A stretch of DNA of 64,000 bases, taken from positions 375,183 through 439,182 of the forward strand of contig JBAZWG010000001.1 in the NCBI GenBank assembly GCA_041660505.1, given 5' to 3'. The notes under the pieces are model-generated. The model was not told the origin of the DNA and searched no databases. It saw only the letters and a list, made by a program, of their open reading frames with translations. Of the stretch, positions 1-64,000 are shown one piece after another (position 1 is the first letter of the stretch; every line of letters begins with the position of its first letter). This DNA comes from Minisyncoccota bacterium. GTDB lineage: Bacteria > Patescibacteriota > Minisyncoccia > Phycocordibacterales > JACRKE01. A program made the position numbers and the translations under genes.

Positions 1-159
1 CATATCTTGAAAACCAAAGCACGACTGAACAGCATTTTAGCCAAGAACACCGGCCAGTCCATCGCCCAGATTGAGAAAGACTCCGACAGAGACAACTTTA
101 TGTCCGCCGAAGAGGCCAAGAAGTACGGCCTGGTGGATGAAGTCCTGAAGCAGAAGTAA
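1..159 (+). CDS. clpP: ATP-dependent Clp protease proteolytic subunit, C-terminal fragment (gene starts upstream of the window)
   Basis: Frame 1 translates ...[38 protein letters not shown] and stops at 157-159. This matches the conserved ClpP C-terminus (…ILA.HTGQ..E.I..D..RD.F.SA.EA..YGLVD.). Confidence 0.85.
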
Positions 160-212
160 ACTTCCTATAATAAAAATCAACACCGAGTGTTGATAAATAA
201 GGGCATTACGGC

Positions 213-246
213 TAGCGGAGGTTGAACCTCCGCTAGTTTCGTTTAG
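213..246. terminator. Intrinsic terminator-like hairpin between convergent clpP and NYN genes
   Basis: gctagcggagg-ttgaa-cctccgctag followed by tttcgttt. Confidence 0.55.
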
Positions 247-263
247 TGACAGGGGCGGCTATT

Positions 264-857
264 TCAGTGAGGCATATCGAGCAGACTTGTCGGAAAGTAG
301 GGTAAAACGTCCTCATCTCTTAACAAGATCGTTTCATCGGAAGCCTTGGTTAAACCGAATGACTGCCCCTTTGACACGCCGACATATACAACCTTCTTAT
401 GTAAAGAACGCACCTCTTCAACCGCGGGAACCAAATCAGTATCCGAACTTAACAGATATGCAACATCATAGCTGTCATTAATCGCAAAGCGAATCATCTC
501 AACTGCAACGCGAACGTCAACACCTTTCTCATGAAAGCTCTTGTCTGGATGTTGTATAAGGTTTCCGAGCACGACCGCAATATTTTGTTGTTGTAATTTA
601 GCAAGTAATTTTTGTTGACTTGCATACAGTTTTTCAGATTTCTCTCTATTTTGTCCGTTTTGCCTCTTCACCGCACCGATATAATATCTCATGTCGACGA
701 GTACCTGATTCTTGATTAGATGTTCTGCAAATTTTTGATATTCAAAATCAAGCAAACTTACCAGCCCAATTTTACCAAAGGTAATATCCTTGAGTTTGTA
801 GTAAAAATTATTACCATCTATGAATATCAAGGCACGATTTTTGAGTGTATCTTTCAT
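264..857 (-). CDS. NYN/LabA-like (DUF88) domain protein, predicted RNase
   Basis: 197 aa ORF. LIFIDGNNFYY…VAYLLSSDTDLVPAVEEVRSLHKKVVYVGV is the typical NYN/LabA pattern. Confidence 0.8.
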   Translation of the reverse strand: MKDTLKNRALIFIDGNNFYYKLKDITFGKIGLVSLLDFEYQKFAEHLIKNQVLVDMRYYIGAVKRQNGQNREKSEKLYASQQKLLAKLQQQNIAVVLGNLIQHPDKSFHEKGVDVRVAVEMIRFAINDSYDVAYLLSSDTDLVPAVEEVRSLHKKVVYVGVSKGQSFGLTKASDETILLRDEDVLPYFPTSLLDMPH

Positions 858-1219
858 ATAACTAAAACTGCCGTCCTGGTTTTCACCAAGAAGGCAGTGG
901 GATTAACGTGACGCAAGTATAGCCTACGTAAACCCAAAAGTCAACTTGTCTGTTGATAACCCAGAACAGACTTATTCTATCATGAAAATTTATTCCTTTC
1001 TAGAAATATGTTCCCGATCACAATTTTACAATCCGCGCGAACTCTGGTATATTGAGTGTGTTCGATATTATAATTTATTTTCGCTTTATCGCTTCTCGCA
1101 GTTGCAAACAGACATGTGTACAAAAACTCTTATTTCTAGGCTTATTTTAGGAATACTGTCGAAACGACCAATACTGGTCGCATAGCTTGCAAAGGCTCGT
1201 GGCGTGAGGCGCACGCACT

Positions 1220-2812
1220 ATGTCAACCAAATTACTGTTACTCTTGCTCGGAGGGGGCGGAGCTGTTGGTATTCTCATCGGTTATCTCATTCGCTGGGCG
1301 GTTTCGCTCACCCAGAAGGCGTCTACGGAGCTCGCGGTTAAGCAAGCTTTGCTCGACGCGCAGAAGGACGCGCAGAAGATCATTGCTGACGCGCAAAAAA
1401 TAACGATTGAGGCAGAAAAGAAAGCAGAAGTAATCACGAACGACGCCAAGAAAATCGAGGCGGAGGCGAAGCGTGCCGAAGCCGATGTAAAACGAGCAGA
1501 GGCAGAAAGTAAGAATGAATTAAAGAAGCTCGAGGAGCGCTTGGTAAAGAAAGATGAGACCTTGGACAAACGCCAGTCTGATATCGATAAAGAAGCCGAA
1601 GCGATTAAAGAAAAAATTGTCGAGGTCAAGAATATCAAAGAGAACGTTAAGAAGCTTGAAGAAGACAAATTAAAAGAACTCGAGAAGGTAGCCAAACTTT
1701 CGCAAGAAGAGGCCAAAACGGTCATAATGCACGACATCGAGGCCAAGTATGAAGGCGACTTCCTCTCTCGAATGCAAAAATTGGAGCGTGACGGCAATGA
1801 ACGCTTGGACCATAAGGCCAAGGACTTGCTCGCGAATATCATCCAGCGTGTGGCATCTTCGACAGCATCAGACGTCATGACGACGACGGTGCAGATACCG
1901 TCTGATGACCTGAAGGGTAAGATAATTGGTAAAGAAGGACGCAATATCCGCGCCTTCGAACGTGCCGCAGGCGTTGACTTAATCATAGACGACACGCCGG
2001 GTACAATAGTTATCTCTAGCTTCGACCCTATTCGCCGAGCGATTGCAAAATATGCGCTTGAGGCTCTTATATTGGACGGCAGAATTCAACCGGCAAAGAT
2101 TGAGGAGCAAATCGAGAAATCGAAAGCGGAAGTTAATAAAATAATCAAAGAAAGCGGCGAGAAGGCAGCGTATGAAGCGGGTGTAATCAATCTCGACCAA
2201 AGGATCTTGCTTATCCTCGGCCGTTTGCACTTCCGCACAAGCTACGGTCAGAATGTTTTGACCCATTCGGTAGAAATGGCGCACATTGCGGCAATGTTGG
2301 CCGAAGAACTCGGAGGCGATGTAGCTATCGCCCGCGCCGGAGCCCTGCTCCACGACATCGGTAAGGCAGTTGATCATGAAGTGGTCGGCACGCACGTGGA
2401 GATTGGCCGCAGAATCTTGCAAAAGTTCGGCGCCGATGAGCGCATCATTAAGGCGATGCAGTCGCATCATGAAGAATACCCTTACGAGACAATAGAATCT
2501 ATCATTGTGCAGACGGCTGACGCTATCTCTGCCGGCCGCCCGGGTGCTCGCCGCGACAGCGTAGAGAACTACCTTAAGCGTTTGCACGACCTAGAAGACC
2601 TTGCAACGTCATTCAAGGGCGTAGAAAAGGCCTATGCCATCCAAGCTGGCCGCGAGGTACGCATCTTCGTCACCCCGGACCAAGTGAGCGATATTGAGGC
2701 TAAGACTATGGCCCGCGAGATCGCGACAAGAGTGGAACAAGAGCTCAAATACCCAGGAGAAATCAAGGTCAACGTTATCCGAGAGCTCCGCGCCGTCGAA
2801 TACGCAAGATAA
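1220..2812 (+). CDS. rny: Ribonuclease Y
   Basis: N-terminal TM segment, long coiled-coil, KH domain (GKIIGKEGRNIRAFERAAGVDLIIDDTPGTIV), HD domain (HSVEMAHIAAMLAEELG…LLHDIGKA). 530 aa. Confidence 0.95.
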   Translation: MSTKLLLLLLGGGGAVGILIGYLIRWAVSLTQKASTELAVKQALLDAQKDAQKIIADAQKITIEAEKKAEVITNDAKKIEAEAKRAEADVKRAEAESKNELKKLEERLVKKDETLDKRQSDIDKEAEAIKEKIVEVKNIKENVKKLEEDKLKELEKVAKLSQEEAKTVIMHDIEAKYEGDFLSRMQKLERDGNERLDHKAKDLLANIIQRVASSTASDVMTTTVQIPSDDLKGKIIGKEGRNIRAFERAAGVDLIIDDTPGTIVISSFDPIRRAIAKYALEALILDGRIQPAKIEEQIEKSKAEVNKIIKESGEKAAYEAGVINLDQRILLILGRLHFRTSYGQNVLTHSVEMAHIAAMLAEELGGDVAIARAGALLHDIGKAVDHEVVGTHVEIGRRILQKFGADERIIKAMQSHHEEYPYETIESIIVQTADAISAGRPGARRDSVENYLKRLHDLEDLATSFKGVEKAYAIQAGREVRIFVTPDQVSDIEAKTMAREIATRVEQELKYPGEIKVNVIRELRAVEYAR

Positions 2813-2989
2813 TTCAGAACAGAATTGAAGAATTTAGGAATCTGGGAATTTTAGGTCTTTAATTCCTTAATTCTCTAATTCCTAAATTCTGTCCAAGCTG
2901 TTCACAGCTTCCTTGCGCTAAAATATGGCTTAATATATACTGGCCTTAGCAATCTAAAGGTCGAAGACTCTATAAGTTAATTTATTTCT

Positions 2990-3262
2990 ATGAACAAAGT
3001 AGATTTAGTCGGTGTTGTTCACGAGAAATTGGGCGGGACGAAAGTCGCAGCAGAAGAAGCGGTCAATGCCCTCTTCGATGCGGTCGTTCACTCACTCAAG
3101 AAAGGTGATGAAGTTTCTATCGCCGGACTTGGTATCTTCTCGGTCAAACAGCGTGCAGCTCGTTCTGCCCGCAACCCTCGCACAGGCGCGATAGTTCAGG
3201 TGCCTGCGATGAAGATTCCTAAATTCCGCGCCGCAAAGGCTCTTAAAGAAGCCGTGCGATAG
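2990..3262 (+). CDS. hup: DNA-binding protein HU
   Basis: 90 aa. MNKVDLV…GFGSF…R.ARNPRTG is the canonical HU/IHF fold signature. Confidence 0.95.
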   Translation: MNKVDLVGVVHEKLGGTKVAAEEAVNALFDAVVHSLKKGDEVSIAGLGIFSVKQRAARSARNPRTGAIVQVPAMKIPKFRAAKALKEAVR

Positions 3263-3302
3263 CCGGAATCTGTTTTCGAAAATTGTTTTCCACTTACAAA
3301 AG

Positions 3303-3330
3303 TCCGCCGATGAGGCGGGTTTTTGTTTTT
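3303..3330 (+). terminator. Rho-independent terminator after hup
   Basis: ccgcc-gatga-ggcgg followed by gtttttgttttt. Confidence 0.65.
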
Positions 3331-3346
3331 ATGCTAAAATAAGTTT

Positions 3347-5017
3347 ATGTTTAGAACCGTATTTATTTCTTTACTCGTTGGTATTACCGGCGTTGCGGCC
3401 GCGTTCACGATACAACCCGCTTCTTCCGCACCACAACAGCTTGAGGCCCAAAAATCTGAATCTGTTACTGCTTCACCACATACGACACAGAATGCATTGT
3501 CGCAATTTCAGAGTGTGGCATGGAATACGCCTAACCGGCAAAATCAAAACGAACAGAATGTTTTTGATGCATTCTCGCCATTTATTCAAACCTTCTCAAA
3601 ATCTATTTCTTTATCTGATAAGTCGACCTCCACACTACAGCCAACTTCATTACCCAAAAATGTTCTAGCGATTGAACCGCTGGGCTCGCTCGCGCGTTAT
3701 ATGAACTCGCTCGCACCCGCGGGAAACGCGCCTTTTGCAAGCGCCTTGTCCGAAACACAGGTACGAAATACGTTGAACAGTGGCGGTATTTCTATCAATG
3801 CACAACCGCCACAAACAATCGTGGCGGGGCTTGGACAGCAGGCAGTTGACGGACTGTTGTATTTTCACAATCAAGCCGGATCCTTTACCGTTACCGGCGG
3901 GACCGAGGGCGGCCACCAGACTCACGGTACACAAAATACCTATACCGAAAACAACGTCGATATTGGAAAAGGGACGGGCCTCGATACGTTTATTGAAAAC
4001 AACAAGATAAGCACACGGCCTGGAACAAACGGCACAATATACAAACTAAAAGACGCAAATGGCCAAAATATCGAGTGTATGGACGAGGGCAATCACTGGC
4101 ACTGTATGTTCAACCCCGACGCTCGCGGGATAAATCAATCGACAGACCAGCCCGACGGCGACTCCGGAGACGGCGATGGAAGTGGTGAAAGCGGTTCTGG
4201 TGGCGGAACCAGTAGCGCCTATTGTGGTGATGATTACTGGTCAGATGAAGACATTTGTTGTTACAAGCATACTGGTCCTGCCGGCCCGCCCGGGCAATAT
4301 GATGGCGTGACGACGTGCAATGCTGGTTTTAAAATGGCTGGCGACCCACCTATCCCTACTCCGGTACCAAATTGCGGTCGTGACGGCAAACTCTGCGATC
4401 TGGAACTCACCTTGGCACAACCCGGAGGCAAACTTTTGTCCTGTTTATTCGCTGCCTGCCCGCCCAAGCGTAATGCTATCTGGGACCCGCAAACTAAACG
4501 CTGTGGCTGTGACGACGGAGGCAGTGGAATCGGGGTGGCCAGTGGCGGAGGTAGTGGAGATAACGGCACCGAGGCACCATCAACTTCTGCGACTGGAGAT
4601 CAACAAGGGAACACGGACAAATTGGCCGCACGGGGCGTAACATTGCAAAACGGCGTCCAAGTTGGCGGTCTAACCGACAACACCATGAATGGTATCGATA
4701 AATTTGCCGCAGACTATAAGGCGAATACCGGTAACACTCTGGAGATGAGCGCTGGCACCAACGGCACGCACGACGCGAATACACCAAGTGGCTTCACTCA
4801 TGCAAACGGCGGTAAGACCGACTTCAGTACCGGCGGGGATAACACCAACAGCGATCTTGCGCGTTATATTAAGAACCCCGATAACGGTTTCACCTTTGAC
4901 CACAACGCTTCTGACGGTCCGGTCTATCATGACGGAAACGGCAACATCTTTTATCTAGAAAATTCTGGCACTGCACCACACTTGGATGTCGCCTGGGCTG
5001 GGAACAATACAAGGTAG
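3347..5017 (+). CDS. Secreted hypothetical protein (signal peptide, Gly/Asn/Thr-rich, Cys-rich central segment)
   Basis: 556 aa ORF. N-terminal hydrophobic signal MFRTVFISLLVGITGVAAA. Low-complexity composition, no recognisable domain. Confidence 0.55.
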   Translation: MFRTVFISLLVGITGVAAAFTIQPASSAPQQLEAQKSESVTASPHTTQNALSQFQSVAWNTPNRQNQNEQNVFDAFSPFIQTFSKSISLSDKSTSTLQPTSLPKNVLAIEPLGSLARYMNSLAPAGNAPFASALSETQVRNTLNSGGISINAQPPQTIVAGLGQQAVDGLLYFHNQAGSFTVTGGTEGGHQTHGTQNTYTENNVDIGKGTGLDTFIENNKISTRPGTNGTIYKLKDANGQNIECMDEGNHWHCMFNPDARGINQSTDQPDGDSGDGDGSGESGSGGGTSSAYCGDDYWSDEDICCYKHTGPAGPPGQYDGVTTCNAGFKMAGDPPIPTPVPNCGRDGKLCDLELTLAQPGGKLLSCLFAACPPKRNAIWDPQTKRCGCDDGGSGIGVASGGGSGDNGTEAPSTSATGDQQGNTDKLAARGVTLQNGVQVGGLTDNTMNGIDKFAADYKANTGNTLEMSAGTNGTHDANTPSGFTHANGGKTDFSTGGDNTNSDLARYIKNPDNGFTFDHNASDGPVYHDGNGNIFYLENSGTAPHLDVAWAGNNTR

Positions 5018-5020
5018 CAC

Positions 5021-6196
5021 TTAATTATACACTCGCTTGATGAGCGGGTTGATGCGCGTTATTATTTCGTAATTTATCGTGCCGGCTTTTTCGGCTAGTT
5101 CGTCAGCGGTAATCGTCTGGCCAATTAATTCTACTTCGTCTCCTATTTTAATATTAGGAATATTGGTAACGTCTATCGATATTATATCCATCGAGACTCG
5201 GCCAATTACTTTCGCTCGTTTGCCGTTAATCGCCACAAATGCTTTTGATGACAGCGCTCGCGGATAGCCGTGCCAATAACCTATCGGGCAAACGGCAAGT
5301 TTGGTACCGGGCGGGACTGTCTCTGTATGGTCATAGCCTACACTGCCACCGTCTTTAAGCGTTTTAATTTCTGAAATAATCGTGTGCCACGAAAGCGCCG
5401 GCTTGAGTGTGATATTCGTGCCGATTGCATCCCGCACCGTCGGATCAGACCAGAGGCCGTACATGCTTATCCCGCTGCGGATCATATCGAGATGTGCATC
5501 GGAAAAAGTTAGAGTCGGCCCGGATGCCGACGCGTGTGTTATGGGCGTAAATCCGGCATTTTTAAATTGCGAAATAATTTCTGCAAAGATTTTCAGTGCC
5601 AAATCTACTTGTTCTGTCGTGCCATTGTGCCTGCCGAACGGGAAGTGCGTATAAACTCCCTCGACAATAACATTGGGTACTTCGTTTTTTAAATAGGCAA
5701 TAACTTGCGGAATTTCTTCCGGCAAGAATCCCTGCCGGTGCATCCCCGTATCTATTTTAAGGTGAGTTTTTAGTTTGTAGTTTTTAGTTTTTAGAATTTC
5801 TAAATGCTCAAGATGCGAAACGGTGATACTGACATCATTCTCGATTGCTTCAGTAATACGTGACGGCAATGTGTAGCCGAGAATTAAGATCGGTAGCGTA
5901 ATACCTTCTTCGCGCAAGCGCACCGCCTCGGTGATAGAGTCTACGCCTATCCAATCCGCGCCAAGGTCTTGCATTAATTTAGAATATTCCCAAAGCCCGT
6001 GTCCGTAGGCGTTAGATTTAGCGACAGCCATAAGCTTAATTTTGCCAACAAGGTCTCTCCTCGAGGAGGAGCTCTGCGACGGGAGAGGTGAGTCCTTGTT
6101 GTCGATAAGCTTACGAAACGTATCGTAGTTATGCCGAATGGCAGACGTATCCACCTCGACCCAGGTGCGCACGTCGGTTGGTTTGTTTGAGTTCAT
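5021..6196 (-). CDS. alr: Alanine racemase (carries an in-frame palindromic-element insertion)
   Basis: AVAKSNAYGHG PLP-binding motif and overall alr architecture. Insertion encodes KDSPLPSQSSSSRRDL. Confidence 0.9.
   Translation of the reverse strand: MNSNKPTDVRTWVEVDTSAIRHNYDTFRKLIDNKDSPLPSQSSSSRRDLVGKIKLMAVAKSNAYGHGLWEYSKLMQDLGADWIGVDSITEAVRLREEGITLPILILGYTLPSRITEAIENDVSITVSHLEHLEILKTKNYKLKTHLKIDTGMHRQGFLPEEIPQVIAYLKNEVPNVIVEGVYTHFPFGRHNGTTEQVDLALKIFAEIISQFKNAGFTPITHASASGPTLTFSDAHLDMIRSGISMYGLWSDPTVRDAIGTNITLKPALSWHTIISEIKTLKDGGSVGYDHTETVPPGTKLAVCPIGYWHGYPRALSSKAFVAINGKRAKVIGRVSMDIISIDVTNIPNIKIGDEVELIGQTITADELAEKAGTINYEIITRINPLIKRVYN
6050..6097. repeat. Family-1 palindromic element (GAGGAGAGACCTC / GAGGTSWSTCCTC arms), in-frame inside alr
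   Basis: aaggtctctcctc…gagaggtgagtcctt, an imperfect inverted repeat shared with 7 other copies. Confidence 0.8.
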
Positions 6197-6264
6197 ACCA
6201 ATAGTATAAGCATTTTTGCCATGAAACGCGAAATTTGATACTATGCAGTCTTGATTGATATTGC

Positions 6265-6335
6265 GCGGGCATAGTTTAGCGGTAAAATGTCAGTTTTCCA
6301 AACTGAGGTTCCGGGTTCGACTCCCGGTGCCCGCA
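6265..6335 (+). tRNA. tRNA-Trp (anticodon CCA)
   Basis: Cloverleaf by hand: acceptor GCGGGCA/TGCCCGC, anticodon loop TTCCAAA, T-loop GGTTCGACTCC. Confidence 0.85.
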
Positions 6336-7658
6336 TCAGGACTTCACCACTTCAATATCGGCGCCGATGGCGTTTAGTCTTGTCGCTATTTCTTCATAGC
6401 CTCTGTTTATGGAATAGACGTTTCTTAATATAGAAGTACCTTCGGCGGCCAGCATGGCGATGAGAATAATGACGGCGGGGCGCAGAGCCGGCGGGCAGAC
6501 CACTTGGCCGGCTTTTAATTTTGTTGGGCCGGTCACGAAGACGCGATGCGGGTCGGCAAGAGTGACCGACGCGCCAAGCTTGTTCAGCTCGGTAAAATAG
6601 ATAGCGCGGTTCTCCCACATCCAGTCATGAATTAATGTCTGGCCAGTGGCTTGCGTCGCGATAGGTACGAAGAACGGCAGGTTGTCGGAGTTGATGCCCG
6701 GATACGGCAAGGCGTGGAGCTTGTCGGCCGGTGCCTTTAATTTCGAAGGTAATATCGTGATATCGACGAGTTCGGTACGGCCGTTATAGGACTTATACTT
6801 TTTCGAAACTTTATATTTCAGTCCCATCTTCTCGAGTTTCAAGAGTTCTAGGGTAAGGAAATCTATTGGCGCTCGCGTGACAGTGAGCTTGGAGCCCGTC
6901 GTAATAGCCGCCGAGATGAACATCATTGCTTCTATCGGGTCCTCGCTGTTGTGATACTCGAGCGGTGCGTCGAATCCAGTAATGCCGTGCACGCGAAGCG
7001 TGGTGGCACCGATACCTTCAATCTTCACACCCATCTTCTCCAAGAAGAAGCAGATCTCCTGCACCTGATAATTCGGCGGGGCAAAGCGGATAGTCGTCAC
7101 ACCTTTGGCAAATGCGGCGGCCAAAAGCACATTTATGGCGCCGGTGTCGGACGCCTCGTACATCACCACCTCGCCGGCCTTAAGCCTCTTGGTCGTAACG
7201 GCGTAATGGTCGGCCTTGGTAACAATCTTCACGCCCAGGTTCTCAAGGCCATAACGATGCGCCGCGATTGTTCTGTTCCCCATTTTGCAACCGCCGGCGT
7301 GCGGGAGTTTGAAGAACTTCTCGCTATGCGCCAGCGCACCGATAAGCATGAGGCCCGAGCGCACACGCGCGGCAGCGGCGGCATCCAGCCCGTCCATCTT
7401 TAACACCGCCAGCGGGACAATCTCGAGCACGTTCTGCGCCTTCCACGTCGCTTTGACGTCAATGCTCTCAAGTATCTCGATTAATCGCTGGACCTCTTCT
7501 ATGCGCGAAATACCGCTAAGCGTCGTCTTATTTTTATTTAAAAGTGCGGCGCAAATCAATGCGACCGAGCCGTTTTTGGAAAAGTTGGTGGCAATCGAGC
7601 CCGAGAGTTTCTTGCCTCCTTTTATCTTAAAATCCAATGATTCGGGAAAAGCCGTCAT
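6336..7658 (-). CDS. murA: UDP-N-acetylglucosamine 1-carboxyvinyltransferase
   Basis: 440 aa EPSP-synthase-fold protein with MurA-type C-terminus (…RPAVIILIAMLAAEGTS…RGYEEIATRLNAIGADIE). Confidence 0.9.
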   Translation of the reverse strand: MTAFPESLDFKIKGGKKLSGSIATNFSKNGSVALICAALLNKNKTTLSGISRIEEVQRLIEILESIDVKATWKAQNVLEIVPLAVLKMDGLDAAAAARVRSGLMLIGALAHSEKFFKLPHAGGCKMGNRTIAAHRYGLENLGVKIVTKADHYAVTTKRLKAGEVVMYEASDTGAINVLLAAAFAKGVTTIRFAPPNYQVQEICFFLEKMGVKIEGIGATTLRVHGITGFDAPLEYHNSEDPIEAMMFISAAITTGSKLTVTRAPIDFLTLELLKLEKMGLKYKVSKKYKSYNGRTELVDITILPSKLKAPADKLHALPYPGINSDNLPFFVPIATQATGQTLIHDWMWENRAIYFTELNKLGASVTLADPHRVFVTGPTKLKAGQVVCPPALRPAVIILIAMLAAEGTSILRNVYSINRGYEEIATRLNAIGADIEVVKS

Positions 7659-7685
7659 AGGTTATGTATGATATACTAGTGAGAT

Positions 7686-8738
7686 ATGTTTCGCAACCGC
7701 GCTTTAATCATATTATTCATACTGTTTTCGACTTTCATCTTTATCTCTTCGCCGAGTAATTCCAACGCCTCAAATAATGTTCTGATACAGAAACAGATAA
7801 AGATCTTGCTTTTAAAAATCCAAATACTTAGATCAGAACTGGCGAAACTTAAGCTCGCTGAGGCAAAGGTGGCTCCGCTTGCGCAACTGGATATCGAGAC
7901 GCTTAATACTTCGGTGCGCAAGGCTGTAGTGAATATTCTCTGTGAGAATCAGAGCAATAGTCCTTTCAAATCGATAAGCGGGAGCGGTGTTATCATCGAT
8001 TCGCGCGGGGTTATCTTGACCAACGCCCATATCGGGCAATATTTTTTGGTAAAAGATTATCCCACACAAAATTCGATGTCCTGCGTTATCCGCACCGGCA
8101 GTCCGGCCTTGCCCGCCTATTACGCCCAGCTTATGTATTTGCCACCGATGTGGATACAGAATAATCCGACGACGATGAAAACTTCCGGTGCCACCGGTAC
8201 GGGCGAGAATGATTACGCTTTGCTCGCGATAACCGACTCCGCCAATACCACTCCGCTCCCCGCCTCATTCTCTTCTATCTCTATCGACGACACGTTCACT
8301 TCCCTCGCCGATAATTATCCAGCTTTGCTCGTGAGTTACCCGGGCGAACTTGTGGGCTCGTTTATAATAAAGAATTCTTTATCAATGAGTTCGGCCGTGT
8401 CCAATATTAAACAGGGTTATTACTTCGACGGCGATACTGACCATAACCTCGACCTCTTGGATGTTTCCGGCACGGTCATCTCTCAAGCGGGGTCATCGGG
8501 CGGCGCGGCAGTCTCTTTGCTCACAGGCAAACTCATCGGCCTAATCACGACAGCAACAGAAGCAAAAACCACGGACATCCGCGAGCTACGTGCTATTACT
8601 CTCGCTCACATAAACCGCAGTATTACTAAATACACCAGCCAGTCGCTCGATGCTTTCTTAACGCAAAGTCCAATAAGCGCCGCCGTAAACTTCGAGACGA
8701 GTACGGCCTCAACCGAGCGCGCAATACTTATTCAATAG
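7686..8738 (+). CDS. Secreted trypsin-like serine peptidase (S1 family)
   Basis: Signal peptide, GSGVIIDSRGVILTNAHI (His region), GSSGGAAV (catalytic Ser, GxSGG). Confidence 0.7.
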   Translation: MFRNRALIILFILFSTFIFISSPSNSNASNNVLIQKQIKILLLKIQILRSELAKLKLAEAKVAPLAQLDIETLNTSVRKAVVNILCENQSNSPFKSISGSGVIIDSRGVILTNAHIGQYFLVKDYPTQNSMSCVIRTGSPALPAYYAQLMYLPPMWIQNNPTTMKTSGATGTGENDYALLAITDSANTTPLPASFSSISIDDTFTSLADNYPALLVSYPGELVGSFIIKNSLSMSSAVSNIKQGYYFDGDTDHNLDLLDVSGTVISQAGSSGGAAVSLLTGKLIGLITTATEAKTTDIRELRAITLAHINRSITKYTSQSLDAFLTQSPISAAVNFETSTASTERAILIQ

Positions 8739-9807
8739 AAGGCTTCTCGAGCAAAGTTTGTTCTACGCCCACGGCTTCGCCCGTGATACGCAAGACATCT
8801 TTGTCTATTTTGCCGAATTCTTTTGTGGCAGAGTTATAGTGATTCACAGTGGTCGAGAGCGATGCGCCGAGCTTGTTATGGAACTCTCCGAAGGCCTGCA
8901 GATGCTTGCCGAGGTTCTGGACATTCTTGCCAATCTCTTTCGTCGCCTCTTCTATCTTGAATGCTCTGTAGCCAAGCAATACTGTCTGTAGATACGCGAG
9001 TAGTGTCGTCGGTGAGACTATTATCACTTTCTTCTCATTCGTCGCGTAATCTATCAGGCTCCGCGTATTCACTTTCAGCGCACCGACTTCATTCACTATC
9101 AGGTCATAATAAATCCCTTCGGCCGGGATGAACATAAAGGCGAACGGGAGCGTGCCTTCATCTGTGCGAATATATTTCGCCGTCTCATCTATCCTTTTCT
9201 TCAAATCATCTTTAAATACTTTGGCGAACTCTTCTTGTCTTATCGGGTCGCGCTCTTCGACGAGTCTCTGATAATTATCCAATGAGAATTTAGCATCTAT
9301 GGGTATCACTCCGTCTTTAGTAATTATCACGGCATCCACCGCTTCACCGTTCGGGAATGAATATTGGAGCTTGAAGACGCCCGGCGGCAACACGTTTTCC
9401 AGAATAAGCTCGAGGGAACGTTCACCCAGACTCCCGCGCTGTTTCTGGTGCGTCAGCACGCGCTCAAGCTTTTGTAATGCTTCTGTAATAGTCAAAACTT
9501 TTTTGCTCTGCTCTGTTGATTCCGTTACACCCTTCTGTACATCGAGTAGCTGTCGCGTAACTTGGCTGGTAATATTCTGCATCAGCTTTTGCGATTCTGA
9601 CATTTGGAACTGCAGGGAGTCGTTCATCCATTTCGACGACTCGCCCAGCTTCGCGTCCATAACTTTTGCAAGCTCCGCCACCTGTTGTTGGAGCATCAGC
9701 ATGCTGTTCATATCCTGCTGTGGCTCGGTCCGTTTCTTCATAACGAAATACGCCCCGGCAAACCCGAGGAGGAGAAAGACTATCCCGATCAATATGTACA
9801 ATGCCAT
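8728..9807 (-). CDS. rmuC: DNA recombination protein RmuC family
   Basis: N-terminal TM helix, long coiled coil, conserved RmuC C-terminal region. 359 aa. Confidence 0.7.
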   Translation of the reverse strand: MALYILIGIVFLLLGFAGAYFVMKKRTEPQQDMNSMLMLQQQVAELAKVMDAKLGESSKWMNDSLQFQMSESQKLMQNITSQVTRQLLDVQKGVTESTEQSKKVLTITEALQKLERVLTHQKQRGSLGERSLELILENVLPPGVFKLQYSFPNGEAVDAVIITKDGVIPIDAKFSLDNYQRLVEERDPIRQEEFAKVFKDDLKKRIDETAKYIRTDEGTLPFAFMFIPAEGIYYDLIVNEVGALKVNTRSLIDYATNEKKVIIVSPTTLLAYLQTVLLGYRAFKIEEATKEIGKNVQNLGKHLQAFGEFHNKLGASLSTTVNHYNSATKEFGKIDKDVLRITGEAVGVEQTLLEKPSIE

Positions 9808-9846
9808 ATATAGACTATTCTAGCACAAGTCGCTATACTATCCAGC

Positions 9847-10545
9847 ATGAAGAAACAAAATTTAGAGACGCACCAAATACTTATCATAAAGTTATTTTTT
9901 ATACTTTCGGTCATTGTCATTTTTGCCTTTACCGGCTGGGCGTATTGGCTCATGGTAAATGCGAACCGTGTTTCGCCCGTACCCGTTGTAACAGAAACCG
10001 TCACGCCAACACAACCGGATACAAAAGTAGAAATTCCCTCCTCGAGCGAGGTTACACTTTGCGGAATTGCCATTACTTTGCCGGAATTTTCAATCGGCTC
10101 GCTAGGAAAAGACTTGGATGGTTGCTTGTATCGTGATGACAAGTTAAGCATACAAGTAATAGACAAGGGCACTTCGACGCAAGACGCCTTCACTGCCTTC
10201 GACAGATATCTGAACACGCAACTTGCCAAAGAAATAATCTCTATCGCTCGAACAGATTCCGAATCTGATAATTTCATTCTCCGCACTTTCTATAATCAGT
10301 TAGAAAAGAATTCCGTAGCCTACACCGCCGAGCTTGGCCAAGATAAGCTTGGTGCTGGCGTTTACCAGACTGCAACTTATTTGGACGGACGTTATATTGT
10401 CTATCTCACATATCACCTCTTCGACCAATACGACAACGGTCAGCCATTCAGAACTTATACTAAAGAATACGTTTCCCGACCGGAAGTTCAATCGGTAATA
10501 AAAGAACTGAACGCGAGTACCAGAACGATACGCGTAGCGCAATAA
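9847..10545 (+). CDS. Hypothetical membrane-anchored protein
   Basis: 232 aa ORF with N-terminal TM helix (LIIKLFFILSVIVIFAFTGWAYWLMV). Confidence 0.5.
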   Translation: MKKQNLETHQILIIKLFFILSVIVIFAFTGWAYWLMVNANRVSPVPVVTETVTPTQPDTKVEIPSSSEVTLCGIAITLPEFSIGSLGKDLDGCLYRDDKLSIQVIDKGTSTQDAFTAFDRYLNTQLAKEIISIARTDSESDNFILRTFYNQLEKNSVAYTAELGQDKLGAGVYQTATYLDGRYIVYLTYHLFDQYDNGQPFRTYTKEYVSRPEVQSVIKELNASTRTIRVAQ

Positions 10546-10547
10546 AC

Positions 10548-11342
10548 ATGAACGAGCTATCTCCAGAATCGGCACACGACCAAGAGAGCGTCGAGAAAAA
10601 TGTGAAACAGATAGAGAGCCTTATCAGTATGATTATCGGCGTCGATATGAAGGAGCTGCAGGCGCTGGAAATAAATACCCTTGGCCACGAACTTTCCGAA
10701 ACCGAAAAACAATATAAAACAGACATTGTCGCTCATATAAAAGAGACTCGGTCGCTCGAGTTAACTTGTCGTAAACTTGTAGAAGACTTCCTGATAACCT
10801 TCCCCGTAGACCTAGGCTTCATTAATACAGTCAGACATATCATTTCACTCTCGGGCAAAGGTGATCCGACAGAGGATTTGGCAACGTATGTAAAAGATAA
10901 ACAAAAAGTCTGGAACAACAAACTTGATTTCGAACTTTCAGGTAAACAAACAATTACGGTTGATCTCGATGATAATAAAAAATTATTGGTAGAGAACAAC
11001 GGCAAATCGATCTTCTTTTCATGCGCTTTCGAACCGGCAATCTATAAACTTAATACCAAAGTCGGACCGAAGGAACCGATTAAAATAATGACTCGTAATT
11101 TGACAGACGCAGACTACGCGAAGATAGTCGAAACGATGAGGGGGCTCGAGGGATATATAGGTGGACTATTCAGAAATTATTGGGACTTATGTAAAAAAAC
11201 TGGTTCTGCCGACGCAGAAAAAGAAAAGAACGATATCGGTAAAGAAATATTACTGAAGACATGGAACACTCACGAGGCAGAGATAATCATAGCGAGCATG
11301 GAACTTTTGAGCCAGCACTTGTCAGAGCAGAGCCTGCATTAG
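10548..11342 (+). CDS. Hypothetical protein
   Basis: 264 aa ORF directly following the previous gene, no recognisable domain. Confidence 0.5.
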   Translation: MNELSPESAHDQESVEKNVKQIESLISMIIGVDMKELQALEINTLGHELSETEKQYKTDIVAHIKETRSLELTCRKLVEDFLITFPVDLGFINTVRHIISLSGKGDPTEDLATYVKDKQKVWNNKLDFELSGKQTITVDLDDNKKLLVENNGKSIFFSCAFEPAIYKLNTKVGPKEPIKIMTRNLTDADYAKIVETMRGLEGYIGGLFRNYWDLCKKTGSADAEKEKNDIGKEILLKTWNTHEAEIIIASMELLSQHLSEQSLH

Positions 11343-11353
11343 AACTTCGTTTG

Positions 11354-11424
11354 TGGACCTGGGGGGAATCGGACCCCCGCCTCAGCAATGCGAATGCTGC
11401 GTAATACCACTTTACTACAGGCCC
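11354..11424 (-). tRNA. tRNA-Ala (anticodon CGC)
   Basis: Reverse complement folds as a cloverleaf: acceptor GGGCCTG with G3:U70 (Ala identity pair), anticodon loop TTCGCAT, T-loop GGGGGTCCGATTCCCCC. Confidence 0.8.
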
Positions 11425-11511
11425 TAGCGTCCGTGTACTATACCGTGAAACTGGGCTGTATTCAAGCACACAGGGCAGTCTTCTGGGGCTCGCAGAAAAC
11501 TGCCCTGTGTG

Positions 11512-12756
11512 CTATGGCAGGAATTTCTTTTTTCGCAAAAGTTTGTGGTAGGCAATGGCGAAACGATGTGACTCGCTGTTGGCGAGGAGAATTGCATCGG
11601 ACTTGCCTAGTATATTTTTCTTCTCACCCAATATTTCTCGCGGCTTATGGCGTTCATCTTTTACTACGCTGACAACCGGAATAGTAAAACCTTTTTGTTC
11701 TAAAACTTCTTCAGCTGTATTTTTTTGCGGATAACCACCGTCGGTGACTATCAAATCCGGTAGTGGCCATTCGTCATGACCGAGCCTGCGCGTGAGCACC
11801 TCCTTCAAATTCGCAATGTCGTTCCCGCCCGACATTGCCTGCAGCTTCAGTCGCTGGCGGGCGGGCACACTGCCTTCGGCTAACTTTTTTATTTTGAATT
11901 TTCTGTAGCCAGACTTTTTTGCTATTCCGTTTTCAATGACGACCATGACGCCCACACTGTTTTTACCCGATAAGTGTGCAACGTCATACGCTTCTATTCT
12001 AAAATCAGAAGTATCGATATCTGTCTTAATCAAAGAAATATCGTGGATGTGTTGTAACGAAAAAATCTGTCGTTTTTTCTCTCCCGCCTTTTCAAAATCC
12101 TGCGCTTTTGAAAATTCAGCCATTTCTCGTTCGAGCAATTTAATAACTTTCTGTTTCTTACCTTCAAAAAAAAGTTTGATATTTCTGACGGTTTTCATGT
12201 ATTCCGTGCGCGTAACTTTACCAATACAAGTACCAGGACATACGCCCAATTCATAATCAAAACATGGACGCAATACTCCCCTCTCCTTCGGGGAGGGGTC
12301 GGGGGTGGGGTTGTGCGTATTAAAAGGAAATAATTTGCGAATTAATTCATACGCCGCGCGCAAACTTTGCGCACCGGGGAATGGCCCGTAGGTGCCCGCA
12401 CCGCGCGTGAGTAAAATTCTTGGGAACGGATCTCTTGTAATCGTCACATAAAGAAAGCTTTTATCATCTTTATCTTTTGTATTGTAAGGTGGCTGTAATT
12501 TCTTTATCATCTGCGCCTCGAGTATGAGCGCCTCAAGTACCGAATCTGTCTTCACATATCCGATAGTCGTCGCCTCGCCCACCATATTCACGATATGCGC
12601 ACCCCGCGTGTAACCAAGGTCGGATGAGAAATAACTCCGCACTCGTGAGCGCAGAGATGTCGCCTTGCCTACGTACAAAACCGTGGCACCTCGTTTGAAT
12701 AGGTACACCCCCGGCTCTCCGGGCAACTTAATATCCTTGAATTCTTGTATAGTCAT
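11512..12756 (-). CDS. uvrC: Excinuclease ABC subunit C-like (GIY-YIG N-terminus; carries family-2 element insertion)
   Basis: GIY-YIG motif (GVYLFK…LYVGKA…) and UvrC core; 414 aa, short for UvrC. Insertion encodes HNPTPDPSPKERG. Confidence 0.8.
   Translation of the reverse strand: MTIQEFKDIKLPGEPGVYLFKRGATVLYVGKATSLRSRVRSYFSSDLGYTRGAHIVNMVGEATTIGYVKTDSVLEALILEAQMIKKLQPPYNTKDKDDKSFLYVTITRDPFPRILLTRGAGTYGPFPGAQSLRAAYELIRKLFPFNTHNPTPDPSPKERGVLRPCFDYELGVCPGTCIGKVTRTEYMKTVRNIKLFFEGKKQKVIKLLEREMAEFSKAQDFEKAGEKKRQIFSLQHIHDISLIKTDIDTSDFRIEAYDVAHLSGKNSVGVMVVIENGIAKKSGYRKFKIKKLAEGSVPARQRLKLQAMSGGNDIANLKEVLTRRLGHDEWPLPDLIVTDGGYPQKNTAEEVLEQKGFTIPVVSVVKDERHKPREILGEKKNILGKSDAILLANSESHRFAIAYHKLLRKKKFLP
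12276..12313. repeat. Family-2 palindromic element (short form), in-frame inside uvrC
   Basis: cccctctcc-ttcg-gggagggg hairpin plus gggggtgggg tail. Same motif as 27412-27490 and 61900-61987. Confidence 0.7.
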
Positions 12757-12818
12757 CGTTGTTACAGTATCATATCTTTAGTTCCGATCAACAGGCCGAA
12801 TGAAAGGAGGTGAAATCC

Positions 12819-13007
12819 GTGGAGGATGTCATTATTGGCAAGGCCAAGCATCTCTGGAAGGATATCGGGAGCACCCGTCTCTCGAATCCGGAACTATCGG
12901 AGAAGGCCAGAGAGCTTCATGTTCGCCTGGCCGAAGACGGACATGTCGTTTCATTCCCGTTTGTCATGTCCGTTCTCTGCCTAGAATACTGGACAGAAAC
13001 GGGGTGA
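12819..13007 (+). CDS. Small hypothetical protein with perfect extended Shine-Dalgarno
   Basis: gaaaggaggtgaaatccGTG. SD is the full complement of the 16S 3' tail, GTG start, ~62 aa. Confidence 0.35.
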   Translation: MEDVIIGKAKHLWKDIGSTRLSNPELSEKARELHVRLAEDGHVVSFPFVMSVLCLEYWTETG

Positions 13008-13060
13008 CGGAATACCTGTTGAGCACGTCCCGACCCCAAAAAGGTCGGGCGCGCTTGTTA

Positions 13061-15634
13061 TTACTTCTTCAAATGTTTCTTTAAATATTTTCCGGTTTCG
13101 GATTTCGAATCGTTCGCAATGTCTTCTGGCGTGCCTTTGGCAATAACATGCCCGCCTTTGATACCGCCTTCTGGGCCAAGGTCGATGACCCAGTCTGCAG
13201 TCTTTATCACATCCAGGTTGTGTTCTATTACTACCACGGTGTTACCCCTGTCTACCAATCTGTTCAAGACTTTAAGCAAATTTTCGATATCGGCAAAGTG
13301 TAAACCGGTTGTCGGCTCATCAAGTAAGTATAAAGTCTTGGTCGTATCGCGCTTACCAAGTTCGGCCGAGAGCTTCACCCTTTGCGCTTCCCCACCGGAC
13401 AAGGTCGTAGCCGGCTGGCCGAGCTCGAGGTAGCCGAGGCCAACATCGTTCAAGATTTTTAATTTATCGTGCAACCATGGGATATCATCGAAGAACTTTT
13501 CCGCTTCTTCTATTGTCATCTTGAGTATCTGATAAATATTTTTCTTTTTATATTCTACTTCCAATGTTTCGCGATCGAAGCGCTTGCCTCGGCAAACGTC
13601 ACATTCTACATACACCGTAGGCAAGAAGTGCATCTCGATGGCGATAAGCCCGTGACCTTCACAGTTTTCGCAGCGTCCGCCGGGCACATTAAATGAGAAC
13701 CGGCCCGGCTTGTACCCACGCACGCGAGCGTCCTCTGTTGAGGCAAACATATCGCGAATGAATGTCCAAGCACCCACATAGGTGGCCGGGTTAGAACGTG
13801 GTGTCCTGCCTATCGCCGCTTGGTCGATAGTGATAACACGGTCGACGTATTCTGCACCAAGGAGCTCATGACATGGCTGTACTCCGACGCTTCGGTCGGA
13901 GCTGCTCGCGACGCTCGCGTGATATGGATCTTTCGAACGCATCATTTTATACAGCACATCGTATACAAGCGATGACTTGCCCGAGCCGGAGACGCCAGTC
14001 ACTGCCGTGATACGTCTTAACGGTATGTCTACATTTAAATTCTTTAAATTATTCGCCTTGGCTCCTCTAATTTTTAAATATGCGTGACCTTGTTTGATAT
14101 CACGGCGCTTGGGCACTTCTATCTTCATCTCTCCGCGCAAATATTTAAGTGTGGGCGAAGTTTGCTTTTTATCATCTATCAAGTCTGGCATCGGGCCTTC
14201 GGCAATTATCCTCCCACCGTGGATGCCGGCCGCTGGGCCAAAGTCGACTAAATGGTCAGACGACCAAATTGTATCTTCGTCATGCTCGACAACAATAATA
14301 GTGTTGCCAAGATCGCGCAGGTCGTGCAATGTTTTAATAAGCTTCGCATTATCGCGCTGGTGCAAACCTATGGTCGGCTCATCAAGCACGTATAAAGTGC
14401 CGGTTAATCGCGAGCCGACTTGTGAAGCAAGTCTTATTCTCTGCGCTTCCCCACCGGATAAACTGCCGGATTTTCTATCGAGCGTCAAATATTCCAACCC
14501 GACGTCTATCATAAATTTAAGTCTATTCTTGATTTCTTTTATCGGGACTTCTGTAATCTGCGTACCCTTCATGCCAGAGAAAAAAGTAAAAGCCGTATTA
14601 ATAGACATTTCAGAAATGCTCACAATATTTTTTTCTTTTATCAAAACATTCAGTGCCTCTTCGCGCAGGCGCTTGCCGTGACACTTGGGGCACACCTCAT
14701 CGCTCCAAACATCTTTGGTCCCCAAACCGTGGCAGACATCACAAGCGCCGTATGGACTATTGAAAGAAAAGAGGCGTGGCTCAATCTCGGGAAAAGTAAA
14801 ATTATCTTCCGGGCAGGTGAACTTTGACGACAAAAGTAACTCGGTCTTTCCCGTTACTATGTTTACCAGTTCATTTCCATATTTCAAAGCAGACTCAACC
14901 GCCTCAGATAATCTAAGTCTGTTTTCTTTATTACTAAAATCACTCATGGTCGGGATTTCGTCTACCACAAGCTCTATCGTGTGCGCTTTGTAACGAGACA
15001 AATTAATCCGTTCTTTAAGCGAATACCACTCGCCATCAACGCGCACCTCACGAAAGCCAGCATTTAGGAAATCGTAGAGCATCTGATAGTACTCCCCCTT
15101 GCGCCCGCGCACCGCCGGAGCCATAATCTTTATCGAATCGTAAGAATTTTTTACGAGTTGCTTGAGCGTTTTTGAGTTGTCCGAGGTCTCGCCTCGGACA
15201 TGAGAAAATTCGATAATCGCATCCACGATTTGCTCGTTTGTAAGCTTTTTAATCTCCCGACCACAGGTTGGGCAGAATGGCGTACCCGCACGTGCGAACA
15301 AGACGCGCAGATAGTCGTAAATTTCTGTTGTCGTCGCCACTGTGGAACGTGGATTGTGCGAATGGCTCTTCTGATCAATAGAAATAGACGGCGAGAGTCC
15401 ATCTATCTCATCAACGTCCGGCTTATCTAATTTCCCCAAGAATTGCCGCGCATAAGCAGAAAGAGACTCGATATATCGGCGCTGGCCCTCGGCAAATATG
15501 GTGTCGAAGGCGAGAGAAGACTTACCCGAGCCCGAAAGGCCGGTAAAAACGGTCATCTTCCCACGCGGTATCTCTAAATTCACATTCTTGAGATTATGCT
15601 CCCGCGCGCCTTTAATTATGATTTTGTCTTGCAT
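13061..15634 (-). CDS. uvrA: Excinuclease ABC subunit A
   Basis: 857 aa. Two ABC ATPase modules ([10 protein letters not shown]; [11 protein letters not shown]), zinc-finger Cys pairs, LSGGEAQR signatures. Confidence 0.95.
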
Positions 15635-15756
15635 ATACTTTTAACTTTAAAACTTTCTACTTTTTAACTAAAAACAGCCCCTGTTTTAGATCCCTAGGGG
15701 TATATTCACGCCAGACAGTATACCACACAATAACCGTTGACTAAAGCGTCCTTGGC

Positions 15757-16056
15757 TTGTACTATCAACTAATTACAGATCTATTCATTCACGTTTTTCG
15801 ACCAAAAAGGACGGTTCTGATGAGGGCAACTCTAACCGGAGTTTGTGCGCTGACGGCCATCACCCTCGGCGGCACACTGGCAATCGTGGCATACGCACTT
15901 GCCGCGACAGCGATACCGCTGCTTCAGGGCGACCATCTGGCGAGAGCCTACGACGAGTTGTCTCAATTTTTCCGGATAAGCGACAGCCTCATTGGTGTCG
16001 CACTCTGGATTCCGATTTGGTTCATTTTCGAGCAACTCAACCCCCGGCGCGAATGA
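15757..16056 (+). CDS. Small hypothetical membrane protein
   Basis: 99 aa ORF with hydrophobic segments; start uncertain (internal Met at ~15817). Confidence 0.3.
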   Translation: MYYQLITDLFIHVFRPKRTVLMRATLTGVCALTAITLGGTLAIVAYALAATAIPLLQGDHLARAYDELSQFFRISDSLIGVALWIPIWFIFEQLNPRRE

Positions 16057-16136
16057 ATTGAAAATAGCCCCCTGTCCGATTACAGCCTGAACTAGAGAGC
16101 CAGGTATGTCGTCGGCAGGGGGCTACGCGTTTCTTG

Positions 16137-16883
16137 CTATTCTGGAGTAAGACCCCAAAGAATGTCGAAGATAACCTTAAAGGCAGTGACTATTTCCGGA
16201 ATAGCAATAATAATAGCTACAGGATTTGTATGGCTCAAAACCAGCACTTTATCATCATGGATGTCCAAACTATCTTGGAATTGATATCCTTCCGGCAGGT
16301 AGCGTGATTCGCGCAATAGTTGCGGGTCGGCAGGGTCACCGCTACGTGAGTCGGCAGTCAGTAACAATTTCGTACTGATTCCCCGCGCACTGCGCTCATA
16401 ACGAAACTTAAGAAAAAAATCTGGGTCGATTGATTCCCATGTCATCGAGGAAATAATCCGATACCAGCGATCTTTTTTCGATTTTGTCTCATATTCATCC
16501 AAAAGTGATTCGTAGAAAGCTGTAATCTCCTTCTTCCCTTCCAGGTATCTGATTCCCAGCTTCTCGGTTTTAATTTTTTCCTGAGTCGGCAAGGTTGGAA
16601 TAAGAGTCTCGAATAGATTCAGCTTCCTGGAAAAAGCACGCGCCAACCACTCCGGCCGTTGGGCGGCATAATTTCGCTTCCCATTCTTAAAATAGACATT
16701 AACCACACCTTTTTCTGCTAATCCCTGCAAGATAGGGTAGATTGTCGTGCGCCTTAGGCCGATCTCTTTGGCCACCGCCGACGCCTGCGAGGCACCGAGT
16801 TTAAGAAGGGCCAAATAGGCCTGTGCCTCTTGCTCGCCCAACCCTAGATTCTTCAATGCCCTGGTTTGTTCGTGATAAGTCAT
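16137..16883 (-). CDS. TrmB-family transcriptional regulator (copy 1), divergent from the Cys-rich protein gene
   Basis: N-terminal wHTH LGLGEQEAQAYLALLKLGASQASAVAKEIGLRRTTIYPILQGLAEKGVV typical of TrmB, plus C-terminal TrmB-like domain. Confidence 0.8.
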   Translation of the reverse strand: MTYHEQTRALKNLGLGEQEAQAYLALLKLGASQASAVAKEIGLRRTTIYPILQGLAEKGVVNVYFKNGKRNYAAQRPEWLARAFSRKLNLFETLIPTLPTQEKIKTEKLGIRYLEGKKEITAFYESLLDEYETKSKKDRWYRIISSMTWESIDPDFFLKFRYERSARGISTKLLLTADSRSGDPADPQLLRESRYLPEGYQFQDSLDIHDDKVLVLSHTNPVAIIIAIPEIVTAFKVIFDILWGLTPE

Positions 16884-17012
16884 GGTTTAATAGTGTCAAA
16901 ATATTACTACACTTTTAATATTACCGATAATAGCTATATTTTACAAGTATATATTCAAGCATCATTGTTTACAGCTATTTACATAATATACATAATATAT
17001 AATACTAGCGGT

Positions 17013-18704
17013 ATGAATAAAGAAACTAAACAGTGTCAGAATTGCAAAAATAATTTTGCCATCGAACCCGAAGACTTTGCATTTTATGAAAAAATGCAGG
17101 TCCCGGCACCGACTTTCTGCCCTGAGTGCAGGATAATACGGCGATTCAGTTGGAGGAACGAGCGGTCATTGACGCGCAGACCTTGCGGTATTTGCAAGAA
17201 GCCGGTAGTTGCGATTTACTCGGAAACAAATCCTTTTCCCGTATATTGCCGAGATTGCTGGTGGTCGGACAAGTGGGATAGCAGTGACTATGGTCGGGAT
17301 TATGATTTTTCAAAACCATTTTTTTCTCAGTTCATGGAACTTTACAATCAAGTTCCGAAGGTGAACCTTTTCGGACAAAACAACGTGAACTCGGACTATT
17401 CCACCAATGTTTGGAATTGCAAAAATTGTTACCTGTGCACCTCAACGCTGAACTGTGAAGACATATTCTATTCTCGAGGGATGGATGCAAGCTTCTGGTG
17501 TGGCGATTGCCTGCATGTCTCAAAAGGTAATCATGCGTATGAATGCGTAGACTCCTCGAATGTTAATTCGAATTCGTTTCTCTCTGATTCATCCGATTGC
17601 GTTAATTCTCACTTTCTCTTTGACTCGCGCAATTGTTCGGACTGTTTCATGTCGGGTAACCTGCGTAACCGCCGCTTCGTGTTCCGTAATGAACAATGTT
17701 CCGAGGCAGACTACCGGGAGAAAATGGCGCAGATACAGATGAATAGCTACACGATGCTGCTGTCGCTCATTGAGGAATTTGAAAAGGTGAAACGGTCATC
17801 CATACACAGGTTTGCCAAGATACTAAAGAGTAACGACTGTACCGGCAATTCTATTTCTAATTCCCATAATGTAAAGGACAGTTTTTACATCGCCTCCGAC
17901 GGCGAGCACGTGAAGTATTGCTACCGTGGCCATCATATCACCGACGCGTATGACTCATCATTTGTCATCGAGGCCGAAATGGTGTATGAAAATTTGAACA
18001 TCGGCTACGGTGCTACTCGTTCCAAGTTCTGCACCAATATTACGTACAGCATACACGATGTGTCCTATTCCGATGCTTGCTATACCTCATCCGACCTATT
18101 CGGATGCGCAGGGCTGCGCGACAAGAAATACTGTATTCTCAATAAGCAGTATTCGAAAGAAGACTACGAGGCGCTCGTACCGAAAATTATTGAGCATATG
18201 AAGAGCACAGGTGAATATGGCGAATTTTTCCCCACCGCTCTTTCACCTTTTGCCTACAATGAAACGCTCGCACAAGAATATTACCCACTCTCAAAAGACG
18301 AGGTTTTGGCAAGAGGTTACCGGTGGAAAGAATCCGATGCCAAGAAATACGCGATAACCAAAGGTTCGAATGATCTGCCGAACGATATCAAAGATGTTCC
18401 GGATACGATAATCAAAGAGGTCATCATGTGTGCGCACAAGGACAAAGACTGCAACGAAATGTGCGCCACAGCATTTAGAATAATTCCGGCAGAATTAGAG
18501 TTGTATCGTAAAATGGGGTTACCGCTTCCTCGTCTCTGCCCCAACTGCCGCCATTTTGCCCGATTACAGAAAACCGTCCCGCTCAAACTCTGGAAACGGT
18601 CATGCATGAAACCGGGATGTATTAACGAATTTGAAACTTCATATGCACCTGATAAACCCGAGATCGTATATTGCGAATCTTGTTACCAGCAGGAAGTCAG
18701 CTAA
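17013..18704 (+). CDS. Large Cys-rich multi-zinc-ribbon protein, paralog A (unknown function)
   Basis: 563 aa from MNKETKQCQNC. CxxC-x17-CPxCR modules at both ends, central Cys/Asn/Ser repeat region. Clear paralog of 43573-45324. Confidence 0.75.
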   Translation: MNKETKQCQNCKNNFAIEPEDFAFYEKMQVPAPTFCPECRIIRRFSWRNERSLTRRPCGICKKPVVAIYSETNPFPVYCRDCWWSDKWDSSDYGRDYDFSKPFFSQFMELYNQVPKVNLFGQNNVNSDYSTNVWNCKNCYLCTSTLNCEDIFYSRGMDASFWCGDCLHVSKGNHAYECVDSSNVNSNSFLSDSSDCVNSHFLFDSRNCSDCFMSGNLRNRRFVFRNEQCSEADYREKMAQIQMNSYTMLLSLIEEFEKVKRSSIHRFAKILKSNDCTGNSISNSHNVKDSFYIASDGEHVKYCYRGHHITDAYDSSFVIEAEMVYENLNIGYGATRSKFCTNITYSIHDVSYSDACYTSSDLFGCAGLRDKKYCILNKQYSKEDYEALVPKIIEHMKSTGEYGEFFPTALSPFAYNETLAQEYYPLSKDEVLARGYRWKESDAKKYAITKGSNDLPNDIKDVPDTIIKEVIMCAHKDKDCNEMCATAFRIIPAELELYRKMGLPLPRLCPNCRHFARLQKTVPLKLWKRSCMKPGCINEFETSYAPDKPEIVYCESCYQQEVS

Positions 18705-20800
18705 ACTTTTTTATCTTTCTCCGCCTCCTTCCCCAGTTCATGCAGATCTTTCGTGAGCGTCTTTACTTCATCGCGCAGGAGCGCGGCGAGTTCAAAGTCT
18801 AGTTGTTTGGCCGCTTCTTTCATCTCTCTTTCTTTTTCTTTAATTAATTTCTCTAACGCTCTGGTTGTTTTTGGTACTGGCTTTAATTCCAGATTCAAAA
18901 CCTCTTCCGGCAAGATATCTTTTATCTCTTTGATAATAGTCTTGGGCGTGATGCCATGCTCTTTGTTATATGCGAGCTGTAAGGTACGGCGCTTGTTGGT
19001 CACGTCGAGCGCCTTCTGCATCGAGCCGGTCATAATGTCGCCGTAGAGAATGACTTGCCCCGACACATTGCGCGCCGCACGGCCGATAGTCTGAATGAGC
19101 GATGTTTCGCTTCGCAAGAATCCTTCTTTGTCGGCATCGAGTATCGCGACGAGAGAAACTTCCGGCAGGTCGAGACCCTCGCGAAGTAAGTTTACGCCCA
19201 CCAGCACGTCATACTTCCCTTTCCGGAATTCTGTAAGTATTTTTATTCTATCAAAAGTTTTTACATCGCTATGCAGATAGGCCGCTTTATATTTCTTCTC
19301 TTCCAAGTAGGCGCTCAAGTCCTCCGCCATCTTCTTGGTTAAGGTCGTTATCATTATTCTCTCTTTTTTCAGAATAACCGGATCAAGTCTTTTCTTTAAG
19401 TCCTCGATTTGTCCGCGCGCCGGAGACAAAATAATTTCGGGGTCAACCAGCCCAGTCGGTCGAATAATTTGTTCCGCGACCTGCGCGCTTTCCTTCAGCT
19501 CTTCTTCGCCCGGCGTAGCCGAGGTATATACCACTTGGCCGATCTTCGCCTCAAATTCTTCATAGCGCAAAGGCCGATTCTCGGCGGCAGAAGGAAGTCT
19601 GAAGCCGTACTCAATCAATGTCTTTTTGCGCGCCTGATCGCCAAAGTACATCCCGCGTATCTGGGGCAGTGTGATATGCGACTCGTCGATAATAGTGAGG
19701 AAGTCGGGAAACGGAGCGAGGCCATTCCCTCGTGAAGTTGACGAGGAGAGACCTCCTCCTGCCGCCCGATTGGCGGCTTGGGTCGTCGGAGGACTCACCT
19801 CATCAACTTGGGGAAAGTACGAGAGTAAGGAGTCAGGTGAGTCGCCTGGTTGCCTACCAGACAGATGCATCGAATAATTCTCGATACCACTGCAATATCC
19901 CACTTCACGGATCATCGCGAGGTCAAACTTGGTGCGACGTTCGATACGTTCTGCTTCGAGAAGTTTCCCTTCTTTTTCAAACTTTGCGAGCTGGGTTTTG
20001 AGTTCTGCCTGTATAGCTTTAATCGCACGCTCACGGTCAACACCTTCTGTAATGAAATGCTTAGCCGGCGCTATAGCCACAGTATCAACACTCGGTGTTG
20101 ATTTGGTCACGCCTTCCACGGGGTTAATCGCCAATATTTCAGAAATATAACCGTTCTGGACGCGCAAGTTATAAATAACCTCCTCATTCGCCGGCATTAT
20201 CTCCCATTGGTCACCACGGAGGCGGAATGTCCCGCGCGTTAGGTCTGCTGTCGTGCGCTTGAATTGGAGATTAATCAGTTTTTTTACTAAACTTGCGCGC
20301 TCTATCGCTAACCCAACATTAAAGAATAAAATATTCTCGCGATAGCGCTCCGGCGCACCGAGGCCGTAGATGCATGATACCGACGCCACTATTATCGTAT
20401 CTTTACGCGTAAGTAACGACATCGTCGCCGCGTGACGCAAACGGTCTATCTCCTCGTTAATCATCGCTTCTTTCTCTATATAAGTGTCAGTGATGGGCAT
20501 ATAAGCCTCGGGCTGGTAGTAGTCGTAATAGGAGACAAAGTAATGCACGGCGTTATTAGGGAATAATTCTCGAAATTCGTTACAGAGCTGAGCGGCGAGA
20601 GTCTTATTGTGCGCAATAACCAAGGTCGGCTTCCTCGCCTGTGCGATAACATTAGCCATTGTGAACGTCTTGCCACTACCGGTCACGCCGAGCAAGGTCT
20701 GCTTGGCCATACCCGCGTCTAAGCCAGCCACAAGCTTATTTATGGCCTTAGGCTGGTCGCCTGCCGGGGCATGTTTGGACTTAAGGTCGAAAATAGGCAT
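18701..20800 (-). CDS. uvrB: Excinuclease ABC subunit B (carries family-1 element insertion)
   Basis: 699 aa; helicase motifs GVTGSGKT, DESH, C-terminal UvrB/UvrC-interaction coiled coil. ~21 aa in-frame insert …SPPTTQAANRAAGGGLSSSTS… between YFP and DFL. Confidence 0.95.
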   Translation of the reverse strand: MPIFDLKSKHAPAGDQPKAINKLVAGLDAGMAKQTLLGVTGSGKTFTMANVIAQARKPTLVIAHNKTLAAQLCNEFRELFPNNAVHYFVSYYDYYQPEAYMPITDTYIEKEAMINEEIDRLRHAATMSLLTRKDTIIVASVSCIYGLGAPERYRENILFFNVGLAIERASLVKKLINLQFKRTTADLTRGTFRLRGDQWEIMPANEEVIYNLRVQNGYISEILAINPVEGVTKSTPSVDTVAIAPAKHFITEGVDRERAIKAIQAELKTQLAKFEKEGKLLEAERIERRTKFDLAMIREVGYCSGIENYSMHLSGRQPGDSPDSLLSYFPQVDEVSPPTTQAANRAAGGGLSSSTSRGNGLAPFPDFLTIIDESHITLPQIRGMYFGDQARKKTLIEYGFRLPSAAENRPLRYEEFEAKIGQVVYTSATPGEEELKESAQVAEQIIRPTGLVDPEIILSPARGQIEDLKKRLDPVILKKERIMITTLTKKMAEDLSAYLEEKKYKAAYLHSDVKTFDRIKILTEFRKGKYDVLVGVNLLREGLDLPEVSLVAILDADKEGFLRSETSLIQTIGRAARNVSGQVILYGDIMTGSMQKALDVTNKRRTLQLAYNKEHGITPKTIIKEIKDILPEEVLNLELKPVPKTTRALEKLIKEKEREMKEAAKQLDFELAALLRDEVKTLTKDLHELGKEAEKDKKV
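19743..19801. repeat. Family-1 palindromic element in-frame inside uvrB
   Basis: gaggagagacctcc-(31 nt)-ggaggactcacctc. Confidence 0.8.
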
Positions 20801-20822
20801 ACGTTTGCCTATTATAACACAG

Positions 20823-21224
20823 TTATTTTAAAGGGTGTTTTTCCTCGAGTTTCCTCTTTATTTCGTCAATTCCCTTCTGTATTAAATCTCCTTCAAGGTC
20901 TAGTACCGGCAAATCGATAAATTCGACTTTTTCCATACTGTCTTTCTTTGCAGGAGTGCTTTTTATTATTATGTGATATGAGGCGACGTTATTCACAAGG
21001 TAGGAAAGGGCTTTTTTCCTCAATTCTTCATCCGGCAAACTTCTCCCGCCTAGTAAATTTTGCACGACAAAATCAATCGCCTTGTCGCATAATTCCACGA
21101 TCATAGGCGTTACTTCATCTGCATCGAACGACCCCATCAGCCAATTAACTCGCTTGTTCAGCTTGCTTATTTTTTCATTCCAATCCGACTTATCTATTTC
21201 CGGTGATATCGCCTCTTCATTCAT
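20823..21224 (-). CDS. Hypothetical protein
   Basis: 133 aa ORF, no recognisable domain. Confidence 0.45.
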   Translation of the reverse strand: MNEEAISPEIDKSDWNEKISKLNKRVNWLMGSFDADEVTPMIVELCDKAIDFVVQNLLGGRSLPDEELRKKALSYLVNNVASYHIIIKSTPAKKDSMEKVEFIDLPVLDLEGDLIQKGIDEIKRKLEEKHPLK

Positions 21225-21252
21225 AATGTGTTACAGTGTAGCATACTTTTTG

Positions 21253-21323
21253 CGGGCTGTAGTATACCGGTAGTACGCGTCCATGGGGTGGATGTAGACC
21301 GGGTTCGATTCCCGGCAGCCCGA
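21253..21323 (+). tRNA. tRNA-Pro (anticodon GGG)
   Basis: Hand-folded cloverleaf: acceptor CGGGCTG/CAGCCCG, D-loop ACCGGTA, anticodon loop ATGGGGT, T-loop TTCGATT. Confidence 0.8.
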
Positions 21324-21337
21324 ACGAAAACAAAAAA

Positions 21338-21368
21338 CCGCTCATGATTTGAGCGGTTTTTTGTTTTT
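21338..21368. terminator. Bidirectional intrinsic terminator
   Basis: aaaaaa-ccgctca-tgattt-gagcgg-ttttttgttttt between tRNA-Pro(+) and the SIMPL gene(-). Confidence 0.7.
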
Positions 21369-21371
21369 AAT

Positions 21372-22160
21372 TTATCGTATCTCGTAGCGTAACGTTACGT
21401 CCACGACGATGTCCTGCGAACCCGCCTCGATAGTCGGTGACGGAGCAGACGCACCGCCAAAGCCAACTTCCGCCTTGCTCATCATCGGCGCGTAATCATA
21501 ATACGATCTGCCGCCGCCTTCATCCACGCCAAGCAATCGGCCGAGTGAGAATCCGCCGGCCTTAGCCATGGCCTGCGCTTTGACGCGGGCTTTCTCGATG
21601 GCCTCATCACGGGCAACGGTCTTAAGCGCATCGGGGTCCTCTACGGTAAAGGAGAGACCGGAAACATTGTTGGCGCCCAGATTAGCCACGCCTCCGAGTA
21701 GGTCGCTGATCTTACTGAAATCGCGCACCTTAACCGATACTGACTGCGATACTGTATAGCCGGTAATTTCAGAAGGTGGGCAGGGCTTGACGGCGCCCGA
21801 ACTGTCAACAGTGCGGTAACAATTATAGGTCGTGTATCGCGGCGAGATATTATACGAATCGGTCTTGATATCCTTAGCCTCGACATCATTGGTCTTCAAG
21901 AACGCGATTATCTTATTGCCTTTATCGGTATTGTCCTTCTGGAGTTTGGCGATATCTTTACCGCCTTCGTTTATTACAGAATATGAGAACTGCGCAATAT
22001 CGGGTATGGCCACCACTTTACCCTCGCCGCTCACGCTGACGGAATTCATCGCCGGCGCAATATAACGGAATGTCCCGGCGAAGCTGACGAGCCCATAGGC
22101 AAGCGCCAGTACCGCGACAATAGCGGAGATACCAAACCAATTTTTGATGTTGTTCGACAT
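21372..22160 (-). CDS. SIMPL-domain (DUF541) periplasmic protein
   Basis: N-terminal signal/TM, then a DUF541/SIMPL-like sequence pattern (…SVSGEGKV…KAQAMAKAGGFSLG…). Start taken at internal Met (MSNNIKNWF…). Confidence 0.75.
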   Translation of the reverse strand: MSNNIKNWFGISAIVAVLALAYGLVSFAGTFRYIAPAMNSVSVSGEGKVVAIPDIAQFSYSVINEGGKDIAKLQKDNTDKGNKIIAFLKTNDVEAKDIKTDSYNISPRYTTYNCYRTVDSSGAVKPCPPSEITGYTVSQSVSVKVRDFSKISDLLGGVANLGANNVSGLSFTVEDPDALKTVARDEAIEKARVKAQAMAKAGGFSLGRLLGVDEGGGRSYYDYAPMMSKAEVGFGGASAPSPTIEAGSQDIVVDVTLRYEIR

Positions 22161-22235
22161 AATATTATAGTTAATCTTAATGCCAAGAATATAGCACAAA
22201 GCAGTGTTTTATGATAGTATTCTGAAGATATATTA

Positions 22236-22306
22236 CGGGCTGTAGTATACCGGTAGTACGTGCGATTCGGGTTCGTAAAGACCGGGTTCGATTCCCGGCA
22301 GCCCGA
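22236..22306 (+). tRNA. tRNA-Pro (anticodon CGG)
   Basis: 5' 25 nt and 3' 28 nt identical to tRNA-Pro(GGG) at 21253; anticodon loop TTCGGGT. Confidence 0.8.
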
Positions 22307-22312
22307 CCAGGA

Positions 22313-22822
22313 TTAATGCCGAAACCCAATCTGCGGTTTTGGGCTCTCCTCTTCTTCCAGAAAACGCTTGAGCGCTTCGAACACAACGCGGAAGTTTTTG
22401 TCATATTTGGCCTCCATCGCTTCGATCTTTTCTTTCAGCTCGCGATAGCTCATGAGCATTTCGCGAAGCTGGGTGAACGTGCGAATGATCTGGATGTTAA
22501 CTTGCACGGCCCTCTTGCTTTTGAGCACCGAGGATAGCATGGCAACTCCTTGCTCGGTGAATGCATAGGGCAGGTATTTTCTGTGCTGGCCTTGCCCTTT
22601 CTTTAAGGTCACAATTTGTGATCTTAGACGTTCGTCCTCAAACTTCGATATCTGAAACATAAAATCTGCGGGAAATCTCTCAGAATTTCGTTTAACCGCT
22701 TGAGTGAGAGCTCGTATTTCCACTCCATACAATGCCGCTAAGTCACGATCAAGCATTACTTTATGGCCACGAAGTACAAAGATAGTTCTAACAATTCTTT
22801 CCGTGGGAATAAGCTTGAGCAT
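22313..22822 (-). CDS. ORF6N-domain protein (phage/mobile-element associated DNA-binding family)
   Basis: MLKLIPTERIVRTIFVLRGHKVMLDRDLAALYGVEIRALTQAVKRNSERFP…AFTEQGVAMLSSVLKSKRAVQVNIQIIRTF matches the ORF6N/KilA-N-like pattern. Start at internal ATG, overlapping the ABC exporter stop with GGAG at -9. Confidence 0.7.
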   Translation of the reverse strand: MLKLIPTERIVRTIFVLRGHKVMLDRDLAALYGVEIRALTQAVKRNSERFPADFMFQISKFEDERLRSQIVTLKKGQGQHRKYLPYAFTEQGVAMLSSVLKSKRAVQVNIQIIRTFTQLREMLMSYRELKEKIEAMEAKYDKNFRVVFEALKRFLEEEESPKPQIGFRH

Positions 22823-22823
22823 G

Positions 22824-24635
22824 TTATTTTTTCTCCTCTTCCACCTCATCCGGAATAAATCCGCCGGCTTGGAGCTTCCAGAGTTTCTTATACAAGCCTT
22901 GGCGTTTGCGAGTGAGTGACTCATGCGTGCCGTCTTCTACTATTTTACCATCGTCCATCACGATTATTCTGTCCATTTTTCGGATGGTGGAGAGGCGGTG
23001 AGCTATCACTATCGTCGTGTGGCCCTTCATTAGTTTATCTAGTGCGTCTTGAATGAGCATTTCAGAATGTGAGTCTAGTGATGACGTCGCTTCATCAAGC
23101 ACGAGTATCGGTGCGTTCTTCAACATCGCTCGGGCGATAGCCACGCGCTGGCGCTCCCCACCAGAGAGCTTGATACCGCGCTCACCCACAAAGGTGTCAT
23201 AACCGTCTGGTAATGCCGAAATAAATTCGTGGCAATGCGCCATCTTGGCCGCTTCATAAACTTCCTCATCGGTCGCATTCTGCTTGCCGTATCTGATATT
23301 CTCCATAAGTGTGCGGTGGAAGAGTATCGGGTCTTGCGGCACGAGGCTCACCGCGTTGCGCAGACTGTCTTGAGTCACTTTCTCGATATTCTGTCCGTCT
23401 ATCAAAATTTCTCCGCTTGTGACGTTGTAGAATCTAAAGAGTAATTTAACGAGAGTAGACTTCCCCGCTCCTGAAGGCCCGACGAGTGCCACCCTCTCCC
23501 CGGGCTTTATGGTGATATTAATATGGTCGAGCACCGATCGATTCTCGTGATAAAAGAAGACGGTGTCATTAAACTCTATTTTACCTTCATGTACTTTGAG
23601 ACCTTTCGCGTGAGGTGCGTCTTTTATCTCATGCGGTGTGTTGAGTATCCCCACCATTTCTTGAGCATCGGCGATAGAGTGATACGTCGCACGGATAGCT
23701 CGGCCGAAATTCCAGGTGTTATTGGTTACGCGCTGGAAATATGTTTGGGCCAGAATAAATGTGCCGATCGTAATAGAGCCGGTCTGCCAATATTTGATGC
23801 CATAGTAGAAAAGGAAGAATTCTATAATAAGAATCAGCCCTGATTGTACGGCCTCAATAACAGAGTCGATGTTCCAAGTAAAACGTGAAATATTGCACCA
23901 AGACTGATTGATTTTCTTAAACAAACCGAGCTCGAACAACGAACCGGAGAAGCTCTGGATAGTAGTATGGTTGGTGATAGCGTCGGCGAGCGATGCTGTG
24001 ACCTCCGAATCTTTTGCTGATTTCTCGGTATCGTATTTTATTTTTAAGAATGACGCCGAGAGTTGCATCAGCATTATGGCGAGAACACCTATACCGACCA
24101 CCGAGGCGAGCACCGTGTTGAAGTACCAGATACCGGTAAGCGTGCCGACTATCTGGATAAAGAGAGACAGGAAATCCCAAACTATGCGGTCGCCTACGTT
24201 GTCGTAAGAGTTGGCATAACGGTTAACTCTCTGTACCAACGACCCGGCAAAGTTGTCTGAGAAAAATCCGTAAGAGTGGTGCATTAAATACTCGAAGGCT
24301 TCATTACGCAAGTCGCGCATGACCCCGGATTGGAAATATACTTGGAGAAAGGTCGCTGTGCGCCAACCGAGCCAAGAAATAAGGTTTAGCCCCAATATAG
24401 TGAACACGATAGCCATGAGCTGTCCGACAAGATTCGGTTCCGATACCGATTTAGTTAGCAAATCAACAAACTCCTTGTAATACAGCACTATTACGAGGTT
24501 CACGATGTACGCTATTGTTGAAGCGGTGACTATACCCAGAGCCCACCATTTGCGTCGCATCGTCGCGCGCCAGTATCGGCTCAAAACCTGCCGGACGGTT
24601 GCTGTCGGCTTTTTATTTTTATCCGATTTTTCCAT
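22824..24635 (-). CDS. ABC transporter, fused permease/ATP-binding exporter (MsbA-like)
   Basis: 6-TM N-domain plus Walker A GPSGAGKST, signature LSGGERQRVAIARAML, Walker B ILVLDEATS. Confidence 0.9.
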   Translation of the reverse strand: MEKSDKNKKPTATVRQVLSRYWRATMRRKWWALGIVTASTIAYIVNLVIVLYYKEFVDLLTKSVSEPNLVGQLMAIVFTILGLNLISWLGWRTATFLQVYFQSGVMRDLRNEAFEYLMHHSYGFFSDNFAGSLVQRVNRYANSYDNVGDRIVWDFLSLFIQIVGTLTGIWYFNTVLASVVGIGVLAIMLMQLSASFLKIKYDTEKSAKDSEVTASLADAITNHTTIQSFSGSLFELGLFKKINQSWCNISRFTWNIDSVIEAVQSGLILIIEFFLFYYGIKYWQTGSITIGTFILAQTYFQRVTNNTWNFGRAIRATYHSIADAQEMVGILNTPHEIKDAPHAKGLKVHEGKIEFNDTVFFYHENRSVLDHINITIKPGERVALVGPSGAGKSTLVKLLFRFYNVTSGEILIDGQNIEKVTQDSLRNAVSLVPQDPILFHRTLMENIRYGKQNATDEEVYEAAKMAHCHEFISALPDGYDTFVGERGIKLSGGERQRVAIARAMLKNAPILVLDEATSSLDSHSEMLIQDALDKLMKGHTTIVIAHRLSTIRKMDRIIVMDDGKIVEDGTHESLTRKRQGLYKKLWKLQAGGFIPDEVEEEKK

Positions 24636-24657
24636 CGGAATATTATACTACGAAATT

Positions 24658-25530
24658 CTATCTCTCGTCACGTTCGTTATCGAAGATGAAAAGTAGTTTT
24701 TCTACTTCTGATTGTTCATTACCGGAGAGGGCTGTCGATTTTCGTGTAACATACGCCGCCAGGTCGTCTATGTGCGCGGAGGTAAATACTTCCAGCCCAT
24801 CTTTGTTATCAATAAGTTCATCTATGAGTCTGTGTTCAAATTTTTGTGCCGCTACTAAAATTTGTGCCAATTCAGGCGCTCTCGTTATCGGCCCGCGCAG
24901 GCGCACAATACGGATAATCTCGCAGAATGCCGCCGCCATCTCCCCCGCGCAATAGTATCTATCGTATGATTTGCGCTTCGTCCAGCGCACGATCTCTCTG
25001 AATGCTTTTTCTATTTCATCTTTTGTCACCGGTATCCGTTCCTTAGTCTCCAAGGGAGGCAGGTTGGGGAATCTGGTGTGCGCATGGGAGCGCGAGCCGG
25101 ACTCGGATGCTGCTATTCTTACAACATCCAGATCAGCGGTTAGTGGCTTTTTATATTGCGCTTGAATATTCGCGTATGAAACTAGGGGCGGAGTGATAGC
25201 GTTCTCCTCGACTTCCCGCCGACTAGGAGGTCCGCCAGTGAGGCGGGAGCTATCCCAGAGCAGGGCGAGCGCCACCATATGCTTGCACACTTCCCCACCC
25301 ACATACGGGCAATCACAAAGGTGCATCAGCTTGCCGGCGACGAATTGCAATTTAACTTTATAAGGCTTGGAGCCGAGAGCTAGACCATCAGCCTTGGTAT
25401 CAGAATATTCACGCAAGCGAACAGACCCCTTCTCAATACACGACTCCCCGCGGAGCCACACCTCTTCATAGGTAATCGGTAACAACATGTGGGCAACTGA
25501 TTTGGAGCTCATGTGGCTAGTATAGTACAC
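24658..25530 (-). CDS. SWIM zinc-finger domain protein
   Basis: CxCx(n)CxH motif (LCDCPYVGGEVCKHMVALAL) typical of SWIM. 290 aa. Confidence 0.65.
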   Translation of the reverse strand: MYYTSHMSSKSVAHMLLPITYEEVWLRGESCIEKGSVRLREYSDTKADGLALGSKPYKVKLQFVAGKLMHLCDCPYVGGEVCKHMVALALLWDSSRLTGGPPSRREVEENAITPPLVSYANIQAQYKKPLTADLDVVRIAASESGSRSHAHTRFPNLPPLETKERIPVTKDEIEKAFREIVRWTKRKSYDRYYCAGEMAAAFCEIIRIVRLRGPITRAPELAQILVAAQKFEHRLIDELIDNKDGLEVFTSAHIDDLAAYVTRKSTALSGNEQSEVEKLLFIFDNERDER

Positions 25531-25560
25531 TGTATTTACTTATCAACTTAATAGAAAAAT

Positions 25561-26841
25561 ATGATTGAAGGATTCAGTAAGTGGCTAGCGGGGTTAACCG
25601 TAGCGGCCAGCGCGCCATTCACAGCACAAGTATCACAGCCTTTAATGCCGCCGCCCACAGACGGTACGCTCCCCCCGCCGATGAATGAGCCCTTGCCTCC
25701 TAGGGATTCAACAGATGGTGGCGCCTTTATGCCGAACTCTCCCGACGGCGGGCAAAACTTCCAAATGCAACAGCCATTCCAAGGAACACAACAGTTCCAA
25801 CCAATGCAACCAGATCAATCTTTTCAACCTTCCCAGCCGAGACAGCCGATGATGCCTCAAGGTGGCTTCGATGACAGGTCCGGGAATCAAGGATTCCCCG
25901 GTGAACAATTTAATAATCAAGGCGGGCAAGGAGGACAAGGAGGAAATGAACGACAGATGCAGCCAAATCGACCTAAACCCAATATGGCACAAGCCTTCAA
26001 AGGCCCGGAGCAGATGATCAAACAGATGGAGACCAAAATAAAGAGCCTAAAAGCGAAGAATGTCTCCATCCCTGCCAACATCGAGCAGACAATATCGGAA
26101 GTTAAAGTTCTTATTGCTTCAGCAAAGGAGAGTTCTTCTAATGAAGATTCGGATCCGAGTGATGCAATGTCTGATGTTCAAGATAAAATGCAGGATCTGC
26201 AAGATGTGTTCCCTCAATTACAGATGCTCGGCGAGTGGCCAAGAATAGAGAAGCAAGCGACCAAACAGCTCGCCATGATGAAGAAGGAATTCGAACGCTC
26301 CAAGAAACAGGCGCTTAAGTCAAAAATCGACGTGAGCTCGATAGTGGCCAGAGTGGAGACGAGCTTAGCGGAAATAGAAAAGAGTATAGCCGACGCCAAG
26401 GCACAGGCCTCTGCGGGGAATATCGAGGATGCCATGGATTCCCTCCGCGATAGCGTCTTCGAAGCTTCCGATGATTTGCGTGACCAGTTCAGAATACTCG
26501 AGAGTATGGGTAATGTTGGCAGAATTTATACTCGCATATCTAAGGATATCGCTTCGTTCGAGAAGGAGGTGAAAAGATTGGCGAAGCAAAAAGATCCGGA
26601 GACCGGCGAGCTTCGCGACGTCAGCAAGCTTAATGAGCTTGTTGTGGAAGCCAAGAATTTCGTCGCCGATATTAAATCCAAGATAGATTCCAAGGCGGAG
26701 CCAGAAGAGATCTTCGATGCCTTGTCAGATGGCGAATCGCTCCAGAATGATATTATGGAAGAAATGTCGCACGTAAAGGGCCAAGACACCGCCATCGACA
26801 AGATGTTCAATCCGGCCTCCGGTTCACAGGGTAAGTTCTAG
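25561..26841 (+). CDS. Secreted Pro/Gln-rich coiled-coil hypothetical protein
   Basis: Signal peptide, P/Q-rich low complexity, C-terminal coiled coil. 426 aa. Confidence 0.55.
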   Translation: MIEGFSKWLAGLTVAASAPFTAQVSQPLMPPPTDGTLPPPMNEPLPPRDSTDGGAFMPNSPDGGQNFQMQQPFQGTQQFQPMQPDQSFQPSQPRQPMMPQGGFDDRSGNQGFPGEQFNNQGGQGGQGGNERQMQPNRPKPNMAQAFKGPEQMIKQMETKIKSLKAKNVSIPANIEQTISEVKVLIASAKESSSNEDSDPSDAMSDVQDKMQDLQDVFPQLQMLGEWPRIEKQATKQLAMMKKEFERSKKQALKSKIDVSSIVARVETSLAEIEKSIADAKAQASAGNIEDAMDSLRDSVFEASDDLRDQFRILESMGNVGRIYTRISKDIASFEKEVKRLAKQKDPETGELRDVSKLNELVVEAKNFVADIKSKIDSKAEPEEIFDALSDGESLQNDIMEEMSHVKGQDTAIDKMFNPASGSQGKF

Positions 26842-26862
26842 ATAATCAATACTTGAACGACA

Positions 26863-26899
26863 AAAAACCGTTCCGGCAAAGTGCCGGAACGGTTTTTTA
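26863..26899. terminator. Bidirectional intrinsic terminator
   Basis: aaaaaa-ccgttccggc-aaagt-gccggaacgg-tttttt. Confidence 0.75.
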
Positions 26900-27078
26900 A
26901 TGTCTTATGTTTATTCTAACGCGCGAAAATCAGCTACGCAACCTCGACAGAACGCTTGCGGACAAGCTTATGCGCAATGCCTTCTATCATCTCCAGCATG
27001 CGCTGTTTTAGAACCTCATTTTCAGAGTTCACCAAGCCCTCTTGCATGTGTTCTTGTGCCATACGTATGCTTTAATAA

Positions 27079-27324
27079 TTAGTTTTTATTGTCTTGTATA
27101 AGCTTCTCCCACTCTTTGTCCTCCTCGGCCTGATACTGCGCCACCTTTTTCTCCAAAAGCTGTGAAAATTCAACCACATCGGAATACGGGAGCTTGGTCA
27201 GCACGTCTTTCATGAGTTCTAGCTCGCTCTGATTCAAGAAATCGAGCGCCTCCATCCACAATTTCTTGTAGTTTTCCGAAAGCGGGCTGCCTCCGATTAA
27301 TTTTTCTACATCTTGTCGCAACAT
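27079..27324 (-). CDS. Small hypothetical protein
   Basis: 81 aa ORF, helical/acidic composition. Confidence 0.4.
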   Translation of the reverse strand: MLRQDVEKLIGGSPLSENYKKLWMEALDFLNQSELELMKDVLTKLPYSDVVEFSQLLEKKVAQYQAEEDKEWEKLIQDNKN

Positions 27325-27411
27325 GATTGTGAATTGTACGCGCCTAAAAATAAATACGCAAGGAAGTTACTCACAAAATGACAGTCCAGCACACGACCGC
27401 AGAACAATCAA

Positions 27412-27490
27412 CCTCACCCCTCCCCCTCTCCGAAAGAGAGGGGTTAAGAAATTCGTTCCCTCCCCTTCGGGGAGGGCTAGGGTGAGGTGG
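27412..27490. repeat. Family-2 nested palindromic element (full form), intergenic
   Basis: Outer IR cctcaccc/gggtgagg enclosing two hairpins ccccctctcc-gaaa-gagagggg and ccctcccc-ttcg-gggaggg. Confidence 0.75.
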
Positions 27491-27492
27491 TC

Positions 27493-28071
27493 TTACAATC
27501 TTTTCTTCGTCTGTCGAACGATAAGCTGTTCGATAAACACAAAGGCGAAGATAGCGATGAGGAAAATATAGCCCGCATTGCGCAGATACTGCTCGCCATC
27601 AGGTAGCCACGAGCCGGCACCGTAGCCTAATCCACCCACGATCAGCATCCAGACGAAGGTGGCGATGATATCGGCACGGAGCAATTCCGGATATGGTATC
27701 TTGAGCGATCCGGCGCGGAGGAGAATCGCATGGTGAAAGCCGTAAGCGAATTTAGAGAAGAAAATAGTATGAAAAGGACGCTCTTTAATATGATTATCAA
27801 AAGGGTGGGTCACCTTGCTCACCCATTTATTAAGCCTGTTGCCGGTCGCGTTGCGAATCCCCTTGCCGAATGAGTACCACACCGCATCGCCGAAGAGCAT
27901 GCAGATGAAGACGGTCATCGCCAAGTTGCCGAGATCGAGATAGCCCAAGCTTGCCACAAAGGCAGCGGTAAAGAGCACGATATCGCCCTCTACAAACATC
28001 CCCACACCCACAATAAAGTAAGCGATAGCCGGCGAAAGAGTAAGATATTGTAATAAAGTCAGATCACCCAT
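27493..28071 (-). CDS. DedA/VTT-family membrane protein
   Basis: 192 aa multi-TM protein with the FVEGD…DedA signature region. Confidence 0.75.
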   Translation of the reverse strand: MGDLTLLQYLTLSPAIAYFIVGVGMFVEGDIVLFTAAFVASLGYLDLGNLAMTVFICMLFGDAVWYSFGKGIRNATGNRLNKWVSKVTHPFDNHIKERPFHTIFFSKFAYGFHHAILLRAGSLKIPYPELLRADIIATFVWMLIVGGLGYGAGSWLPDGEQYLRNAGYIFLIAIFAFVFIEQLIVRQTKKRL

Positions 28072-28136
28072 AAGACACCCCTATTGTACCGCGTTTAGAA
28101 GCAAAAAGAGAAGCTTTCTGTCCACAGAGCGCACCC

Positions 28137-28176
28137 GAAGCTCGGCGTCTGGGAGTGCGACGCCGAGCTTCTTTTG
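28137..28176 (+). terminator. Terminator-like hairpin with no annotated upstream + strand gene
   Basis: gaagctcggcgtc-tgggagtgc-gacgccgagcttc followed by ttttgg. Possibly the 3' end of a small RNA. Confidence 0.4.
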
Positions 28177-28339
28177 GCGCGAACGAGACATATTCTTTCA
28201 TGAGAGAAGGAAAGTAAACCCCACCGCAACCTCCGTTGGTAAACGGCAGGGCGAGGAGAGAGCCCCGACTCGGCAGTACCGGTCGGGATAAATTCCTTCT
28301 CTCGTGAAAAGGCGCGTCGTGGAAAGGTGAGCGCGGGAA

Positions 28340-28375
28340 AAGGTTGAACCTTTTGAATCCCTAAGGTTCAACCTT
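28340..28375. repeat. Family-3 paired palindrome element (AAGGTTSAACCTT-N10-AAGGTTSAACCTT)
   Basis: aaggttgaacctt-ttgaatccct-aaggttcaacctt; same architecture at four other sites. Confidence 0.75.
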
Positions 28376-28789
28376 GAGGAGCGCTTTCTTTATCCAAGAC
28401 CCGCCCATGCATAGAAACTTCATTTTGAACCCGCGACAGAATGTCGTGAACTCAAAAATGGGGGCGAGCAGAAGATGTGCGGTCTTCGTACTCGCCCGAG
28501 TGCCCCGTAACGTGGTGCCTCCGGTTGATTTTCTCGCGCGTGTCGCGCATTGGTAAATCAACGTAAAACAATTAACTGAATTTTAAGAAGTTTCAGTAAA
28601 CTCTCGAGCAACTAACGTGTGCTCTGGTCTAAACGCTCTCTTGAATATGCATTACCCATGCACGCCTCAAGATGAGAAGGGTTTCCCGGGGCCTTTCGGC
28701 CACCAAACCGTTTTTAATTACGATTCGGCACTTCGACGACTGCTCACTTTCCGTGAGTTTGTCGCCGGACTCGCCAAGGAAAGGCGAGT

Positions 28790-29098
28790 TTATTCTCGCT
28801 CTTTTGCCACGAAGGTCCCGTCCTTTTGGACGTGAACTTCGTAAGAGTAACCCCCTTCAGGGTTACCCCGCTGGGTCGCATAACCCAGCTCAAAAGAGAA
28901 CGCCTGACCCAGGACATCGTACAACTCCCGGGTCAGACGTCGAACATCCTCCAGCTTCGAACCAGAGGACATTCCTACGCCGTTCTCTCCGACTTTATAT
29001 CGGGAGAGAACCTCACTCAGCTTTTCGGCCTGAGCTTCCGAAATTGAGTGGTGGACGTCTGTCCACCATTCAATTTCTATATCGTAGTCTGTCGACAT
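28790..29098 (-). CDS. Small hypothetical protein (GC-rich island)
   Basis: 102 aa ORF preceded by the perfect extended SD gaaaggaggtgaatcgagATG. Confidence 0.55.
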   Translation of the reverse strand: MSTDYDIEIEWWTDVHHSISEAQAEKLSEVLSRYKVGENGVGMSSGSKLEDVRRLTRELYDVLGQAFSFELGYATQRGNPEGGYSYEVHVQKDGTFVAKERE

Positions 29099-29403
29099 CT
29101 CGATTCACCTCCTTTCTGCCGATTTTTGCCCTGACCGCCGTCATGGCGAGTCAAGTCGGGCGCGGAGTCTCGGCACCGCAGTGATTGCTCACTAATAAAC
29201 CCGCAATCTTTCGGTTACGAACTTATTAGTGAGGGTGTCCAGCAAGATTGTGCAATCTTGCTGGACACCCTGATGAGCTGGATTTCCGCCAGCTCGCCGG
29301 CGGCAAGGTCTTCCTCTGTGCGAGAGGCAGGTTCTTGCGTCCCTGGCCGTTTATAAATCAAAACGACAAAAACTTTAGAAGCATAAACCTCCATTTCTGC
29401 AGG

Positions 29404-29438
29404 CAAGGTCTCTCCTCCAAGCGGGAGGTGAGTCCTTG
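29404..29438. repeat. Family-1 palindromic element (compact hairpin form), non-coding
   Basis: aaggtctctcctcc-aagcg-ggaggtgagtcctt. Confidence 0.75.
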
Positions 29439-29594
29439 CCTACCATTTGCTCCTACCACGCCGGAGCGTTAAGCGGTTTTGTGTAGGCACTCGCCCATGC
29501 GGATGGCTACCGCATTTCCCTGTGGTCTCGCTCGCGCATTACTGCGGAGTTCCCCACTCACCTCCGGGAACGAAGGGGGCTCACCAGCCAGGTC

Positions 29595-30017
29595 TCAACG
29601 TGCGCACATCGCGCACTTGCCCTGGTAGCCTGTGAGGTGGTGGTCGGGGCAATAAATATTGCCATACTCCGACCCGCACCCACAGCTCGGGCTGTCATGA
29701 GACCAGCCGGTGGGGAGCTTCTGCCCGCTCGACCTGCCGCCTGCCGCTTTTTCATCAGCGGTTTCGACGTGGTCGAGGACGTGAGCAGGAAGCTCCACCT
29801 CCTCGAGGCTCGCGCGCTCGAAAGCACGTCGGCAATCCTCTTCCGAACAGCGGAAGTAGGTGCTGACGCTCTTCTTGAGCTCGGCCGTCTTCAGAGACAG
29901 CGCGAGCTTGAGCGCCGCCAAGGTCTTGAACACCTCGGCGTGCGTAGCCTCGAAGCTCTTGAGCGCGGCCGTTGCTTCGGCCACCTCGCCCAAGAGCTCT
30001 TCGATTTTCTTCATCAT
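29595..30017 (-). CDS. Hypothetical protein with C-terminal Cys/His cluster (GC-rich island)
   Basis: 140 aa ORF, SD aaaggaggtgaatgATG, C-terminus CGCGSEYGNIYCPDHH…CAMC. Confidence 0.55.
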   Translation of the reverse strand: MMKKIEELLGEVAEATAALKSFEATHAEVFKTLAALKLALSLKTAELKKSVSTYFRCSEEDCRRAFERASLEEVELPAHVLDHVETADEKAAGGRSSGQKLPTGWSHDSPSCGCGSEYGNIYCPDHHLTGYQGKCAMCAR

Positions 30018-30131
30018 TCACCTCCTTTCGTGAAGATGCCATTTTTTCGGAACTAACGTGTCCGGGGCTCTGAACGCCTTTCTTTTTTCGATCGCGAAAA
30101 GAAAAGTAAAAAACGATCGGACGTTGCGGCC

Positions 30132-30779
30132 CTACCTCGTGGGGGTGGTCATCCTCACGAGGTAGTCGAGGTACTCCTCCGCCTTTGCGAGGCGAACGAG
30201 CACCTCTGCCCTACCGTTCACCCAGTCGACCCTTGCGGGCTCCTGGGTGAGTCGGTAGAGCACCCAGACGTCCCCGTCAAAGAGGATGGCCGCGGGGTTG
30301 AGCTTCTGCTCCAACCCCCGGATCCGCTCCTCGATCCGGAAGACGCGGCGCCGGAGCGCTTCGCCTTCCCGAATGGCTACCGCCTGTTCGGCGGTGAAGC
30401 GCGGGGGCAGGGCAATGCCCCACACCCGTGCCTCTGCCTCCAGGCGGCGCGCCTCGCGGAGGTAATCCACGAGGGCGCCGCCCTGGACCTCCAGCGGCTC
30501 CTGCTCCCCCGTTTGGGGGTTCAGAATCCGCTGGAACCGGCTGTCGACCCGGCGGCAGTCCCGGTAGTAATACCGGGACTGCCACCCAGGGTGGGCGAGG
30601 TCTAGATACCCTCGCCCCGGGTCAGCGGCCAGGAGCGCCGACGTCCTGGCCGTGAGGAGGATGAAGAGCTGCCGGAGCAACCCCTCATACCTCCTCGGGA
30701 TCCGCCTTTCGGCGCGTTTGCGCGCCAGCGGATCGTTCACGTCGATGGGATTCATAGTACCCATCCTTTCCAAGAGCAC
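30132..30779 (-). CDS. Hypothetical protein (GC-rich island)
   Basis: 215 aa ORF (GTG at 30779, or ATG at 30755 with a partial SD). GC-rich codon usage distinct from the flanks. Confidence 0.45.
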   Translation of the reverse strand: MLLERMGTMNPIDVNDPLARKRAERRIPRRYEGLLRQLFILLTARTSALLAADPGRGYLDLAHPGWQSRYYYRDCRRVDSRFQRILNPQTGEQEPLEVQGGALVDYLREARRLEAEARVWGIALPPRFTAEQAVAIREGEALRRRVFRIEERIRGLEQKLNPAAILFDGDVWVLYRLTQEPARVDWVNGRAEVLVRLAKAEEYLDYLVRMTTPTR

Positions 30780-31333
30780 GTTGCTCCTGAATTTAATCGC
30801 GAAAAAATAATTTTGATTCGTGTGTAAATTCAGAAGCCCTTCAGCTTTTTTGCGGAAAGCGGAAGGGTTCGTGCGAATTATGATATGTGTGCCGTATCAA
30901 AATTCTAATTGTGCCCAATCAGACGCCTGCATATCCGGGACTTTGGATGCTGGGGCAGGCCGCCGACTTGCCGGGGTAGATCGACCCGGCAGCGGCCGGG
31001 GAGTTTCCTGCGCGTTGGGCGCAGGTCTTCTCCCAGTAACTGGCCACGACCTCCTTGGTCGTGGCGATGGCCAATTTGACTTGATAGTCCAATATCCTTT
31101 TATCGAATAAATTTTCTGGTTTCATATATTTGTTATTTATTATTCTAATTCTTCCTTGTTCTCACCACAAGTTTTACTTGCGATGAGAATCAGGAGGAGG
31201 AGCGAGGATACTGTGCAGTATTTCGCTCCCCTCGTGAGTGCTTGTCCCCGTGCAGGGGACCTTTTTTGTGCTCGTTTCTTTTTTCCGAAAAAAGAAACGA
31301 TGCCGAAAGAAAAACTATTTAAGTTTGCGGGGG

Positions 31334-31666
31334 TTAGGCCCGCTTCAGCCCCTTGCAGCCGACGGGCTGGCCGTCGGCGCCCCTGACCAAGTCGCCCGGG
31401 GCGAACACGTCGCCCCGCCCGGCGACTGTCGGGTGAGCGGCCACCAGGCCGCTCACCACGTAACCCACCCCCTCCTCGGGGGCCGGGAGGCCAGTCACCT
31501 CCCCGTAGGAGGCACGGCAGGTGGGGAAGCCTGCCACCTCCTTGTCCGCCACGAAGGTGGCGGCGGTCCGGGCAACCTGCCCGGACGGGTCGATGGACCC
31601 GACCTGGGCGTTCCCGCCCAGGTCTAAAATGTTGATCCGGTGCGGGGTGAGGTTGACGAGACGCAT
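31334..31666 (-). CDS. Hypothetical protein (GC-rich island)
   Basis: 110 aa from MRLVNLTPHRINI…, SD ggaggaaagg 9 nt upstream of ATG. Confidence 0.5.
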   Translation of the reverse strand: MRLVNLTPHRINILDLGGNAQVGSIDPSGQVARTAATFVADKEVAGFPTCRASYGEVTGLPAPEEGVGYVVSGLVAAHPTVAGRGDVFAPGDLVRGADGQPVGCKGLKRA

Positions 31667-31838
31667 AATGCGTCCTTTCCTCCGATTTATGCCTCGGAGC
31701 ACGGCTTTGGATTCAAGACCACGTTGGGCCCTGAAATTTTCACTCGAATTTTCAAGTGGAAATTTCAGGGTAAAGGATATTTATAAGAACATTCTTCCGT
31801 GAACGTTTTCCTCACGACTAAAAACACAAGGTCGGTGT

Positions 31839-31903
31839 CCGAGGTCTCACCTCTGGCCTGTCTGCTTATTGCAGACTTGGGTTGGCCTGAGGAGAGACCT
31901 CGG
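31839..31903. repeat. Family-1 palindromic element (long-loop form), non-coding
   Basis: ccgaggtctcacctc-(35 nt)-gaggagagacctcgg. Confidence 0.75.
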
Positions 31904-32660
31904 ACGCGCAAACATTTTGCGTTCTTGGTCGTGAGGCTGAACATATGTTCAGCCTCCTTCTTTCCCTGTCGAACAACGCCTTGGCTATTTGCCTCGGACT
32001 TACTCGCTCGCAGGGTATTCTGTTGTCAAATAACCCGGTCGTTCTGTTGCATGCTATTACCCATACAACTTCAGATTCTCTTCGTTACTCCCCGCCTGCC
32101 ATCGCCTGAAGCTCAGGCTTTGGCGGGCAGGTCTCCTCAAAAGTTCTCTCCTCTTTTGGATTAACGATGCCGTTTGGTTCTCTCCTCACTTCTATCAGTG
32201 AGTGTCGGGGACGGAAGTTGGATGTCCTTCTGTCCCGACGCACTCATTGCTAGCGCATATACTGAATGTATCATTGCCTCCGCTTCTCTCTTTCTTAACC
32301 CTACTTGCCGGTTAGGGCGACCGTCCGGGGCTTTGGTATTGGCATACCTCGCCTTGTCCGGATCAGAGTTGAACGGTGTTACATTCTGTCGTATATGACC
32401 CTTGCGGGATTTTTGTAAAGACCTAATGCTTCCCTCTCCTCCTTGTCCGCCGGTGAGGCGGGTTATCTTATATAGAGAGAAGATTGTGTCCGACTTGCTG
32501 TCCGCTCCAATCTTCTATCTGTATTTTTTAACTGGCATAATCATACGCTAGCCTTGCCAGATTGTCAATACTATGTGATAGTTTATGGCATTTAGCGTCA
32601 TAAAGCCTTGATATTAGCCAAAATAGTGGCTTTATTGTGTTATCAGAGTGTCAAACTGTA

Positions 32661-32689
32661 TTGACAAGTAAAAGTCAAGATGATAGTAT
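32661..32689 (+). promoter_or_regulatory. Consensus sigma70-type promoter for TrmB-like gene 32759, with TGTCAA/TTGACA palindromes
   Basis: TTGACA-17 nt-TAGTAT. Upstream gtgtcaaactgtattgacaag and attgtcaatac inverted repeats overlap the -35. Confidence 0.6.
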
Positions 32690-32693
32690 GGCC

Positions 32694-32754
32694 GAGGAGA
32701 GACCTCTGGCTTGCCGTCTTATCGCCGGCTTTAATCAGCCCGAGGACTCACCTC
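32694..32754. repeat. Family-1 palindromic element forming the 5' UTR of the TrmB-like gene
   Basis: gaggagagacctc-(35 nt)-gaggactcacctc, starting ~5 nt after the -10 and ending 4 nt before the ATG. Confidence 0.75.
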
Positions 32755-32758
32755 ATCT

Positions 32759-33583
32759 ATGGGCGCAATATACAAAGAGAATCTGGTTCAGATAGGCTTA
32801 TCCGATAAGGAGGCGGTGGTCTATGAGGCCTTGCTCGGAGGTAAAGAGAACAGTATCGGCCAGTTATTGCATAAAATCCCCGAGATTAAGCGCCCCAATA
32901 TGTATGCCCTGCTCTATAGCCTTAAAGGCAAGGGGTTGGTGCAAGAGGTAGAGAAAAAGGGCAAAAAGGTCTTCACGCCGGAATCGCCCCAAAAGCTTGT
33001 CGACTTCGTCGATGCCAGAGGCTTCGAATATGAGCAAGCCAGGACAAATCTCGATTCCGCTCTCCCCTCTCTCATCTCGCAGTTCAATCTAGCCTCCGGC
33101 AAGCCGAACGTGCAGTTTTATGAGGGCGAGAAGGGTATGGAGAAAGTGGTCTTTGACTCGCTCACCTCAAAAACTGAAATACTTTCTTACGTCGACCACG
33201 AAGCGGTTGAGAAGTACTTCGCATCGTTCAACTCTCGCTATGTGGCCGAGCGCATAAAGAAAAATATTAAAAAGAAAATCATTGCGCTTGATACGCCCAG
33301 TATTCGCGAGGCGGCTAAGACGAGATATAATCCGGAATACACCGATGCCCGTGTTATCAGTGCCAGTAAATATGCGTTTGCGACAGTAATGCAAATCTAC
33401 GACGGCAAGGTGTCGTATCAAACATTAGACGAGAAGCAACTGGTCGGCGTAATAATTCAGGACGAGCGCATTTATAAAATGCATAAAGCTCTTTTCGAGT
33501 ACACGTGGGAGACGGCAGAGAATATTATGCCGCCTTCAACTCTTCCTGCTCTACCGACGCCTGATCTTCCCGCAGTAATGTAA
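32759..33583 (+). CDS. TrmB-family transcriptional regulator (copy 3)
   Basis: N-terminal wHTH IGLSDKEAVVYEALL…IPEIKRPNMYALLYSLKGKGLV plus C-terminal TrmB-like domain. 274 aa. Confidence 0.75.
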   Translation: MGAIYKENLVQIGLSDKEAVVYEALLGGKENSIGQLLHKIPEIKRPNMYALLYSLKGKGLVQEVEKKGKKVFTPESPQKLVDFVDARGFEYEQARTNLDSALPSLISQFNLASGKPNVQFYEGEKGMEKVVFDSLTSKTEILSYVDHEAVEKYFASFNSRYVAERIKKNIKKKIIALDTPSIREAAKTRYNPEYTDARVISASKYAFATVMQIYDGKVSYQTLDEKQLVGVIIQDERIYKMHKALFEYTWETAENIMPPSTLPALPTPDLPAVM

Positions 33584-35741
33584 AATATTCTTGTTTCCCG
33601 CGCAACGTCCGGCCGGTGGTCACGAATTTATTTTTGAGTGTATAATGCGCGAGCATTGGGCTGTCGACGGCAACTATCGCTTCTACCGGCGCGCGTCTCG
33701 CCTCTTGATCCAGAATAGTATCAAATAATGCGGTACCGAGAGAATATCCCTGCACGGATGGATCTGTAGAAAATGAACCGACGTAAGTGTGGCCGTTTTC
33801 GAGCGTCATAAATCGCACAAAGGCCACGACCTTGTCGCCCACTTTAAGCAAGTGGAAGCGCTGTTTTTCGTCTCGCAGAACTTCATCAAATTCGCGCAAA
33901 AGAACGTCTTTGGTCTCATTATCATATCGTCCGCGCGTGCGGTCGAAGATATCCCGCATTTGAGCACGTTCTGCATTGTTAAGTTCGCTTCCCAACTTCG
34001 TCTCAACGTGAGATGAAATAAGCTCATTGATGGGCAAATCGCCGGATTTCTTCGCCTCTTTGCAAACCGTAGCGAATAAGACTACATCTTTTTTAATACC
34101 GCGGAGTTCTTCTATTGCCTCGTGGCAGGTATGCATTATCTCTCCTTCTTTCACACCCTCCAGTTTTTTCACGGTATTATCGAGAAGCGCCTTGCATCTG
34201 GATAGCATTAAGCTGACTAATTCATCTTTTTGTTCCGGTGTTATTTCTTGACCAAAAGTAATCGCCACATAATCACTGAACTCATCTGATGCTCTAATAA
34301 TTTCTGCAGTCTTTGCAAAAATCACGCTCCCTAGTGCGGAAGGAACTTTTTCAGCTAGGTAAGTTATACTCTCTGTTGCGTCAGCGCCGACCGCATTAGT
34401 AAGAAAAGTTTTTAGAAAATTGACACCGTATTTTTCCGCACCTTGAACGATTTTCTCTTTCATTTCCGAATCTTTTTCTATCGTGTTGCCGAGCCATATC
34501 TGTTCACGCATATTTAATTTGTCGTGGATACCTATTCCGGTTCGCACAGATAATTCCAGAGAAAGATCTTTCACCTTCTTGCGGCTGGCGATTGCGAACT
34601 TTCTTTCTTCGCATTCTTTCGGGGTTTCTCCGGGCAGGCAAATTGATGTCGGCAATATCTGCTCGCCCTTTTTAAGCGAAAAGGAAACTCTGCTTCTGTC
34701 ATTTTTCATCTCAATCATTTTCCTAGCTATATCTTCTTCGTCTGCGAGCAACACTATATACTCTTCTGTTCCATCTTCGTTAAACAGCATGGCCATACCT
34801 TTTTCGAGCATTGTAGTCTTCCAGCCGGCGAACTCTCTCCCGAGAATATATTTAGCACCATTTATGTAGGCTACTCCATTTTTTGCGACTGTTTTCTCTT
34901 TACTTACCTCTGTGCCCGCTATATCTTTCATAACCCGAAAGTCTTCCGGCCTAAAAAGTCCTTTTTCAATCAATCTGGGACAATGGTCTCTTAGGAATCG
35001 CCACGGCGATTCTTCGAAAGTCCCGGAAGTGCCGCCTATCTGGCCGTATTTCCTTGTAAAGGCATAAGCAGAAAAAGGAATCCTCTCGCCATCCTGGATT
35101 ATTGTCAATCGCCCAGAATTGTCGCGTTCTGCAGCCAGCTCTCCAAATATTTTTTCTGTCAGAAACAGCTCGGCCAAACTTATGCTATTTCCGTCAGGCA
35201 GCACAATCTGATAATCCCATTTATGGTTGCCTCCAACATCCCACAGACCCAATTGAAAATCGGGGTAGTGCGCCTGAACATAGTCCGGATCTAGCGCATC
35301 TTTTATGGTCGGCGGTAGGTAAAAAAGCGGCCGTGACAAATCTGAAATGTCATTATCGTCTTCATCAAGCTCTTTTAAGTCAGCATAATTAACTACTTTT
35401 TCGCCCCTTAAATTTTCGAACAATTCGCTGCGGGACATCTCTCCTAGCTTTTCTACCCCCTTGGTATAATACTTGCTAAAAGCAAGGCGTCTTAATTTTT
35501 CCAAATTAACAACAGGTATCCCATCTATTTCTTGCCATATTCCCAATTGTTCCAATCGCTTTATGAGTTTATCTTTCATGGGGACCGCGACTTCCCTCCC
35601 AAGCGTCTTCTGTCCATGTTTTATCTCATAAGCTGTAGTCTTGCCTATATCATACTTCTCCATCAGATCTTTGGCTGACAAAGACCTGTCTTCTTCCGGG
35701 ATTTCTATTTTATTACTTTCTTCGCGACTGAATGATTCCAT
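33525..35741 (-). CDS. Large hypothetical protein with C-terminal GNAT-like acetyltransferase fold
   Basis: 738 aa. C-terminal ~150 aa resemble a GNAT fold (…VAFVRFMTLENGHTYVGSFSTDPSVQGYSLGTALFDTIL…). Convergent with and overlapping the TrmB-like gene. Confidence 0.55.
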   Translation of the reverse strand: MESFSREESNKIEIPEEDRSLSAKDLMEKYDIGKTTAYEIKHGQKTLGREVAVPMKDKLIKRLEQLGIWQEIDGIPVVNLEKLRRLAFSKYYTKGVEKLGEMSRSELFENLRGEKVVNYADLKELDEDDNDISDLSRPLFYLPPTIKDALDPDYVQAHYPDFQLGLWDVGGNHKWDYQIVLPDGNSISLAELFLTEKIFGELAAERDNSGRLTIIQDGERIPFSAYAFTRKYGQIGGTSGTFEESPWRFLRDHCPRLIEKGLFRPEDFRVMKDIAGTEVSKEKTVAKNGVAYINGAKYILGREFAGWKTTMLEKGMAMLFNEDGTEEYIVLLADEEDIARKMIEMKNDRSRVSFSLKKGEQILPTSICLPGETPKECEERKFAIASRKKVKDLSLELSVRTGIGIHDKLNMREQIWLGNTIEKDSEMKEKIVQGAEKYGVNFLKTFLTNAVGADATESITYLAEKVPSALGSVIFAKTAEIIRASDEFSDYVAITFGQEITPEQKDELVSLMLSRCKALLDNTVKKLEGVKEGEIMHTCHEAIEELRGIKKDVVLFATVCKEAKKSGDLPINELISSHVETKLGSELNNAERAQMRDIFDRTRGRYDNETKDVLLREFDEVLRDEKQRFHLLKVGDKVVAFVRFMTLENGHTYVGSFSTDPSVQGYSLGTALFDTILDQEARRAPVEAIVAVDSPMLAHYTLKNKFVTTGRTLRGKQEYFTLLREDQASVEQEELKAA

Positions 35742-35760
35742 GACGGAATGTTGAGTTAAG

Positions 35761-36009
35761 CTACTTTGACTTCCTCTCCCGCTTGCTGAAGTAGTAGATA
35801 TACAATATTTCTAAGATTCCCATCGTGTTGACGATAAGCAAGGCGACGAACCAGACTTTGTCATTCTTGTGCGCTGCCTTCCAGAGGGCAATACCCTTCA
35901 AGGCGATTACAGCGACGAAAGCCGCAGCCAATATTACCGTCACGGCAAGAACCTGCGGGTTACTCAAGTCCCAAGTACCCGTTCGAAAAATAGAGGCAAT
36001 TGATTGCAT
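35761..36009 (-). CDS. Small membrane protein, PLDc_N-like
   Basis: 82 aa, two TM helices, …VWFVALLIVNTMGILEILYIYYFSKRE resembles the PLD nuclease N-terminal domain family. Confidence 0.4.
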   Translation of the reverse strand: MQSIASIFRTGTWDLSNPQVLAVTVILAAAFVAVIALKGIALWKAAHKNDKVWFVALLIVNTMGILEILYIYYFSKRERKSK

Positions 36010-36033
36010 ATATTTTGATATTAGCTATTAAGG

Positions 36034-36105
36034 TCGGGGCGCCGGGAATCGGACCCGGTCTACATGCTCCCAAAGCACGCGTACTACCGGTATACTACGC
36101 CCCGA
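36034..36105 (-). tRNA. tRNA-Pro (anticodon TGG)
   Basis: Reverse complement: acceptor CGGGGCG/CGCCCCG, same D-arm as the other Pro tRNAs, anticodon loop TTTGGGA. Confidence 0.8.
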
Positions 36106-36142
36106 GTAGTTGAGCTACTTTAGCACAAATACATAAGAGACA

Positions 36143-36583
36143 CTAGCAGATATCAATGTCCTCTAGGATGCGGACGCGGCCTACATGCGCCTCCCTATCC
36201 ACTTCTACTGTTACCACGTCTAATTGCCAATCAGGCTCTTCGTCTTCGTCGTCTGGATATTTAGATAGTAAATAGACTTCTATCGTTCTGCGTAGCCTCT
36301 TGAGCTTCCAGGGGTGCACGTTCTCTTCGGCTTCATAGTCTTCGTCGTCTGGATCCGAGGAGAGACCTCCGCCTTTGCCGGAGGACTCTCCTCGGATTTT
36401 GTCGGCCGTCACCGATTTTACTTCGACAAAGTGCAAATTGCCGTCTTTTAGCGCGATAATGTCAATTTCACCATATTTCTTGCGGTAATTACGCTCTATT
36501 ACTGTATATCCATGGCGCTCCAGATAGGTCGTGGCGCAGTTCTCCCCTATTTGGCCGATAACTTGCTTGTCGGTTTGAGCCAT
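36143..36583 (-). CDS. yraN: YraN-family (UPF0102) endonuclease with in-frame family-1 element
   Basis: GENCATTYLERHGYTVIERNYR…GEIDIIALKDGNLHFVEVKS…. Insert encodes GESSGKGGGLSS. Confidence 0.8.
   Translation of the reverse strand: MAQTDKQVIGQIGENCATTYLERHGYTVIERNYRKKYGEIDIIALKDGNLHFVEVKSVTADKIRGESSGKGGGLSSDPDDEDYEAEENVHPWKLKRLRRTIEVYLLSKYPDDEDEEPDWQLDVVTVEVDREAHVGRVRILEDIDIC
36356..36395. repeat. Family-1 palindromic element in-frame inside yraN
   Basis: cgaggagagacctcc-gcctttgcc-ggaggactctcctcgg; near reverse-complement identical to the pcrA copy. Confidence 0.85.
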
Positions 36584-36720
36584 ATTTTATGGGTCAAGTC
36601 TTATATGCAATGTCTGTTATCCCCACTGTACACAGACTTATCCACAGTTTTCTGTGTGTAACGTTTATTTCTGTGGGCTGTCTTTATATTTAGAGACACA
36701 TTGGGTGTCTTAGACTTTGG

Positions 36721-36791
36721 TGCGGCCAGGGAGAATCGGACTCCCGCCTGCTCGTTGGCAACGAGCCGTCCTACCATTAAACTATGGCCGC
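36721..36791 (-). tRNA. tRNA-Gly (anticodon GCC)
   Basis: Reverse complement: acceptor GCGGCCA/TGGCCGC, anticodon loop TTGCCAA, T-loop GAGTCCGATTCTC. Confidence 0.8.
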
Positions 36792-36857
36792 TTTTTCAAT
36801 TATGCAATTCTACACTTTTTTTACTGAAACCTCAAGCACTTTTCTAAAAAACACTTG

Positions 36858-36929
36858 TGCACCCGGAGGGATTCGAACCCCCAAAGACAGCTTCGAAGGC
36901 TGTAGTGATATCCGTTTCACCACGGGTGC
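36858..36929 (-). tRNA. tRNA-Arg (anticodon TCG)
   Basis: Reverse complement: acceptor GCACCCG/CGGGTGC, anticodon stem ACAGC/GCTGT with loop CTTCGAA, short variable loop, T-loop GGGGGTTCGAATCCCTC. Confidence 0.75.
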
Positions 36930-37021
36930 TTAAACAAGAAGTATATATGGTATTCCGACTTTTTACCAGTGGATTAATTGGTATACGCACTTTACTTCAG
37001 ATTTTCTCTTGATATAATTAA

Positions 37022-39388
37022 TTGATGAGGCCCGGGCCGAAACCAAAGATATACATTTCTACTGAGTGGTCTAGCAACCTCGCTTATGCAGTTGGTCTTA
37101 TCACTGCTGATGGCTGTCTGTCAAAGGATGGCCGCCATATTGACTTTACATCAAAAGACCCAGATCAAATAGAAACCTTTATCAGGTGCCTCGGACTTCA
37201 CTCACTTGTTAGACCAAAGAAATCCGGTGCTGGAAGGTTTGCATTTCGAACCCAGTTTGGGAATGTATCGTTTTACAGATTTCTATTAGGCATTGGACTA
37301 ACGCCCGCAAAATCGAAAACTATTTCGAAACTTGAAATTCCCGACGAATATTTCTGGGATTTCATGCGTGGATATTTCGATGGTGACGGCACGAGCTTTT
37401 CGTATTTTGATCCGGTATTTCCTAAAAGCTATCGTTTTTATGTTGCTTTCGCTTCGGCAAGTGAGCCATATCTACTTTGGCTACAAGAGAAGGCATATAG
37501 GTCCGCAGGGTTAAAAGGCTACATTAACAGAGGCGTTAACCCTTCAAGCCTACAACTCAAGTATGCGAAGAAAGAAGCAATAGTCTTATGTCAAAAAATG
37601 TATTATGATGATAGCGCTCCCAGACTCCAAAGAAAATACGAGAAAATCTTGGATTCGATGAGCATTATTAACAGCAAACGCCGGGGTGGTGAAATTGGTA
37701 TACACGCAGCGTTCAGAACGCTGTGGGGGCAACCCCATGGAGGTTCAAGTCCTCTCTCCGGCACTTTTAACTCATTTCACGTGAAAAATAAGAAAGAATC
37801 TCCAGCTTACTATATCCCCTCCCATGTTCTGGGGGTTGTAACTACTTTACAAAAGGCCGGCTTCGAGGCATATCTCGTCGGTGGCTGTGTGCGCGATATA
37901 TTGATGGAGAACAAGCCAAAAGACTGGGATGTTACGACAAACGCCCGCCCGGAGCAGATCCAAGCCCTATTTAACGAGACTTTCTATGAAAACGAGTATG
38001 GCACGGTCGGCGTCGTGGTAGAAGACCTTTCACGTGAAAAGCTCAATATCGTTTCACAAGAAACGTTTGATGAGCTTTCACGTGAAAGCATGGAAGCCTT
38101 AGAGGTCGAACCTCGGGCTCCCAGAGGTTCGACCTCGGGCGCAGACCCAAGCCCGAAAGAGGTGATCGAGGTTACACCTTATAGGCTAGAAACCAAGTAT
38201 TCCAACTTTCGCCATCCGGACGCTGTCACCTTTAGCACCAGTCTGGGGGACGACCTGAAACGCCGGGATCTGACCATCAATGCCATCGCTTATGACCCCA
38301 ATAGCCCTAAAGGACAGTTTATAGACCCCTTTAACGGTCTAAAGGACATAAAGGACATGGTAATCCGCGCCGTAGGAGAGCCCTCGGACCGCTTCTGCGA
38401 GGATGCTTTGCGCATGATGCGTGCGGTGCGCCTGGCCGCCCAGCTCGGCTTTATGATTGACCCTGCGACCGAGCAAGCGATTGTTGCGAACAAGGCGCTT
38501 ATCACTAAGATAGCGGCCGAGCGTATCCATGACGAACTTATGAAGCTTTTAAATACCGAGTACGCGGTTGATGGCATTAGGTATCTAAAGATTACCGGCC
38601 TTCTTGAACTTATAATCCCTGAACTTCTTGAGGGGATAGGCATAGAGCAGAGAGGGGAGCATATCTATGACGTCTGGGAGCATAACCTCAAGTCGCTCGA
38701 ACACGCCGTCAAGAAGGGTTGGCCATTTCACGTGAGACTTGCAGTGCTGTTACACGACGTGGGCAAGCCGCGTACGCGCTTGCGCGATGAGGAGAGGCAA
38801 ATCTGGACATTCCATGGCCATGATGTGGTCGGTGGCAAGATGACCAAAAAGATACTTGAACGGCTCAAATTTTCACGTGAAATGATTGATAATATTTCTA
38901 AACTAGTGCGTTATCATCTTTTCTTCTCCGATACCGATAAAATCACGCTTTCTGCCGTACGCCGGATGATTCGCAACGTCGGCGCTGATTTGATATGGGA
39001 TTTAATGAAGGTGCGCCAGTGCGACAGAATAGGCACGGGCCGGCCCAAAGAAAGTCCTTATAGACTGCGCAAATACGAAGCGATGATAGAAGAGGCAATG
39101 CGCGATCCAATATCGGTGCAGATGTTAAAGATTGACGGCGCGAAGATAATGGAAATAGGGGAGATGGACCCCGGGCCGAAGATTGGCTGGGTGTTGCACG
39201 CCTTACTTGAGGAAGTACTAGAAGACCCGGCTAAGAATACGACAGAGTATCTGGAGACTCATACTAAAAAATTATTGGCACTTTCTGACAAGGAATTACA
39301 AGAACTCGGTGAAGCGGGAAAGGAGAAGAAGTCAGGGCTTGAAGAAGCGGCTATAGAAGAAATCAACAAGAGACACTACGTGAAGTAA
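37022..39388 (+). CDS. cca: CCA-adding enzyme (tRNA nucleotidyltransferase, HD domain) with an N-terminal LAGLIDADG homing-endonuclease-like domain and internal repeat-derived insert
   Basis: Residues ~1-210: two LAGLIDADG motifs (LAYAVGLITADGCL; FMRGYFDGDGTSF). Residues ~270-788: pol-beta nucleotidyltransferase (GGCVRDILM…DWDVTT), RRDLTINA, HD domain (LLHDVGKP). One continuous 788-aa ORF. Confidence 0.85.
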   Translation: MMRPGPKPKIYISTEWSSNLAYAVGLITADGCLSKDGRHIDFTSKDPDQIETFIRCLGLHSLVRPKKSGAGRFAFRTQFGNVSFYRFLLGIGLTPAKSKTISKLEIPDEYFWDFMRGYFDGDGTSFSYFDPVFPKSYRFYVAFASASEPYLLWLQEKAYRSAGLKGYINRGVNPSSLQLKYAKKEAIVLCQKMYYDDSAPRLQRKYEKILDSMSIINSKRRGGEIGIHAAFRTLWGQPHGGSSPLSGTFNSFHVKNKKESPAYYIPSHVLGVVTTLQKAGFEAYLVGGCVRDILMENKPKDWDVTTNARPEQIQALFNETFYENEYGTVGVVVEDLSREKLNIVSQETFDELSRESMEALEVEPRAPRGSTSGADPSPKEVIEVTPYRLETKYSNFRHPDAVTFSTSLGDDLKRRDLTINAIAYDPNSPKGQFIDPFNGLKDIKDMVIRAVGEPSDRFCEDALRMMRAVRLAAQLGFMIDPATEQAIVANKALITKIAAERIHDELMKLLNTEYAVDGIRYLKITGLLELIIPELLEGIGIEQRGEHIYDVWEHNLKSLEHAVKKGWPFHVRLAVLLHDVGKPRTRLRDEERQIWTFHGHDVVGGKMTKKILERLKFSREMIDNISKLVRYHLFFSDTDKITLSAVRRMIRNVGADLIWDLMKVRQCDRIGTGRPKESPYRLRKYEAMIEEAMRDPISVQMLKIDGAKIMEIGEMDPGPKIGWVLHALLEEVLEDPAKNTTEYLETHTKKLLALSDKELQELGEAGKEKKSGLEEAAIEEINKRHYVK
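37775..38902. repeat. Cluster of five TTTCACGTGAAA 12-bp palindromes inside the CCA gene
   Basis: Copies at 37775, 38028, 38076, 38726 (tttcacgtgaga) and 38891, in two different codon phases. Confidence 0.8.
38103..38140. repeat. Family-3 paired palindrome element, in-frame inside the CCA gene
   Basis: gaggtcgaacctcggg-ctccca-gaggttcgacctcggg, encoding LEVEPRAPRGSTSG. Confidence 0.7.
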
Positions 39389-39409
39389 GAAGTGCGTGAT
39401 ACAATAGCA

Positions 39410-39445
39410 AAGGTTCAACCTTAGGCATTCAAAAGGTTGAACCTT
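39410..39445. repeat. Family-3 paired palindrome element, intergenic
   Basis: aaggttcaacctt-aggcattcaa-aaggttgaacctt. Confidence 0.8.
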
Positions 39446-39453
39446 AAAATCGT

Positions 39454-40410
39454 ATGCTTACTGCCGACAAGTATATTGTGCGCGTCATAAACGATGCGCG
39501 ATTGCCCGACATTGAACTTTTTACCGATCCCGAACAGGGGATTGCTATTAGCGTAGAAGGAATTGCGATACCCACGGAACGCAACCGCGTAGCACGAAGC
39601 GCGAAAGAAATAATTCAACGCGCGCTAGGACTGCTCTCGCTCGATACGCCTAAGGCAATCGTCCACAACACTATCTCATTATTAAAACGCGAGCTCGCCG
39701 AACATTTTAGTAAAAAATCAGGTGTATCAAGCGCGCATACTGCCGTTATTAAATTTGCCTGGGATGAGGCACGCGGGCGAGTTGTGGCGATAGGCGAGAG
39801 CGATGGCGGTATAAAGAATTGCGCTTACAAAAAAGGGAAGTTTGGCCTCTTGGGTAAGGAATTATCGGCCGACCCCGGCGACATATTCATGCAATGTTCA
39901 CCGAGCATCTTATCCAACGTTGACGTGTCGGTAATGAAAGAGATTTTGTCTTTTCGCAAGCAACACGATTTGTCGCTTGAGCAAATTCGCCATTTACTCA
40001 TCGAATCCGCCCACAATAATCTCGAGAAGTTCCGCCACACCCCGCTCTATGACCCGCGCGACATGTCTGTTGTATTAATGGAATATGGTCCAGTTCGCGA
40101 ATTTGCCGGCAAGGTCTCTCCTCCCGAAAATATTTTCATGGGAGGTGAGACCTTAGAGAAGTCGCCGGCGAACCCTCTTCAGCAGTTTGGCTTCAGTGAT
40201 TTATTGTTACCCGAGGGCGCAACCAAGGACGACGCGCTCGTAAATTTACAGAAAGTTAGGAACAGGCTAGGGGAGTTAGGCTATGAAGCAAAGATAAAGC
40301 CGCACCACTATGCCGAATTACCCAAGCGTGGCGATCTGCAGAAAGTGGTCAAACGCGCACATGACATACTAGAAGCAGCAGAACTGCGCGAGTACCTAAA
40401 CAATATTTAG
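39454..40410 (+). CDS. Hypothetical protein with in-frame family-1 element
   Basis: 318 aa ORF; insert encodes AGKVSPPENIFMGGETLEKS. Confidence 0.5.
   Translation: MLTADKYIVRVINDARLPDIELFTDPEQGIAISVEGIAIPTERNRVARSAKEIIQRALGLLSLDTPKAIVHNTISLLKRELAEHFSKKSGVSSAHTAVIKFAWDEARGRVVAIGESDGGIKNCAYKKGKFGLLGKELSADPGDIFMQCSPSILSNVDVSVMKEILSFRKQHDLSLEQIRHLLIESAHNNLEKFRHTPLYDPRDMSVVLMEYGPVREFAGKVSPPENIFMGGETLEKSPANPLQQFGFSDLLLPEGATKDDALVNLQKVRNRLGELGYEAKIKPHHYAELPKRGDLQKVVKRAHDILEAAELREYLNNI
40111..40154. repeat. Family-1 palindromic element in-frame inside the hypothetical gene
   Basis: aaggtctctcctccc-gaaaatattttcat-gggaggtgagacctt. Confidence 0.8.
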
Positions 40411-40511
40411 CAAAAACAGAAAAGCTACCCTGGCAAAGGTCCTCGGATCTCCTCGCCAGGAGCGAAGTCAGGCTCGGCCAGACCATTTGCCATGGCACTT
40501 TTCCTTTTTTG

Positions 40512-41435
40512 CTACGACCTTGAGTGGAACGCTTTGTGCACCTCGCGCAACTGTTTATCAGTCACGTGAGTATAAATTTGGGTCGTTGAAATATTAGAGT
40601 GGCCGAGCATCGCCTGCACCGAACGTAAGTCTGCGCCATTACCGAGCAAGTCTGTAGCAAAGCTGTGGCGGATGACGTGGGGTGTAACTTTTTTAGAAAT
40701 TCCGGCTTTGATGGCGTAATGCTTGACGATGCGCTCAACCGAGCGAGAAGTGAGTGGTTCGGTGGAGATATTCACAGATTTTACTTTCAACTTTTTACTT
40801 TCAACTTTGCCAACTGCACTGTGAGACACGAACAGTGCGTCCCCGGCATCCCCGCGCTTATCAAGATAACTTTTCACTGCTTTTTTCGCCGCGTCGGTCA
40901 GGAACACCACGCGCACCTTGCCGCCCTTGCCTCTTATAGAAAATTCGTCGCGCTTCAGGTCTACTTTATCGATAGTCAGAGAACATAATTCAGAAACGCG
41001 CAGACCTGTCGAGAAAAGTAATTCTAGTATGGCCGTATCGCGCAAATTTTTAATATCCGTGCCCTGCGCCGACTTCATTAGTCGCTCAAGCTCGTCGTGA
41101 CTAATCAAATCCAGATGTCGTTCGCCGGTCTTAGCCAGTTCGATACGGTCTGGCGAGAGGGAAGCAATACTCTCCCGCACCATGTATTTCAAAAAAGAGC
41201 GTAAAGCGATAAGATGATAGTTCTGCGTGTTCTTCTGCAGATTTTTACGATTCAAAAAAAGTCTGTACTGCCTGACAATTTCATCAGTAATATCAGAGGG
41301 CACTTTAGCCTTCGAGAATTCAAAAAATGTCTTGAGATATCGATCATAATTCTCCACGGTCTTGAGCCCGCGCCCTTTCTCAATCTCCACATATTCAAGA
41401 AACCGTTGTTTCAAGTCAGGAATATTGTGCGACAT
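40512..41435 (-). CDS. Tyrosine site-specific recombinase XerC/XerD family
   Basis: N-terminal SAM-like domain and C-terminal catalytic box …HVIRHSFATDLLGNGADLRSVQAMLGHSNISTTQIYTHV (R…HxxR…Y). Confidence 0.85.
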   Translation of the reverse strand: MSHNIPDLKQRFLEYVEIEKGRGLKTVENYDRYLKTFFEFSKAKVPSDITDEIVRQYRLFLNRKNLQKNTQNYHLIALRSFLKYMVRESIASLSPDRIELAKTGERHLDLISHDELERLMKSAQGTDIKNLRDTAILELLFSTGLRVSELCSLTIDKVDLKRDEFSIRGKGGKVRVVFLTDAAKKAVKSYLDKRGDAGDALFVSHSAVGKVESKKLKVKSVNISTEPLTSRSVERIVKHYAIKAGISKKVTPHVIRHSFATDLLGNGADLRSVQAMLGHSNISTTQIYTHVTDKQLREVHKAFHSRS

Positions 41436-41707
41436 ATCTTAATTGTACTCTACCCTCGTCGTCAGCACAAATTAACACAGCCCGTTTCAATCAGAAATCG
41501 GGCTGTTGGTTGCGCACTTTCGTACTACTTTGGGCGGCACTAGCCCTAAACTCCTGGACATGGGGAAACCGACAGCTTCTCTTCACTCAAGAAGAGAAGT
41601 AAACTCCTCTAACTCTCCACAAGGATTCGCTGGCCATATTACTAACCAACGGTTACCGGTTTACAGTTACCATGAGTCACCATAGTCATCCCGTTATCAA
41701 ACGAGAC

Positions 41708-42208
41708 TCAACATGAACTGCTCGTTCTCTCGTCATCGTATTCCTGCATGGCGTCCTCGATTTCCATATCACACTCGGCCTTGAATTCGACCTGATTCGT
41801 GATTTTGGTAATCTCGGAGTAATCCATTGAGAGGAAATAGCGGTGTACGAAAGATTCGAGAAGCTCGTGCCGAAGCCTGCCCGGGTTATGCTCAGAGTTG
41901 AGCACCGGCCAAGATGGACGGTAGTACCTCTCCCAATCCCAGCTGCGGTTCTCGAATTCCAGAGCGAAAAGTCGGGCGAAGCCCTTCAATTCGACCCAGG
42001 AAATCGTGAAGTAGACGCTGCCGGTCTTGTTTGGGTCTACAACTACATTGTTGCACCCAACGTTGGGATCCATGAAGTAAACGGTAAGGCCCCACCAATG
42101 TTCGCTAAGGCAAAGCATCAAGGTCTTGAGAACCTCGTCTCGCCAGGCGCGCCGCTTGCGTTCCTGAAGCAGGTTTGCCTTGATTCGAAACAATTCCAAC
42201 TGGTCCAT
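41708..42208 (-). CDS. Hypothetical protein (GC-rich)
   Basis: 166 aa ORF with SD ggaggaggaaattcATG. Confidence 0.5.
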   Translation of the reverse strand: MDQLELFRIKANLLQERKRRAWRDEVLKTLMLCLSEHWWGLTVYFMDPNVGCNNVVVDPNKTGSVYFTISWVELKGFARLFALEFENRSWDWERYYRPSWPVLNSEHNPGRLRHELLESFVHRYFLSMDYSEITKITNQVEFKAECDMEIEDAMQEYDDERTSSSC

Positions 42209-42518
42209 GAATTTCCTCCTCCGGCCGGAGGCCGGGGTTTGGAGTCCAAAGTCTTTTCAGACTCCGTTGCCAAGAAAAAGCATATTTTTAGCCATGCCTT
42301 GGTAACGAAGTCTGGTAGTACGTTTTAAATGAACTTATTGGAATATATAATAACACTATATCAGTATATTTGTCAAGTATCAGTCGCCCACACCTCCTTT
42401 AAGTATCCTGGAAAATAAGCGTGGCGCAAGATTACCGGAAGTATTTGGCATAGTTTGCGTTCTTATAAGCTTTGGTGTATGATAACGTCATATTACAATA
42501 TCATATAATAAAAATACC

Positions 42519-42743
42519 ATGAGTACATTATCTGTTCCATTGACTCCGCAGCTTGAGGCGTTCATCAACAGTATGGTGAAGCAGGGCAAGGCTGAAAATA
42601 AGGCCCAGGTGGTGCGGCAGGCCATCGCGAAGATGGAGGAAGACGAGGAAACCAATGAGGTACTGCTCGCCTACCGCGAGATAGAAGAGGGTAGGGGCCT
42701 GCGTGGAGACCTACGCGAGATTGCGAAGAAATTCAAGAATTAG
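42519..42743 (+). CDS. Ribbon-helix-helix antitoxin (ParD/CopG-like)
   Basis: 74 aa; paired with and stop-start adjacent to the downstream RelE/ParE-like ORF. Confidence 0.55.
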   Translation: MSTLSVPLTPQLEAFINSMVKQGKAENKAQVVRQAIAKMEEDEETNEVLLAYREIEEGRGLRGDLREIAKKFKN

Positions 42744-42744
42744 T

Positions 42745-43002
42745 ATGGATATCCAATACGCGCCTAAGTTCATTCGCCAATTCAATAAATTAGATAAGCA
42801 CCTGCAAGCTGAGGTATACGAAAAAATAGAGGTTTTCAAATCCGGACAGAACACCGAATCACTAAGAATTCATAAACTGAATGGCAAACTAAAAAATGAA
42901 CTTGGTTTTTGGGTAAACTTCCGTATCAGAATTCGCTACGTTAAAAAGCCAGACGGAGGGTACTGGTTCCTCCGCGTTGGAGACCATAATATCTACGATT
43001 AA
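42745..43002 (+). CDS. RelE/ParE-family toxin
   Basis: ~85 aa from MDIQYAPKF…; C-terminal …NELGFWVNFRIRIRYVKKPDGGYWFLRVGDHNIYD matches the RelE/ParE pattern. Confidence 0.6.
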   Translation: MDIQYAPKFIRQFNKLDKHLQAEVYEKIEVFKSGQNTESLRIHKLNGKLKNELGFWVNFRIRIRYVKKPDGGYWFLRVGDHNIYD

Positions 43003-43011
43003 CTAAAATCA

Positions 43012-43038
43012 AAAACCGCCAATTTTTTGGTGGTTTTT
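43012..43038 (+). terminator. Rho-independent terminator after the TA pair
   Basis: aaaaaccgccaa-ttttt-tggtggtttttgtg. Confidence 0.7.
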
Positions 43039-43088
43039 GTGTTGCCCATGAGTCCTCCTTTCGAAATTTACTCCTGGGCGGGAAAGAA

Positions 43089-43472
43089 CTAGGCCTGCTC
43101 GTCGGCAGGCAGAGATTGGCCTCGTGTGAGCGGGCGACAGATGCCGAGCACAACCTTGACGCGTTCCGTTGTAGCGGCGAGAAGTGCCCGGAAGATGTAC
43201 TCGGCCACCCGCCAGTCAATCTGTTGGCCGTTGGCCCAAGCCCGGCAAGTAGCCTCTGCACTCTGTGCAGAGGCTACGTCGTACAGGTACTCGAGGCCTG
43301 GTTTCCCCGTTCGCTCGAGTTCGCGGGCAATATTAACCACGTCCTTGGAACTAGCGTCTGCCAAGACTGCGAGCAGACGCCTCCGTTCTTGGTCGTTTCT
43401 GATCAGAGTAAGGACGAGCGCAGCATAAGCCCGACGATCGTCCAAGTCCGGAATTATCGGCCGATAAACCAC
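43089..43472 (-). CDS. Hypothetical protein (GC-rich, GTG start)
   Basis: 127 aa ORF; acaaggaggtgaaagGTG extended SD. Confidence 0.45.
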   Translation of the reverse strand: MVYRPIIPDLDDRRAYAALVLTLIRNDQERRRLLAVLADASSKDVVNIARELERTGKPGLEYLYDVASAQSAEATCRAWANGQQIDWRVAEYIFRALLAATTERVKVVLGICRPLTRGQSLPADEQA

Positions 43473-43572
43473 CTTTCACCTCCTTGTAACCGTTACAAGC
43501 ACACCGTCTGTAATACTAGCATGCAAAAAAAGATTGACAATGAGCCCTGAAGAAAAAGCAAGGGTGTTTTAT

Positions 43573-45324
43573 CTACGCCACTTCGGCGTTGTAGCAGCTC
43601 TCGCAGTATACTATCTCCGGTTTATTGGGCGAATACGCTGTTCTGATATCCTTACCGCACTTCGCGCATTGCCTATCGTATAATTCCAGTTTACTGCGCT
43701 GTTCGAGGCGCTCGTAATGCCGACAGGCGGGGCAAAGATGCGGCACGGGTATATTATTATCGCGATAAAACTGCAGCTCCGCGGGAATAATTTTGAATGC
43801 GGTTGCGCATTGCTGCGAGCAGTTACCTGCATGTTCACAGCCGATAATCTCATTAAGTATCGTATCCGGGGTATCTTTGATTCTGTCAGGAATATTTTCT
43901 GGTTTGAGCGTAATGCTGAAACTTTTTTCTGCAGACTTGCGCCAGGCGAACTTCATTGCCGCCGCTTCTGCGGCGTTTAATGGAAAGTAGTCAAAGGCTA
44001 TTGTCTCGTTGTAAGCCCAAGGAGAGAACTCGGGCGGGAAGAACTCGCCATATGAATAGACGCGCCCTTTCGTATCTTGATACGGCACATCTTTCATATG
44101 CTGAATGATTTTCGGCACGAGCGCTTGATACTCCTCTCTACTATACTGCTTGTTCAGGATGCAATACTCCTTTTTGCGCAGGCCAACACAACCGAATAAA
44201 TTGGCCGAGCTGGAACAGAGCACAGAATACTCAATGTCATGCACACCTTCTTGAACATAAAGACAGAATTTAATACGGTTTGTATCGATACCGCAGGCGC
44301 AACATTCATAATCTAGTTGATTGTTGCCGCCCCAGATAGAGAAATCGTAGCAATCTTTACTGCCCGGAATCTCTTGCATATATTGGCAATAACGCAAATC
44401 TTCGCCCTCGCGGATCAAGAAACTATCTTTAACATTCTTACTGTGACTGATATAGCTGCCACTCACATCACTGTTGTGCGAGCCGACCAGATATTTGTTC
44501 GGGAACTTGAGCCAGAATTCATGTGCCTGCTTCTTTATCTTTTCTAAATTCTGATGCGAATTCCAATCAAGCTCTGCAAGTTTCTTAAAATACTCTTCTT
44601 TCGAATACGACTCGTTCCATATATGATATTTCTGATTGCGCAAACCGACACAGCCGACGCAGTCTGAACAGCCGACGCAATTTTTACTGAAGAGCATGTT
44701 TACGCAGCTTTCGCATTCGGCAGAGAAGAAAGTTTTTGCGCATGACGTGAGCCAGAAGCTTTCATAACATTGCTCTGATTTTCCTAAATGCGAAACATCT
44801 ACAGAATCTAGCGTATGCGTGAGCCCGTTTGAGTACATACAGTTTTCCGAATCACTGCAATTAAAAGCGAGATAGCAATTCTTTGGATTAGTAAAGTGAT
44901 TAACATAATCACTTCCAACACCGTTCACCACGTTCAAGTTCTTCATCGGCACATTCTTCCAAAGATCTCGCACCTGTTCCAAGAATGGCTTATTGAAGTC
45001 AATATCGACTCCATATTCCATCGGGTCCCAAGCGTCAGAAAGCCACACATCTTTCTCATACACTTTGTATCCTGACTCTTGCGAATACATCGAGAAGATA
45101 TCTTTGCCCGTAGCGGCACTTTTGATTTTATACAAATTTCGCTCGTTGCGAAAAGCAAAGCGGCGTTGGGCGCGACACAGAGAGCACCAAGTCGGCGGGG
45201 GAACATCTACCTTTGCGTAGAAAGTAAAATCTTGCACGTCTATAACAAAACTCTTTTTGCAACTCTGGCACACTTTTGTTTCACTGTTTGTTTGCGTATT
45301 CATATCAACATTCTGCATTACCAA
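43573..45324 (-). CDS. Large Cys-rich multi-zinc-ribbon protein, paralog B
   Basis: 583 aa; same terminal CxxC…CPxCR modules and central Cys-repeat region as 17013-18704. Confidence 0.75.
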   Translation of the reverse strand: MVMQNVDMNTQTNSETKVCQSCKKSFVIDVQDFTFYAKVDVPPPTWCSLCRAQRRFAFRNERNLYKIKSAATGKDIFSMYSQESGYKVYEKDVWLSDAWDPMEYGVDIDFNKPFLEQVRDLWKNVPMKNLNVVNGVGSDYVNHFTNPKNCYLAFNCSDSENCMYSNGLTHTLDSVDVSHLGKSEQCYESFWLTSCAKTFFSAECESCVNMLFSKNCVGCSDCVGCVGLRNQKYHIWNESYSKEEYFKKLAELDWNSHQNLEKIKKQAHEFWLKFPNKYLVGSHNSDVSGSYISHSKNVKDSFLIREGEDLRYCQYMQEIPGSKDCYDFSIWGGNNQLDYECCACGIDTNRIKFCLYVQEGVHDIEYSVLCSSSANLFGCVGLRKKEYCILNKQYSREEYQALVPKIIQHMKDVPYQDTKGRVYSYGEFFPPEFSPWAYNETIAFDYFPLNAAEAAAMKFAWRKSAEKSFSITLKPENIPDRIKDTPDTILNEIIGCEHAGNCSQQCATAFKIIPAELQFYRDNNIPVPHLCPACRHYERLEQRSKLELYDRQCAKCGKDIRTAYSPNKPEIVYCESCYNAEVA

Positions 45325-45355
45325 GCGTAATGAGTCAATTCTTGTCAGACAATTG

Positions 45356-45383
45356 TTGACAGAACACTGACAACGAGTATAAT
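45356..45383 (+). promoter_or_regulatory. Consensus sigma70-type promoter of TrmB-like gene copy 2 (apparently leaderless)
   Basis: TTGACA-16 nt-TATAAT with the ATG 7 nt after the -10. Imperfect palindrome tgtcagacaattgttgaca overlaps the -35. Confidence 0.6.
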
Positions 45384-45389
45384 ATCATT

Positions 45390-46148
45390 ATGATTAAGCC
45401 AATCTTAAGTAAGCTCGGTTTGAGTGAGAGCGAGATCGCTGTGTACAGTCAGGTGGTAAGGCATCGGCTTTGCACACCGGCACTGATTGCCCGCGAGACC
45501 AAGTTAAATAGACCGACGGTATACAACATCTGTAAGAAATTGGTCGCCCGCGGCCTACTTATTGAGGATTTGGGTGATAAGACCTTAAAATTACTGCCTA
45601 CAGCGCCAGATGAACTCGCTTCTATATTAAAACGGGACGAAGAGGAACTTAAAAATAAAGCACTGGTGCTGGAGCAATTGGGTAATGAGCTCGCGCTTAT
45701 GAAGAGCAGCAGGACGTACCCCGTGCCAAGAGTACGTTTTATAGAACAGGATCGGCTCAATGCGTATATGCATACACAAACGCCGACGTGGAACACGAGC
45801 ATCGGTAATTACGATAATATCTGGTGGGGATTCCAAGACCATACTTTTGTGGAGCAGTACAAAGAGTATATTTTGTGGTTCTGGAGGACAGCTGATGAGA
45901 GTATTAGCCTTAATTTACTTAGCAATAGCGCGCCAATAGAGGAGGAGATGAAAACAGAGAATTTCACACGTCGCCACATAAAGCCGTGGGACAAGGGCAT
46001 GATGTTTAGTGCCACGACATGGGTATTAGGCGACTATCTCGTTATGATTGTAACCGACAAAGAGCCGCATTACCTTGTAGAAATCCACGACGAACGCATG
46101 GCGGGGAACTTTCGCGAGTTGTTTAAGAACATTTGGGGATTGATTTAG
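45390..46148 (+). CDS. TrmB-family transcriptional regulator (copy 2), divergent from Cys-rich paralog B
   Basis: N-terminal wHTH LGLSESEIAVYSQVV…IARETKLNRPTVYNICKKLVARGLL. Confidence 0.75.
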   Translation: MIKPILSKLGLSESEIAVYSQVVRHRLCTPALIARETKLNRPTVYNICKKLVARGLLIEDLGDKTLKLLPTAPDELASILKRDEEELKNKALVLEQLGNELALMKSSRTYPVPRVRFIEQDRLNAYMHTQTPTWNTSIGNYDNIWWGFQDHTFVEQYKEYILWFWRTADESISLNLLSNSAPIEEEMKTENFTRRHIKPWDKGMMFSATTWVLGDYLVMIVTDKEPHYLVEIHDERMAGNFRELFKNIWGLI

Positions 46149-46246
46149 ACCAGAGGCTCACAGCTGTTTACCGAGTCGGCGTAGGGCCACGCTCGTACTC
46201 GAGTGGGGTAAAGACGCGAGGGAGACAGCTGTGAGCCTCTGGTCTT
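46149..46246. repeat. Large perfect inverted repeat (20-bp arms, 58-nt loop)
   Basis: gaccagaggctcacagctgt…acagctgtgagcctctggtc immediately after the TrmB-like stop codon. Confidence 0.7.
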
Positions 46247-46945
46247 GAGTAAAACAATAAAGGCTTGCGGGGGTTGGGAACTACCGTTTCATGGTACTTC
46301 ACACTCCCCACAAGCCTTTTGTTCTGCTTGCGCAGACGTTGTTCGTTAATCACGCTATCAAGCTTCCCTAACATTCCTTCGTCTTCACAAAACTCTTTCC
46401 GAACTCAAATCGTCGGAGAACGAGTTGTGATGTCCTTTAGCTCTGACCTATAAAAAATTGAGCTTGGACAACGACTTAGGCAACGTGTGCCTTATTCATG
46501 ATTACCGTGCAACGAACTATGACTGATAGAAGTATCTCATACCAGTTATAAAGGACAAGTGGATAACTTTTTATGTCCTACAGATATATCGCGTCAAGTA
46601 ACGCTAGACTAAAGCGTAGATATGTGCTTAAATGATGTCGGCAAAGTACCTCTCTCGAGCGACGGGCATGGCACTCCGTAACTGCCGTGGATGCGGTCAG
46701 GCTTGAATATCGGCCTATTTTGTCGAGATTCAGGCCACTATGTGCAAACCTCGAGCCGCATATCGAGGACCTGTTCTGTGGAGCACCCCAAAGCTCCGTC
46801 GGCCAAAAAGCCGAGCAGACCGGGCGCACAGGCGTCAAACAGAGAGGTGGGGCCAGTACGGCTGGGGAACATCGTGTTCCCCAGCCGTTTCCACTTCTAG
46901 CGCCCAAGAAAGCCTTATTTGCAAAATGCCTCTTTATATAGTACA

Positions 46946-47218
46946 ATGTTGCCCATGTTAACAAAAACTAAAAAAGCAAAGGTTATTAAGAAAGTTCAGT
47001 CACACGAGACCGACACAGGCTCGGCCGCTGTGCAGGTTGCCATTTTATCAGAACGCATTGTTGAGCTCACAACGCATTTGAAAAAGAACAAGAAGGACAA
47101 TCACTCGCGAAGAGGATTACTCCAGATGGTCGCCGATCGCCGTTCCCACCTCAAATATTTAGAAAAAAAGGACCCCAAGGTCCACAAGAAACTGGTAAAA
47201 GAGCTTTCGCTCGCCTAG
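46946..47218 (+). CDS. rpsO: 30S ribosomal protein S15
   Basis: …TGSAAVQVAILSERIVELTTHLKKNKKDNHSRRGLLQMVADRRSHLKYL is the S15 signature. Start ambiguous (ATG 46946 or 46955), no SD. Confidence 0.9.
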   Translation: MLPMLTKTKKAKVIKKVQSHETDTGSAAVQVAILSERIVELTTHLKKNKKDNHSRRGLLQMVADRRSHLKYLEKKDPKVHKKLVKELSLA

Positions 47219-47236
47219 TTTCTCTAACATTTTAAT

Positions 47237-47779
47237 ATGTCCATAATCAAACACAAAGCCCAGCGTGTCGGGGTGTTTATCGATACGCAAAATATGTATC
47301 ACAGCGCGCGCAACCTTTACAACGCGCGCCTAAACTTCGGTGCCGTGCTCGAAGACGCCGTCGCCGGACGCTTTCTTGTCCGCGCTATCGCTTACGTTAT
47401 TACCACAGAATCGGCCGAGGAACAGCCTTTCTTCGAAGCGTTGGTTAAGCTCGGTATCGAGACCAAGACCAAAGACCTCCAGATATTCTCGAGCGGTGCC
47501 AAGAAGGCCGACTGGGACGTCGGCATAGCCATGGACGCCGTAAAAATGGCTCCACGCCTAGACGCTATTATCTTGGTAGCAGGGGATGGCGACTTCGTCC
47601 CGATGGTGGAATATCTAAGGGCCGAGACCGGCGCCCAAGTAGAAGTGGTGGCCTTCGGCAAGACCACGTCCGGCAAACTCCGCGAGGCGGCCGACGACTT
47701 CATCGACCTCGGCGAGAATCCTGATCGTTATTTAATACGCCCAACTAACCGCAGAACATATGCAAAAAAAGGAGTATAA
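47237..47779 (+). CDS. NYN/LabA-like domain protein inserted between rpsO and pnp
   Basis: 180 aa; VGVFIDTQNMY…DAIILVAGDGDFVPMVEYLRAETGAQVEVVAF is the typical NYN pattern. Overlaps the pnp start by 20 nt. Confidence 0.8.
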   Translation: MSIIKHKAQRVGVFIDTQNMYHSARNLYNARLNFGAVLEDAVAGRFLVRAIAYVITTESAEEQPFFEALVKLGIETKTKDLQIFSSGAKKADWDVGIAMDAVKMAPRLDAIILVAGDGDFVPMVEYLRAETGAQVEVVAFGKTTSGKLREAADDFIDLGENPDRYLIRPTNRRTYAKKGV

Positions 47780-49871
47780 GCTTGAACTGGCCGGTAAAAG
47801 CATTACGGCAGAATTTAATGACCTGGCCAACCAGACGAACGGCTCTGTTATCGTCAGTATGGGTAACACCAGGGTGCTCGCGACAGTAGTAATGTCCAAG
47901 AAAGACCGCGAGGGTATCGACTTCTTCCCGCTCGTCGTTGATTATGAAGAGAAGTTCTACGCCGCCGGCAAGATCCTCGGCGGGCAGTTCATAAGACGCG
48001 AAGGCAGACCTTCCGACGAAGCGATTCTGACTGGCCGTGTTGTTGACCGCACCATTCGCCCGCTCTTCAACCAGAAGATGCGCAAAGAGGTGCAAGTGGT
48101 ACTGACCGCTCTGGCAGTGGATGATGACAACGACACCGATATTCCGGCAATCTTAGGCGCTTCGCTCGCGTTAGCCGTATCCGACATCCCGTGGGATGGA
48201 CCTGTCGGTGCCACGCGCGTCTGCGGTTATGCCGATGCGACACTTGAGCTTAATCCTGACCATGCCAAGCGTGAGACATCCGCCTTCGACATGGTTATCT
48301 GCGGTAAGGCCGAGACTATCAACATGATAGAAGCCGAGGCAAAGGAAATTCCGGAGACTGTGGCTGTGTCTGCGTTAAATCTGGCACTCGAAGCAATTTC
48401 TAAACTCGAAGCTTGGCAGAAGCAGATTGTGAGCGAGATTGGCAAGAAGAAAGTTTCTTTCACGTTTCCAGAAACACCGACAGAACTTACCGCACTTTTT
48501 AATTCAGAAATTAAATCCAAGATGCCCCTCGCCATATTCAGTGGCGCAGGACACGAGGGAATACACGGTATTCAAGACGAATGGATGAGTTTAGTGGCCG
48601 AGAAATTCCCGGAAGGTAATCACAAGACATTTGCCTCACACCTCTTCGAAGACACTATCAATGACTTGGTGCATGAAGAGGCTATCGCAAATAACAAAAG
48701 ACCCGATGGCCGTAAGATGGATGAGGTGCGTGAACTCTATGCGCAAGCAGGAGGAGTTTCACCTTTACTCCACGGCACCGGCATCTTCTATCGCGGGGGT
48801 ACGCACGTTTTGACCGCGCTCACTTTGGGCGGGCCTAAGGATTCACAAATTCTCGACGGTATGGAGGTAGAAGGCAAGAAGTACTTTATGCATCACTACA
48901 ACTTCCCGCCATTCTCGTCCGGCGAGACAGGCAGAATGGGTGGCATCAATCGTCGCGCGACCGGGCATGGTGCACTGGCCGAGAAGGCCCTTAAAGCGAC
49001 TCTGCCTTCACGCGATGTCTTCCCGTATACAATAAGACTCGTTTCGGAATCAATGGCATCGAATGGCTCGACCTCGCAAGCATCGATCTGCGCCTCGACC
49101 TTGGCCCTCATGGACGGCGGTGTACCCATCACTCGCCCGACGGCCGGTATCGCGATGGGGCTAATGTCATATCCTGATGGTAGATATAAAGTGCTGACAG
49201 ACATTCAAGGCCCGGAGGATCATCACGGTGATATGGACTTCAAAGTTGCCGGTACGACGGTCGGCGTCACGGCCATCCAGATGGACGTGAAAGTCGGCGG
49301 AATATCGGTAAAAGTTCTCTCCGAGGCCCTCGAACAAGGCAAGCAAGCGCGTTTACAAATAATTAGGACTATCGAAACAGCTATTCCGGCCCCGCGCGCA
49401 GACTTGGCACCAAATGCGCCAAGAATCGCTATTGTCAAAATCAATCCGGAGAAGATCGGCGCTCTTATCGGCCCCGGCGGCAAAGTCATTCAGGGTATTA
49501 CCGCCTCAACCGGCGCGGATATTAATGTGGAGCAGGACGGCTCGGTCTTCATCTTGGGTAAAAAGGAACAGGTTGAGCTCGCCAAGAAACTCGTTGACGG
49601 AATAACTCATGAATATAAGGCCGGGGAGAAATTCGAAGGCCCGATTGTGCGCATCATGGACTTCGGCTTCTTCGTTGAGCTCTCGCCGAACCAAGACGGC
49701 ATGGTACACGTATCGGAAATGGCCTCATTCAGGGTGAACAACATCCGTGACTATGTAAAAGAGGGGGACAGAGTGCCTGTCGTAGTAAAAGAAATAGACG
49801 AAAAAGGCAGAGTCAACCTCTCCATCAAACGCGCGAACCCGAATTTCTTTACGGAAAAGAAGTCTGCGTAA
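47760..49871 (+). CDS. pnp: Polyribonucleotide nucleotidyltransferase (PNPase)
   Basis: 703 aa; two RNase PH domains, KH (GKVIQGITASTGA) and S1 (FEGPIVRIMDFGFFVEL) domains. Confidence 0.95.
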   Translation: MQKKEYKLELAGKSITAEFNDLANQTNGSVIVSMGNTRVLATVVMSKKDREGIDFFPLVVDYEEKFYAAGKILGGQFIRREGRPSDEAILTGRVVDRTIRPLFNQKMRKEVQVVLTALAVDDDNDTDIPAILGASLALAVSDIPWDGPVGATRVCGYADATLELNPDHAKRETSAFDMVICGKAETINMIEAEAKEIPETVAVSALNLALEAISKLEAWQKQIVSEIGKKKVSFTFPETPTELTALFNSEIKSKMPLAIFSGAGHEGIHGIQDEWMSLVAEKFPEGNHKTFASHLFEDTINDLVHEEAIANNKRPDGRKMDEVRELYAQAGGVSPLLHGTGIFYRGGTHVLTALTLGGPKDSQILDGMEVEGKKYFMHHYNFPPFSSGETGRMGGINRRATGHGALAEKALKATLPSRDVFPYTIRLVSESMASNGSTSQASICASTLALMDGGVPITRPTAGIAMGLMSYPDGRYKVLTDIQGPEDHHGDMDFKVAGTTVGVTAIQMDVKVGGISVKVLSEALEQGKQARLQIIRTIETAIPAPRADLAPNAPRIAIVKINPEKIGALIGPGGKVIQGITASTGADINVEQDGSVFILGKKEQVELAKKLVDGITHEYKAGEKFEGPIVRIMDFGFFVELSPNQDGMVHVSEMASFRVNNIRDYVKEGDRVPVVVKEIDEKGRVNLSIKRANPNFFTEKKSA

Positions 49872-49995
49872 ATCGCATCGTCTCTAATTTTAGAAGCCGT
49901 GCTTCTGTGAGCCCGAAGCGCGGCTTCTGCGTTTTCGAGTCGTAAGTATTTTTGTCTCCTTGCGTCATAAGTAGGAATGTAGTAAAGTAGGAATT

Positions 49996-50286
49996 ATGAA
50001 AACATTCGAAAAAATTGTATATGCAAGTGAAAAAGGACAGATAACCCTGCCGGTAGCTTGGCGGTCACAAACGGGCACAAATATGTTTCGTATTAAGGCG
50101 CATACACCGGGAAATCTCGAGGTTGTACCCGTTCAGGACCAAGAAGACGAGGAAACTGGCTGGGTAACGGTCTTTAACAAAGATCGTGACAATAACGGCA
50201 AAGGGTTGCCTGCATCAGAATTTATTCGAGTGCTTCGTAAAATCAGGAAAGAAGAAGACGGCAGGAAATCAAAGAGAAAGAAATGA
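49996..50286 (+). CDS. AbrB/MazE-like antitoxin (putative)
   Basis: 96 aa; ITLPVAWRSQTG swapped-hairpin-like motif. Overlaps the downstream toxin by ATGA. Confidence 0.45.
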   Translation: MKTFEKIVYASEKGQITLPVAWRSQTGTNMFRIKAHTPGNLEVVPVQDQEDEETGWVTVFNKDRDNNGKGLPASEFIRVLRKIRKEEDGRKSKRKK

Positions 50287-50516
50287 AGTATTGGGAGAAA
50301 TTACTGCGCCGAGCCTCCAGATTTGATCGTAACCAGGTTGAAGCCGCAATCGAGATAATTCTGGCACGTAAATTTCCACCGAATACTCTCCCATTAAAAG
50401 GAATAGATCATTTTCGTACCCGAGTGGGGGACTGGCGGATTGAGTTTCATCACGTCGATAAGATTGTACTCATAGATAAAGTCGGCCGCCGAAACGAGAG
50501 GACTTACAAGCAATAA
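50283..50516 (+). CDS. RelE/ParE-family toxin
   Basis: 77 aa; …LKGIDHFRTRVGDWRIEFHHVDKIVLIDKVGRRNERTY matches the ParE/RelE C-terminal pattern. Confidence 0.6.
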   Translation: MKYWEKLLRRASRFDRNQVEAAIEIILARKFPPNTLPLKGIDHFRTRVGDWRIEFHHVDKIVLIDKVGRRNERTYKQ

Positions 50517-50518
50517 CT

Positions 50519-50555
50519 AAAAAACACCTTTCGACATGCTCAAGGTGTTTTTTAG
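50519..50555 (+). terminator. Rho-independent terminator
   Basis: aaaaacacctt-tcgacatgctca-aggtgttttttag. Confidence 0.7.
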
Positions 50556-50742
50556 TCTGGAGAGCGGAACGGAGTGTTCCTTGCGGCTGCTCTCATCAGC
50601 CGATTGGTTGCTTAGCTTGCGCTATGCATCGACGTTGTCGCGCTGATTGAATTCAACCTCCAATCAAGGAGAGTTAAGCAGATAACGACGCGATTAGCAA
50701 TGCACTGGGCGTTTTTGTGTTTCTTTTGTATACTAGAGGCAT

Positions 50743-51534
50743 ATGCCAGATCAAAATACAACTCCAACACCACAGCCAGAAGCCGCGCTTCAAATCCCCA
50801 CCGCGCCTGCCGGCGGGCAGGGAAGCACGGCTTCGAATGCAACACCCACGCCTATAATCGACCCGACGGTAAAAACTGCGGCGGTTTCGGCTTTGTCAGG
50901 ACTCGACAAAAAATCCTTCGCCGAGCAGATATTGGCACAGACCGAGAAGCTTGCCGAGCAAGTGGTGCAGAATCCGCCGGCATATGGCGCCGGTGGCGAT
51001 GCGCACTTGATTAAGGATGAAAAACTAAAGGAGTCGGCGATGCAAGCGTTAGAGGGAGACAAGTGGCACGAGAAACGACTCGAAGAGGAGGCGCGACAAA
51101 AACTAGAAGATCAAAAACAACAATTGCTTGTTGAAAAAGAATCAGCCAAAGCCGAGATAGAGAAACTTGATCGCGAGAAAGAGGTCTTCGAACTCCAGTG
51201 GGTGAACTTGAACGACCAGAAGGCGCCGATAGACGCTGAGCTCCAGACTATAATTAATGAAGAAACTCGCCTCGAGGGTGAGGAAAAAAAGAAAGAACAA
51301 GAAGAGATTGCGGCGGAGAAACCAGAAGACCGCAAGGTCATGGAAGAGGCTCGTTGGCAGATCCAACAAGAGCGTCATGCCACGGAAGAGAAAAAGTGGG
51401 CGACGCAGGACAAGGTGAGTACTCTTATGACCGCCATGCAAGCCTTAAGTACGAAATATCAGGAGATCTTGGCGCAAGAGGACATTCGTAAGCGCCGAAT
51501 CCAGGAGATAGATAACGATATCAAGAATCTTTAA
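50743..51534 (+). CDS. Coiled-coil hypothetical protein
   Basis: 263 aa, charged coiled-coil composition. Translationally coupled (TAATG) to the next gene. Confidence 0.5.
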   Translation: MPDQNTTPTPQPEAALQIPTAPAGGQGSTASNATPTPIIDPTVKTAAVSALSGLDKKSFAEQILAQTEKLAEQVVQNPPAYGAGGDAHLIKDEKLKESAMQALEGDKWHEKRLEEEARQKLEDQKQQLLVEKESAKAEIEKLDREKEVFELQWVNLNDQKAPIDAELQTIINEETRLEGEEKKKEQEEIAAEKPEDRKVMEEARWQIQQERHATEEKKWATQDKVSTLMTAMQALSTKYQEILAQEDIRKRRIQEIDNDIKNL

Positions 51535-52697
51535 TGCCTCCGCAAGACCAGACACAACCAATCGATTCAAGCGTTGAACTCGCCAAGAAACGAGCTATGG
51601 CCCAGATGGCGATGGAGGGCGAGGAACGCCGGCTGAAGCGCGAGCAAGAAGAAAAGTTCCGCAAAGAAAAAGAATTACTCGATCAGCGCAAACAAAACGA
51701 GAAGATCCGCATGCAGGGTGAAGCGGCTCGGCAAGAGATAGAGCGCCTCGCACAGATAAAGAGGCTTCGCGAGGATCGCGCCACGCACGTAGTGGAAGAA
51801 AAAATGGCGACAGCGGAGGTTCGCGAGAACCCGAACATAACCCTCTCGCCAATCCGCACGCTCAAATTCGACATGAGCACGATGATTAAAGACACCAAAG
51901 CATCGGTAGTATCGATGGCCATCAAAGAGGACGAGAAAAGACGAATGATGGAAACGGGTGTTATTCAGGAAAAGAAAAAGAATTATATTCTTATCGGTTT
52001 TTCAGTCATCTTGCTTATTGGCGGTCTGACAGCGCTCGGATTTTGGGCTTACGGTGCTTATAAAGCCAAACAGTTGGCGACTGTCCCAAACTCGGCAAAG
52101 ACTGTGGATTCGATAATTTTTGCCGAAGATTACACGGACATAGTAGTCACGAACGAGAACGCAATAACCTTGTCTGCCAAACTCCGTTCGGACGTGCCGA
52201 ACAACAATATACCGATAGGCAGTGTGAAATATTATCGTTTCATTGATAACGCCACCGGCCAAATACGTGTCTTAACCGCCGGCGAATGGCTGGCCAAGCT
52301 TAACGTTGCCGCGCCCGATACTTTGCTTCGCCTTATCGGCGACACCTTTATGTACGGAATATACTCCGGCGCCCAGAATAGCGGGTTCATTATTTTGCAA
52401 ACATCGTATTATGAAAAAGCCTTCGCCGGCATGCTCGCGTGGGAAGGTTCTTTGGCACATGATCTTTATCCGATTTTATCTGGCAGTCCGGTGACTCCGG
52501 AATTACAGAACACGAGATTCACCGACGTCAGCATTAAGAACATAGACGCTCGAGTCCTAAAAAACGCGAACGGCAAAACAGAATTGATTTATGCCTTCTT
52601 GCCGAACAGAACAACCGTCGTAATAGCCCATAATGAGGCAACAATACTCGAGGTGTTAACAAGGCTTACGACGCCAAAACCACAAGTGACAAAGTAA
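51534..52697 (+). CDS. Membrane-anchored hypothetical protein
   Basis: 387 aa; N-terminal coiled coil, one TM helix (ILIGFSVILLIGGLTALGFWAYGAY), extracytoplasmic domain. Confidence 0.5.
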   Translation: MPPQDQTQPIDSSVELAKKRAMAQMAMEGEERRLKREQEEKFRKEKELLDQRKQNEKIRMQGEAARQEIERLAQIKRLREDRATHVVEEKMATAEVRENPNITLSPIRTLKFDMSTMIKDTKASVVSMAIKEDEKRRMMETGVIQEKKKNYILIGFSVILLIGGLTALGFWAYGAYKAKQLATVPNSAKTVDSIIFAEDYTDIVVTNENAITLSAKLRSDVPNNNIPIGSVKYYRFIDNATGQIRVLTAGEWLAKLNVAAPDTLLRLIGDTFMYGIYSGAQNSGFIILQTSYYEKAFAGMLAWEGSLAHDLYPILSGSPVTPELQNTRFTDVSIKNIDARVLKNANGKTELIYAFLPNRTTVVIAHNEATILEVLTRLTTPKPQVTK

Positions 52698-52706
52698 AAA
52701 TAATCC

Positions 52707-54236
52707 ATGCTTGCGAAAGTCCATTCTGCACAAGTCACCGGCTTACGAGCAGATATAATTGATATTGAGGTTGATATTTCCAAATCGTTAAAGTCTTTCA
52801 CTATAGTCGGCTTGCCGGATAAGGCTGTAGAAGAAGCGAAGGACAGGATCTCGGCGGCAATAAAAAATTCCGGCTATCCGTCACCACACAAGGGCAATAA
52901 AAAAACCGTTGTTTCACTGGCGCCGGCGGACATAAAGAAAGAGGGACCGATCTTCGATCTCGGCATTGCCCTGGGCCACATGAAGGCATCGAAGACTATC
53001 GAGTTCGATGCGCGGGATAAAATCTTCGTCGGCGAGCTGTCGTTAAACGGCGACCTGCGCCCGGTGAAGGGGATACTAATGATCGCCCGCAAGGCTAAAG
53101 AAGAAAAGTTTAAAGAACTTTATGTGCCGGCAGATAATGCCAAAGAAGCGGCGCTTATCGAAGGCATAAACGTGTACGGGTGTAAAAATCTTAAGCAGAT
53201 AGTCACACACTTAACACCCGGCCCGAGCTTCAAAATAAAACCGAATCCGAAGACGGAGATAATATACGTAGAGCCAACTTACGTGACAGATATGGCGCAC
53301 ATTCATGGTCAGGAATCGGCTAAGCGCGGGCTCGAGATAGCCGCAGCCGGTGGCCACAACATCATCATGAGCGGTCCACCTGGGACAGGCAAGACGATGC
53401 TCGCCAAGGCTTTCGTTGGTATCCTCCCGCCACTCTTATTCGACGACGCGCTCGAAGTGACTGGTATATATTCTGTCGCGGGGCAATTGGATGAAGAATT
53501 AATGACCCATCCGCCTCTGCGCTCACCGCATCATACATCATCATATGTGTCCCTCGTCGGTGGCGGGACATTCCCCAAGCCGGGGGAGATTACGTTGGCT
53601 CATCGCGGAGTATTATTCCTTGATGAATTCCCCGAATTTGAAACTAGAGTTATCGAAGCATTACGTCAACCATTAGAAGACAGGGTCATTCACGTCTCGC
53701 GCATCAAAGGCACCGTCAAATTCCCGGCAAGCTTCATTCTTGTCGCGGCTATGAACCCATGCCCCTGCGGTAATAAGGGCTCGAAGAAGAAAGAATGTAT
53801 CTGCAACCAGTCTATGCTAATGAAATATTCTCGCAAAATATCCGGCCCCATAATTGACCGCATCGATTTATATTTAGAAGTTCCGCAGATAGAACATGCT
53901 AAACTCGCCGACACCGGCTATCACGGCGAGTCATCTAAGACGGTGCAAGCACGCGTAAAGAAGGCGAGAGAAAAGGCGCTCACGCGATTTAAGAATGCCG
54001 GGGTAAATATAAATATGAACAGCGAGATGAGCGGGGAACAGCTGAAGAAACTCGTGCCGTTAACCAAAGAATGCTCGCAAATACTCATTTCGTCTGCAGA
54101 GAGGTTGAACCTTTCCGCAAGGGCATATCATCGGGTTATCAAACTCGCGCGCACTATCGCCGACCTCGCCGATGCAGAAAGTGTCGCTGAAAATCATATC
54201 TTAGAAGCTTTACAGTACCGCCCCAAGGTTGCATAA
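52707..54236 (+). CDS. comM: YifB/ComM-family Mg-chelatase-like AAA+ ATPase
   Basis: 509 aa; N-terminal Lon-protease-like domain, Walker A GPPGTGKTMLA, ChlI/MCM-like core, characteristic C-terminus. Confidence 0.9.
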   Translation: MLAKVHSAQVTGLRADIIDIEVDISKSLKSFTIVGLPDKAVEEAKDRISAAIKNSGYPSPHKGNKKTVVSLAPADIKKEGPIFDLGIALGHMKASKTIEFDARDKIFVGELSLNGDLRPVKGILMIARKAKEEKFKELYVPADNAKEAALIEGINVYGCKNLKQIVTHLTPGPSFKIKPNPKTEIIYVEPTYVTDMAHIHGQESAKRGLEIAAAGGHNIIMSGPPGTGKTMLAKAFVGILPPLLFDDALEVTGIYSVAGQLDEELMTHPPLRSPHHTSSYVSLVGGGTFPKPGEITLAHRGVLFLDEFPEFETRVIEALRQPLEDRVIHVSRIKGTVKFPASFILVAAMNPCPCGNKGSKKKECICNQSMLMKYSRKISGPIIDRIDLYLEVPQIEHAKLADTGYHGESSKTVQARVKKAREKALTRFKNAGVNINMNSEMSGEQLKKLVPLTKECSQILISSAERLNLSARAYHRVIKLARTIADLADAESVAENHILEALQYRPKVA

Positions 54237-54322
54237 TTTCAGAAAAAGAGTATTATTTCCGACGGCAGAGTTTTCCGCTGCCTTACAGTCACTGGTCGCG
54301 ACGGACCTAAAGGAGGCCCGTT

Positions 54323-54898
54323 TTGCTTTCTGAAACCGAAAGAACTTTCATCAACAAGCTTCGCGAGGATGAGGTACTCCGAGATATTCGTCGCGATTTG
54401 TTGACGAACTTCTTTACTGAAGGAGCGCTTCTTGTAGCCTGCGGAGACTGCGAAAGATTCTGGGAGGCTATCGATTGGTTGCGAAACCATACCGACGGCC
54501 TACTTTCTCAGGACAAGTGGCGATTGCAGTTGTGCGTCTTCAACGGCGCACCGTTGCATCTTTCACGCAAAATGAGTTGGGAGCACAAGTTCATTCTGGA
54601 GCAATTTTCCCAGACGAACAGCTTCAAGAGCATTGAGCGTGTTATTGTCCACGGACATGGCCCTTGTAGCGCGGCAGGGCATATGGGGCTAACCCTCCCA
54701 CAGAATCTTGCGCTCACAATGCATGCCCGTGAGGTGATCGTTGACGTTTTCGGGCTCAAACCCGAAAACGTCATTGCCCTGTTCCATGCACATTACCGCG
54801 ACAAAATGCGGTTGTACAAAATCAAAAGGAGTGCATGGAAACGCGCAACAGAAGAGAACCATGATGTTCGGGTAGGGTTGCACACCCTATCGATATAG
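54323..54898 (+). CDS. Hypothetical protein
   Basis: 191 aa ORF. Preferred over the overlapping antisense 83-aa ORF because it is followed by a clean terminator. Confidence 0.45.
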   Translation: MLSETERTFINKLREDEVLRDIRRDLLTNFFTEGALLVACGDCERFWEAIDWLRNHTDGLLSQDKWRLQLCVFNGAPLHLSRKMSWEHKFILEQFSQTNSFKSIERVIVHGHGPCSAAGHMGLTLPQNLALTMHAREVIVDVFGLKPENVIALFHAHYRDKMRLYKIKRSAWKRATEENHDVRVGLHTLSI

Positions 54899-54915
54899 GT
54901 AGCGGAAAAACACGA

Positions 54916-54955
54916 CCCCCATCGCACACGCGGTGGGGGTCGGGGAGTTTTTAAT
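54916..54955 (+). terminator. Rho-independent terminator
   Basis: gaccccca-tcgcacacgcgg-tgggggtc then ggggagttttta. Confidence 0.65.
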
Positions 54956-54959
54956 TCTT

Positions 54960-54995
54960 AAGGTTCGACCTTAAGCATCCAAAAGGTCGAACCTT
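54960..54995. repeat. Family-3 paired palindrome element, intergenic
   Basis: aaggttcgacctt-aagcatccaa-aaggtcgaacctt. Confidence 0.8.
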
Positions 54996-55002
54996 TTAAA
55001 TT

Positions 55003-55836
55003 CTAAAACGGATTACGTGCGCCGCGGACTTCGAAGTGCAGGTGCGGACCGGTGGATTTGCCGGTATCGCCTAAGAGGCCAATGACTTGGCCTTGGGTAA
55101 CGTGTTCGCCTACGCCTACTGATGATTTAAGCAAGTGCCCGTATAAAGTCTGAGTACCATTAGTGTGCGCAATCACAATATAATTACCATATCCGCCATT
55201 ATAGCCACTGTTATTTTTACTTATCAGAACATCGCCCTCGGCGGCAGCAAGAACAGGTGAGCCTTCAGGCAGTACAAGATCGACGCCGTTATGGCCGTGA
55301 AGTCCTTGCGTGCGCCGATAGCCAGGCAGAGGGTTTGTATAAAAAGAATCTTTATTCGGCAAGATTTTTACTGATTTAGTGGACTTTTTTATCGGCTTGG
55401 CAACCGGCTCTTCGATTGATATCGGCAGGATGGTCAGATGCATGCCGTCTATAATCGGCTCGTTCTGTCCTAGGTCGTTGGCTTTACGAATAGTATATTC
55501 CGTCACGCCGTACATGTGCGCAATTTCTGATAGAGTTTCGCCCTTTCGTACAACATATACAGCAATCTGGTCGGCATTGGTGTCATCTTCATCATCAAAT
55601 CCACCGATACCGCGAGTTAGGGTCGGCTGGGGGAGGTATAGTGTCTGAGAATTAACACTACTCATCGCTCCACCGTCAGCATCCGCCAAGGCACTCCGAA
55701 CATAGTCGGCATTGCCGCTAAATAACGGCCTAGATACGAGATATAACAGAAAAAGAGCCCCGATGACGAGCCCTCGATTTTTCCACGTTTTTAGCTGTTG
55801 TTTCTTCGCTTTCCGCACAGGGATATAGTATAGCAA
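55003..55836 (-). CDS. LysM-domain M23 family metallopeptidase
   Basis: LysM (YVVRKGETLSEIAHMYGVTEYTIRKAN) plus M23 motifs (HNGVDL…; GHLLKSSVGVGEHVTQGQVIGLLGDTGKSTGPHLHFEVR). Confidence 0.85.
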   Translation of the reverse strand: MLYYIPVRKAKKQQLKTWKNRGLVIGALFLLYLVSRPLFSGNADYVRSALADADGGAMSSVNSQTLYLPQPTLTRGIGGFDDEDDTNADQIAVYVVRKGETLSEIAHMYGVTEYTIRKANDLGQNEPIIDGMHLTILPISIEEPVAKPIKKSTKSVKILPNKDSFYTNPLPGYRRTQGLHGHNGVDLVLPEGSPVLAAAEGDVLISKNNSGYNGGYGNYIVIAHTNGTQTLYGHLLKSSVGVGEHVTQGQVIGLLGDTGKSTGPHLHFEVRGARNPF

Positions 55837-55896
55837 AAAATCGACCCCCTTTCGAGTTTATCCACACGACATTACGCCTGTCAAGACACCCTTATT

Positions 55897-56235
55897 TTAG
55901 ATCAAGAATAGCTTTTTGAGACGCGATTTTACCTGCTTCATATGGTCCTCATCAATAATACCGATATCGCCAAGAATAATGCGCCGATCAAGCGTGGCGA
56001 GTTTGGCGACCCGAATGACTGAATCTGACTTTAGTCCGGTTCTTGCAAAATGCGGGTCGGTCCGTTTTATAAGAACATCCATTGGATCAGTACGCTCGGT
56101 GTTTGTTGAAATAAATGCCACGACAAAATCCTCGCTCGCTGAATGTTCCGCAATAACGACGGCGGGGCGCACCTTTGCTTCGGAAAGATCTGAATAGGGG
56201 AATGGCGTCAAAACAATTAGCCCTCGTTTAGACAT
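55897..56235 (-). CDS. MazF/PemK-family toxin (mRNA interferase)
   Basis: 112 aa; GLIVLTPFPYSDLSEAKVRPAVVI…VAFISTN is the PemK/MazF signature. Confidence 0.7.
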   Translation of the reverse strand: MSKRGLIVLTPFPYSDLSEAKVRPAVVIAEHSASEDFVVAFISTNTERTDPMDVLIKRTDPHFARTGLKSDSVIRVAKLATLDRRIILGDIGIIDEDHMKQVKSRLKKLFLI

Positions 56236-56479
56236 AGCGGTGCTTTAGGTCAGCCATAGAATATAGATCCGGCTCATCATAAAGAAAATCGAATGAGGGA
56301 GAGCTTGCATTAATCTTCGTAATCTCATTTACCTCTCGAGAGAACTCTCGCGGATATGGAATTAATAAGACTTCCGGCTCATTCCATCGGCCAATCGCCA
56401 CGGCTTCGCTTTTCTGCCGCACATGATCAATTAGATCGGAAAACTGTTTGCGTGCTTCAGTGGTTGATAGAGTTTTCAT
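56228..56479 (-). CDS. Putative Phd/YefM-like antitoxin
   Basis: 83 aa, overlaps the toxin start by 8 nt. N-terminus LSTTEARKQFSDLIDHVRQKSEAVAI matches the Phd/YefM pattern. Confidence 0.5.
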   Translation of the reverse strand: MKTLSTTEARKQFSDLIDHVRQKSEAVAIGRWNEPEVLLIPYPREFSREVNEITKINASSPSFDFLYDEPDLYSMADLKHRYV

Positions 56480-56521
56480 ATCACTATAATATCATTTTTG
56501 TACAATTTGTACAAATTCAAA

Positions 56522-58900
56522 TTATAAGCGTAATCTTGCCAAGATATCCGCTTCGACGTCTTCTAGATCTTTGCCGTAGACGAGGCGGGAGAGTTCTTTT
56601 AGCTTTTCGCGGACTTCCGCATTGCCGGGCGGGGGAGGGAGCAGGTGCATCGTGAACGGGCGAGACGGCTGGCCATTTATGAGCATCTTCACGTGGGCGA
56701 ATTTGTTCTCTATGCTAATTAAATCCTTTGCGGTGAAGATCGGGTCGAATTGTTTACCAAGCACTTCTGTATCCGGCACGCCGACGCGGCAGGCGATAAC
56801 GGAGCCGACGTTGCCGAAGACGGCATCGCGAATCTTCTCCGGCATCTGGGCGACGAACTGGTGAGCAATTATCATATCAAGGCGATATTTGCGCGCCTCG
56901 GAGAGAATGGTCGCGATGGAGTCGGTGGTAAAGTTCTGGAACTCGTCTATATATAGATAGAAATCGCGGCGATCTTCTTGGTTAATTATGTCAGAGCGCC
57001 CGAAGGCCGCCATCATCAGCTTGCCGACGATAATCATACCGAGAAGGTTGGCGTTTAACTCGCCGATTTTTGCCTTAGGCAGATTGATGAAGAGCATCTT
57101 GCCCTCGTCCATCAGCTTGCGGAAGTTGAAGGCCGACTTGGGCTGGCCAATAATCGGGCGGACGAAATCGTTCGAGAGGAAGTTACCGAACTTGGAGGTA
57201 ATCCAGACGGTCATATTAGCAAGCGAGTGTTCGCCGGAAGTTTTCGTCGCTTCGCGCTCCCAGAAGTCGATGACGGTCGGATTCTTTACGCGCGCAAGTT
57301 TGCGTTTGCGAAAGGCCTCATCGGTAAATATTCGAGGCACTTCTACGAGCGTGCACGGCTCGTTAACCGCGTCTTCCATGAGTAGGAGCAGAGCATTGCG
57401 CATGTATTGCTGGAACATCGGCCCCATACTCTGCGCGTCGAAGAGGCGGTCGAAGATGGACTGGATCTCGGATACGACGAAGCTCTTCTGTTCCGGATTA
57501 TCCAGGTCATATTCGAGCATGTTAAGGCCTAATGGGCGCGCGATATCTGATGGATCGAAGATGATAACGTCGTCTATCCTCTCCTTCGGCACAAGCGCCA
57601 ACATATCGTTAAAAAAGTCGGTGTTCGGATCAATAAGACAGAATCCTTTGCCGTTCACAATATCTTGCGCCACCATATGTTTCATCGTAAGCGTCTTACC
57701 GGTACCGGTCTGGCCGATAATATAGAGATGTCGGCGACGGTCGTCGTCGGTCATGCGGACATTCTTATGCTCGTCGCGATAAACACTCTCGCCTATAATA
57801 ATGCCTGCATCCGGCAAGCTCTCCGGCGGGGGAGCCTCGCGCGACGTGAGCCACTTGATGCGCGGAATGTCGGTCGAGGATGTTGGCAAGTGGAAGATGC
57901 TGGCAAGCTCCTCACTGCTTAAGATCATCGTCTGTCCGCCGTCGTACTCGCGAAAAGAATATTCATAGATTAAGCGTTTCAGATTCTTCGGCCTCACTGG
58001 CACAAGCTCGTTGCGCACCGGAGAAGAGAACTGTGAGAAAGAAGCGATAACGGAATTCAAAATACTTTCCGCTCTAGCCATGTCTGTTGCCGAGGCAAGT
58101 ACGCGGACGTTCACCGCAAAGAGCGGCTTAGAGACTTTCTCTTGTAGTGCCTTAATTGCGTCGTCGTCGGTAACTCTGTATGTTTCTTCTCTTTTTTCTT
58201 TTTTTGTATTCGTCGTCGGCTTAAGGACTTTATAAAGTTCTTTCGTCGTTATGAACTGCTTCTTCATCACGCGAGAGAACTTCTCGCCTTGCTTCAAGTT
58301 GCGGATAGCGTCCATTATTTTCTTCCTCGCCCTCTTATGCGCCGGCTGGAAGATAATCTGGAGCGAGACGCCTTCGCTCACATCGGCGAGCTTGGAGAAG
58401 TTGGAGAGTATCGGGGCGAATGTGTCTACCTGCGCCTCTTTATAAGTGCGAATTGGCGCCACATAACTCTGTTTCTGAGTAAAATAGGCCCCTACGGTCG
58501 CGCCATTCGGTTCGAAGATATTATAATCTGCGGTCTCTACAACCTGGCTGTCGGGGAAGAGCCCTTGGATCTGGCGTGAAGCAAACTCAACATAAGCCTC
58601 CGGCACGGCAATATAGAAGAAGATATCCTCGCCGATGCGATGTACGGATGTTTCGAAAACGACCGGTTGTTTAACCGATGTAAGTGCGGAGAAAATCTGC
58701 TCGGTCAACGCAACCTCTTTGGTAAAATCTATTTGCTCGTTTCTATTTGTGCCGAGCTCATCTTTACGTTTGGCAATTTTAATAATGAGTAGCTTTAGAT
58801 TAAGCGTATCCAGGCGCCCGACGCGGAAATGGTTGTACGCCATAATCCCGCCGACAATAATGATCGCGATAGTTATAAACGTAAAGCCAAGTAGATTCAT
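56522..58900 (-). CDS. VirD4/TraD/TraG-family type IV coupling protein-like ATPase
   Basis: 792 aa; N-terminal TM helix, Walker A GQTGTGKT, Walker B-like LYIDEFQNF, TraG-D_C-like C-terminal region. Confidence 0.65.
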   Translation of the reverse strand: MNLLGFTFITIAIIIVGGIMAYNHFRVGRLDTLNLKLLIIKIAKRKDELGTNRNEQIDFTKEVALTEQIFSALTSVKQPVVFETSVHRIGEDIFFYIAVPEAYVEFASRQIQGLFPDSQVVETADYNIFEPNGATVGAYFTQKQSYVAPIRTYKEAQVDTFAPILSNFSKLADVSEGVSLQIIFQPAHKRARKKIMDAIRNLKQGEKFSRVMKKQFITTKELYKVLKPTTNTKKEKREETYRVTDDDAIKALQEKVSKPLFAVNVRVLASATDMARAESILNSVIASFSQFSSPVRNELVPVRPKNLKRLIYEYSFREYDGGQTMILSSEELASIFHLPTSSTDIPRIKWLTSREAPPPESLPDAGIIIGESVYRDEHKNVRMTDDDRRRHLYIIGQTGTGKTLTMKHMVAQDIVNGKGFCLIDPNTDFFNDMLALVPKERIDDVIIFDPSDIARPLGLNMLEYDLDNPEQKSFVVSEIQSIFDRLFDAQSMGPMFQQYMRNALLLLMEDAVNEPCTLVEVPRIFTDEAFRKRKLARVKNPTVIDFWEREATKTSGEHSLANMTVWITSKFGNFLSNDFVRPIIGQPKSAFNFRKLMDEGKMLFINLPKAKIGELNANLLGMIIVGKLMMAAFGRSDIINQEDRRDFYLYIDEFQNFTTDSIATILSEARKYRLDMIIAHQFVAQMPEKIRDAVFGNVGSVIACRVGVPDTEVLGKQFDPIFTAKDLISIENKFAHVKMLINGQPSRPFTMHLLPPPPGNAEVREKLKELSRLVYGKDLEDVEADILARLRL

Positions 58901-58904
58901 AAAT

Positions 58905-59324
58905 TTATTTTACCAAACCTCGTGATTTCATCTCACTATAAAGTTTATCGGTAAGGGCGTCGTGGAAGACGTCGAGCAGGAAAGGGTCTTCTTCTATAAC
59001 CTGGCGCAGTGTGGCCTGGATGCCGTTATGGAACGCTTGCGCGACGTAGCCGTTAACTTTAGCGACCGTCGCATCATCCACAGTATCGAGATAACTTTTG
59101 CTACCGGCTTGGGCTTTCTTGACAGCGGCTTGCCCCGAGCTTGTCGAGGGGGCTGGCACTTGCGTAGTATCATCGGTTGTGGCAGATGGGGCACTCCTCG
59201 GTAGGAGCTCGCTGATTTTCTCGGTGAGCGCGGCATGCAACTGCTCTTTAGCGTCAGATGCCGGTCTCTCACTTGCAACCGCTTGTGTTAATGCCGCGAG
59301 TTCTGCGTCGAAATTTGAGTCCAT
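58905..59324 (-). CDS. Hypothetical protein upstream of the coupling-protein gene
   Basis: 139 aa ORF, 4 nt from the next gene, probably same operon. Confidence 0.45.
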   Translation of the reverse strand: MDSNFDAELAALTQAVASERPASDAKEQLHAALTEKISELLPRSAPSATTDDTTQVPAPSTSSGQAAVKKAQAGSKSYLDTVDDATVAKVNGYVAQAFHNGIQATLRQVIEEDPFLLDVFHDALTDKLYSEMKSRGLVK

Positions 59325-59338
59325 AAATTTTTTGATTT

Positions 59339-59374
59339 AAGGTTCAACCTTTTAGGTGCTTAAGGTTGAACCTT
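59339..59374. repeat. Family-3 paired palindrome element, intergenic (divergent promoter region)
   Basis: aaggttcaacctt-ttaggtgctt-aaggttgaacctt. Confidence 0.8.
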
Positions 59375-59409
59375 TGCCAGTATAACACGCTCATGACTCA
59401 CTTCGTAAT

Positions 59410-60048
59410 ATGAATAGTCCACAGCTTGTGCGAAAATTAATTGACTCTAAATACAAAAGAGAGGATAATGTATACATGCCCACCACACAGACAACAACAC
59501 CCCAAGATAAGTTCCCCGGCCTGATAGCGAAATTCCTGACGCCACCAGCAGAAAGTATCGAGACGGAGAGCTTTTCATCGCTCGAAGAAAAAGCAAAAGA
59601 AAAACAAACTGCCATTAAAGCGCTTAATGAGGCGATTACGACAGGCGAGCGCGACCTGAACAACAAAAGAGATCAGTTAAAAATCGCGAATGGAGAGCTA
59701 CAGAAGATCAATGACCGGATCGCCAGCGCAGCCGAAAAAGAAATGAAGGATTTACGGGACAAGCTCCATGAGATGGAGAAACGATATCCAAATTTGAAGC
59801 CGGAAACAAACACGGTTGTTGCACCGAAGGCTCCGGAAATAAAAGTTACTCCGGAAGTTATCCCAGACAACTTAGCGCTTGAGCCCGTAGTAAAACTCGT
59901 GAAAGCACCGGAACAAAAAGATACTCCGATCGCAATCAAAGTTGAGAAAAAAGTTGCAGCTCAAGTTCGCGCACCCGCAGAAACTAGTGATCCAGTAAAA
60001 GAAAAGCTTGTTGAGCTGGGTGAAGAATACTTCAAAAATGTAAATTAA
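59410..60048 (+). CDS. Coiled-coil hypothetical protein
   Basis: 212 aa, Lys/Glu-rich coiled-coil composition. Confidence 0.45.
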   Translation: MNSPQLVRKLIDSKYKREDNVYMPTTQTTTPQDKFPGLIAKFLTPPAESIETESFSSLEEKAKEKQTAIKALNEAITTGERDLNNKRDQLKIANGELQKINDRIASAAEKEMKDLRDKLHEMEKRYPNLKPETNTVVAPKAPEIKVTPEVIPDNLALEPVVKLVKAPEQKDTPIAIKVEKKVAAQVRAPAETSDPVKEKLVELGEEYFKNVN

Positions 60049-60049
60049 T

Positions 60050-60316
60050 ATGAGCAAGTACGCATTCTTAGACACACCATTAGGGGGAACGACAGGGGCA
60101 CAAATCCCGCCGTTAAAGCTTTGGACCGTCGGCACAATCATCGAGAAATCCGAGAATAAGGCTTACCAGACGCCCAAGAATCCAGTCTACGCACTCGGCC
60201 TATATCTCAAGAAGCGCTTCGGCAACAAGCCGGAGGTTATGAGCTTAACACTTGCTGACTGTGCGAAAAAGTATCCGGCAACTCCCGCTGATTTTGCAGG
60301 AGACAGTGTGGAATAA
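60050..60316 (+). CDS. Small hypothetical protein
   Basis: 88 aa ORF immediately after the previous stop. Confidence 0.4.
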   Translation: MSKYAFLDTPLGGTTGAQIPPLKLWTVGTIIEKSENKAYQTPKNPVYALGLYLKKRFGNKPEVMSLTLADCAKKYPATPADFAGDSVE

Positions 60317-60337
60317 ACAGTATGTTATACTGGCTGG

Positions 60338-62449
60338 ATGCAGAATAATCATCAAGAGTTGAATCCGGCACAAGCCGAGGTGGCCTCATATCTACGAGGG
60401 CCGCTTTTGATTGTGGCCGGCGCTGGCGCAGGCAAGACCAAAACCATTGCGCATCGCATTCTGAACCTTATACAGTCCGGCATACCAGCACACCAAATAC
60501 TGGCAATAACTTTTACCAACAAAGCGGCGAAAGAAATGCGGGACCGCGTCCTGCATCTTATTCAATCCGAATCAGCCAAACTTTCAACTCCCTTCGTTTC
60601 CACCTTCCACTCCCTCGGCGTTTATATAATAAAAGAACAAGCATACCGTCTTGGCCTCACGCGCTACTTCACCATTTATGATCAAGACGATTCTCTATCC
60701 GCTATCAAGCGCGCGCTAAAAAGCGAGGGGCTTGACCCGAAACAGTATGAACCAAAGCGCCTGCAGAACGCCATCTCGCGAGAGAAAAACAATCTGGTTA
60801 CGCATGACTTATATTCAGAACAACATTTGGGTGAATATTGGGGCGATATCGTAGCCAAAGTCTGGAAAGCGTATGAAAAGATTTTAGAAAAAGATAAAGC
60901 CCTCGACTTCGATGACTTGATTGTGAAAACAGTCTGGCTCTTTGAGAAATTTCCTGAAGTGCAAAAATATTATGCCAACAAATGGCACTATATACATATA
61001 GACGAGTATCAGGATACGAACGTGGCGCAGTATGCGCTATCGCACTTGCTCGCAAAATCACATAGGAATATCTGCGTGGTCGGAGACACCGATCAAGCCA
61101 TCTACGGTTGGCGCGGAGCAGATTATCAGAATATTCTCAAATTCGAGAGTGAGTATCCTGACGCGAAGGTAGTCTTGCTCGAGCAGAACTATCGCTCGAC
61201 ACAGACGATACTAGAAGCGGCGAACAGCATAATAAGCAAGAATACTTTACGCAAAGAGAAGAATTTATTTACGGCGAACGCCAAGGGCGAGCAAGTTACA
61301 ATCTACCAAGCGGGGGATGGCCCTCGCGAGGCTCATTGGGTAGCCAAGAAATGCGAGGAATTAATTAGAGGCCGAGGTGAGTCCTCCGGTAAAAGCGGAG
61401 GTCTCTCCTCGGCCACAACGGGCATAAACCCCAATAATATAGCCATATTGTACCGAATGAACTTCTTGTCGCGCTTGTTTGAAGAAGCTTTCCTGACGCG
61501 CGGAGTGCCATATCATTTGCTCGGCACAGCCTTCTACTCGCGCAAAGAGGTTAAAGATACCCTAGCCTATATCCGCCTTGCGCTTAATTCTGAAGACACG
61601 GCAAGTTTATTGCGTATTATAAATGTGCCGGCACGCGGGATAGGCGATGTAACAGCAGAAAAAATCGTAGTGGGCAAAGAAGATGAGCTCCCGGCAAGCA
61701 TGCGCGACAAACTTTCTAGCTTCCGCAGTATTCTTGCAGATATTAAAGCAAAGTGCTTGAGCGAGACACCGTCTAACGCCGTGCGCTATGCGATAAAGAG
61801 AAGCGGGATAGAAGCGATGTATGCTGATGGTAAAGAGGAAAGCGAAGAGAGACTGGAAAACGTACGCGAGCTCGCAACCCTTGCTACGAGATATGACAAC
61901 CTCACCCCCGGCCCCTCTCCGAAGGAGAGGGGAGAACTAAATGACGCCCCCTCCCTTTCGGGGAGGGGGATGGGGGGCGAGGTGACCGCGGGCATCGAAA
62001 AGTTTCTAGAAGACACAGCGTTGCTCTCCGATCAAGATTCTTTGATGAATAAAAAAGAAGGCGTGCGGATGATGACCGTGCACGCGGCGAAAGGTTTGGA
62101 ATTCGATTATGTATTTATCGTTGGACTCGAAGGCGACATCTTCCCGCACAGGAGGATGAACGATGACGCGAGCATCGAACAGGAAGAAGAAGAGCGAAGA
62201 TTATTTTATGTCGCGCTCACGCGCGCGAGGAAGAAAGTTTTCTTAACGCACTGTCTCATTCGCACCATCTTCGGCTCGCAGAAAATTCAGTCACCATCGG
62301 AATTTATTGGCGATATTCCGGAAGATTTAGCAATTACCGAAGGGGCAGAAAACGGCTATGCAGAGCCATTTTCCCTGCCTCGCCGACAGGCAGGTAGCAA
62401 TAGCGACGGCGAAGTGGTGATAGAATGGGATATATTTAAACGAAGATAA
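60338..62449 (+). CDS. pcrA: ATP-dependent DNA helicase PcrA/UvrD family, with two in-frame palindromic-element inserts
   Basis: Motifs Q, I (AGAGAGKT), II (DEYQDTN), III, IV, V, VI (VHAAKGLEFD). Inserts encode RGRGESSGKSGGLSSA and NLTPGPSPKERGELNDAPSLSGRGMGGEVT. Confidence 0.9.
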   Translation: MQNNHQELNPAQAEVASYLRGPLLIVAGAGAGKTKTIAHRILNLIQSGIPAHQILAITFTNKAAKEMRDRVLHLIQSESAKLSTPFVSTFHSLGVYIIKEQAYRLGLTRYFTIYDQDDSLSAIKRALKSEGLDPKQYEPKRLQNAISREKNNLVTHDLYSEQHLGEYWGDIVAKVWKAYEKILEKDKALDFDDLIVKTVWLFEKFPEVQKYYANKWHYIHIDEYQDTNVAQYALSHLLAKSHRNICVVGDTDQAIYGWRGADYQNILKFESEYPDAKVVLLEQNYRSTQTILEAANSIISKNTLRKEKNLFTANAKGEQVTIYQAGDGPREAHWVAKKCEELIRGRGESSGKSGGLSSATTGINPNNIAILYRMNFLSRLFEEAFLTRGVPYHLLGTAFYSRKEVKDTLAYIRLALNSEDTASLLRIINVPARGIGDVTAEKIVVGKEDELPASMRDKLSSFRSILADIKAKCLSETPSNAVRYAIKRSGIEAMYADGKEESEERLENVRELATLATRYDNLTPGPSPKERGELNDAPSLSGRGMGGEVTAGIEKFLEDTALLSDQDSLMNKKEGVRMMTVHAAKGLEFDYVFIVGLEGDIFPHRRMNDDASIEQEEEERRLFYVALTRARKKVFLTHCLIRTIFGSQKIQSPSEFIGDIPEDLAITEGAENGYAEPFSLPRRQAGSNSDGEVVIEWDIFKRR
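61372..61412. repeat. Family-1 palindromic element in-frame inside pcrA
   Basis: ccgaggtgagtcctcc-ggtaaaagc-ggaggtctctcctcgg. Confidence 0.85.
61900..61987. repeat. Family-2 nested palindromic element in-frame inside pcrA
   Basis: cctcacccc…cccctctcc-gaag-gagagggg…ccccctccc-tttc-gggaggggg…gaggtgacc. Confidence 0.8.
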
Positions 62450-62450
62450 A

Positions 62451-63523
62451 TTATCTTTTAAAGTTCTCCCAAAACATCACTAGCAATTTTTCGCGTAATT
62501 CGTACGCGTCAGCATGAGAGAGAACACCGAGATACGAGTTAAGCGACCCAAACAGTGCTTTCTCTGATAATATCCCGTCCTTGTATTCGGCAATTCTTTC
62601 TTCTAGCTTCCGGAATATCCGTCGCCTCGTTTTCGTTCGTAAGGTAATATGGTGTGGTCGTACGACGTAGCCTAGAAAGTCGACGCCTTGATGAAATGTA
62701 CGAAACTTTATCTTTTGTGGGTGCATTTGCAACTTCAACTTTTTGTTCAGAAAAACTTGCATTTTGTCTAGCAAATCCGCAAGATACGACTTGTCTGTTG
62801 AAACAATAATAAAATCATCGGTATAGCGCATATAATTCCTTACTTTAAGCTCATGTTTCATGAATTGATCGAACTCGTTCATATAGATATTAGCGAAAAG
62901 CTGGCTGGTGAGATTACCGATCGGCGCGCCTTTTCTACTCTCTCTCTCTCTCTCTCTCGATTACTGCTGACAGTATAACTTTCGATAAGATCTTCGAGGA
63001 GCCAGACGGCTTTTTCATCTTTAATCTTTTTCTGCAAAAGTCCGACCAGTATATCGTGGTCGATCGAGTCGAAGAACTTCTTAATATCGCACTTGAGCAC
63101 CCAGCACTGATGCGCGTTGTTTCTGCTCTCCCGCCGTAGTATCGTAGTGAGTTTCCCCACGGCTTTATGTGTTCCTTTACCAACCCTGCAGGAATATGAA
63201 GCGGGAATGAATGTCGGCTCGAAGATACTATTAAGAACTTGATATACAGCATGATGAAGGACGCGATCTCGAACGGTCGCCTTGTTAATATTACGAAGCT
63301 TGGGGTCGCGTATCCAAAAACTTTCGTATCTATCGTGCCGATATGTCTGATCACGAAGTTCACGATGTAAGGCAAAAATGTTCTGCTCCAGATTCTGCTC
63401 ATATTCAGACACGCCTTTCTTGTGTTTCTTGTCTGCCTTAAACTTGTCCCATGCAATAAACAAATTCTCGGGACTAATTATTAACTCAAAAATGTTTCTG
63501 CAAACTTTCATAAAATCATGCAA
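62451..63523 (-). CDS. Diversity-generating-retroelement reverse transcriptase (Brt-like), reading frame interrupted at a (GA)10 tract
   Basis: N part (63523-62879): NLFIAWDKF, …IPASYSCRVGKGTHKAV, LKCDIKKFFDSIDHDIL. C part (to 62451): GAPIGNLTSQLFANIYMNEFDQF (DGR-specific SQ motif 4), YMRYTDDFII (YxDD), FLGYVV. The two parts are joined in frame only if the dinucleotide tract has 11 rather than 10 units. Confidence 0.8.
62939..62958. repeat. (TC)10 / (GA)10 dinucleotide microsatellite inside the RT gene
   Basis: ttttctac(tc)10gattac; encodes (RE)n in the RT frame and sits in the loop between RT motifs 3 and 4. Confidence 0.95.
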
Positions 63524-63868
63524 GACTTAGAATTACCGATCTTCAAAAAAACGTACGATTTGTACAAGACGTTTTGTGAATTTCGCTCGCTTGTATCCAA
63601 GCAGTACAAACATACGATCTGCGAGAAAGTGGAGAATTACATTCTCGAAATCCTTGAACTAATTCTGCAAACAAACAACGTAAACAGGATTGAAAAGCTG
63701 GCACTCCTCGAGACCATGAGCCTCAAACTTAACATGCTTCGCATATTTATCAGACTAATGAAAGATACCCGTGCGATAGATATGAAAAAATATGTAGTAC
63801 TGCAAGCTGACATAGACGAGATCGGCCGTATGCTTGGCGGGTGGATCAAGTCGACGCGGGAAAAGTAG
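63518..63868 (+). CDS. avd: Avd-like accessory variability determinant (four-helix-bundle protein)
   Basis: 116 aa; C-terminus DEIGRMLGGWIKSTREK closely parallels Bordetella phage Avd (…AEVGRILGSWIARVNRK). Overall four-helix-bundle-protein pattern. Confidence 0.75.
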   Translation: MQDLELPIFKKTYDLYKTFCEFRSLVSKQYKHTICEKVENYILEILELILQTNNVNRIEKLALLETMSLKLNMLRIFIRLMKDTRAIDMKKYVVLQADIDEIGRMLGGWIKSTREK

Positions 63869-63904
63869 GAACTCCCGCGCAATGCGGGAGTTCCTTGGAC
63901 AGAG

Positions 63905-64000
63905 CTATGACTTCCGGGACGACGAGACTGCGATGTTGTTGTTGCGGTACTCGTCGGTGTCGTTGTTGACGTTCAGACCGTTCTCGTCGAAGTTGCCGAC
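63905..64000 (-). CDS. C-terminal end of a gene running off the window; AAC-codon-rich segment = candidate DGR variable repeat (or template repeat)
   Basis: Reverse frame: VGNFDENGLNVNNDTDEYRNNNIAVSSSRKS*, 8 AAC codons in 31. Followed by GC-rich hairpin ggaactcccgc-attgc-gcgggagttcc at 63868-63900. Confidence 0.5.
   Translation of the reverse strand, partial: VGNFDENGLNVNNDTDEYRNNNIAVSSSRKS

Follow-up and report, generated by a model that had tools for sequence, protein, structure and literature searches.

A predicted NYN-domain endoribonuclease gene holds a conserved position behind rpsO in the rpsO-pnp locus of Patescibacteria

The pairing of rpsO (ribosomal protein S15) with pnp (PNPase) is ancient in its own right, and in E. 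coli RNase III cuts a hairpin in the rpsO-pnp intergenic region, setting PNPase levels. A comparable layout is that of rpmH-rnpA (L34/RNase P protein), in which an RNA-processing gene lies directly behind, and often overlaps, a small ribosomal-protein gene. The gene described here, NYN2, has as its closest solved structure VPA0982 of Vibrio parahaemolyticus (2QIP; LabA-like NYN.COG1432, PF01936), a single-domain protein of ~165 aa for which we know of no function and no link to rpsO or pnp. Metal-dependent RNase activity in proteins of the PF01936 type has been demonstrated only for the MARF1 NYN domain (5YAA, 6FDL) and a CRISPR-associated NYN of B. fragilis, both of which are non-specific single-stranded RNA (ssRNA) endonucleases (PMC6294520; PMC11346440). 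The B. fragilis D13A mutant loses Mn2+-dependent ssRNA cleavage (PMC11346440). Rae1/YacP of B. subtilis (PF05991) is a small PIN-like/NYN-group nuclease encoded amid translation-related genes (PMC11127020; PMC5499597); as a ribosome-dependent endoribonuclease (PMC11127020), it sets a precedent for NYN enzymes linked to the ribosome. Our literature search found no description of an rpsO-NYN2-pnp arrangement.

The window, a stretch of 64,000 nucleotides from a Candidatus Paceibacterota genome (Patescibacteria/CPR), contains two NYN genes (Table 1). A first-pass annotation had recorded both at the coordinates given here, and ORF calls together with PF01936 matches confirm that they are real. It had also placed NYN2 between rpsO and pnp, overlapping the pnp start by 20 nt, and this arrangement is present on a single strand. 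As in the E. coli-type operon, rpsO lies upstream of and co-oriented with pnp, and many relatives have a structured RNA just upstream of pnp; the differences are the inserted NYN2 and, in the window's clade, overlapping genes without a leader hairpin. The rpmH-rnpA pair offers an analogy of layout to rpsO-NYN2; the proteins are unrelated, and we imply no RNase P connection for NYN2.

Table 1. Coordinates of features at the two NYN loci of the window. Promoter- and terminator-like sites are consensus matches.
Feature	Position	Strand	Description
NYN1	264..857	-	197 aa, stand-alone NYN (LabA-like); PF01936 E 6.6e-20, 72.5 bits
Divergent intergenic region NYN1/rny	858..1219		362-nt spacer; promoter-like sites in both directions
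NYN1-facing promoter-like site	944-916	-	TTGACT-17-TATACT, 10/12 consensus positions
rny-facing promoter-like site	1025-1053	+	TTTACA-17-TATATT, 10/12 consensus positions
rny (RNase Y)	1220..2812	+	530 aa; Pfam RNase_Y_N, KH_1, HD domains
Promoter-like site for rpsO	46918..46947	+	TTTGCA-18-TACAAT
rpsO (S15)	46955..47218	+	PF00312 E 2.6e-30; probable ATG start, 87 aa
NYN2	47237..47779	+	180 aa, stand-alone NYN domain, short basic C-terminal tail
NYN2/pnp overlap	47760..47779	+	20 nt: pnp ATG 47760, NYN2 stop 47779
pnp (PNPase)	47760..49871	+	703 aa; RNase_PH x2, RNase_PH_C, KH_1, S1
Terminator-like hairpin 3' of pnp	49909..49927	+	Consensus scan

The mechanically called rpsO ORF starts earlier, at TTG 46919, but the true start is probably ATG 46955, because the N-terminus it yields agrees with the 87-aa S15 of a close relative (L120). 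The -10 element of the rpsO promoter-like site finishes 7 nt upstream of this ATG, and this short distance suggests that the rpsO transcript is leaderless or almost so. Relative L120 has a matching geometry, with TTGCAA-17-TATGAT followed after 6 nt by the ATG. The rpsO stop is separated from NYN2 by 18 nt, and the 20-nt overlap of NYN2 with pnp recurs in the closest relatives (L120-L124). Neither the rpsO-NYN2 spacer nor NYN2 itself showed a terminator-like site in a consensus scan of the + strand; the sole such site from the promoter to the end of pnp (47022-47039) falls within the rpsO coding sequence. The three genes thus look like a single compact transcription unit, with a leaderless-type promoter, a short spacer, an overlap and, behind pnp, one terminator, and a unit of this kind would tie the synthesis of NYN2 to that of S15 and PNPase.

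The match of NYN2 to PF01936 was strong (E 2.5e-35, 122.5 bits, against a curated gathering cut-off of 24.2 bits). Membership of the YacP/Rae1 family (PF05991) was considered and rejected, as PF01936 was the only Pfam match at E<=0.01; NYN2 also carries D16-T17-Q18-N19 (TQN) in place of the YacP GYN motif (PMC5499597). Against NCBIfam TIGR00288, an archaeal NYN 'hypothetical equivalog', NYN2 scored 26.8 bits, below the curated cut-off of 178.45. At 90% identity the family falls into more than 8000 clusters, but at 50% identity with E<1e-30 into just 194. NYN2 matched 2QIP in sequence (E 1.4e-24), and its AF2 model (pLDDT 78, moderate confidence) returned 2QIP (TM 0.80-0.89) and the MARF1 NYN domain (TM 0.6-0.7) as top Foldseek matches. 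Like 2QIP, the model has a PIN-like alpha/beta fold without a helical insert after strand 2.

NYN2 and VPA0982 have the D...N, DWD and GDGD motifs in common, although they are only ~30-40% identical and NYN2 belongs to a clade of its own, found in CPR alone and with archaeal sisters. Residues D16, D94 and D117 of NYN2 align with D14, D92 and D115 of 2QIP, which in turn correspond to MARF1 D358/D426/D452 and B. fragilis NYN D13/D118/D143 (PMC11346440). NYN2 therefore has the fold and the catalytic aspartate triad of the two characterised enzymes, at 14-18% sequence identity. Their contexts differ: MARF1 has RRM and LOTUS domains, the CRISPR enzyme belongs to a type III locus, and NYN2 is a lone domain encoded in a ribosomal-protein/PNPase locus. 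Among 27 CPR sequences, D16, N19, D92, D94, D117 and D119 were invariant, and in a set of 71 sequences from CPR and archaea the conservation of the active-site residues was 97% or higher. Taken with the gene's position, these features make an active housekeeping endoribonuclease, its expression tied to rpsO, the most likely identity of NYN2.

To assess that position we used the best 80 NYN2 matches of a single scan, a sample drawn mostly from the Parcubacteria group. Within these 80, rpsO lay directly upstream of NYN2 in 78, spanning many Parcubacteria-group lineages, and pnp lay downstream in 69. Chance therefore cannot account for the position of NYN2. With the start codon assigned as the ATG closest to the alignment-expected start, the rpsO and NYN2 frames overlapped (a negative gap) in 31 of 78 loci, and 48 of 78 had a gap below 50 nt. 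In loci L001 and L005 the rpsO-NYN2 pair was kept where the downstream sequence examined showed no pnp; the order in L001 is rpsO-NYN2-RNase HI-like. Because the frames often overlap and the two genes stay together even where the downstream sequence examined lacks pnp, NYN2 is more tightly associated with rpsO than with pnp. Terminator-like hairpins occurred between rpsO and NYN2 in 19 loci and after NYN2 in 12, so co-transcription is not universal. Since the rpsO-pnp pair is itself ancient, the retention of an inserted NYN2 there could be historical rather than functional.

NYN2 also evolves more slowly than either neighbour. All-against-all comparison in 56 genomes gave identities of 61.4% for NYN2, 54.0% for S15 and 48.2% for PNPase; NYN2 was the more similar protein in 90% of pairs when set against S15, and in 99% against PNPase. 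The sister clade is archaeal, at ~53% identity with 50 near-invariant positions. In the four distinct archaeal contexts examined, no S15 or exosome gene lay near the sister genes. One of them overlaps an MMR_HSR1 GTPase gene with NAC and Sec61-beta close by; further contexts, with malate dehydrogenase and thioredoxin, are unrelated to translation.

The first-pass annotation had set NYN2 at the site of the pnp regulatory hairpin. This holds for the window's clade, where the 20-nt overlap leaves no space for a leader ahead of pnp, but not for most relatives, whose NYN2-pnp spacers run to 75-270 nt, with a terminator-like hairpin or a conserved, structured leader often present in them. In 26 loci the spacer carries a covarying hairpin motif with an invariant internal loop. 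This motif had no match among Rfam families, and the pnp-leader model (R1) had none in the window.

The reading we consider probable is that NYN2 is a catalytically competent core endoribonuclease of Patescibacteria, which was inserted into an ancestral rpsO-pnp pair and has kept its place directly downstream of rpsO. As a metal-dependent NYN (PIN-like) enzyme serving a housekeeping function, it would cleave ssRNA at a site formed by D16, D94 and D117, with N19, D92 and D119 assisting, and its fragments might be finished by a 3'-to-5' enzyme such as PNPase. Slow evolution, the tighter rpsO link and the archaeal sister clade together point to a universally conserved RNA or RNP as substrate, and rRNA, tRNA or the ribosome would be at least as likely a target as bulk mRNA. 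Co-production of an indiscriminate ssRNase with a ribosomal protein would be hazardous, so some control or specificity as yet unseen would be needed. The role in RNA turnover or processing first suggested for the NYN genes is thus a reasonable proposal for NYN2, because its synteny is conserved and its active-site residues and fold are intact.

Within that role, the partner of the enzyme can be construed in different ways. NYN2 might be a processing or surveillance nuclease acting on or with the small subunit, hence its co-expression with S15; 16S rRNA end maturation, trimming of tRNA or rRNA precursors and Rae1-like ribosome-associated cleavage are possible roles. We consider this view less likely than not. 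It fits the tight, often overlapping coupling to rpsO, which persists where no pnp was found, and a conservation exceeding that of S15 itself; the near-invariant positions common to the archaeal sisters suggest a substrate present in both domains, and the context with the GTPase gene near NAC and Sec61-beta has a similar bearing. Bacterial NYN proteins have moreover been implicated in tRNA/rRNA processing through gene neighbourhoods (Anantharaman and Aravind 2006, as relayed in PMC5499597). Nevertheless, NYN2 lies outside the YacP/Rae1 family, the other archaeal contexts have nothing to do with translation, and adjacency to a ribosomal-protein gene is weak functional evidence. A somewhat more doubtful construal, a strong form of what the first-pass annotation proposed, makes NYN2 the partner of PNPase in decay, cutting mRNAs whose new 3' ends PNPase degrades, as a minimal degradosome-like pair. 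The downstream pnp in 69 of the best 80 matches, the frame overlap in the window's clade and the non-specific ssRNA cleavage of the characterised NYN enzymes would all suit such a pair. However, the rpsO-pnp pair is older than the insertion, and NYN2 may owe its nearness to pnp to that ancestry alone; the spacer before pnp is usually long and sometimes holds a terminator-like hairpin; rpsO-NYN2 survives where the downstream sequence examined contains no pnp; the archaeal sisters have no exosome gene link in four contexts; and the genome already encodes RNase Y, the usual initiator of decay. A wider degradosome-like network of NYN2 with PNPase, RNase Y or a helicase would be read from gene order, in which the NYN1-rny adjacency is unconserved.

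Two further accounts seem to us very improbable. NYN2 could have taken over from RNase III in cutting its own operon's pnp leader or intercistronic RNA, an idea for which the E. coli hairpin is a precedent and the covarying hairpin of 26 relatives a possible target. The window's clade has no leader, yet NYN2 is highly conserved there, and one transcript would hardly be the whole purpose of a gene so conserved and common to archaea; the NYN enzymes studied to date also favour single-stranded RNA over duplexes (PMC11346440). Equally, the position could be a frozen accident, with NYN2 unrelated to S15, PNPase or housekeeping RNA and engaged instead in defence, nucleic-acid salvage or non-catalytic binding. 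Profiles of the PADLOC NYN/HEC-09 defence candidates match NYN1 (HEC-09, E 1.5e-20) and, weakly, NYN2, whose own context is a housekeeping one; the archaeal contexts vary, and LabA-type NYN proteins have no proven biochemical role (PMC5499597; PMC11127020). Defence genes, however, evolve fast and have a patchy distribution, unlike NYN2, which changes more slowly than S15 and has invariant catalytic residues; and as gene order around NYN1 is poorly conserved, the retention of rpsO before NYN2 in 78 of 80 loci over deep divergence points to selection.

A broader extension of the preferred reading, that of a core Patescibacteria endoribonuclease, is one we consider unlikely: NYN2 and its archaeal sisters would constitute an unrecognised core ribonuclease family with a universal substrate, and rpsO-NYN2-pnp a module with a leader circuit. 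Such a family may span two very large radiations with few cultured members, that of Patescibacteria and, among archaea, that of DPANN and Thermoplasmatota. Its action may be to mature the ends of small-subunit rRNA, for example, or to cleave RNA in concert with the ribosome, and the lineage-specific pnp-leader motif may belong to the same control circuit as the rpsO-NYN2-pnp genes of Patescibacteria.

NYN1 presents a different picture. It is divergent from rny in the window, as first annotated, across a spacer with promoter-like sites facing each way. An RNase Y gene near NYN1 was found in none of 39 related loci, relatives at 74-78% identity included, and no recurrent neighbour of any kind emerged around NYN1 in these 39. 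Because rny was found in none of them, its adjacency to NYN1 is best read as chance, a coincidence of one genome. Conservation in relatives, the survey that the first-pass annotation had proposed, therefore separates the two genes, and its picture of NYN genes beside both main decay enzymes is reduced to one real association, rpsO-NYN2-pnp. The neighbours of NYN1 are variable and not recognisable as defence genes. PF01936 was the sole Pfam match of NYN1 at E<=0.01, with no match to YacP/Rae1 PF05991, and with 35.1 bits it fell short of the TIGR00288 threshold of 178.45 given above. In an alignment with NYN2, the candidate catalytic residues D14, D114 and D139 pair with D16, D94 and D117; the two proteins are just 23% identical and therefore distant paralogues, and NYN1 would be a separate gene whose site beside rny is incidental. 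Its 743 homologues are mainly of the Paceibacteria type, some with a C-terminal ASCH fusion.

The first-pass annotation had described two genes for NYN-domain proteins in the window, one (NYN1) divergent from the RNase Y gene, rny, and one (NYN2) lying between rpsO and pnp, which encode S15 and PNPase, and overlapping the pnp start by 20 nt; it proposed a role for both in RNA turnover or processing. Both genes were present as described, and both products match PF01936 while sharing only 23% protein identity. The S15 and PNPase gene calls, together with the sequence, bore out the placement of NYN2, and the divergent arrangement of NYN1 and rny was likewise recovered.

Features of the window at the two NYN loci and in their surroundings
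Feature	Position	Strand	Description
NYN1	264-857	-	197 aa; stand-alone NYN domain (PF01936, E 6.6e-20)
rny (RNase Y)	1220-2812	divergent from NYN1	RNase_Y_N, KH and HD domains; typical
TrmB-family HTH regulator	16137-16883	-	one of three paralogues within 30 kb
TrmB-family HTH regulator	32759-33583	+	paralogue
CCA-adding enzyme/poly(A) polymerase family	37022-39388		788 aa
TrmB-family HTH regulator	45390-46148	+	paralogue; directly upstream of the rpsO region
Two tandem long hairpins	46147-46330		MFE -106.6 kcal/mol, z-score -10.3
Second tandem hairpin	46252-46321		75-84% conserved in the closest relatives (L120-L124)
Gene-free segment	46560-46920		upstream of rpsO; z-score -4.9
Promoter-like site	46918-46957		TTTGCA-18-TACAAT; interval runs on to include the rpsO ATG; consensus match only
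rpsO (S15)	probable start ATG 46955	+	87 aa, as in the close relative L120
NYN2	47237-47779	+	180 aa; stand-alone NYN domain (PF01936, E 2.5e-35)
pnp (PNPase)	47760-49871	+	start overlapped 20 nt by NYN2
Two small overlapping ORFs	49996-50516		96 and 77 aa; just downstream of pnp

To ask whether these arrangements recur, the neighborhoods of both genes were surveyed in other genomes. A single scan of species-representative genomes gave the best 80 NYN2 loci, mostly from the Parcubacteria group, which were compared by tblastn with the proteins of the window. In 78 of these 80 loci the gene directly upstream of NYN2, in the same orientation, encoded S15; PNPase was encoded downstream in 69, with contig ends truncating several of the others. 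The loci span many lineages of the Parcubacteria group and Minisyncoccota (Paceibacterota, Nomura-, Kaiser-, Azam-, Buchanan-, Magasanik-, Uhr-, Sungi- and Tagabacteria). Some automatically assembled genomes carried the labels 'Gammaproteobacteria' or 'Saccharibacteria', which we distrusted; their S15 and PNPase similarities were like those of the other loci. The adjacency on which the annotation relied was therefore conserved for NYN2 and failed for NYN1, which had rny as a neighbor in none of 39 loci.

After gene ends were refined by taking the ATG closest to the start expected from the alignment, the rpsO and NYN2 frames overlapped (a negative gap) in 31 of 78 loci, and the gap was below 50 nt in 48 of 78; between NYN2 and pnp, relatives typically had 75-270 nt. 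In the closest relatives, whose NYN2 proteins are 81-91% identical, the arrangement is exactly that of the window, including the 20-nt overlap. Two loci have rpsO-NYN2 followed by another gene, RNase HI-like in one (L001) and coding for a coiled-coil protein in the other (L005), and in neither did the downstream sequence examined show a pnp gene. Because the pair persists in such loci, the stable unit, as judged from gene order, is rpsO-NYN2, nested in an older rpsO-pnp pair.

In a consensus scan of the window, neither the rpsO-NYN2 spacer nor NYN2 itself contained a terminator-like site, and one such site followed pnp, so that here NYN2 would also be linked to pnp, within a single compact unit. 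The promoter-like site upstream of rpsO ends 7 nt before the ATG, and a site of the same geometry occurs in L120 (5687-5724); in both, 6-7 nt separate the end of the -10 element from the start codon of rpsO. These promoters are consensus matches only, and their placement suggests that the rpsO transcript is leaderless and that, in the clade of the window, it has no 5' UTR for S15 autoregulation.

The annotation had also noted that NYN2 occupies the position held in model bacteria by the regulatory hairpin of the rpsO-pnp transcript. This holds for the clade of the window, in which the NYN2-pnp spacer is absent, whereas relatives generally retain a spacer, often with a structured RNA of its own. 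We classified the spacers in relatives as containing a conserved RNA motif (28 loci), containing a strong terminator-like hairpin (12), shorter than 40 nt (5) or other (23). The motif, of about 69 nt, has an outer stem of 9 bp and an inner stem of 7 bp, separated by a conserved internal loop (GACAUC / UAUCG), and lies in the pnp 5' leader, 55-90 nt upstream of the pnp ATG, in many Magasanikbacteria-type relatives. Compensatory changes were seen in 9 of its 16 pairs in a MAFFT alignment of 21 examples. A covariance model built for it (R1) gave 26 strong plus-strand matches (E at most 2e-05; for example L056:5538-5603 and L058:5502-5567), all in the NYN2-pnp spacer, plus three weaker ones; there were none in the window. 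No Rfam family matched the motif (L056 operon, E<=1), and it is possibly a novel element that regulates PNPase in cis. NYN2 therefore does not, as a rule, stand in for the pnp leader: it was inserted upstream of that leader, which was later lost in the clade of the window. Terminator-like hairpins also separate rpsO from NYN2 in 19 loci. With hairpins in one or the other spacer of some loci, the gene order has been kept across different transcript architectures.

NYN2 is under strong constraint. Among 56 genomes in which all three genes were complete, median all-against-all identity was 61.4% for NYN2, 54.0% for S15 and 48.2% for PNPase, and NYN2 was more conserved than S15 in 90% of pairs and than PNPase in 99%; the all-against-all design lessens the bias of having chosen loci for the resemblance of their NYN2 to that of the window. 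At 90% identity the family comprises more than 8000 clusters, a number that falls to only 194 at 50% identity with E<1e-30. Outside Patescibacteria, the proteins closest to it are archaeal (49-58% identical; named in the source as Woesearchaeota, Nanoarchaeota and Thermoplasmatota), and a rough neighbor-joining tree, drawn without support values, divides the sequences from Patescibacteria (CPR) and archaea into two sister clades. One locus grouping with the archaeal clade (L041, 5001-5534) lies on a genuinely archaeal contig, which encodes PolB and an archaeal-type TIM; the clade was sampled further by five loci (L125-L129) and by proteins P0391-P0509. Over CPR and archaeal sequences together, 50 positions are at least 97% conserved. 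The archaeal genes follow malate dehydrogenase, precede thioredoxin, or overlap an MMR_HSR1 GTPase gene near NAC and Sec61-beta. Across six archaeal loci in four distinct arrangements, neither S15 nor exosome genes adjoined them, and there was no recurrent RNA-decay or ribosomal neighbor; the sole repeat was a downstream thioredoxin gene at two Woesearchaeota loci. Many members of this clade carry long, lysine/serine-rich disordered tails.

The only solved structure related to NYN2 by sequence is VPA0982 of Vibrio parahaemolyticus (PDB 2QIP, function unknown; E 1.4e-24). An AlphaFold2 model of NYN2 of moderate confidence (pLDDT 78) superimposes on 2QIP with a TM-score of 0.80-0.89, followed by the MARF1 NYN domain at about 0.6-0.7. 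Chi and White found a bacterial NYN protein to be a Mn2+-dependent, sequence-non-specific ssRNA endonuclease that is inactivated by D13A, and equated its D13/D118/D143 with D14/D92/D115 of 2QIP and D358/D426/D452 of MARF1 (PMC11346440). Aligned to 2QIP, NYN2 has D16, D94 and D117 as the counterparts of these catalytic residues; together with N19, D92 and D119, they are invariant in 27 CPR homologues and at least 97% conserved in 71 CPR and archaeal sequences. In sequence and modeled fold, NYN2 has every hallmark of a PF01936 NYN nuclease, and its activity is predicted on that basis. More specific assignments were rejected: TIGR00288 (NCBIfam) scored far below its cut-off for NYN2 and NYN1, the similarities to PADLOC HEC-09/NYN were generic, and a role as a protein-only RNase P, suggested by the analogy of PRORP and HARP, was set aside for want of supporting sequence evidence. 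Distant NYN2-like representatives showed no informative domain fusions, only coiled-coil or low-complexity extensions.

We favor, with some reserve, the reading that NYN2 encodes a predicted active endoribonuclease of the NYN type and belongs to the core housekeeping genes of Patescibacteria, with its expression tied to that of rpsO and, here, of pnp too. What it acts on is a matter of lower confidence. A role linked to the ribosome, rRNA or tRNA is a tentative suggestion, to which the tighter coupling to rpsO, a conservation above that of S15, the existence of the archaeal sister clade and an older neighborhood-based prediction for bacterial NYN proteins (summarized in PMC5499597) all point. 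The annotation's own proposal amounts to an endonuclease feeding PNPase, which we regard as rather doubtful, given that the rpsO-pnp pair is older than the insertion of NYN2 and that the link to pnp is the looser one. Autoregulation specific to this operon is improbable, and we give equally little credence to a frozen accident, in which synteny has persisted and the function is unrelated to it.

The family (PF01936/COG1432) and the notion of NYN proteins as RNases of RNA processing are already known. LabA-type members have stood as predicted RNases of unknown function since 2006 (PMC5499597), and reviews still rate the group so (PMC5499597, PMC11127020). Our literature search found nothing tying NYN proteins to Patescibacteria, CPR, Parcubacteria, DPANN, rpsO or pnp; by that search, the strongly conserved genomic setting of NYN2 is undescribed. 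Patescibacteria and DPANN-type archaea make up a large part of microbial diversity, and in their minimal genomes nearly every gene that is kept matters; to our knowledge, RNA processing and decay in both are essentially unstudied. Slower in its evolution than a ribosomal protein, kept in place behind rpsO through deep divergence and with its nuclease site intact, NYN2 is a concrete candidate, open to testing, for a housekeeping RNase so far missing in these two large uncultured radiations. The rpsO-NYN2-pnp locus and the covarying pnp-leader motif of its relatives provide defined RNAs on which to test it.

The NYN1 gene itself is real and conserved: it has 743 homologues, and its product retains aspartates D14, D114 and D139 and resembles the PADLOC candidate defense profile HEC-09 (E 1.5e-20). 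The 39 loci, 57-77% identical, came from a metagenome scan; rny was absent from their neighborhoods even though at least 15 of them include over 2 kb of sequence on the side where it would lie, and clustering of neighboring ORFs gave no cluster present in more than four loci, hence no conserved neighbor. Among the best 80 NYN2 loci, a NYN1 homologue was nearby in one (L019) and rny in one (L076). Judged by these neighborhoods, the NYN1-rny adjacency is best read as incidental, and this half of the original observation offers no basis for further building. A C-terminal fusion to ASCH (PF04266), a domain predicted to bind RNA, occurs in some NYN1 orthologues (P0140, P0155, P0167, P0178, P0180, P0217 and L093:3484-4401).

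Pfam matches for ORFs from about 140 aa upward, as far as 52.7 kb, gave no general clustering of RNA-decay genes and no RNase III; besides rny and pnp, the sole gene of RNA-decay type was that of the CCA-adding enzyme/poly(A) polymerase family. Rfam scans of the whole window (gathering thresholds), and of 46100-47300 and the L056 operon (E<=1), returned only tRNAs and chance microRNA-level matches; near the operon there was no S15 or pnp leader of a known kind, nor an RNase P RNA, SRP RNA or tmRNA. The TrmB-family gene before the rpsO region is syntenic in L120-L124, and the tandem hairpins, which match no Rfam family and of which the first has 23-bp perfect arms, come right after it. Only one hairpin is conserved in the 770-nt gene-free stretch upstream of rpsO. 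Within that stretch, 46560-46920 looks G+C-rich by eye, folds better than shuffled sequence and has no Rfam match; it could be an unrecognized RNA gene or a decayed remnant. The matching interval of L120 holds a 432-aa PKD-domain gene with no detected similarity to the window, and descent of the 770-nt stretch from such a gene was rejected on the lack of tblastx similarity. The two ORFs after pnp have no Pfam match, resemble by eye an antitoxin and a RelE/ParE-like toxin, and are probably a recent insertion, given the differing sizes of the gene calls after pnp in L120 and L123. In the 788-aa protein, the PolyA_pol head domain is matched in two stretches and LAGLIDADG_3 at residues 20-88, a pattern suggestive of a tRNA nucleotidyltransferase interrupted by an intein or homing endonuclease.

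Follow-up and report, generated by a model that had tools for sequence, protein, structure and literature searches.

Family-1 hairpins in a Minisyncoccota genome, a probable miniature REPIN/REP-like element present in many CPR lineages

The 64-kb window, that is, the whole stretch of 64,000 nucleotides analyzed, from a Candidatus Paceibacterota MAG, contains 8 hairpins of one family (family 1), each with 2 inverted arms and a variable loop between them, and comparison across CPR DNA shows that this element has spread from locus to locus and that many CPR lineages carry it. We consider family 1 to be, probably, a miniature REPIN/REP-like dispersed element, and no report of this hairpin repeat in this lineage was found in the literature. 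The 8 hairpins had been proposed in an earlier note, and all were found with coordinates and arms as claimed there, as were the 5 copies lying in frame in intact ORFs (alr, uvrB, UPF0102/yraN, a hypothetical gene, and pcrA) and the insert peptides quoted for them. Four of these hosts were confirmed with Pfam (Ala_racemase, UvrB, UPF0102, and UvrD/PcrA), the fifth ORF having no Pfam match, and all 5 gene-borne copies keep the reading frame. The features are as follows.

5021..6196, minus strand: alr (alanine racemase), 391 aa, intact ORF with PF01168 and PF00842, host of copy 1
6046..6101 (core 6050-6097), minus strand: copy 1, B-loop-A, outer stem CAAC/GTTG, in frame in alr, encoded peptide KDSPLPSQSSSSRRDL
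13061-15634, minus strand: uvrA, host of a mini-hairpin
15178..15200, no strand assigned: single-arm mini-hairpin TGTCC-GAGG-TCTCG-CCTC-GGACA, inside uvrA
18701..20800, minus strand: uvrB, 699 aa, host of copy 2
19735..19809 (core 19743-19801), plus strand: copy 2, A-loop-B, long form, inner hairpin GCCGCC/GGCGGC, 7-bp outer stem AAGTTGA/TCAACTT, z = -5.7, in frame in uvrB, encoded peptide EVSPPTTQAANRAAGGGLSS
29401..29441 (core 29404-29438), minus strand: copy 3, B-loop-A, loop of 7 nt, z = -5.9
31835..31907 (core 31839-31903), plus strand: copy 4, long form, inner hairpin GTCTGC/GCAGAC, z = -7.7
32661..32689, plus strand: promoter-like site TTGACA-17-TAGTAT with extended -10, a consensus match only
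32694..32754, plus strand: copy 5, A-loop-B, long form
36353..36397 (core 36356-36395), plus strand: copy 6, one mismatch, z = -7.1, in frame in UPF0102/yraN (36143-36583, minus strand), encoded peptide RGESSGKGGGLSS
40111..40154, minus strand: copy 7, B-loop-A, in frame in a hypothetical gene (39454-40410, plus strand), encoded peptide KVSPPENIFMGGETL
61370..61414 (core 61372-61412), minus strand: copy 8, z = -6.9, in frame in pcrA (60338-62449, plus strand), encoded peptide GRGESSGKSGGLSSA

The core of the element is a 13-bp duplex. The two inverted arms that form it, GAGG-AGAGA-CCTC and GAGG-ACTCA-CCTC, are small palindromes in their own right, and the duplex carries two symmetric, conserved A·A mismatches. 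The loop measures 5-35 nt and holds an inner hairpin in some copies, and a copy-specific outer stem of a few bp lengthens the element outward. Arms occur in 2 arrangements, A-loop-B and the swapped B-loop-A; overall length is 31-65 nt (the shortest elements being 31-36 nt), four frames are readable, and copies inside genes add 12-35 codons. The arm similarity that had been noted is well beyond chance, with 19 matches to GAGGAGAGACCTC at up to 2 mismatches in the 64-kb window against 0.95 +/- 1.03 expected (maximum 4 in 100 dinucleotide shuffles), and 16 of the 19 are members of asymmetric pairs, a density of about one pair per 8 kb. The arm variants AGACA and AGTCA alter the central triplet and retain the A·A mismatches, and the mini-hairpin inside uvrA resembles the family-1 arm in singlet form. 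Folding as the expected long DNA hairpin was borne out for 6 of the 8 copies (z = -4.9 to -7.7); the alr copy scored z = -2.8, and the 5'-UTR copy (z = -2.0) prefers two mini-hairpins over the long form. Family 1 is a member of a wider superfamily with the shell RAGG-N5-CCTY / loop / RAGG-N5'-CCTY, which includes the window's other hairpins ("family 2") and gives both families a common shell and loop type. Shell hairpins number 13 in the window (8 of family 1 and 5 of family 2) and 0 in 100 shuffles. The window also holds many further private palindromic inserts.

Within genes, the alr insert lies N-terminal of the start of alignments to solved alanine racemases, and the loop of copy 7 contains a nested 12-nt palindrome, GAAAATATTTTC, at 40126-40137. 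The yraN and pcrA copies are near-identical, as had been described, differing at 3 of 41 nt and being read in the same element-relative frame. Copy 5 is nearly the entire 5' leader of a TrmB-like gene (32759-33583), which upholds the earlier description of this copy; it begins 5 nt past the promoter-like site, and 4 nt separate its end from the ATG. Two copies that had been placed in a GC-rich island instead flank it (island about 29.4-31.7 kb): copy 3, with no credible ORF around it, is at the left edge, and copy 4, with a single A·A mismatch only, is immediately to the right.

Comparison with close orthologues shows that the pcrA and uvrB copies are insertions. Copy 8 is an exact 45-nt in-frame insertion in pcrA, GGCCGAGG...CCTCGGCC, which is missing in relatives at 67-76% identity, and, for UvrB, relatives at 87% and 81% identity, like 5 orthologues farther away, either lack the insert or have a different one; since the closest orthologues lack both, these segments are insertions and not ancestral sequence. 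In AlphaFold models, PcrA residues 347-360 and UvrB residues 333-363 are coil with pLDDT<50, so the 2 inserts model as unstructured loops. Nearest relatives had 0 copies in 43 kb, against the 13 shell hairpins in the window's 64 kb. No target-site duplication was found, direct-repeat matches of 2-5 nt being at chance level, and the element is shown to arrive as a whole hairpin without such a duplication. No insertion/excision polymorphism was observed inside a single population.

The family is not limited to this genome, since many CPR classes have these arms, mismatches included. The same 13-bp duplex was identified in Paceibacterota, Vogelbacteria, Adlerbacteria, Saccharibacteria, and Microgenomates, with 13-nt arms and conserved A·A positions at roughly 80 unrelated loci from several CPR classes, the B-loop-A arrangement at 46 metagenome loci, and loop subfamilies common to different loci. 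The CPR-wide search left the second arm free, and despite this the second arm was ACTCA, giving both A·A mismatches, in nearly all copies, with four perfect palindromes (TCTCT). Of the unique copies, about 40% lie within genes and are translated, with further in-frame copies in PolA, UvrC, the Ile/Val-, Leu-, and Cys-tRNA synthetases, MurB, a Mur ligase, and NusA. Both orientations are used in genes (19 vs 10, p = 0.14), which favors a DNA-level unit over a sense-RNA signal.

Orthologous copies are shown to stay near-identical as the host genes diverge. Orthologous sites show 94-100% identity within the element and 62-83% in the flanks, a contrast in which arm identity is partly forced because the loci were picked up by the arm pattern; in the loops, 4 differences were counted over about 81 positions. 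Outer stems covary, with 5.33 of 10 flank positions paired against 3.04 +/- 0.17 after re-pairing of flanks between copies, each of the four Watson-Crick pair types present, 76.4% of cells pairing against 59.9%, and a covariation score of 0.402 against 0.144 (0 of 500 shuffles reached the observed value for either of the last 2 measures). Between the window and locus L056, a synonymous compensatory pair converts GCCGGC/GCCGGC to GCTGGC/GCCAGC.

Such conservation bears on an alternative that we regard as unlikely, namely that the hairpin, whether as RNA or as a DNA cruciform/hairpin, serves a conserved CPR protein as a site of binding or processing and is kept by purifying selection for the host. 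Candidates would be a dimeric winged-helix regulator (TrmB-like proteins being abundant), a nucleoid or replication factor, or an RNase, and copies would lie inside genes because the genome is almost without intergenic space. This reading draws on the conservation of the element, loops included, above that of host genes, the compensatory outer-stem changes with one synonymous pair, the identity of arms across CPR classes, the layout of the arm as an inverted repeat with a 5-nt spacer like many dimeric operator sites, and terminator-like A-run/T-run flanks at some intergenic copies. Copies also occur as the leader of the window's TrmB-like gene and 34 nt upstream of another in L087, but this 5' link is confined to 2 loci and other TrmB-like genes lack a copy. 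Further against a host function, copies occupy unrelated positions in unrelated essential genes in both orientations and are missing at the same sites in nearest relatives, hairpins are swapped for one another, and arms are almost never single or at a fixed distance from starts.

A picture of simple insertion is also incomplete, with insertion sites acting as hotspots where one hairpin replaces another. Different hairpins occupy the same protein sites of uvrB, uvrC, yraN, and the hypothetical gene in relatives, the yraN site in relative L103 being occupied by a family-2-type shell hairpin. The UvrB insert lies between YFP and DFLTIIDESH (helicase motif II), and this site before motif II is an insertion hotspot in CPR UvrB. 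Hotspots of this kind, together with paired stem changes, nested perfect palindromes in loops (GAAAATATTTTC), and the many private palindromic inserts of the window, are what might suggest that hairpins arise and expand locally, through template switching or quasipalindrome correction at fragile sites, with the shared core arising through mutational convergence or microhomology-mediated hairpin-to-hairpin copying without a dedicated enzyme. We find this very improbable given identical 13-nt arms with non-complementary A·A positions at roughly 80 loci in several CPR classes, loop subfamilies common to several loci, and clean presence/absence junctions, as in pcrA. Arm-to-arm correction cannot yield conserved A·A arms because the mismatches would be erased.

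No mobilizing enzyme was found. About 40 window ORFs scanned against Pfam gave no match to a transposase, Y1, or HUH domain, no homologue of E. coli RayT was detected in 759 kb of CPR DNA centered on elements, no gene family other than housekeeping genes recurred beside elements, and no conserved tetranucleotide was present at the hairpin foot, in contrast to canonical REPs (PMC6006769). Neither the window nor 0.46 Mb of flanking loci showed any IS or transposase, which, with the missing target-site duplication, weighs against a classical MITE, a cut-and-paste deletion derivative of a DDE-transposase IS whose terminal inverted repeats would be the 13-nt arms. Terminal inverted repeats, many copies with different flanks, and spread over lineages fit such an origin, but lengths down to 31-36 nt, an inverted repeat that runs on into copy-specific outer stems, and symmetric conserved mismatches do not, and we hold it to be very improbable.

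CPR bacteria are thought to depend on DNA uptake, and uptake sequences of Neisseria frequently form inverted-pair terminators. An arm favored by a CPR competence machinery and accumulating as inverted pairs in genome-maintenance genes would suit the many DNA-repair hosts (uvrA, uvrB, uvrC, pcrA, polA, and yraN), but it is scarcely credible for arms that are nearly always in asymmetric pairs (16/19) and not an abundant single motif, show no excess of single arms in 64 kb and a density of only about one pair per 8 kb, differ consistently from each other, and arrive as 12-35-codon insertions and not by point-mutation drift.

Of known systems, REPINs and REPs are the most similar to family 1. A REPIN consists of two imperfect palindromes in inverted orientation that form a hairpin, in two doublet configurations (PMC3337134), and the RAYT-mobilized REPIN/REP sequences of Pseudomonas and Enterobacteria (PMC3116915, PMC3337134, PMC6006769) share with family 1 the inverted palindrome doublets, single-stranded hairpin, two doublet configurations, variable spacers that still fold, absence of target-site duplication, numerous copies accompanied by singlets, terminator-like flanks now and then, long persistence, and high conservation. 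In contrast, family 1 is far smaller (13-nt arms and a total length of 31-65 nt, where a GI REPIN has about 89 nt), is about 40% intragenic and translated among unique copies where REPs are largely extragenic, has no conserved GTAG/GTGG foot, and has no detected RAYT. Its core is common to class-level CPR lineages whereas REPs are species-specific, so arm identity over deep CPR classes is unusual for such an element, and above-host conservation with compensatory changes could mean host function.

The earlier note had called the hairpins selfish DNA like the Rickettsia palindromic elements (RPEs), and part of this stands, since dispersed in-frame palindromes in a small-genome CPR lineage (Candidatus Paceibacterota) resemble the Rickettsia case. 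According to PMC10969869, summarizing Ogata et al. 2000, RPEs measure about 150 bp, code for a conserved module of 30-50 aa, and are confined to Rickettsia; as there, family 1 places palindromic repeats into housekeeping genes that are unrelated to one another, keeping the frame, in a reduced genome, with added peptides that fit protein fold and function and a large intragenic share. By comparison, family 1 is 3-4 times shorter, REP/REPIN-like (35-65 nt, 12-22 aa) and not RPE-like in size, with a defined mismatched duplex, four readable frames, and hotspots with hairpin-for-hairpin replacement. It is also more than tolerated junk, as orthologous copies outdo host genes in conservation and outer stems covary.

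Subterminal hairpins of IS200/IS605 and their palindrome-associated derivatives are likewise imperfect (20-25 nt), recognized as single-stranded DNA structures, free of target-site duplication, and made strand-nonequivalent by mismatches, but in family 1 no tnpA/tnpB cargo was seen, copies lack a conserved target tetranucleotide, and the hairpin is the whole element. By analogy only, integron attC sites share recognition by structure, conserved unpaired stem bases, a variable terminal structure, and a flavor of cassette-like exchange; family 1 has no integron integrase, attI context, or R-box consensus, and its copies lie within genes and not between cassettes.

As a REPIN/REP-like element, family 1 would propagate via a folded single-stranded DNA hairpin recognized by a dimeric, structure-specific trans-acting protein, for which the leading candidate is a nuclease or recombinase specific to hairpins, HUH/RAYT-like or other, although none was found. 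The pseudo-twofold duplex with its A·A mismatches would be the recognition module, and existing hairpins may be favored landing or exchange sites. Because these genomes have little intergenic space, selection would spare only in-frame, stop-free copies in permissive loops, and the in-frame copies add short floppy loops to essential proteins.

Eight hairpins with the arms described in the earlier note were identified in the window, all at the positions it had reported. One strand of the element reads GAGG-AGAGA-CCTC (arm A), loop, GAGG-ACTCA-CCTC (arm B). Its arms are not simple reverse complements of each other, so positions 5 and 9 of the 13-bp stem are A·A mismatches, which read T·T on the opposite strand and have 3 bp between them. 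GAGG-A-NNN-A-CCTC is found on both strands of the stem, which gives the duplex a pseudo-twofold symmetry, and the two ends of each arm are complementary to one another. We obtained 19 matches to GAGGAGAGACCTC (≤2 mismatches, both strands) against 0.95 ± 1.03 (maximum 4) in dinucleotide-preserving shuffles, with 16 of the 19 being the paired arms of the eight elements (family 1). Hairpins with the more general shell RAGG-N5-CCTY / loop / RAGG-N5'-CCTY were found 13 times in the window and 0 times in 100 shuffles, and this superfamily includes a second family.

Family 1 and family 2 hairpins in the window
6050-6097: family 1, in alr; B-loop-A arrangement with AAGG...CCTT ends
19743-19801: family 1, in uvrB; A-loop-B, long form
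29404-29438: family 1; B-loop-A with AAGG...CCTT ends
31839-31903: family 1; hybrid with one mismatch, long form
32694-32754: family 1, upstream of a TrmB-like gene; A-loop-B, long form
36356-36395: family 1, in the UPF0102 gene yraN; A-loop-B
40111-40154: family 1, in the hypothetical gene 39454-40410; B-loop-A with AAGG...CCTT ends
61372-61412: family 1, in pcrA; A-loop-B on the minus strand
28340-28375, 38102-38136, 39410-39445, 54960-54995 and 59339-59374: family 2, AAGGTTSAACCTT-N10-AAGGTTSAACCTT, arms perfectly complementary
218-230 and 54101-54113: family 2, single arms

The palindromic units form an inverted doublet that closes into one long hairpin in two configurations, as is also the case for REPINs (PMC3337134), and we read B-loop-A as the A-loop-B duplex with the loop closing the opposite end. 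In the three long-form copies, the loop contains an inner hairpin whose stems covary (GCCGCC/GGCGGC, GTCTGC/GCAGAC, and GCCG/CGGC), and the same long loop was identified in one metagenome copy (locus L061). The family 2 arm is a 13-nt palindrome, and four intergenic loops of this family fit the consensus ARGCAYYYAA. The family 2 copy at 38102 lies in frame in cca and has GAGG...CCTC ends and the loop GGGCTCCCA, a loop type of family 1 copies elsewhere (GGGCTCACTT, GGGCTCCTT); families 1 and 2 are therefore treated as pentamer variants of one superfamily. A 30-nt insert adjoining this copy contains a perfect 16-nt palindrome, GCTTTCACGTGAAAGC (38074-38089), and both the insert and the family 2 copy are missing from L056, the corresponding locus of a relative. 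Arms with AGACA/AGTCA pentamers have GAC/GTC in place of GAG/CTC as the central triplet but retain the A·A mismatches. By sequence likeness, the arm resembles a Shine-Dalgarno/anti-SD pair (GAGGTGA/TCACCTC) and family 2 resembles tRNA T-arms. Rfam returned only tRNAs for the window at gathering score and nothing on the elements between 27.9 and 32.8 kb at E ≤ 1.

Folded as single-stranded DNA, six of the eight family 1 copies adopted the expected long hairpin (z = -4.9 to -7.7), the alr copy folded more weakly (z = -2.8), and the copy upstream of the TrmB-like gene preferred two mini-hairpins (z = -2.0). The latter begins 5 nt past a promoter-like site (TTGACA-17-TAGTAT) and ends 4 nt before the start codon. 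There are three TrmB-like genes in the window (16137-16883, 32759-33583, and 45390-46148), with more in relatives (L041, L056, L087, and L100), and the hairpin leader in the window belongs to the 32759 gene only. A role as TrmB operator is improbable, with the hairpin present in the TrmB-like 5' region of the window and L087 only and other TrmB-like genes having none. Further, five copies lie inside intact ORFs as claimed, four of them assigned by Pfam to alanine racemase, UvrB, UPF0102 (YraN), and UvrD/PcrA helicase; the hypothetical gene had no Pfam match. The insert peptides quoted in the earlier note are exact translations, and the yraN and pcrA copies, described there as near-identical, differ at 3 of 41 positions and use the same element-relative reading frame. 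As with RPE, a palindromic repeat lies in frame and leaves the ORF intact.

PcrA and UvrB of the window match proteins of a 'Candidatus Paceibacterota bacterium' MAG, a CPR genome, at 100% identity; these are encoded on a contig of 719,008 bp. As had been proposed, the PcrA and UvrB segments are insertions rather than ancestral sequence, and distant orthologues do not carry the same peptides at the same positions. The PcrA segment GRGESSGKSGGLSSA is missing from the closest orthologues (76-67% identity), and codon-level comparison with the 76% relative defined an exact 45-nt insert, GGCCGAGG...CCTCGGCC, and showed no target duplication. In UvrB, the insert falls between YFP and DFLTIIDESH, a site that is empty in five more distant CPR (Patescibacteria) orthologues. 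The window and its relatives have three different contents between identical boundaries here, with 7 residues in the 81% relative and a different palindrome, of 105 nt and with a 17-bp outer stem, in the 87% relative. In pcrA and uvrB, an origin of the outer stems as inverted duplication of host sequence was ruled out because the inserted DNA contains the two halves of the stem. The Alr and YraN inserts fall where homologues have few residues, judged by solved structures and Pfam profile alignments. AlphaFold models of moderate overall quality (mean pLDDT 73 for PcrA and 70 for UvrB) place PcrA 347-360 and UvrB 333-363 between regular elements, with pLDDT < 50 and no secondary structure; the modeled segments thus lie in fold-compatible surface or loop regions, as in RPE, and the sites are indel-variable in orthologues. 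The nearest relatives (L001, L098, and L100) had no shell hairpin in about 43 kb of sequence, which indicates that the lineage of the window gained many copies recently.

The insertion sites have been used repeatedly, and every lineage-specific insert examined in the window is hairpin DNA. These include a third hairpin family, CCCCTCYCC-N4-GRGAGGGG, which reads PSPKERG in frame and makes further private in-frame insertions in UvrC and PcrA.

Other hairpin inserts in the window
12278-12298: third family, in uvrC
27423-27443: third family
61912-61932 and 61947-61969: third family, in pcrA
11821-11868: private 48-nt palindrome in uvrC, encoding PARQRLKLQAMSG; a similar peptide occurs in PcrA of a relative (protein P0003)
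62374-62394: private palindromic insert CCTGCCTCGCCGACAGGCAGG, near the PcrA C-terminus

At the UvrC site, two other CPR lineages carry family 1 in different frames, and the window has the third-family hairpin CCCCTCCCC-GAAG-GAGAGGGG instead. The site in the hypothetical gene holds family 1 in the window and L056, a 30-nt hairpin, TCCGGACGCTCGGCTTCCGGG, in loci L102 and L103, and another hairpin in L104. The loop of the window copy contains a nested 12-nt perfect palindrome that is missing in L056. At the YraN site, family 1 in the window corresponds to a family-2-type shell hairpin, GAGG-TCAAA-CCTC ... GAGG-TTCGA-CCTC, in L103. The PcrA family 1 site of a Nomurabacteria protein (P0050) carries an unrelated 23-aa insert, DRAGVAFENGLAGGGTQESEDLS, marking this loop as an insertion hotspot in other CPR lineages too. 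Survivorship in permissive loops explains part of the site reuse; the repeated in-frame replacement suggests that landing or exchange favors sites already occupied by a hairpin.

Beyond the window, a pattern of arm A plus the GAGG/CCTC ends of the second arm identified 48 loci among GTDB species representatives, of which about 35 belong to CPR MAGs, including several Paceibacterota, Vogelbacteria, Adlerbacteria, Parcubacteria, Saccharibacteria, and Microgenomates. The remaining loci look like chance matches or tandem repeats, near the roughly 8 expected. The free second arm was ACTCA in nearly all CPR matches, reproducing both A·A mismatches, and perfect palindromes (TCTCT) were found in four. 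The B-loop-A pattern gave 46 loci in metagenome contigs, grouped into loop subfamilies. Viral contigs gave 2 pattern matches, probably by chance. Among 82 nonredundant copies, long ORFs (at least 200 aa) host 31 and short ones (<100 aa) host 32. Pfam confirmation, which covers ten of the long host ORFs, identified PolA (two genomes, same site), UvrC (two genomes, same site, different reading frames), Ile/Val-, Leu-, and Cys-tRNA synthetases, MurB, and a Mur ligase in a Saccharibacteria MAG; NusA is a further host. Some intergenic copies have A-run/T-run flanks resembling bidirectional terminators. In L012 (512-654) and L036 (7232-7309; Saccharibacteria MAG SRP319275_co4_64), arm B repeats every 53 nt (A, B, B, B) in a short ORF, so that the arms stand in tandem instead of forming a hairpin. 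An assembly or adaptor artefact was ruled out because copies are in frame, their flanks differ, and independent assemblies carry them too.

Several observations suggest a significance of the hairpin as such. In the outer stems, 5.33 of 10 flank positions pair (5.84 in coding copies) versus 3.04 ± 0.17 in re-paired flanks (maximum 3.63, 2,000 trials). After loop trimming, 76.4% of cells in an alignment of 79 copies pair versus 59.9 ± 0.8% after shuffling, and the covariation score is 0.402 versus 0.144; neither statistic was reached in 500 shuffles, and slid controls stayed at ≤0.146. All four Watson-Crick pair types occur at flank positions 2-6. The two mismatch positions are unpaired in 75 and 49 of the 79 copies, counts that are partly forced by the search except in the GTDB set. 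At orthologous sites, the element is 94-100% identical versus 62-83% for 200-240 nt of flanking coding DNA; arm identity here is partly ascertainment, and the loops, which the search left unconstrained, show only 4 differences in about 81 positions. One 17-nt loop is the same in three genomes despite a flank identity of 74-78%, and the locus-specific loop variant common to the polA copies argues that these were inherited rather than re-inserted. Between the window and L056, the outer stem GCCGGC/GCCGGC has become GCTGGC/GCCAGC by two mutually pairing synonymous substitutions. For copies within genes, the sense strand is the T-strand 19 times and the A-strand 10 times (p = 0.14), and the consensus subfamily uses the four stop-free frames. 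This usage fits a DNA-level unit filtered by translation rather than a sense-RNA signal; a sense-RNA role was set aside, as the strand bias is not significant.

The copied unit consists of arms, loop, and short outer stem; it lies in frame, stop-free, and in loops, and is CPR-wide and conserved. Probably, a dimeric, structure-specific protein recognizes the folded single-stranded hairpin, with the mismatched pseudo-symmetric duplex as its recognition module; recognition of this type is known from REP/RAYT and IS200/IS605 systems (PMC6006769, PMC3337134). Tentatively, and as a possibility rather than an expectation, we suggest that the hairpins, instead of being decaying selfish DNA, are actively maintained cassettes across CPR that such a dimeric protein installs, exchanges, and homogenizes at fixed sites in essential genes. 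Maintenance of this kind would account for the higher conservation of the element relative to its host genes, for the different pentamer "alleles" that relatives carry at one site, and for the class-level core. A serious alternative, if an unlikely one, is that the hairpin is a motif functional for the host. Conservation, compensatory changes, and cross-class identity are compatible with this, but the copies have scattered positions, occur in both orientations, are missing from close relatives, and are exchangeable.

Three other explanations each fail a specific test. Local template-switch growth of the hairpins is very improbable. It is very improbable that the elements are classical MITEs derived from a DDE transposon because target-site duplication is absent in 82 copies and at the pcrA junction; direct-repeat matches of 2, 3, 4, and 5 nt number 3, 0, 2, and 0 of 82 (expected 5.1, 1.3, 0.3, and 0.08). 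No parent IS with matching ends was identified in the window or in 0.46 Mb of element-centered loci. A DNA uptake sequence (DUS/USS) can practically be dismissed, such a sequence being one short motif that is strongly over-represented as single copies on both strands (about 1 per kb), whereas 16 of the 19 arm matches here are in asymmetric pairs, at about one pair per 8 kb.

Among known systems, REPs share the short imperfect palindrome (about 20-65 nt) in many dispersed copies, here 8 in 64 kb, or 13 with the shell superfamily. In REPs, the hairpin foot is preceded at a distance of 0-2 nt on its 5' side by a conserved guide tetranucleotide, GTAG/GTGG (PMC6006769); we found no conserved tetranucleotide at the foot, where the 10-nt flanks vary and covary as a stem, and the sole invariant 4-mer is GAGG, inside the paired core. 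REPs are also mostly extragenic, whereas 5 of the 8 window copies and 31 of the 82 unique copies (counting ORFs of at least 200 aa) are inside ORFs. Lacking both the GTAG foot and an extragenic location, the element was not filed as REP. A known case of in-frame palindromic repeats, RPE (PMC10969869), is a unit of about 100-150 bp that encodes a conserved peptide module in Rickettsia and differs in length, frames, and host lineage from the CPR units, which are 31-65 nt (12-22 aa), use four different frames, and have a Paceibacterota host. The element acts like a very small REPIN, with an RPE-like effect on proteins.

REP systems have a cognate RAYT (Y1 HUH transposase) gene, typically flanked by repeats. 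Pfam identified no transposase or Y1_Tnp domain among about 40 window ORFs, and the sole recombinase among those scanned is an Xer-like gene (40512-41435), which is syntenic in relatives and hence probably housekeeping. E. coli RayT had no homologue below E = 0.1 in 759 kb of CPR DNA around element copies (tblastn, phmmer). Clustering 443 ORFs around elements, with Pfam on the recurrent clusters, revealed no recurrent non-housekeeping neighbor; the clusters comprised MreB, TatD, KsgA, Ddl, TrmB-like, and similar housekeeping genes. The ORFs between paired copies in L064 and L025 encode S10/EF-Tu and NusA, with no enzyme candidate.

The GC-rich island at about 29.4-31.7 kb (GC 0.61-0.74 versus 0.48 for the window) does not contain two family 1 copies, as the earlier note had stated; the 29404 and 31839 copies flank it instead. 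Bracketed in this way, the island may be a cassette of foreign or phage origin with hairpins as its borders. It has four minus-strand ORFs without Pfam matches, one of which (31334-31702) matches two PHROG families of unknown function (E = 4e-20). The adjoining stretches 28100-29400 and 31900-32650 had no convincing ORF and no Rfam match; in these flanking regions, GTTCTCTCCTC is directly repeated (about 32141 and 32178), and a perfect inverted repeat of 19 bp is present at 29232-29271. Elsewhere, ORF 37022-39388 merges a LAGLIDADG_3-like segment (aa 20-88), a predicted tRNA-Leu(CAG) (37680-37764), and the CCA-adding enzyme. The cca products of relatives are 529-541 aa, so cca itself probably begins downstream of the tRNA, and what precedes it may be left over from a homing endonuclease. 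Directly after the TrmB-like gene 45390-46148 are two inverted repeats unrelated to family 1, at 46147-46245 (26-nt arms, 92% complementarity) and 46259-46319 (27-nt arms, 81% complementarity).

CPR bacteria account for a large share of bacterial diversity and have tiny, gene-dense genomes; to our knowledge, their mobile DNA is poorly described. Searches of full texts yielded no account of REP, MITE, or RPE-like elements in CPR. What sets this case apart is REP-sized in-frame elements with a defined, mismatched symmetric duplex and a common shell with variable pentamers. They are also distinguished by a core kept across class-level CPR lineages, above the level of the host genes, and by hairpin-for-hairpin exchange at their sites. 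Dispersed hairpin repeats thus do occur in CPR, where they are forced into coding sequence, reshape essential DNA-repair, replication, translation, and cell-wall proteins by adding disordered loops, and are retained with unusual fidelity over deep lineages. In CPR proteins, the inserts inflate and confuse alignments and phylogenies, introduce hypervariable sites into "core" markers, and may give rise to errors in assembly or annotation. The small symmetric duplex with conserved mismatches is a sharply defined substrate for finding the enzyme that recognizes it. If the hairpins are indeed maintained cassettes, they would represent a new mobile or host-co-opted hairpin system, and the enzyme possibly a new structure-specific DNA tool. 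Following Rickettsia, CPR offer a second, independent system for studying the contribution of selfish palindromes to protein evolution.

Follow-up and report, generated by a model that had tools for sequence, protein, structure and literature searches.

The 64,000-nucleotide stretch of DNA analysed here (the window) comes from a CPR bacterium, Candidatus Paceibacterota, with a genome of 719 kb. It carries three copies of a GC-rich palindromic element that, judged by its architecture, belongs to the BoxC/PIT/TM class of repeats, in a different sequence register. The element is probably a non-autonomous miniature of this class, derived from an insertion element bearing a DUF559 nuclease. BoxC/PIT/TM-ECO repeats, in which PIT stands for potential intrastrand triplex (PMC4666352), have been described in bacteria including E. 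coli (Bergler, 1992; Hoyne et al., 2000; Holder et al., 2015, PMC4666352). Many bacteria contain them in abundance; they have lacked an explanation since the 1990s, and neither a function nor a means of spread is known. In E. coli, neither an in vivo triplex nor a link to mobile elements was found for them (PMC4666352), and the association reported was with local genome instability only (Holder et al., 2015, PMC4666352).

The building block of the element is a unit of ~33-35 nt. On its G-rich strand it reads pyrimidine arm, loop of 3-5 nt, purine arm, linker of 2-3 nt and a G/T/A tail that is the mirror of the purine arm. A full copy consists of two such units, inverted and with their tails outward, and is 78-85 nt long. 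Two full copies, one intergenic (27411-27488) and one in pcrA (61899-61983), and a half copy in uvrC (12276-12312) are present in the window. The first-pass annotation had reported these three sites; the limits given here are refined ones. The hairpin CCCTCTCC-N3-6-GGAGAGGG occurs once in the window and CCCTCCC-N3-6-GGGAGGG twice; neither pattern was seen in 100 dinucleotide-preserving shuffles of it. The proposal that the sites form one repeat family holds, as the two full copies can be aligned end to end and the uvrC copy (AACCCCACCCCCGACCCCTCCCCGAAGGAGAGGGGAG on the gene strand) lines up, in the identical reading frame, with the left half (AACCTCACCCCCGGCCCCTCTCCGAAGGAGAGGGGAG) of the copy in pcrA. 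Owing to its palindromic sequence, the uvrC copy was wrongly placed by MAFFT, and the alignment given here follows the gene strand. Each full copy joins one unit of the GGAGAGGGG type to one of the GGGGAGGG type.

The left unit of the intergenic copy (27411-27443) shows, on the + strand, the tail ACCTCACCCC, a linker and the hairpin CCCCTCTC-CGAAA-GAGAGGGG; its G-rich, triplex-type strand is the - strand. In a generic triplex scan (8-nt arms, at most one mismatch) it had no Watson-Crick and no reverse-Hoogsteen mismatches. The AT-rich 14-nt spacer TTAAGAAATTCGTT (27444-27457) separates it from the right unit (27458-27488, + strand), which comprises the hairpin CCCTCCCC-TTC-GGGGAGGG, the linker CTA and the tail GGGTGAGGT, with one reverse-Hoogsteen mismatch. 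The right tail is the complement of the left one, which creates an outer inverted repeat. A VTT/DedA-family ORF (27493-28071, - strand) has its stop codon 4 nt from the end of this copy, and the next ORF on its strand begins at 27324. In pcrA, the left unit (61899-61932, - strand; ACCTCACCCCCGG-CCCCTCTCC-GAA-GGAGAGGGG) is translated in the pcrA frame as LTPGPSPKERG and has no mismatch of either kind. The right unit (61947-61983, + strand) has the hairpin CCCCCTCCC-TTTCG-GGGAGGGGG and a degenerate tail, GGGGGGCGAGGT, is translated as PSLSGRGMGGEV, and does not pass the scan (at least two tail mismatches). The solo unit of uvrC has + as its G-rich strand, where it reads CTCCCCTCTCC-TTC-GGGGAGGGG-TC-GGGGGTGGGG-TT; the gene, on the - strand, reads NPTPDPSPKERG across it. 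This unit has one G.T wobble in the stem and no tail mismatches. Exactly four of the five units in the window thus pass the scan, and none did in 20 shuffles. An identical uvrC copy is present in an independent assembly (Logan SRR18595301, L125), and the copy is therefore not an assembly artefact.

Alignment with orthologues identifies the coding copies as inserted DNA, as had been proposed. The pcrA/uvrD-type helicase gene (60338-62449, + strand; 703 aa), assigned by Pfam and orthologue alignment, carries its full copy at residues ~521-549, where the translation reads ...YDNLTPGPSPKERGELNDAPSLSGRGMGGEVTAGIEK... This segment is missing from 13/13 aligned orthologues, including four at 73-81% identity, and therefore is an insertion. 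In the AlphaFold model it is a low-confidence coil (pLDDT <50 for residues 524-549) between helices 500-519 and 551-563, and the Pfam domains and helicase motifs of PcrA are intact, in agreement with the earlier description. A second, different palindromic insert at 61370-61414 bears out the claim that pcrA harbours two distinct elements. The short-form uvrC gene (11512-12756, - strand; 414 aa; Pfam and orthologue alignment) encodes GIY-YIG, UVR and RNase H-like domains and is translated across the unit as ...HNPTPDPSPKERGVLRPC...; the peptides first given for both proteins were correct. The uvrC segment is absent in 10 of 11 orthologues and is common to one close relative only (82% identical). 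A third gene with a unit is ksgA, in which it is present in relative L002 and absent in relative L001.

Since the G/T/A tail mirrors the purine arm, a single-stranded unit could fold as a purine-motif intrastrand triplex, and such a structure may form in vivo. With two units inverted, a full copy could also form a long hairpin or a cruciform. Across 120 loci, a triplex-compatible tail was found on one side of the hairpin, at 9/9 positions in 143 hairpins and at 8/9 in 21, and the A/T positions of the tail follow the A positions of the purine arm over at least six arm variants. Between orthologous uvrC units, purine arm and tail have changed in a coordinated way (GGGGAGGGG/GGGGTGGGG in the window, GGAGAGGGG/GGGGTGAGG in L123), and each of the two units retains a Watson-Crick imperfection. 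From these comparisons, the feature conserved among variants is the mirror relation between purine arm and G-rich tail, a signature of a DNA purine-motif triplex.

This is the architecture of BoxC/PIT repeats, which likewise measure ~35 nt, with a 9-nt C/T arm, a short loop, a 9-nt G/A arm, a linker of 2-3 nt and a 9-nt G/T/A mirror tail, form the triads G.G-C, A.A-T and T.A-T, and often conserve a single stem imperfection. They too occur as single units or as inverted pairs joining two subtypes, and no associated transposase is known. However, the register here is CCCCTCTCC rather than CCCTCTCCC. The TM-ECO consensus CCCTCNCCC-N3-6-GGGNGAGGG-N3-GGGNGAGGG has no match in the window, the arms here being CCCCTCTCC, GGAGAGGGG and GGGGTGAGG in a shifted register. 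Tails point outward, whereas in E. coli K-12 pairs they point inward on our reading of Table 1 of PMC4666352. In addition, all E. coli copies are intergenic, while two of three sites are in frame within genes here, in a CPR host with a ~0.7-Mb genome, and a DUF559 link is unreported for BoxC.

Outside the window, a hairpin-only scan of 185,579 species genomes matched more than 120 loci. The tail CCTCACCCC, which was not part of the query, was found with at most one mismatch in 112 of 133 matches (84%), compared to a background of 0.24%. Matches were mostly from Bacteroidota, with others from Desulfobacteraceae, Anaerolineaceae and Patescibacteria; one sequence variant of the unit is common to several phyla. 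The exact full-pair pattern was found in one metagenome only, JFJP01. Coding copies in these other genomes are read in both orientations and in at least four reading frames.

At seven of these loci (L011, L012, L031, L051, L066, L075 and L095) a DUF559 sequence detected by tblastn directly adjoins the unit. The layout is the same in all of them, namely host ORF, left unit, DUF559, right unit and host ORF, without stop codons, and a trehalase gene provides a further tails-outward pair around an in-frame DUF559. Host genes of these insertions are LeuRS, MetH and trehalase, within which Pfam finds PF04480 at E-values of 1e-31 to 1e-37. The inserted domain is ~118 aa long with a Vsr fold, and its nuclease motifs are invariant among the inserted copies. 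L095 belongs to a Candidatus Paceibacterota genome, like the window host, and the DUF559 element of L066 has a left end nearly identical to the uvrC solo unit. The spacer of the intergenic copy corresponds to the site of the DUF559 ORF in the larger relatives. Among 61 independently sampled DUF559 loci, 11 had flanking hairpin inverted repeats, compared to 1/61 for shuffles; they are 11 of the 12 closest relatives, on viral contigs, and the repeats flanking DUF559 include an E. coli-type BoxC (L179). Within the 64-kb window there is no DUF559 gene, and its copies have spacers of insufficient length to reveal remnants of a nuclease ORF. DUF559 adjoins only 7/133 unit occurrences; most units therefore stand alone or in pairs that lack it. 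E. coli K-12 has 23 BoxC copies, of which only one is close to the DUF559 gene ycjD, at a distance of 168 nt.

It is conceivable, if unlikely, that the palindromes came first. Palindromic pairs would spread independently of any enzyme, for example through gene conversion, slippage during replication or template switching where DNA is prone to form structures, and DUF559 proteins would be homing-type nucleases that recognise the palindrome and insert at its centre. The window copies would then be unoccupied target sites and not deletion derivatives. The large excess of solo and paired units over those containing DUF559 favours this explanation, as do the position of DUF559, always exactly between two units, the use of palindromes as typical recognition sites by Type II-like nucleases, and the reported tie of the repeats to local instability with no transposon association found (PMC4666352). 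The observed association of DUF559 with the units fits homing into pre-existing palindromes equally well. However, LeuRS site 1 in L012 and LeuRS site 2 in L066, L075 and L095 contain neither pair nor DUF559, which means that pair and nuclease appear to arrive together. Moreover, homing would leave the spread of the pair itself unexplained.

We favour derivation of the window copies from a DUF559-bearing element. Their autonomous relatives would be the elements in which the same two ends enclose the nuclease and which are read through in frame in essential genes; the window copies would have lost the nuclease ORF from between the inverted repeats. DUF559 would presumably act in mobility by cutting, with insertion completed through host repair or recombination. 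A DDE transposase is not invoked because target-site duplications were not seen: no flanking direct repeat was found at the three window copies, nor at the composite elements in L031, L066, L075 and L095. The pcrA and uvrC copies are simply translated as Pro/Gly/Ser-rich linkers, and they survive because they fall in disordered surface loops, are a multiple of three in length and have five of the six frames open. By extension, and tentatively, BoxC/PIT-type repeats may be the terminal repeats of widespread, unrecognised DUF559-nuclease insertion elements that sit in frame in essential genes and decay to solo units or miniature pairs. Hosts under such a reading include LeuRS, MetH, other class I tRNA synthetases and trehalase, in CPR, Bacteroidota and Proteobacteria, and the pcrA and uvrC copies of the window would be examples of the decay products.

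The element shares features with other mobile DNA. Like MITEs and REP/BIMEs, it is small, non-coding and dispersed, has inverted-repeat flanks (both the outer 9-10 nt and the whole units) and has a larger protein-coding relative. Unlike MITEs, it lacks target-site duplications at the window copies and at the four composite elements; unlike both groups, its larger relative encodes a Vsr-fold nuclease and no known transposase, and the GTAG/CGTC tag of REPs (PMC3733652) is absent. Vsr-fold nucleases have previously been proposed as homing endonucleases (Dassa et al., 2009, PMC2677866). As with these and with inteins, a small nuclease gene here occupies recurrent positions in conserved essential genes; CPR and Bacteroidota have one occupied LeuRS site in common. 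In contrast to the homing endonucleases of fractured genes and group I introns, the host gene is unsplit, unspliced and read through, and the element has structured GC-rich terminal repeats. Pfam finds DUF559/MTES_1575 alone in the inserted segments, with no Hint domain or intron detected, and the insertion junctions are without the intein residues Cys/Ser and His-Asn. Rickettsia palindromic elements (RPEs; Ogata et al., 2000, as described in PMC10969869) are likewise selfish palindromes that lie in frame within unrelated housekeeping genes of a reduced genome, where the additional peptide is translated and tolerated on the surface of the protein. However, they are ~100-150 bp long and AT-rich, have no triplex-type mirror tail and no known nuclease-bearing full-length relative, and have Rickettsiales as hosts, whereas the host here is Candidatus Paceibacterota. 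No shared sequence is known, and we do not claim membership.

It was also suggested that stable GNRA/UUCG-type tetraloop hairpins make the element function as RNA, for instance as terminator, mRNA stabiliser or regulatory structure. This appears improbable. Full copies do fold strongly as RNA (-48 to -61 kcal/mol, with z of about -4.4 to -4.8), and the intergenic copy begins 4 nt past a stop codon. However, the uvrC half copy is not significantly structured as RNA (z -1.5 to -1.6), no T tract follows the intergenic copy, the element is not picked up by a terminator scan of 27000-28200, and Rfam gives no match. Loops are variable (GAAG, GAAA, TTCG, TTTCG and others), coding copies elsewhere lie in both orientations and several frames, and the conserved covariation links purine arm to tail and does not involve the Watson-Crick stem or the loop. 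PIT elements showed activity neither as promoters nor as terminators, and RNA cannot form purine-motif triplexes (PMC4666352). The nested two-hairpin structure first described is only partly upheld: for DNA it is the minimum-energy fold in the intergenic copy alone, whereas for RNA a full copy is predicted to fold, at minimum energy, into one long hairpin with the left unit paired to the right one. That the segments are ordinary lineage-specific low-complexity loops under protein-level selection, with incidental DNA palindromy, is hardly credible: the insertion points in pcrA and uvrC do fall in variable loops where other lineages have different short insertions, but the same ~35-nt DNA unit is also intergenic and recurs in unrelated genes and phyla in different frames, which effectively refutes this explanation, and such structure is absent from shuffled sequence.

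These observations go beyond those of Holder et al. (2015) in several respects. Like the RPEs of Rickettsia, the repeat class invades coding sequence in frame; here it does so in pcrA and uvrC, two DNA-repair genes of a minimal CPR genome, and in ksgA of a relative. A single unit variant extends over several phyla, and the unit recurrently forms both ends of a DUF559 cassette in essential genes. The cassette offers a concrete, testable candidate for the enzyme behind BoxC/PIT repeats and, conversely, a candidate function for the large uncharacterised DUF559 family, including E. coli YcjD. For annotation purposes, LTPxPSPKERG, PLSFGEGxGVR and SPLLRRGAGGEV in predicted proteins are footprints of a DNA element and not protein motifs.

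The first-pass annotation had described three sites of one GC-rich palindromic element, and a search of the window for GC-rich perfect hairpins recovers all of them: a full copy between genes at 27411-27488, a second full copy inside pcrA at 61899-61983, and a solo unit inside uvrC at 12276-12312. Within the window (48% G+C, from a MAG of Candidatus Paceibacterota, CPR/Patescibacteria) the hairpin motifs are confined to these three sites, and none arose in 100 dinucleotide-preserving shuffles. The two full copies can be aligned over their entire length, each consisting of two inverted units of about 33-37 nt that flank a 14-16-nt AT-rich spacer. The element segment reads ...ATRYDNLTPGPSPKERGELNDAPSLSGRGMGGEVTAGIEKF... 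in PcrA (60338-62449, + strand) and ...FNTHNPTPDPSPKERGVLRPCF... in UvrC (11512-12756, - strand). Read along the coding strand, the uvrC copy (AACCCCACCCCCGACCCCTCCCCGAAGGAGAGGGGAG) is the left half of that in pcrA, with the frame unchanged, and the uvrC sequence is identical in an independent Logan assembly. No direct repeats (target-site duplications) were seen around the copies.

On the G-rich strand, each unit consists of a pyrimidine arm CCCCTCTCC, a loop of 3-5 nt, a purine arm GGAGAGGGG, a linker of 2-3 nt and a tail GGGGTGAGG followed by T; the corresponding oligonucleotide is CCCCTCTCCTTCGGAGAGGGGCCGGGGGTGAGGT. When reversed (GGAGTGGGG), the tail mirrors the purine arm, with G facing G and A or T facing A. 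A purine-motif triplex on this strand was adopted as the structural reading because all triads are canonical there. A pyrimidine-motif triplex on the C-rich strand (tail CCTCACCCC over stem CCCCTCTCC) was rejected, as it leaves the conserved central A mismatched. After the arms were reassigned on the G strand, apparent "hybrid" units CCCCTCCCC...GGAGAGGGG became GGGGAGGGG/GGGGTGGGG units with one G.T wobble. A generic unit scan (8-nt arms, at most one stem mismatch and at most one tail mismatch) recovered exactly four of the window's five units, with no hit in 20 shuffles; the right unit of pcrA, whose tail is degenerate, is the one missed.

This organization recalls TM-ECO of Escherichia coli (Holder et al., 2015; PMC4666352), a motif described earlier as the BoxC repeat (1990s) and as the PIT element (Hoyne et al., 2000). 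TM-ECO, with the pattern CCCTCNCCC-N3-6-GGGNGAGGG-N3-GGGNGAGGG, is a class II purine-motif intrastrand triplex that a single strand forms in vitro and that went undetected in vivo. E. coli K-12 has 23 copies, all intergenic, with five inverted pairs that each combine two subtypes; the repeat is associated with local instability and has no link to a transposon. In all, 3610 copies were counted in 262 proteobacterial genomes, and cyanobacteria were found rich in GC-rich motifs (PMC4666352). The window unit shares the architecture, triad pattern and pairing habit of TM-ECO, but in a shifted register, and nothing in the window matches the published pattern. It is therefore assigned to the BoxC/PIT structural class as a distinct variant rather than as TM-ECO itself. 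The Rickettsia RPEs are likewise palindromic insertions in frame (PMC10969869), and the present element is a new BoxC/PIT-type variant that behaves like them in a CPR genome. Literature searches with literal sequence strings and with "PSPKERG" returned no match.

The distribution of the unit was surveyed with the hairpin alone (CCCCTCYCCGAARGAGAGGGG) in one genome per species from 185,579 species, a scan biased to one hairpin sequence. It returned at least 120 loci, mostly from Bacteroidota among the matches listed, which also include Desulfobacteraceae, Anaerolineaceae, Ignavibacteria, Moduliflexus, Nitrotoga, SAR324 and two Patescibacteria MAGs. The tail CCTCACCCC was left out of the query; 112 of the 133 listed hits have it no more than 16 nt upstream, with one mismatch or none and most commonly across a 3-nt linker, against a background rate of 0.24%. 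The listed loci hold 143 pyrimidine/purine hairpins with a 9/9 compatible tail on one side and 21 with 8/9. Across them the tail varies with the purine arm, arm GGAGAGGGG going with tail GGAGTGGGG, GGGGAGGGG with GGGGTGGGG, GGGAGAGGG with GGGAGTGGG and GGGGAAGGA with GGGGTAGGA, and there are further variants. The uvrC units of the window and of a relative (L123), which are orthologous, likewise differ by a coordinated change of arm and tail, with one imperfect Watson-Crick pair kept in each. The unit further occurs in 29 viral-contig stretches, several of them multi-copy. The exact two-hairpin pair was found in metagenomes at 13 loci of a single project (JFJP01), matching the pairs of Desulfobacteraceae bin_101, and a peptide search with a 40-residue query gave no shared words.

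Some units are parts of larger repeats. In Chitinophagaceae MFD04212 (L023 5432-6000 and L035 30-159) the unit lies within tandem arrays (periods 138 bp and 109 bp), so that amplification within larger tandem repeats is also open to it. In Flavobacterium and viral contigs (L059, L085, L091, L104, L118, L129, L137 and L144) it ends longer composite repeats, either unit plus AGCCAGGAACGGGTACAGT... or unit plus AGCAGCTACACTC...GAGTGAGCCGG... plus inverted unit (about 130 nt), with at least eight copies in one viral contig.

That the pcrA and uvrC segments are insertions is borne out by their orthologues. The 26 extra residues of the window PcrA are absent from all 13 aligned orthologues, four of which are 73-81% identical; the nearest empty site, in the relative L001, reads YDSFGNEGMEKF. 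The uvrC unit is shared only with the 82%-identical L123, where a different palindrome with a 13-bp stem follows it, and is absent from the 75%-identical L124 and nine others; several orthologues without the unit carry other, unrelated insertions in the same loop. A third case is ksgA, which has an in-frame unit in the relative L002 and none in L001, where a unit lies between genes elsewhere. PcrA has kept its Pfam helicase domains and invariant motifs intact, as originally proposed, and in its AlphaFold model residues 524-549 form a low-confidence coil (pLDDT <50) between helices 500-519 and 551-563. Survival in frame is explained by selection: direct translation shows five of the unit's six frames to be open, its peptides are rich in Pro, Gly and Ser, and it lands in loops.

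Comparison of the 30-residue insert with 1.84 billion representative proteins gave six matches, one of which (P0241, a trehalase in which units encode several peptides and a DUF559 domain is inserted) led to the DUF559 nucleases. A tblastn search with this domain against all fetched loci found DUF559 adjoining the unit in seven loci. In each, the host frame runs stop-free through a left unit (tail-hairpin), a DUF559 domain of about 118 residues and a right unit (hairpin-tail) before the host resumes. LeuRS hosts the cassette at one shared position, between NWIGRSEGAEIxF and FTTRPETIFG, in L066 and L095, both Patescibacteria MAGs (L095 being Candidatus Paceibacterota), and in Tannerella (L075); in Ferruginibacter (L012) it does so at a second position. 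In MetH, L031 and L051 have the cassette at a common position and Nitrotoga (L011) has it at a different one. LeuRS sites without DUF559 are also without units. The inserted nucleases keep the invariant FRRQ, DF.C, E.DG..H and R..N positions common to E. coli YcjD, and neither a Hint domain (Pfam) nor an intron (Rfam) was found in the cassettes. The solo unit of the window uvrC is nearly matched by AACCCCACCCCCGACCCCCTCCCCGAAGGAGAGGGGGAG, at the left end of the L066 cassette. About 700 nt downstream of the cassette-bearing MetH of L031, Rfam places a group II intron domain (RF00029, 68 bits; 5651-5725), probably an unrelated feature.

A unit-independent test used 63 DUF559-related loci from viral contigs, 61 of them with enough flank. 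Strong inverted repeats surround the DUF559 gene in 11 of the 61, against 1 of 61 in the best of ten shuffles, and these 11 are among the 12 closest relatives of the query. All 11 flanking repeats are pyrimidine/purine hairpins, several with mirror tails: L179 has an E. coli-type BoxC, L172 has CCTCGCCC-TGCAA-GGGAGAGG-ATAA-GGGTGAGGG, and L169 is also in frame, in a class I tRNA synthetase. In E. coli K-12 (L168, NC_000913.3 1351204-1351760), the sequence downstream of ycjD contains BoxC copy no. 9 of Holder et al., at a distance of 168 nt. This copy runs hairpin-then-tail on the ycjD sense strand, which is the expected orientation; upstream of ycjD there is no unit. BoxC was originally noticed beside fabI (envM), in the same interval. 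The proximity of BoxC to ycjD is weak support for the DUF559 link and suggestive only. The literature searched, in which DUF559 papers are represented by titles and abstracts, does not describe the unit-DUF559 arrangement.

In the fetched sequences, units and DUF559 cassettes are directly associated, and from this we infer a causal meaning. The window layout, a tails-outward pair with a GGAGAGGGG-type left and a GGGGAGGG-type right unit and a short spacer, is that of a DUF559 cassette minus its ORF. The most economical reading is that the window element is a miniature derivative, produced by deletion between inverted repeats; deletion of that kind has been seen at palindromic pairs (Holder et al., 2015; PMC4666352). 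That no target-site duplications were seen speaks against a transposase of the DDE type and fits insertion through cutting by a nuclease and subsequent repair or recombination. A homing endonuclease role has been proposed for Vsr-fold nucleases (PMC2677866). Under the main rival, DUF559 genes home into palindromes that spread by themselves; the observed association is compatible with this reading as well, and we consider it rather unlikely.

The proposal that the element also works at the RNA level fares worse. The optimal RNA fold of both full copies is a single long hairpin that pairs the left with the right unit (-48 to -61 kcal/mol, z about -4.4 to -4.8), and the structure of the solo uvrC unit is not significant. 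The nested two-hairpin form previously described stands only for the intergenic copy, as its minimum-energy fold as DNA, and not as RNA. An Rfam search gave no match at the element and a terminator scan did not report it. RNA-level function thus has little support, as the coding copies lie in both orientations and several frames, no terminator signature is present, constraint falls on purine arm and tail instead of stem and loop, and TM-ECO has neither promoter nor terminator activity (PMC4666352).

Other inserts occur in the same genes. As first noted, pcrA carries a second, different element, an imperfect palindrome at 61370-61414 (+), GGCCGAGGTGAGTCCTCCG-GTAAAAG-CGGAGGTCTCTCCTCGGCC, encoding GRGESSGKSGGLSS in frame. 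It is absent in 12 of 13 orthologues, the protein P0050 having an unrelated insertion in the same loop, and its residues 347-360 are modelled as coil with pLDDT <50. In the pcrA of L002 (about 5330-5360), a perfect hairpin with a 10-bp stem, ACTTGGCGCT-CAC-AGCGCCAAGT, encodes NLALTAPSE in frame; its loop is that of the window's 78-nt element. A third repeat type, CCCGCCCG-26 nt-CGGGCGGG, lies in uvrC at 11824-11865 (- strand), encodes PARQRLKLQAMSGG in frame and, of 12 orthologues compared, occurs in this genome alone. The C-terminal region of L002 PcrA has TPARQRLKPQAMSGR, encoded by almost identical DNA, where the window PcrA has the shorter SLPRRQAGS. The unit-bearing loop of uvrC is an insertion hotspot: the palindrome added in L123 (about 8300-8350) is GAGGTTCGACCTC...GAGGTCGAACCTC and encodes EVRPLGVRGRTSK, and the protein P0125 carries two such peptides.

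Two further stretches of the window stand out. The region at about 29000-32000 has 55-60% G+C against 47% elsewhere, with perfect GC-rich hairpins dense at 30554-31624. It holds only short overlapping ORFs without a Pfam match, and an Rfam search gave none at a threshold as loose as E 0.01. The region may be of foreign origin, or may be an RNA or protein region that annotation has missed. The 788-residue ORF at 37022-39388 (+) is of CCA-adding/poly(A) polymerase type only from about residue 379. Its upstream part crosses the tRNA-Leu(CAG) gene at 37680-37764 and has a weak LAGLIDADG_3 match at residues 20-88, and its true start is probably downstream of the tRNA-Leu.
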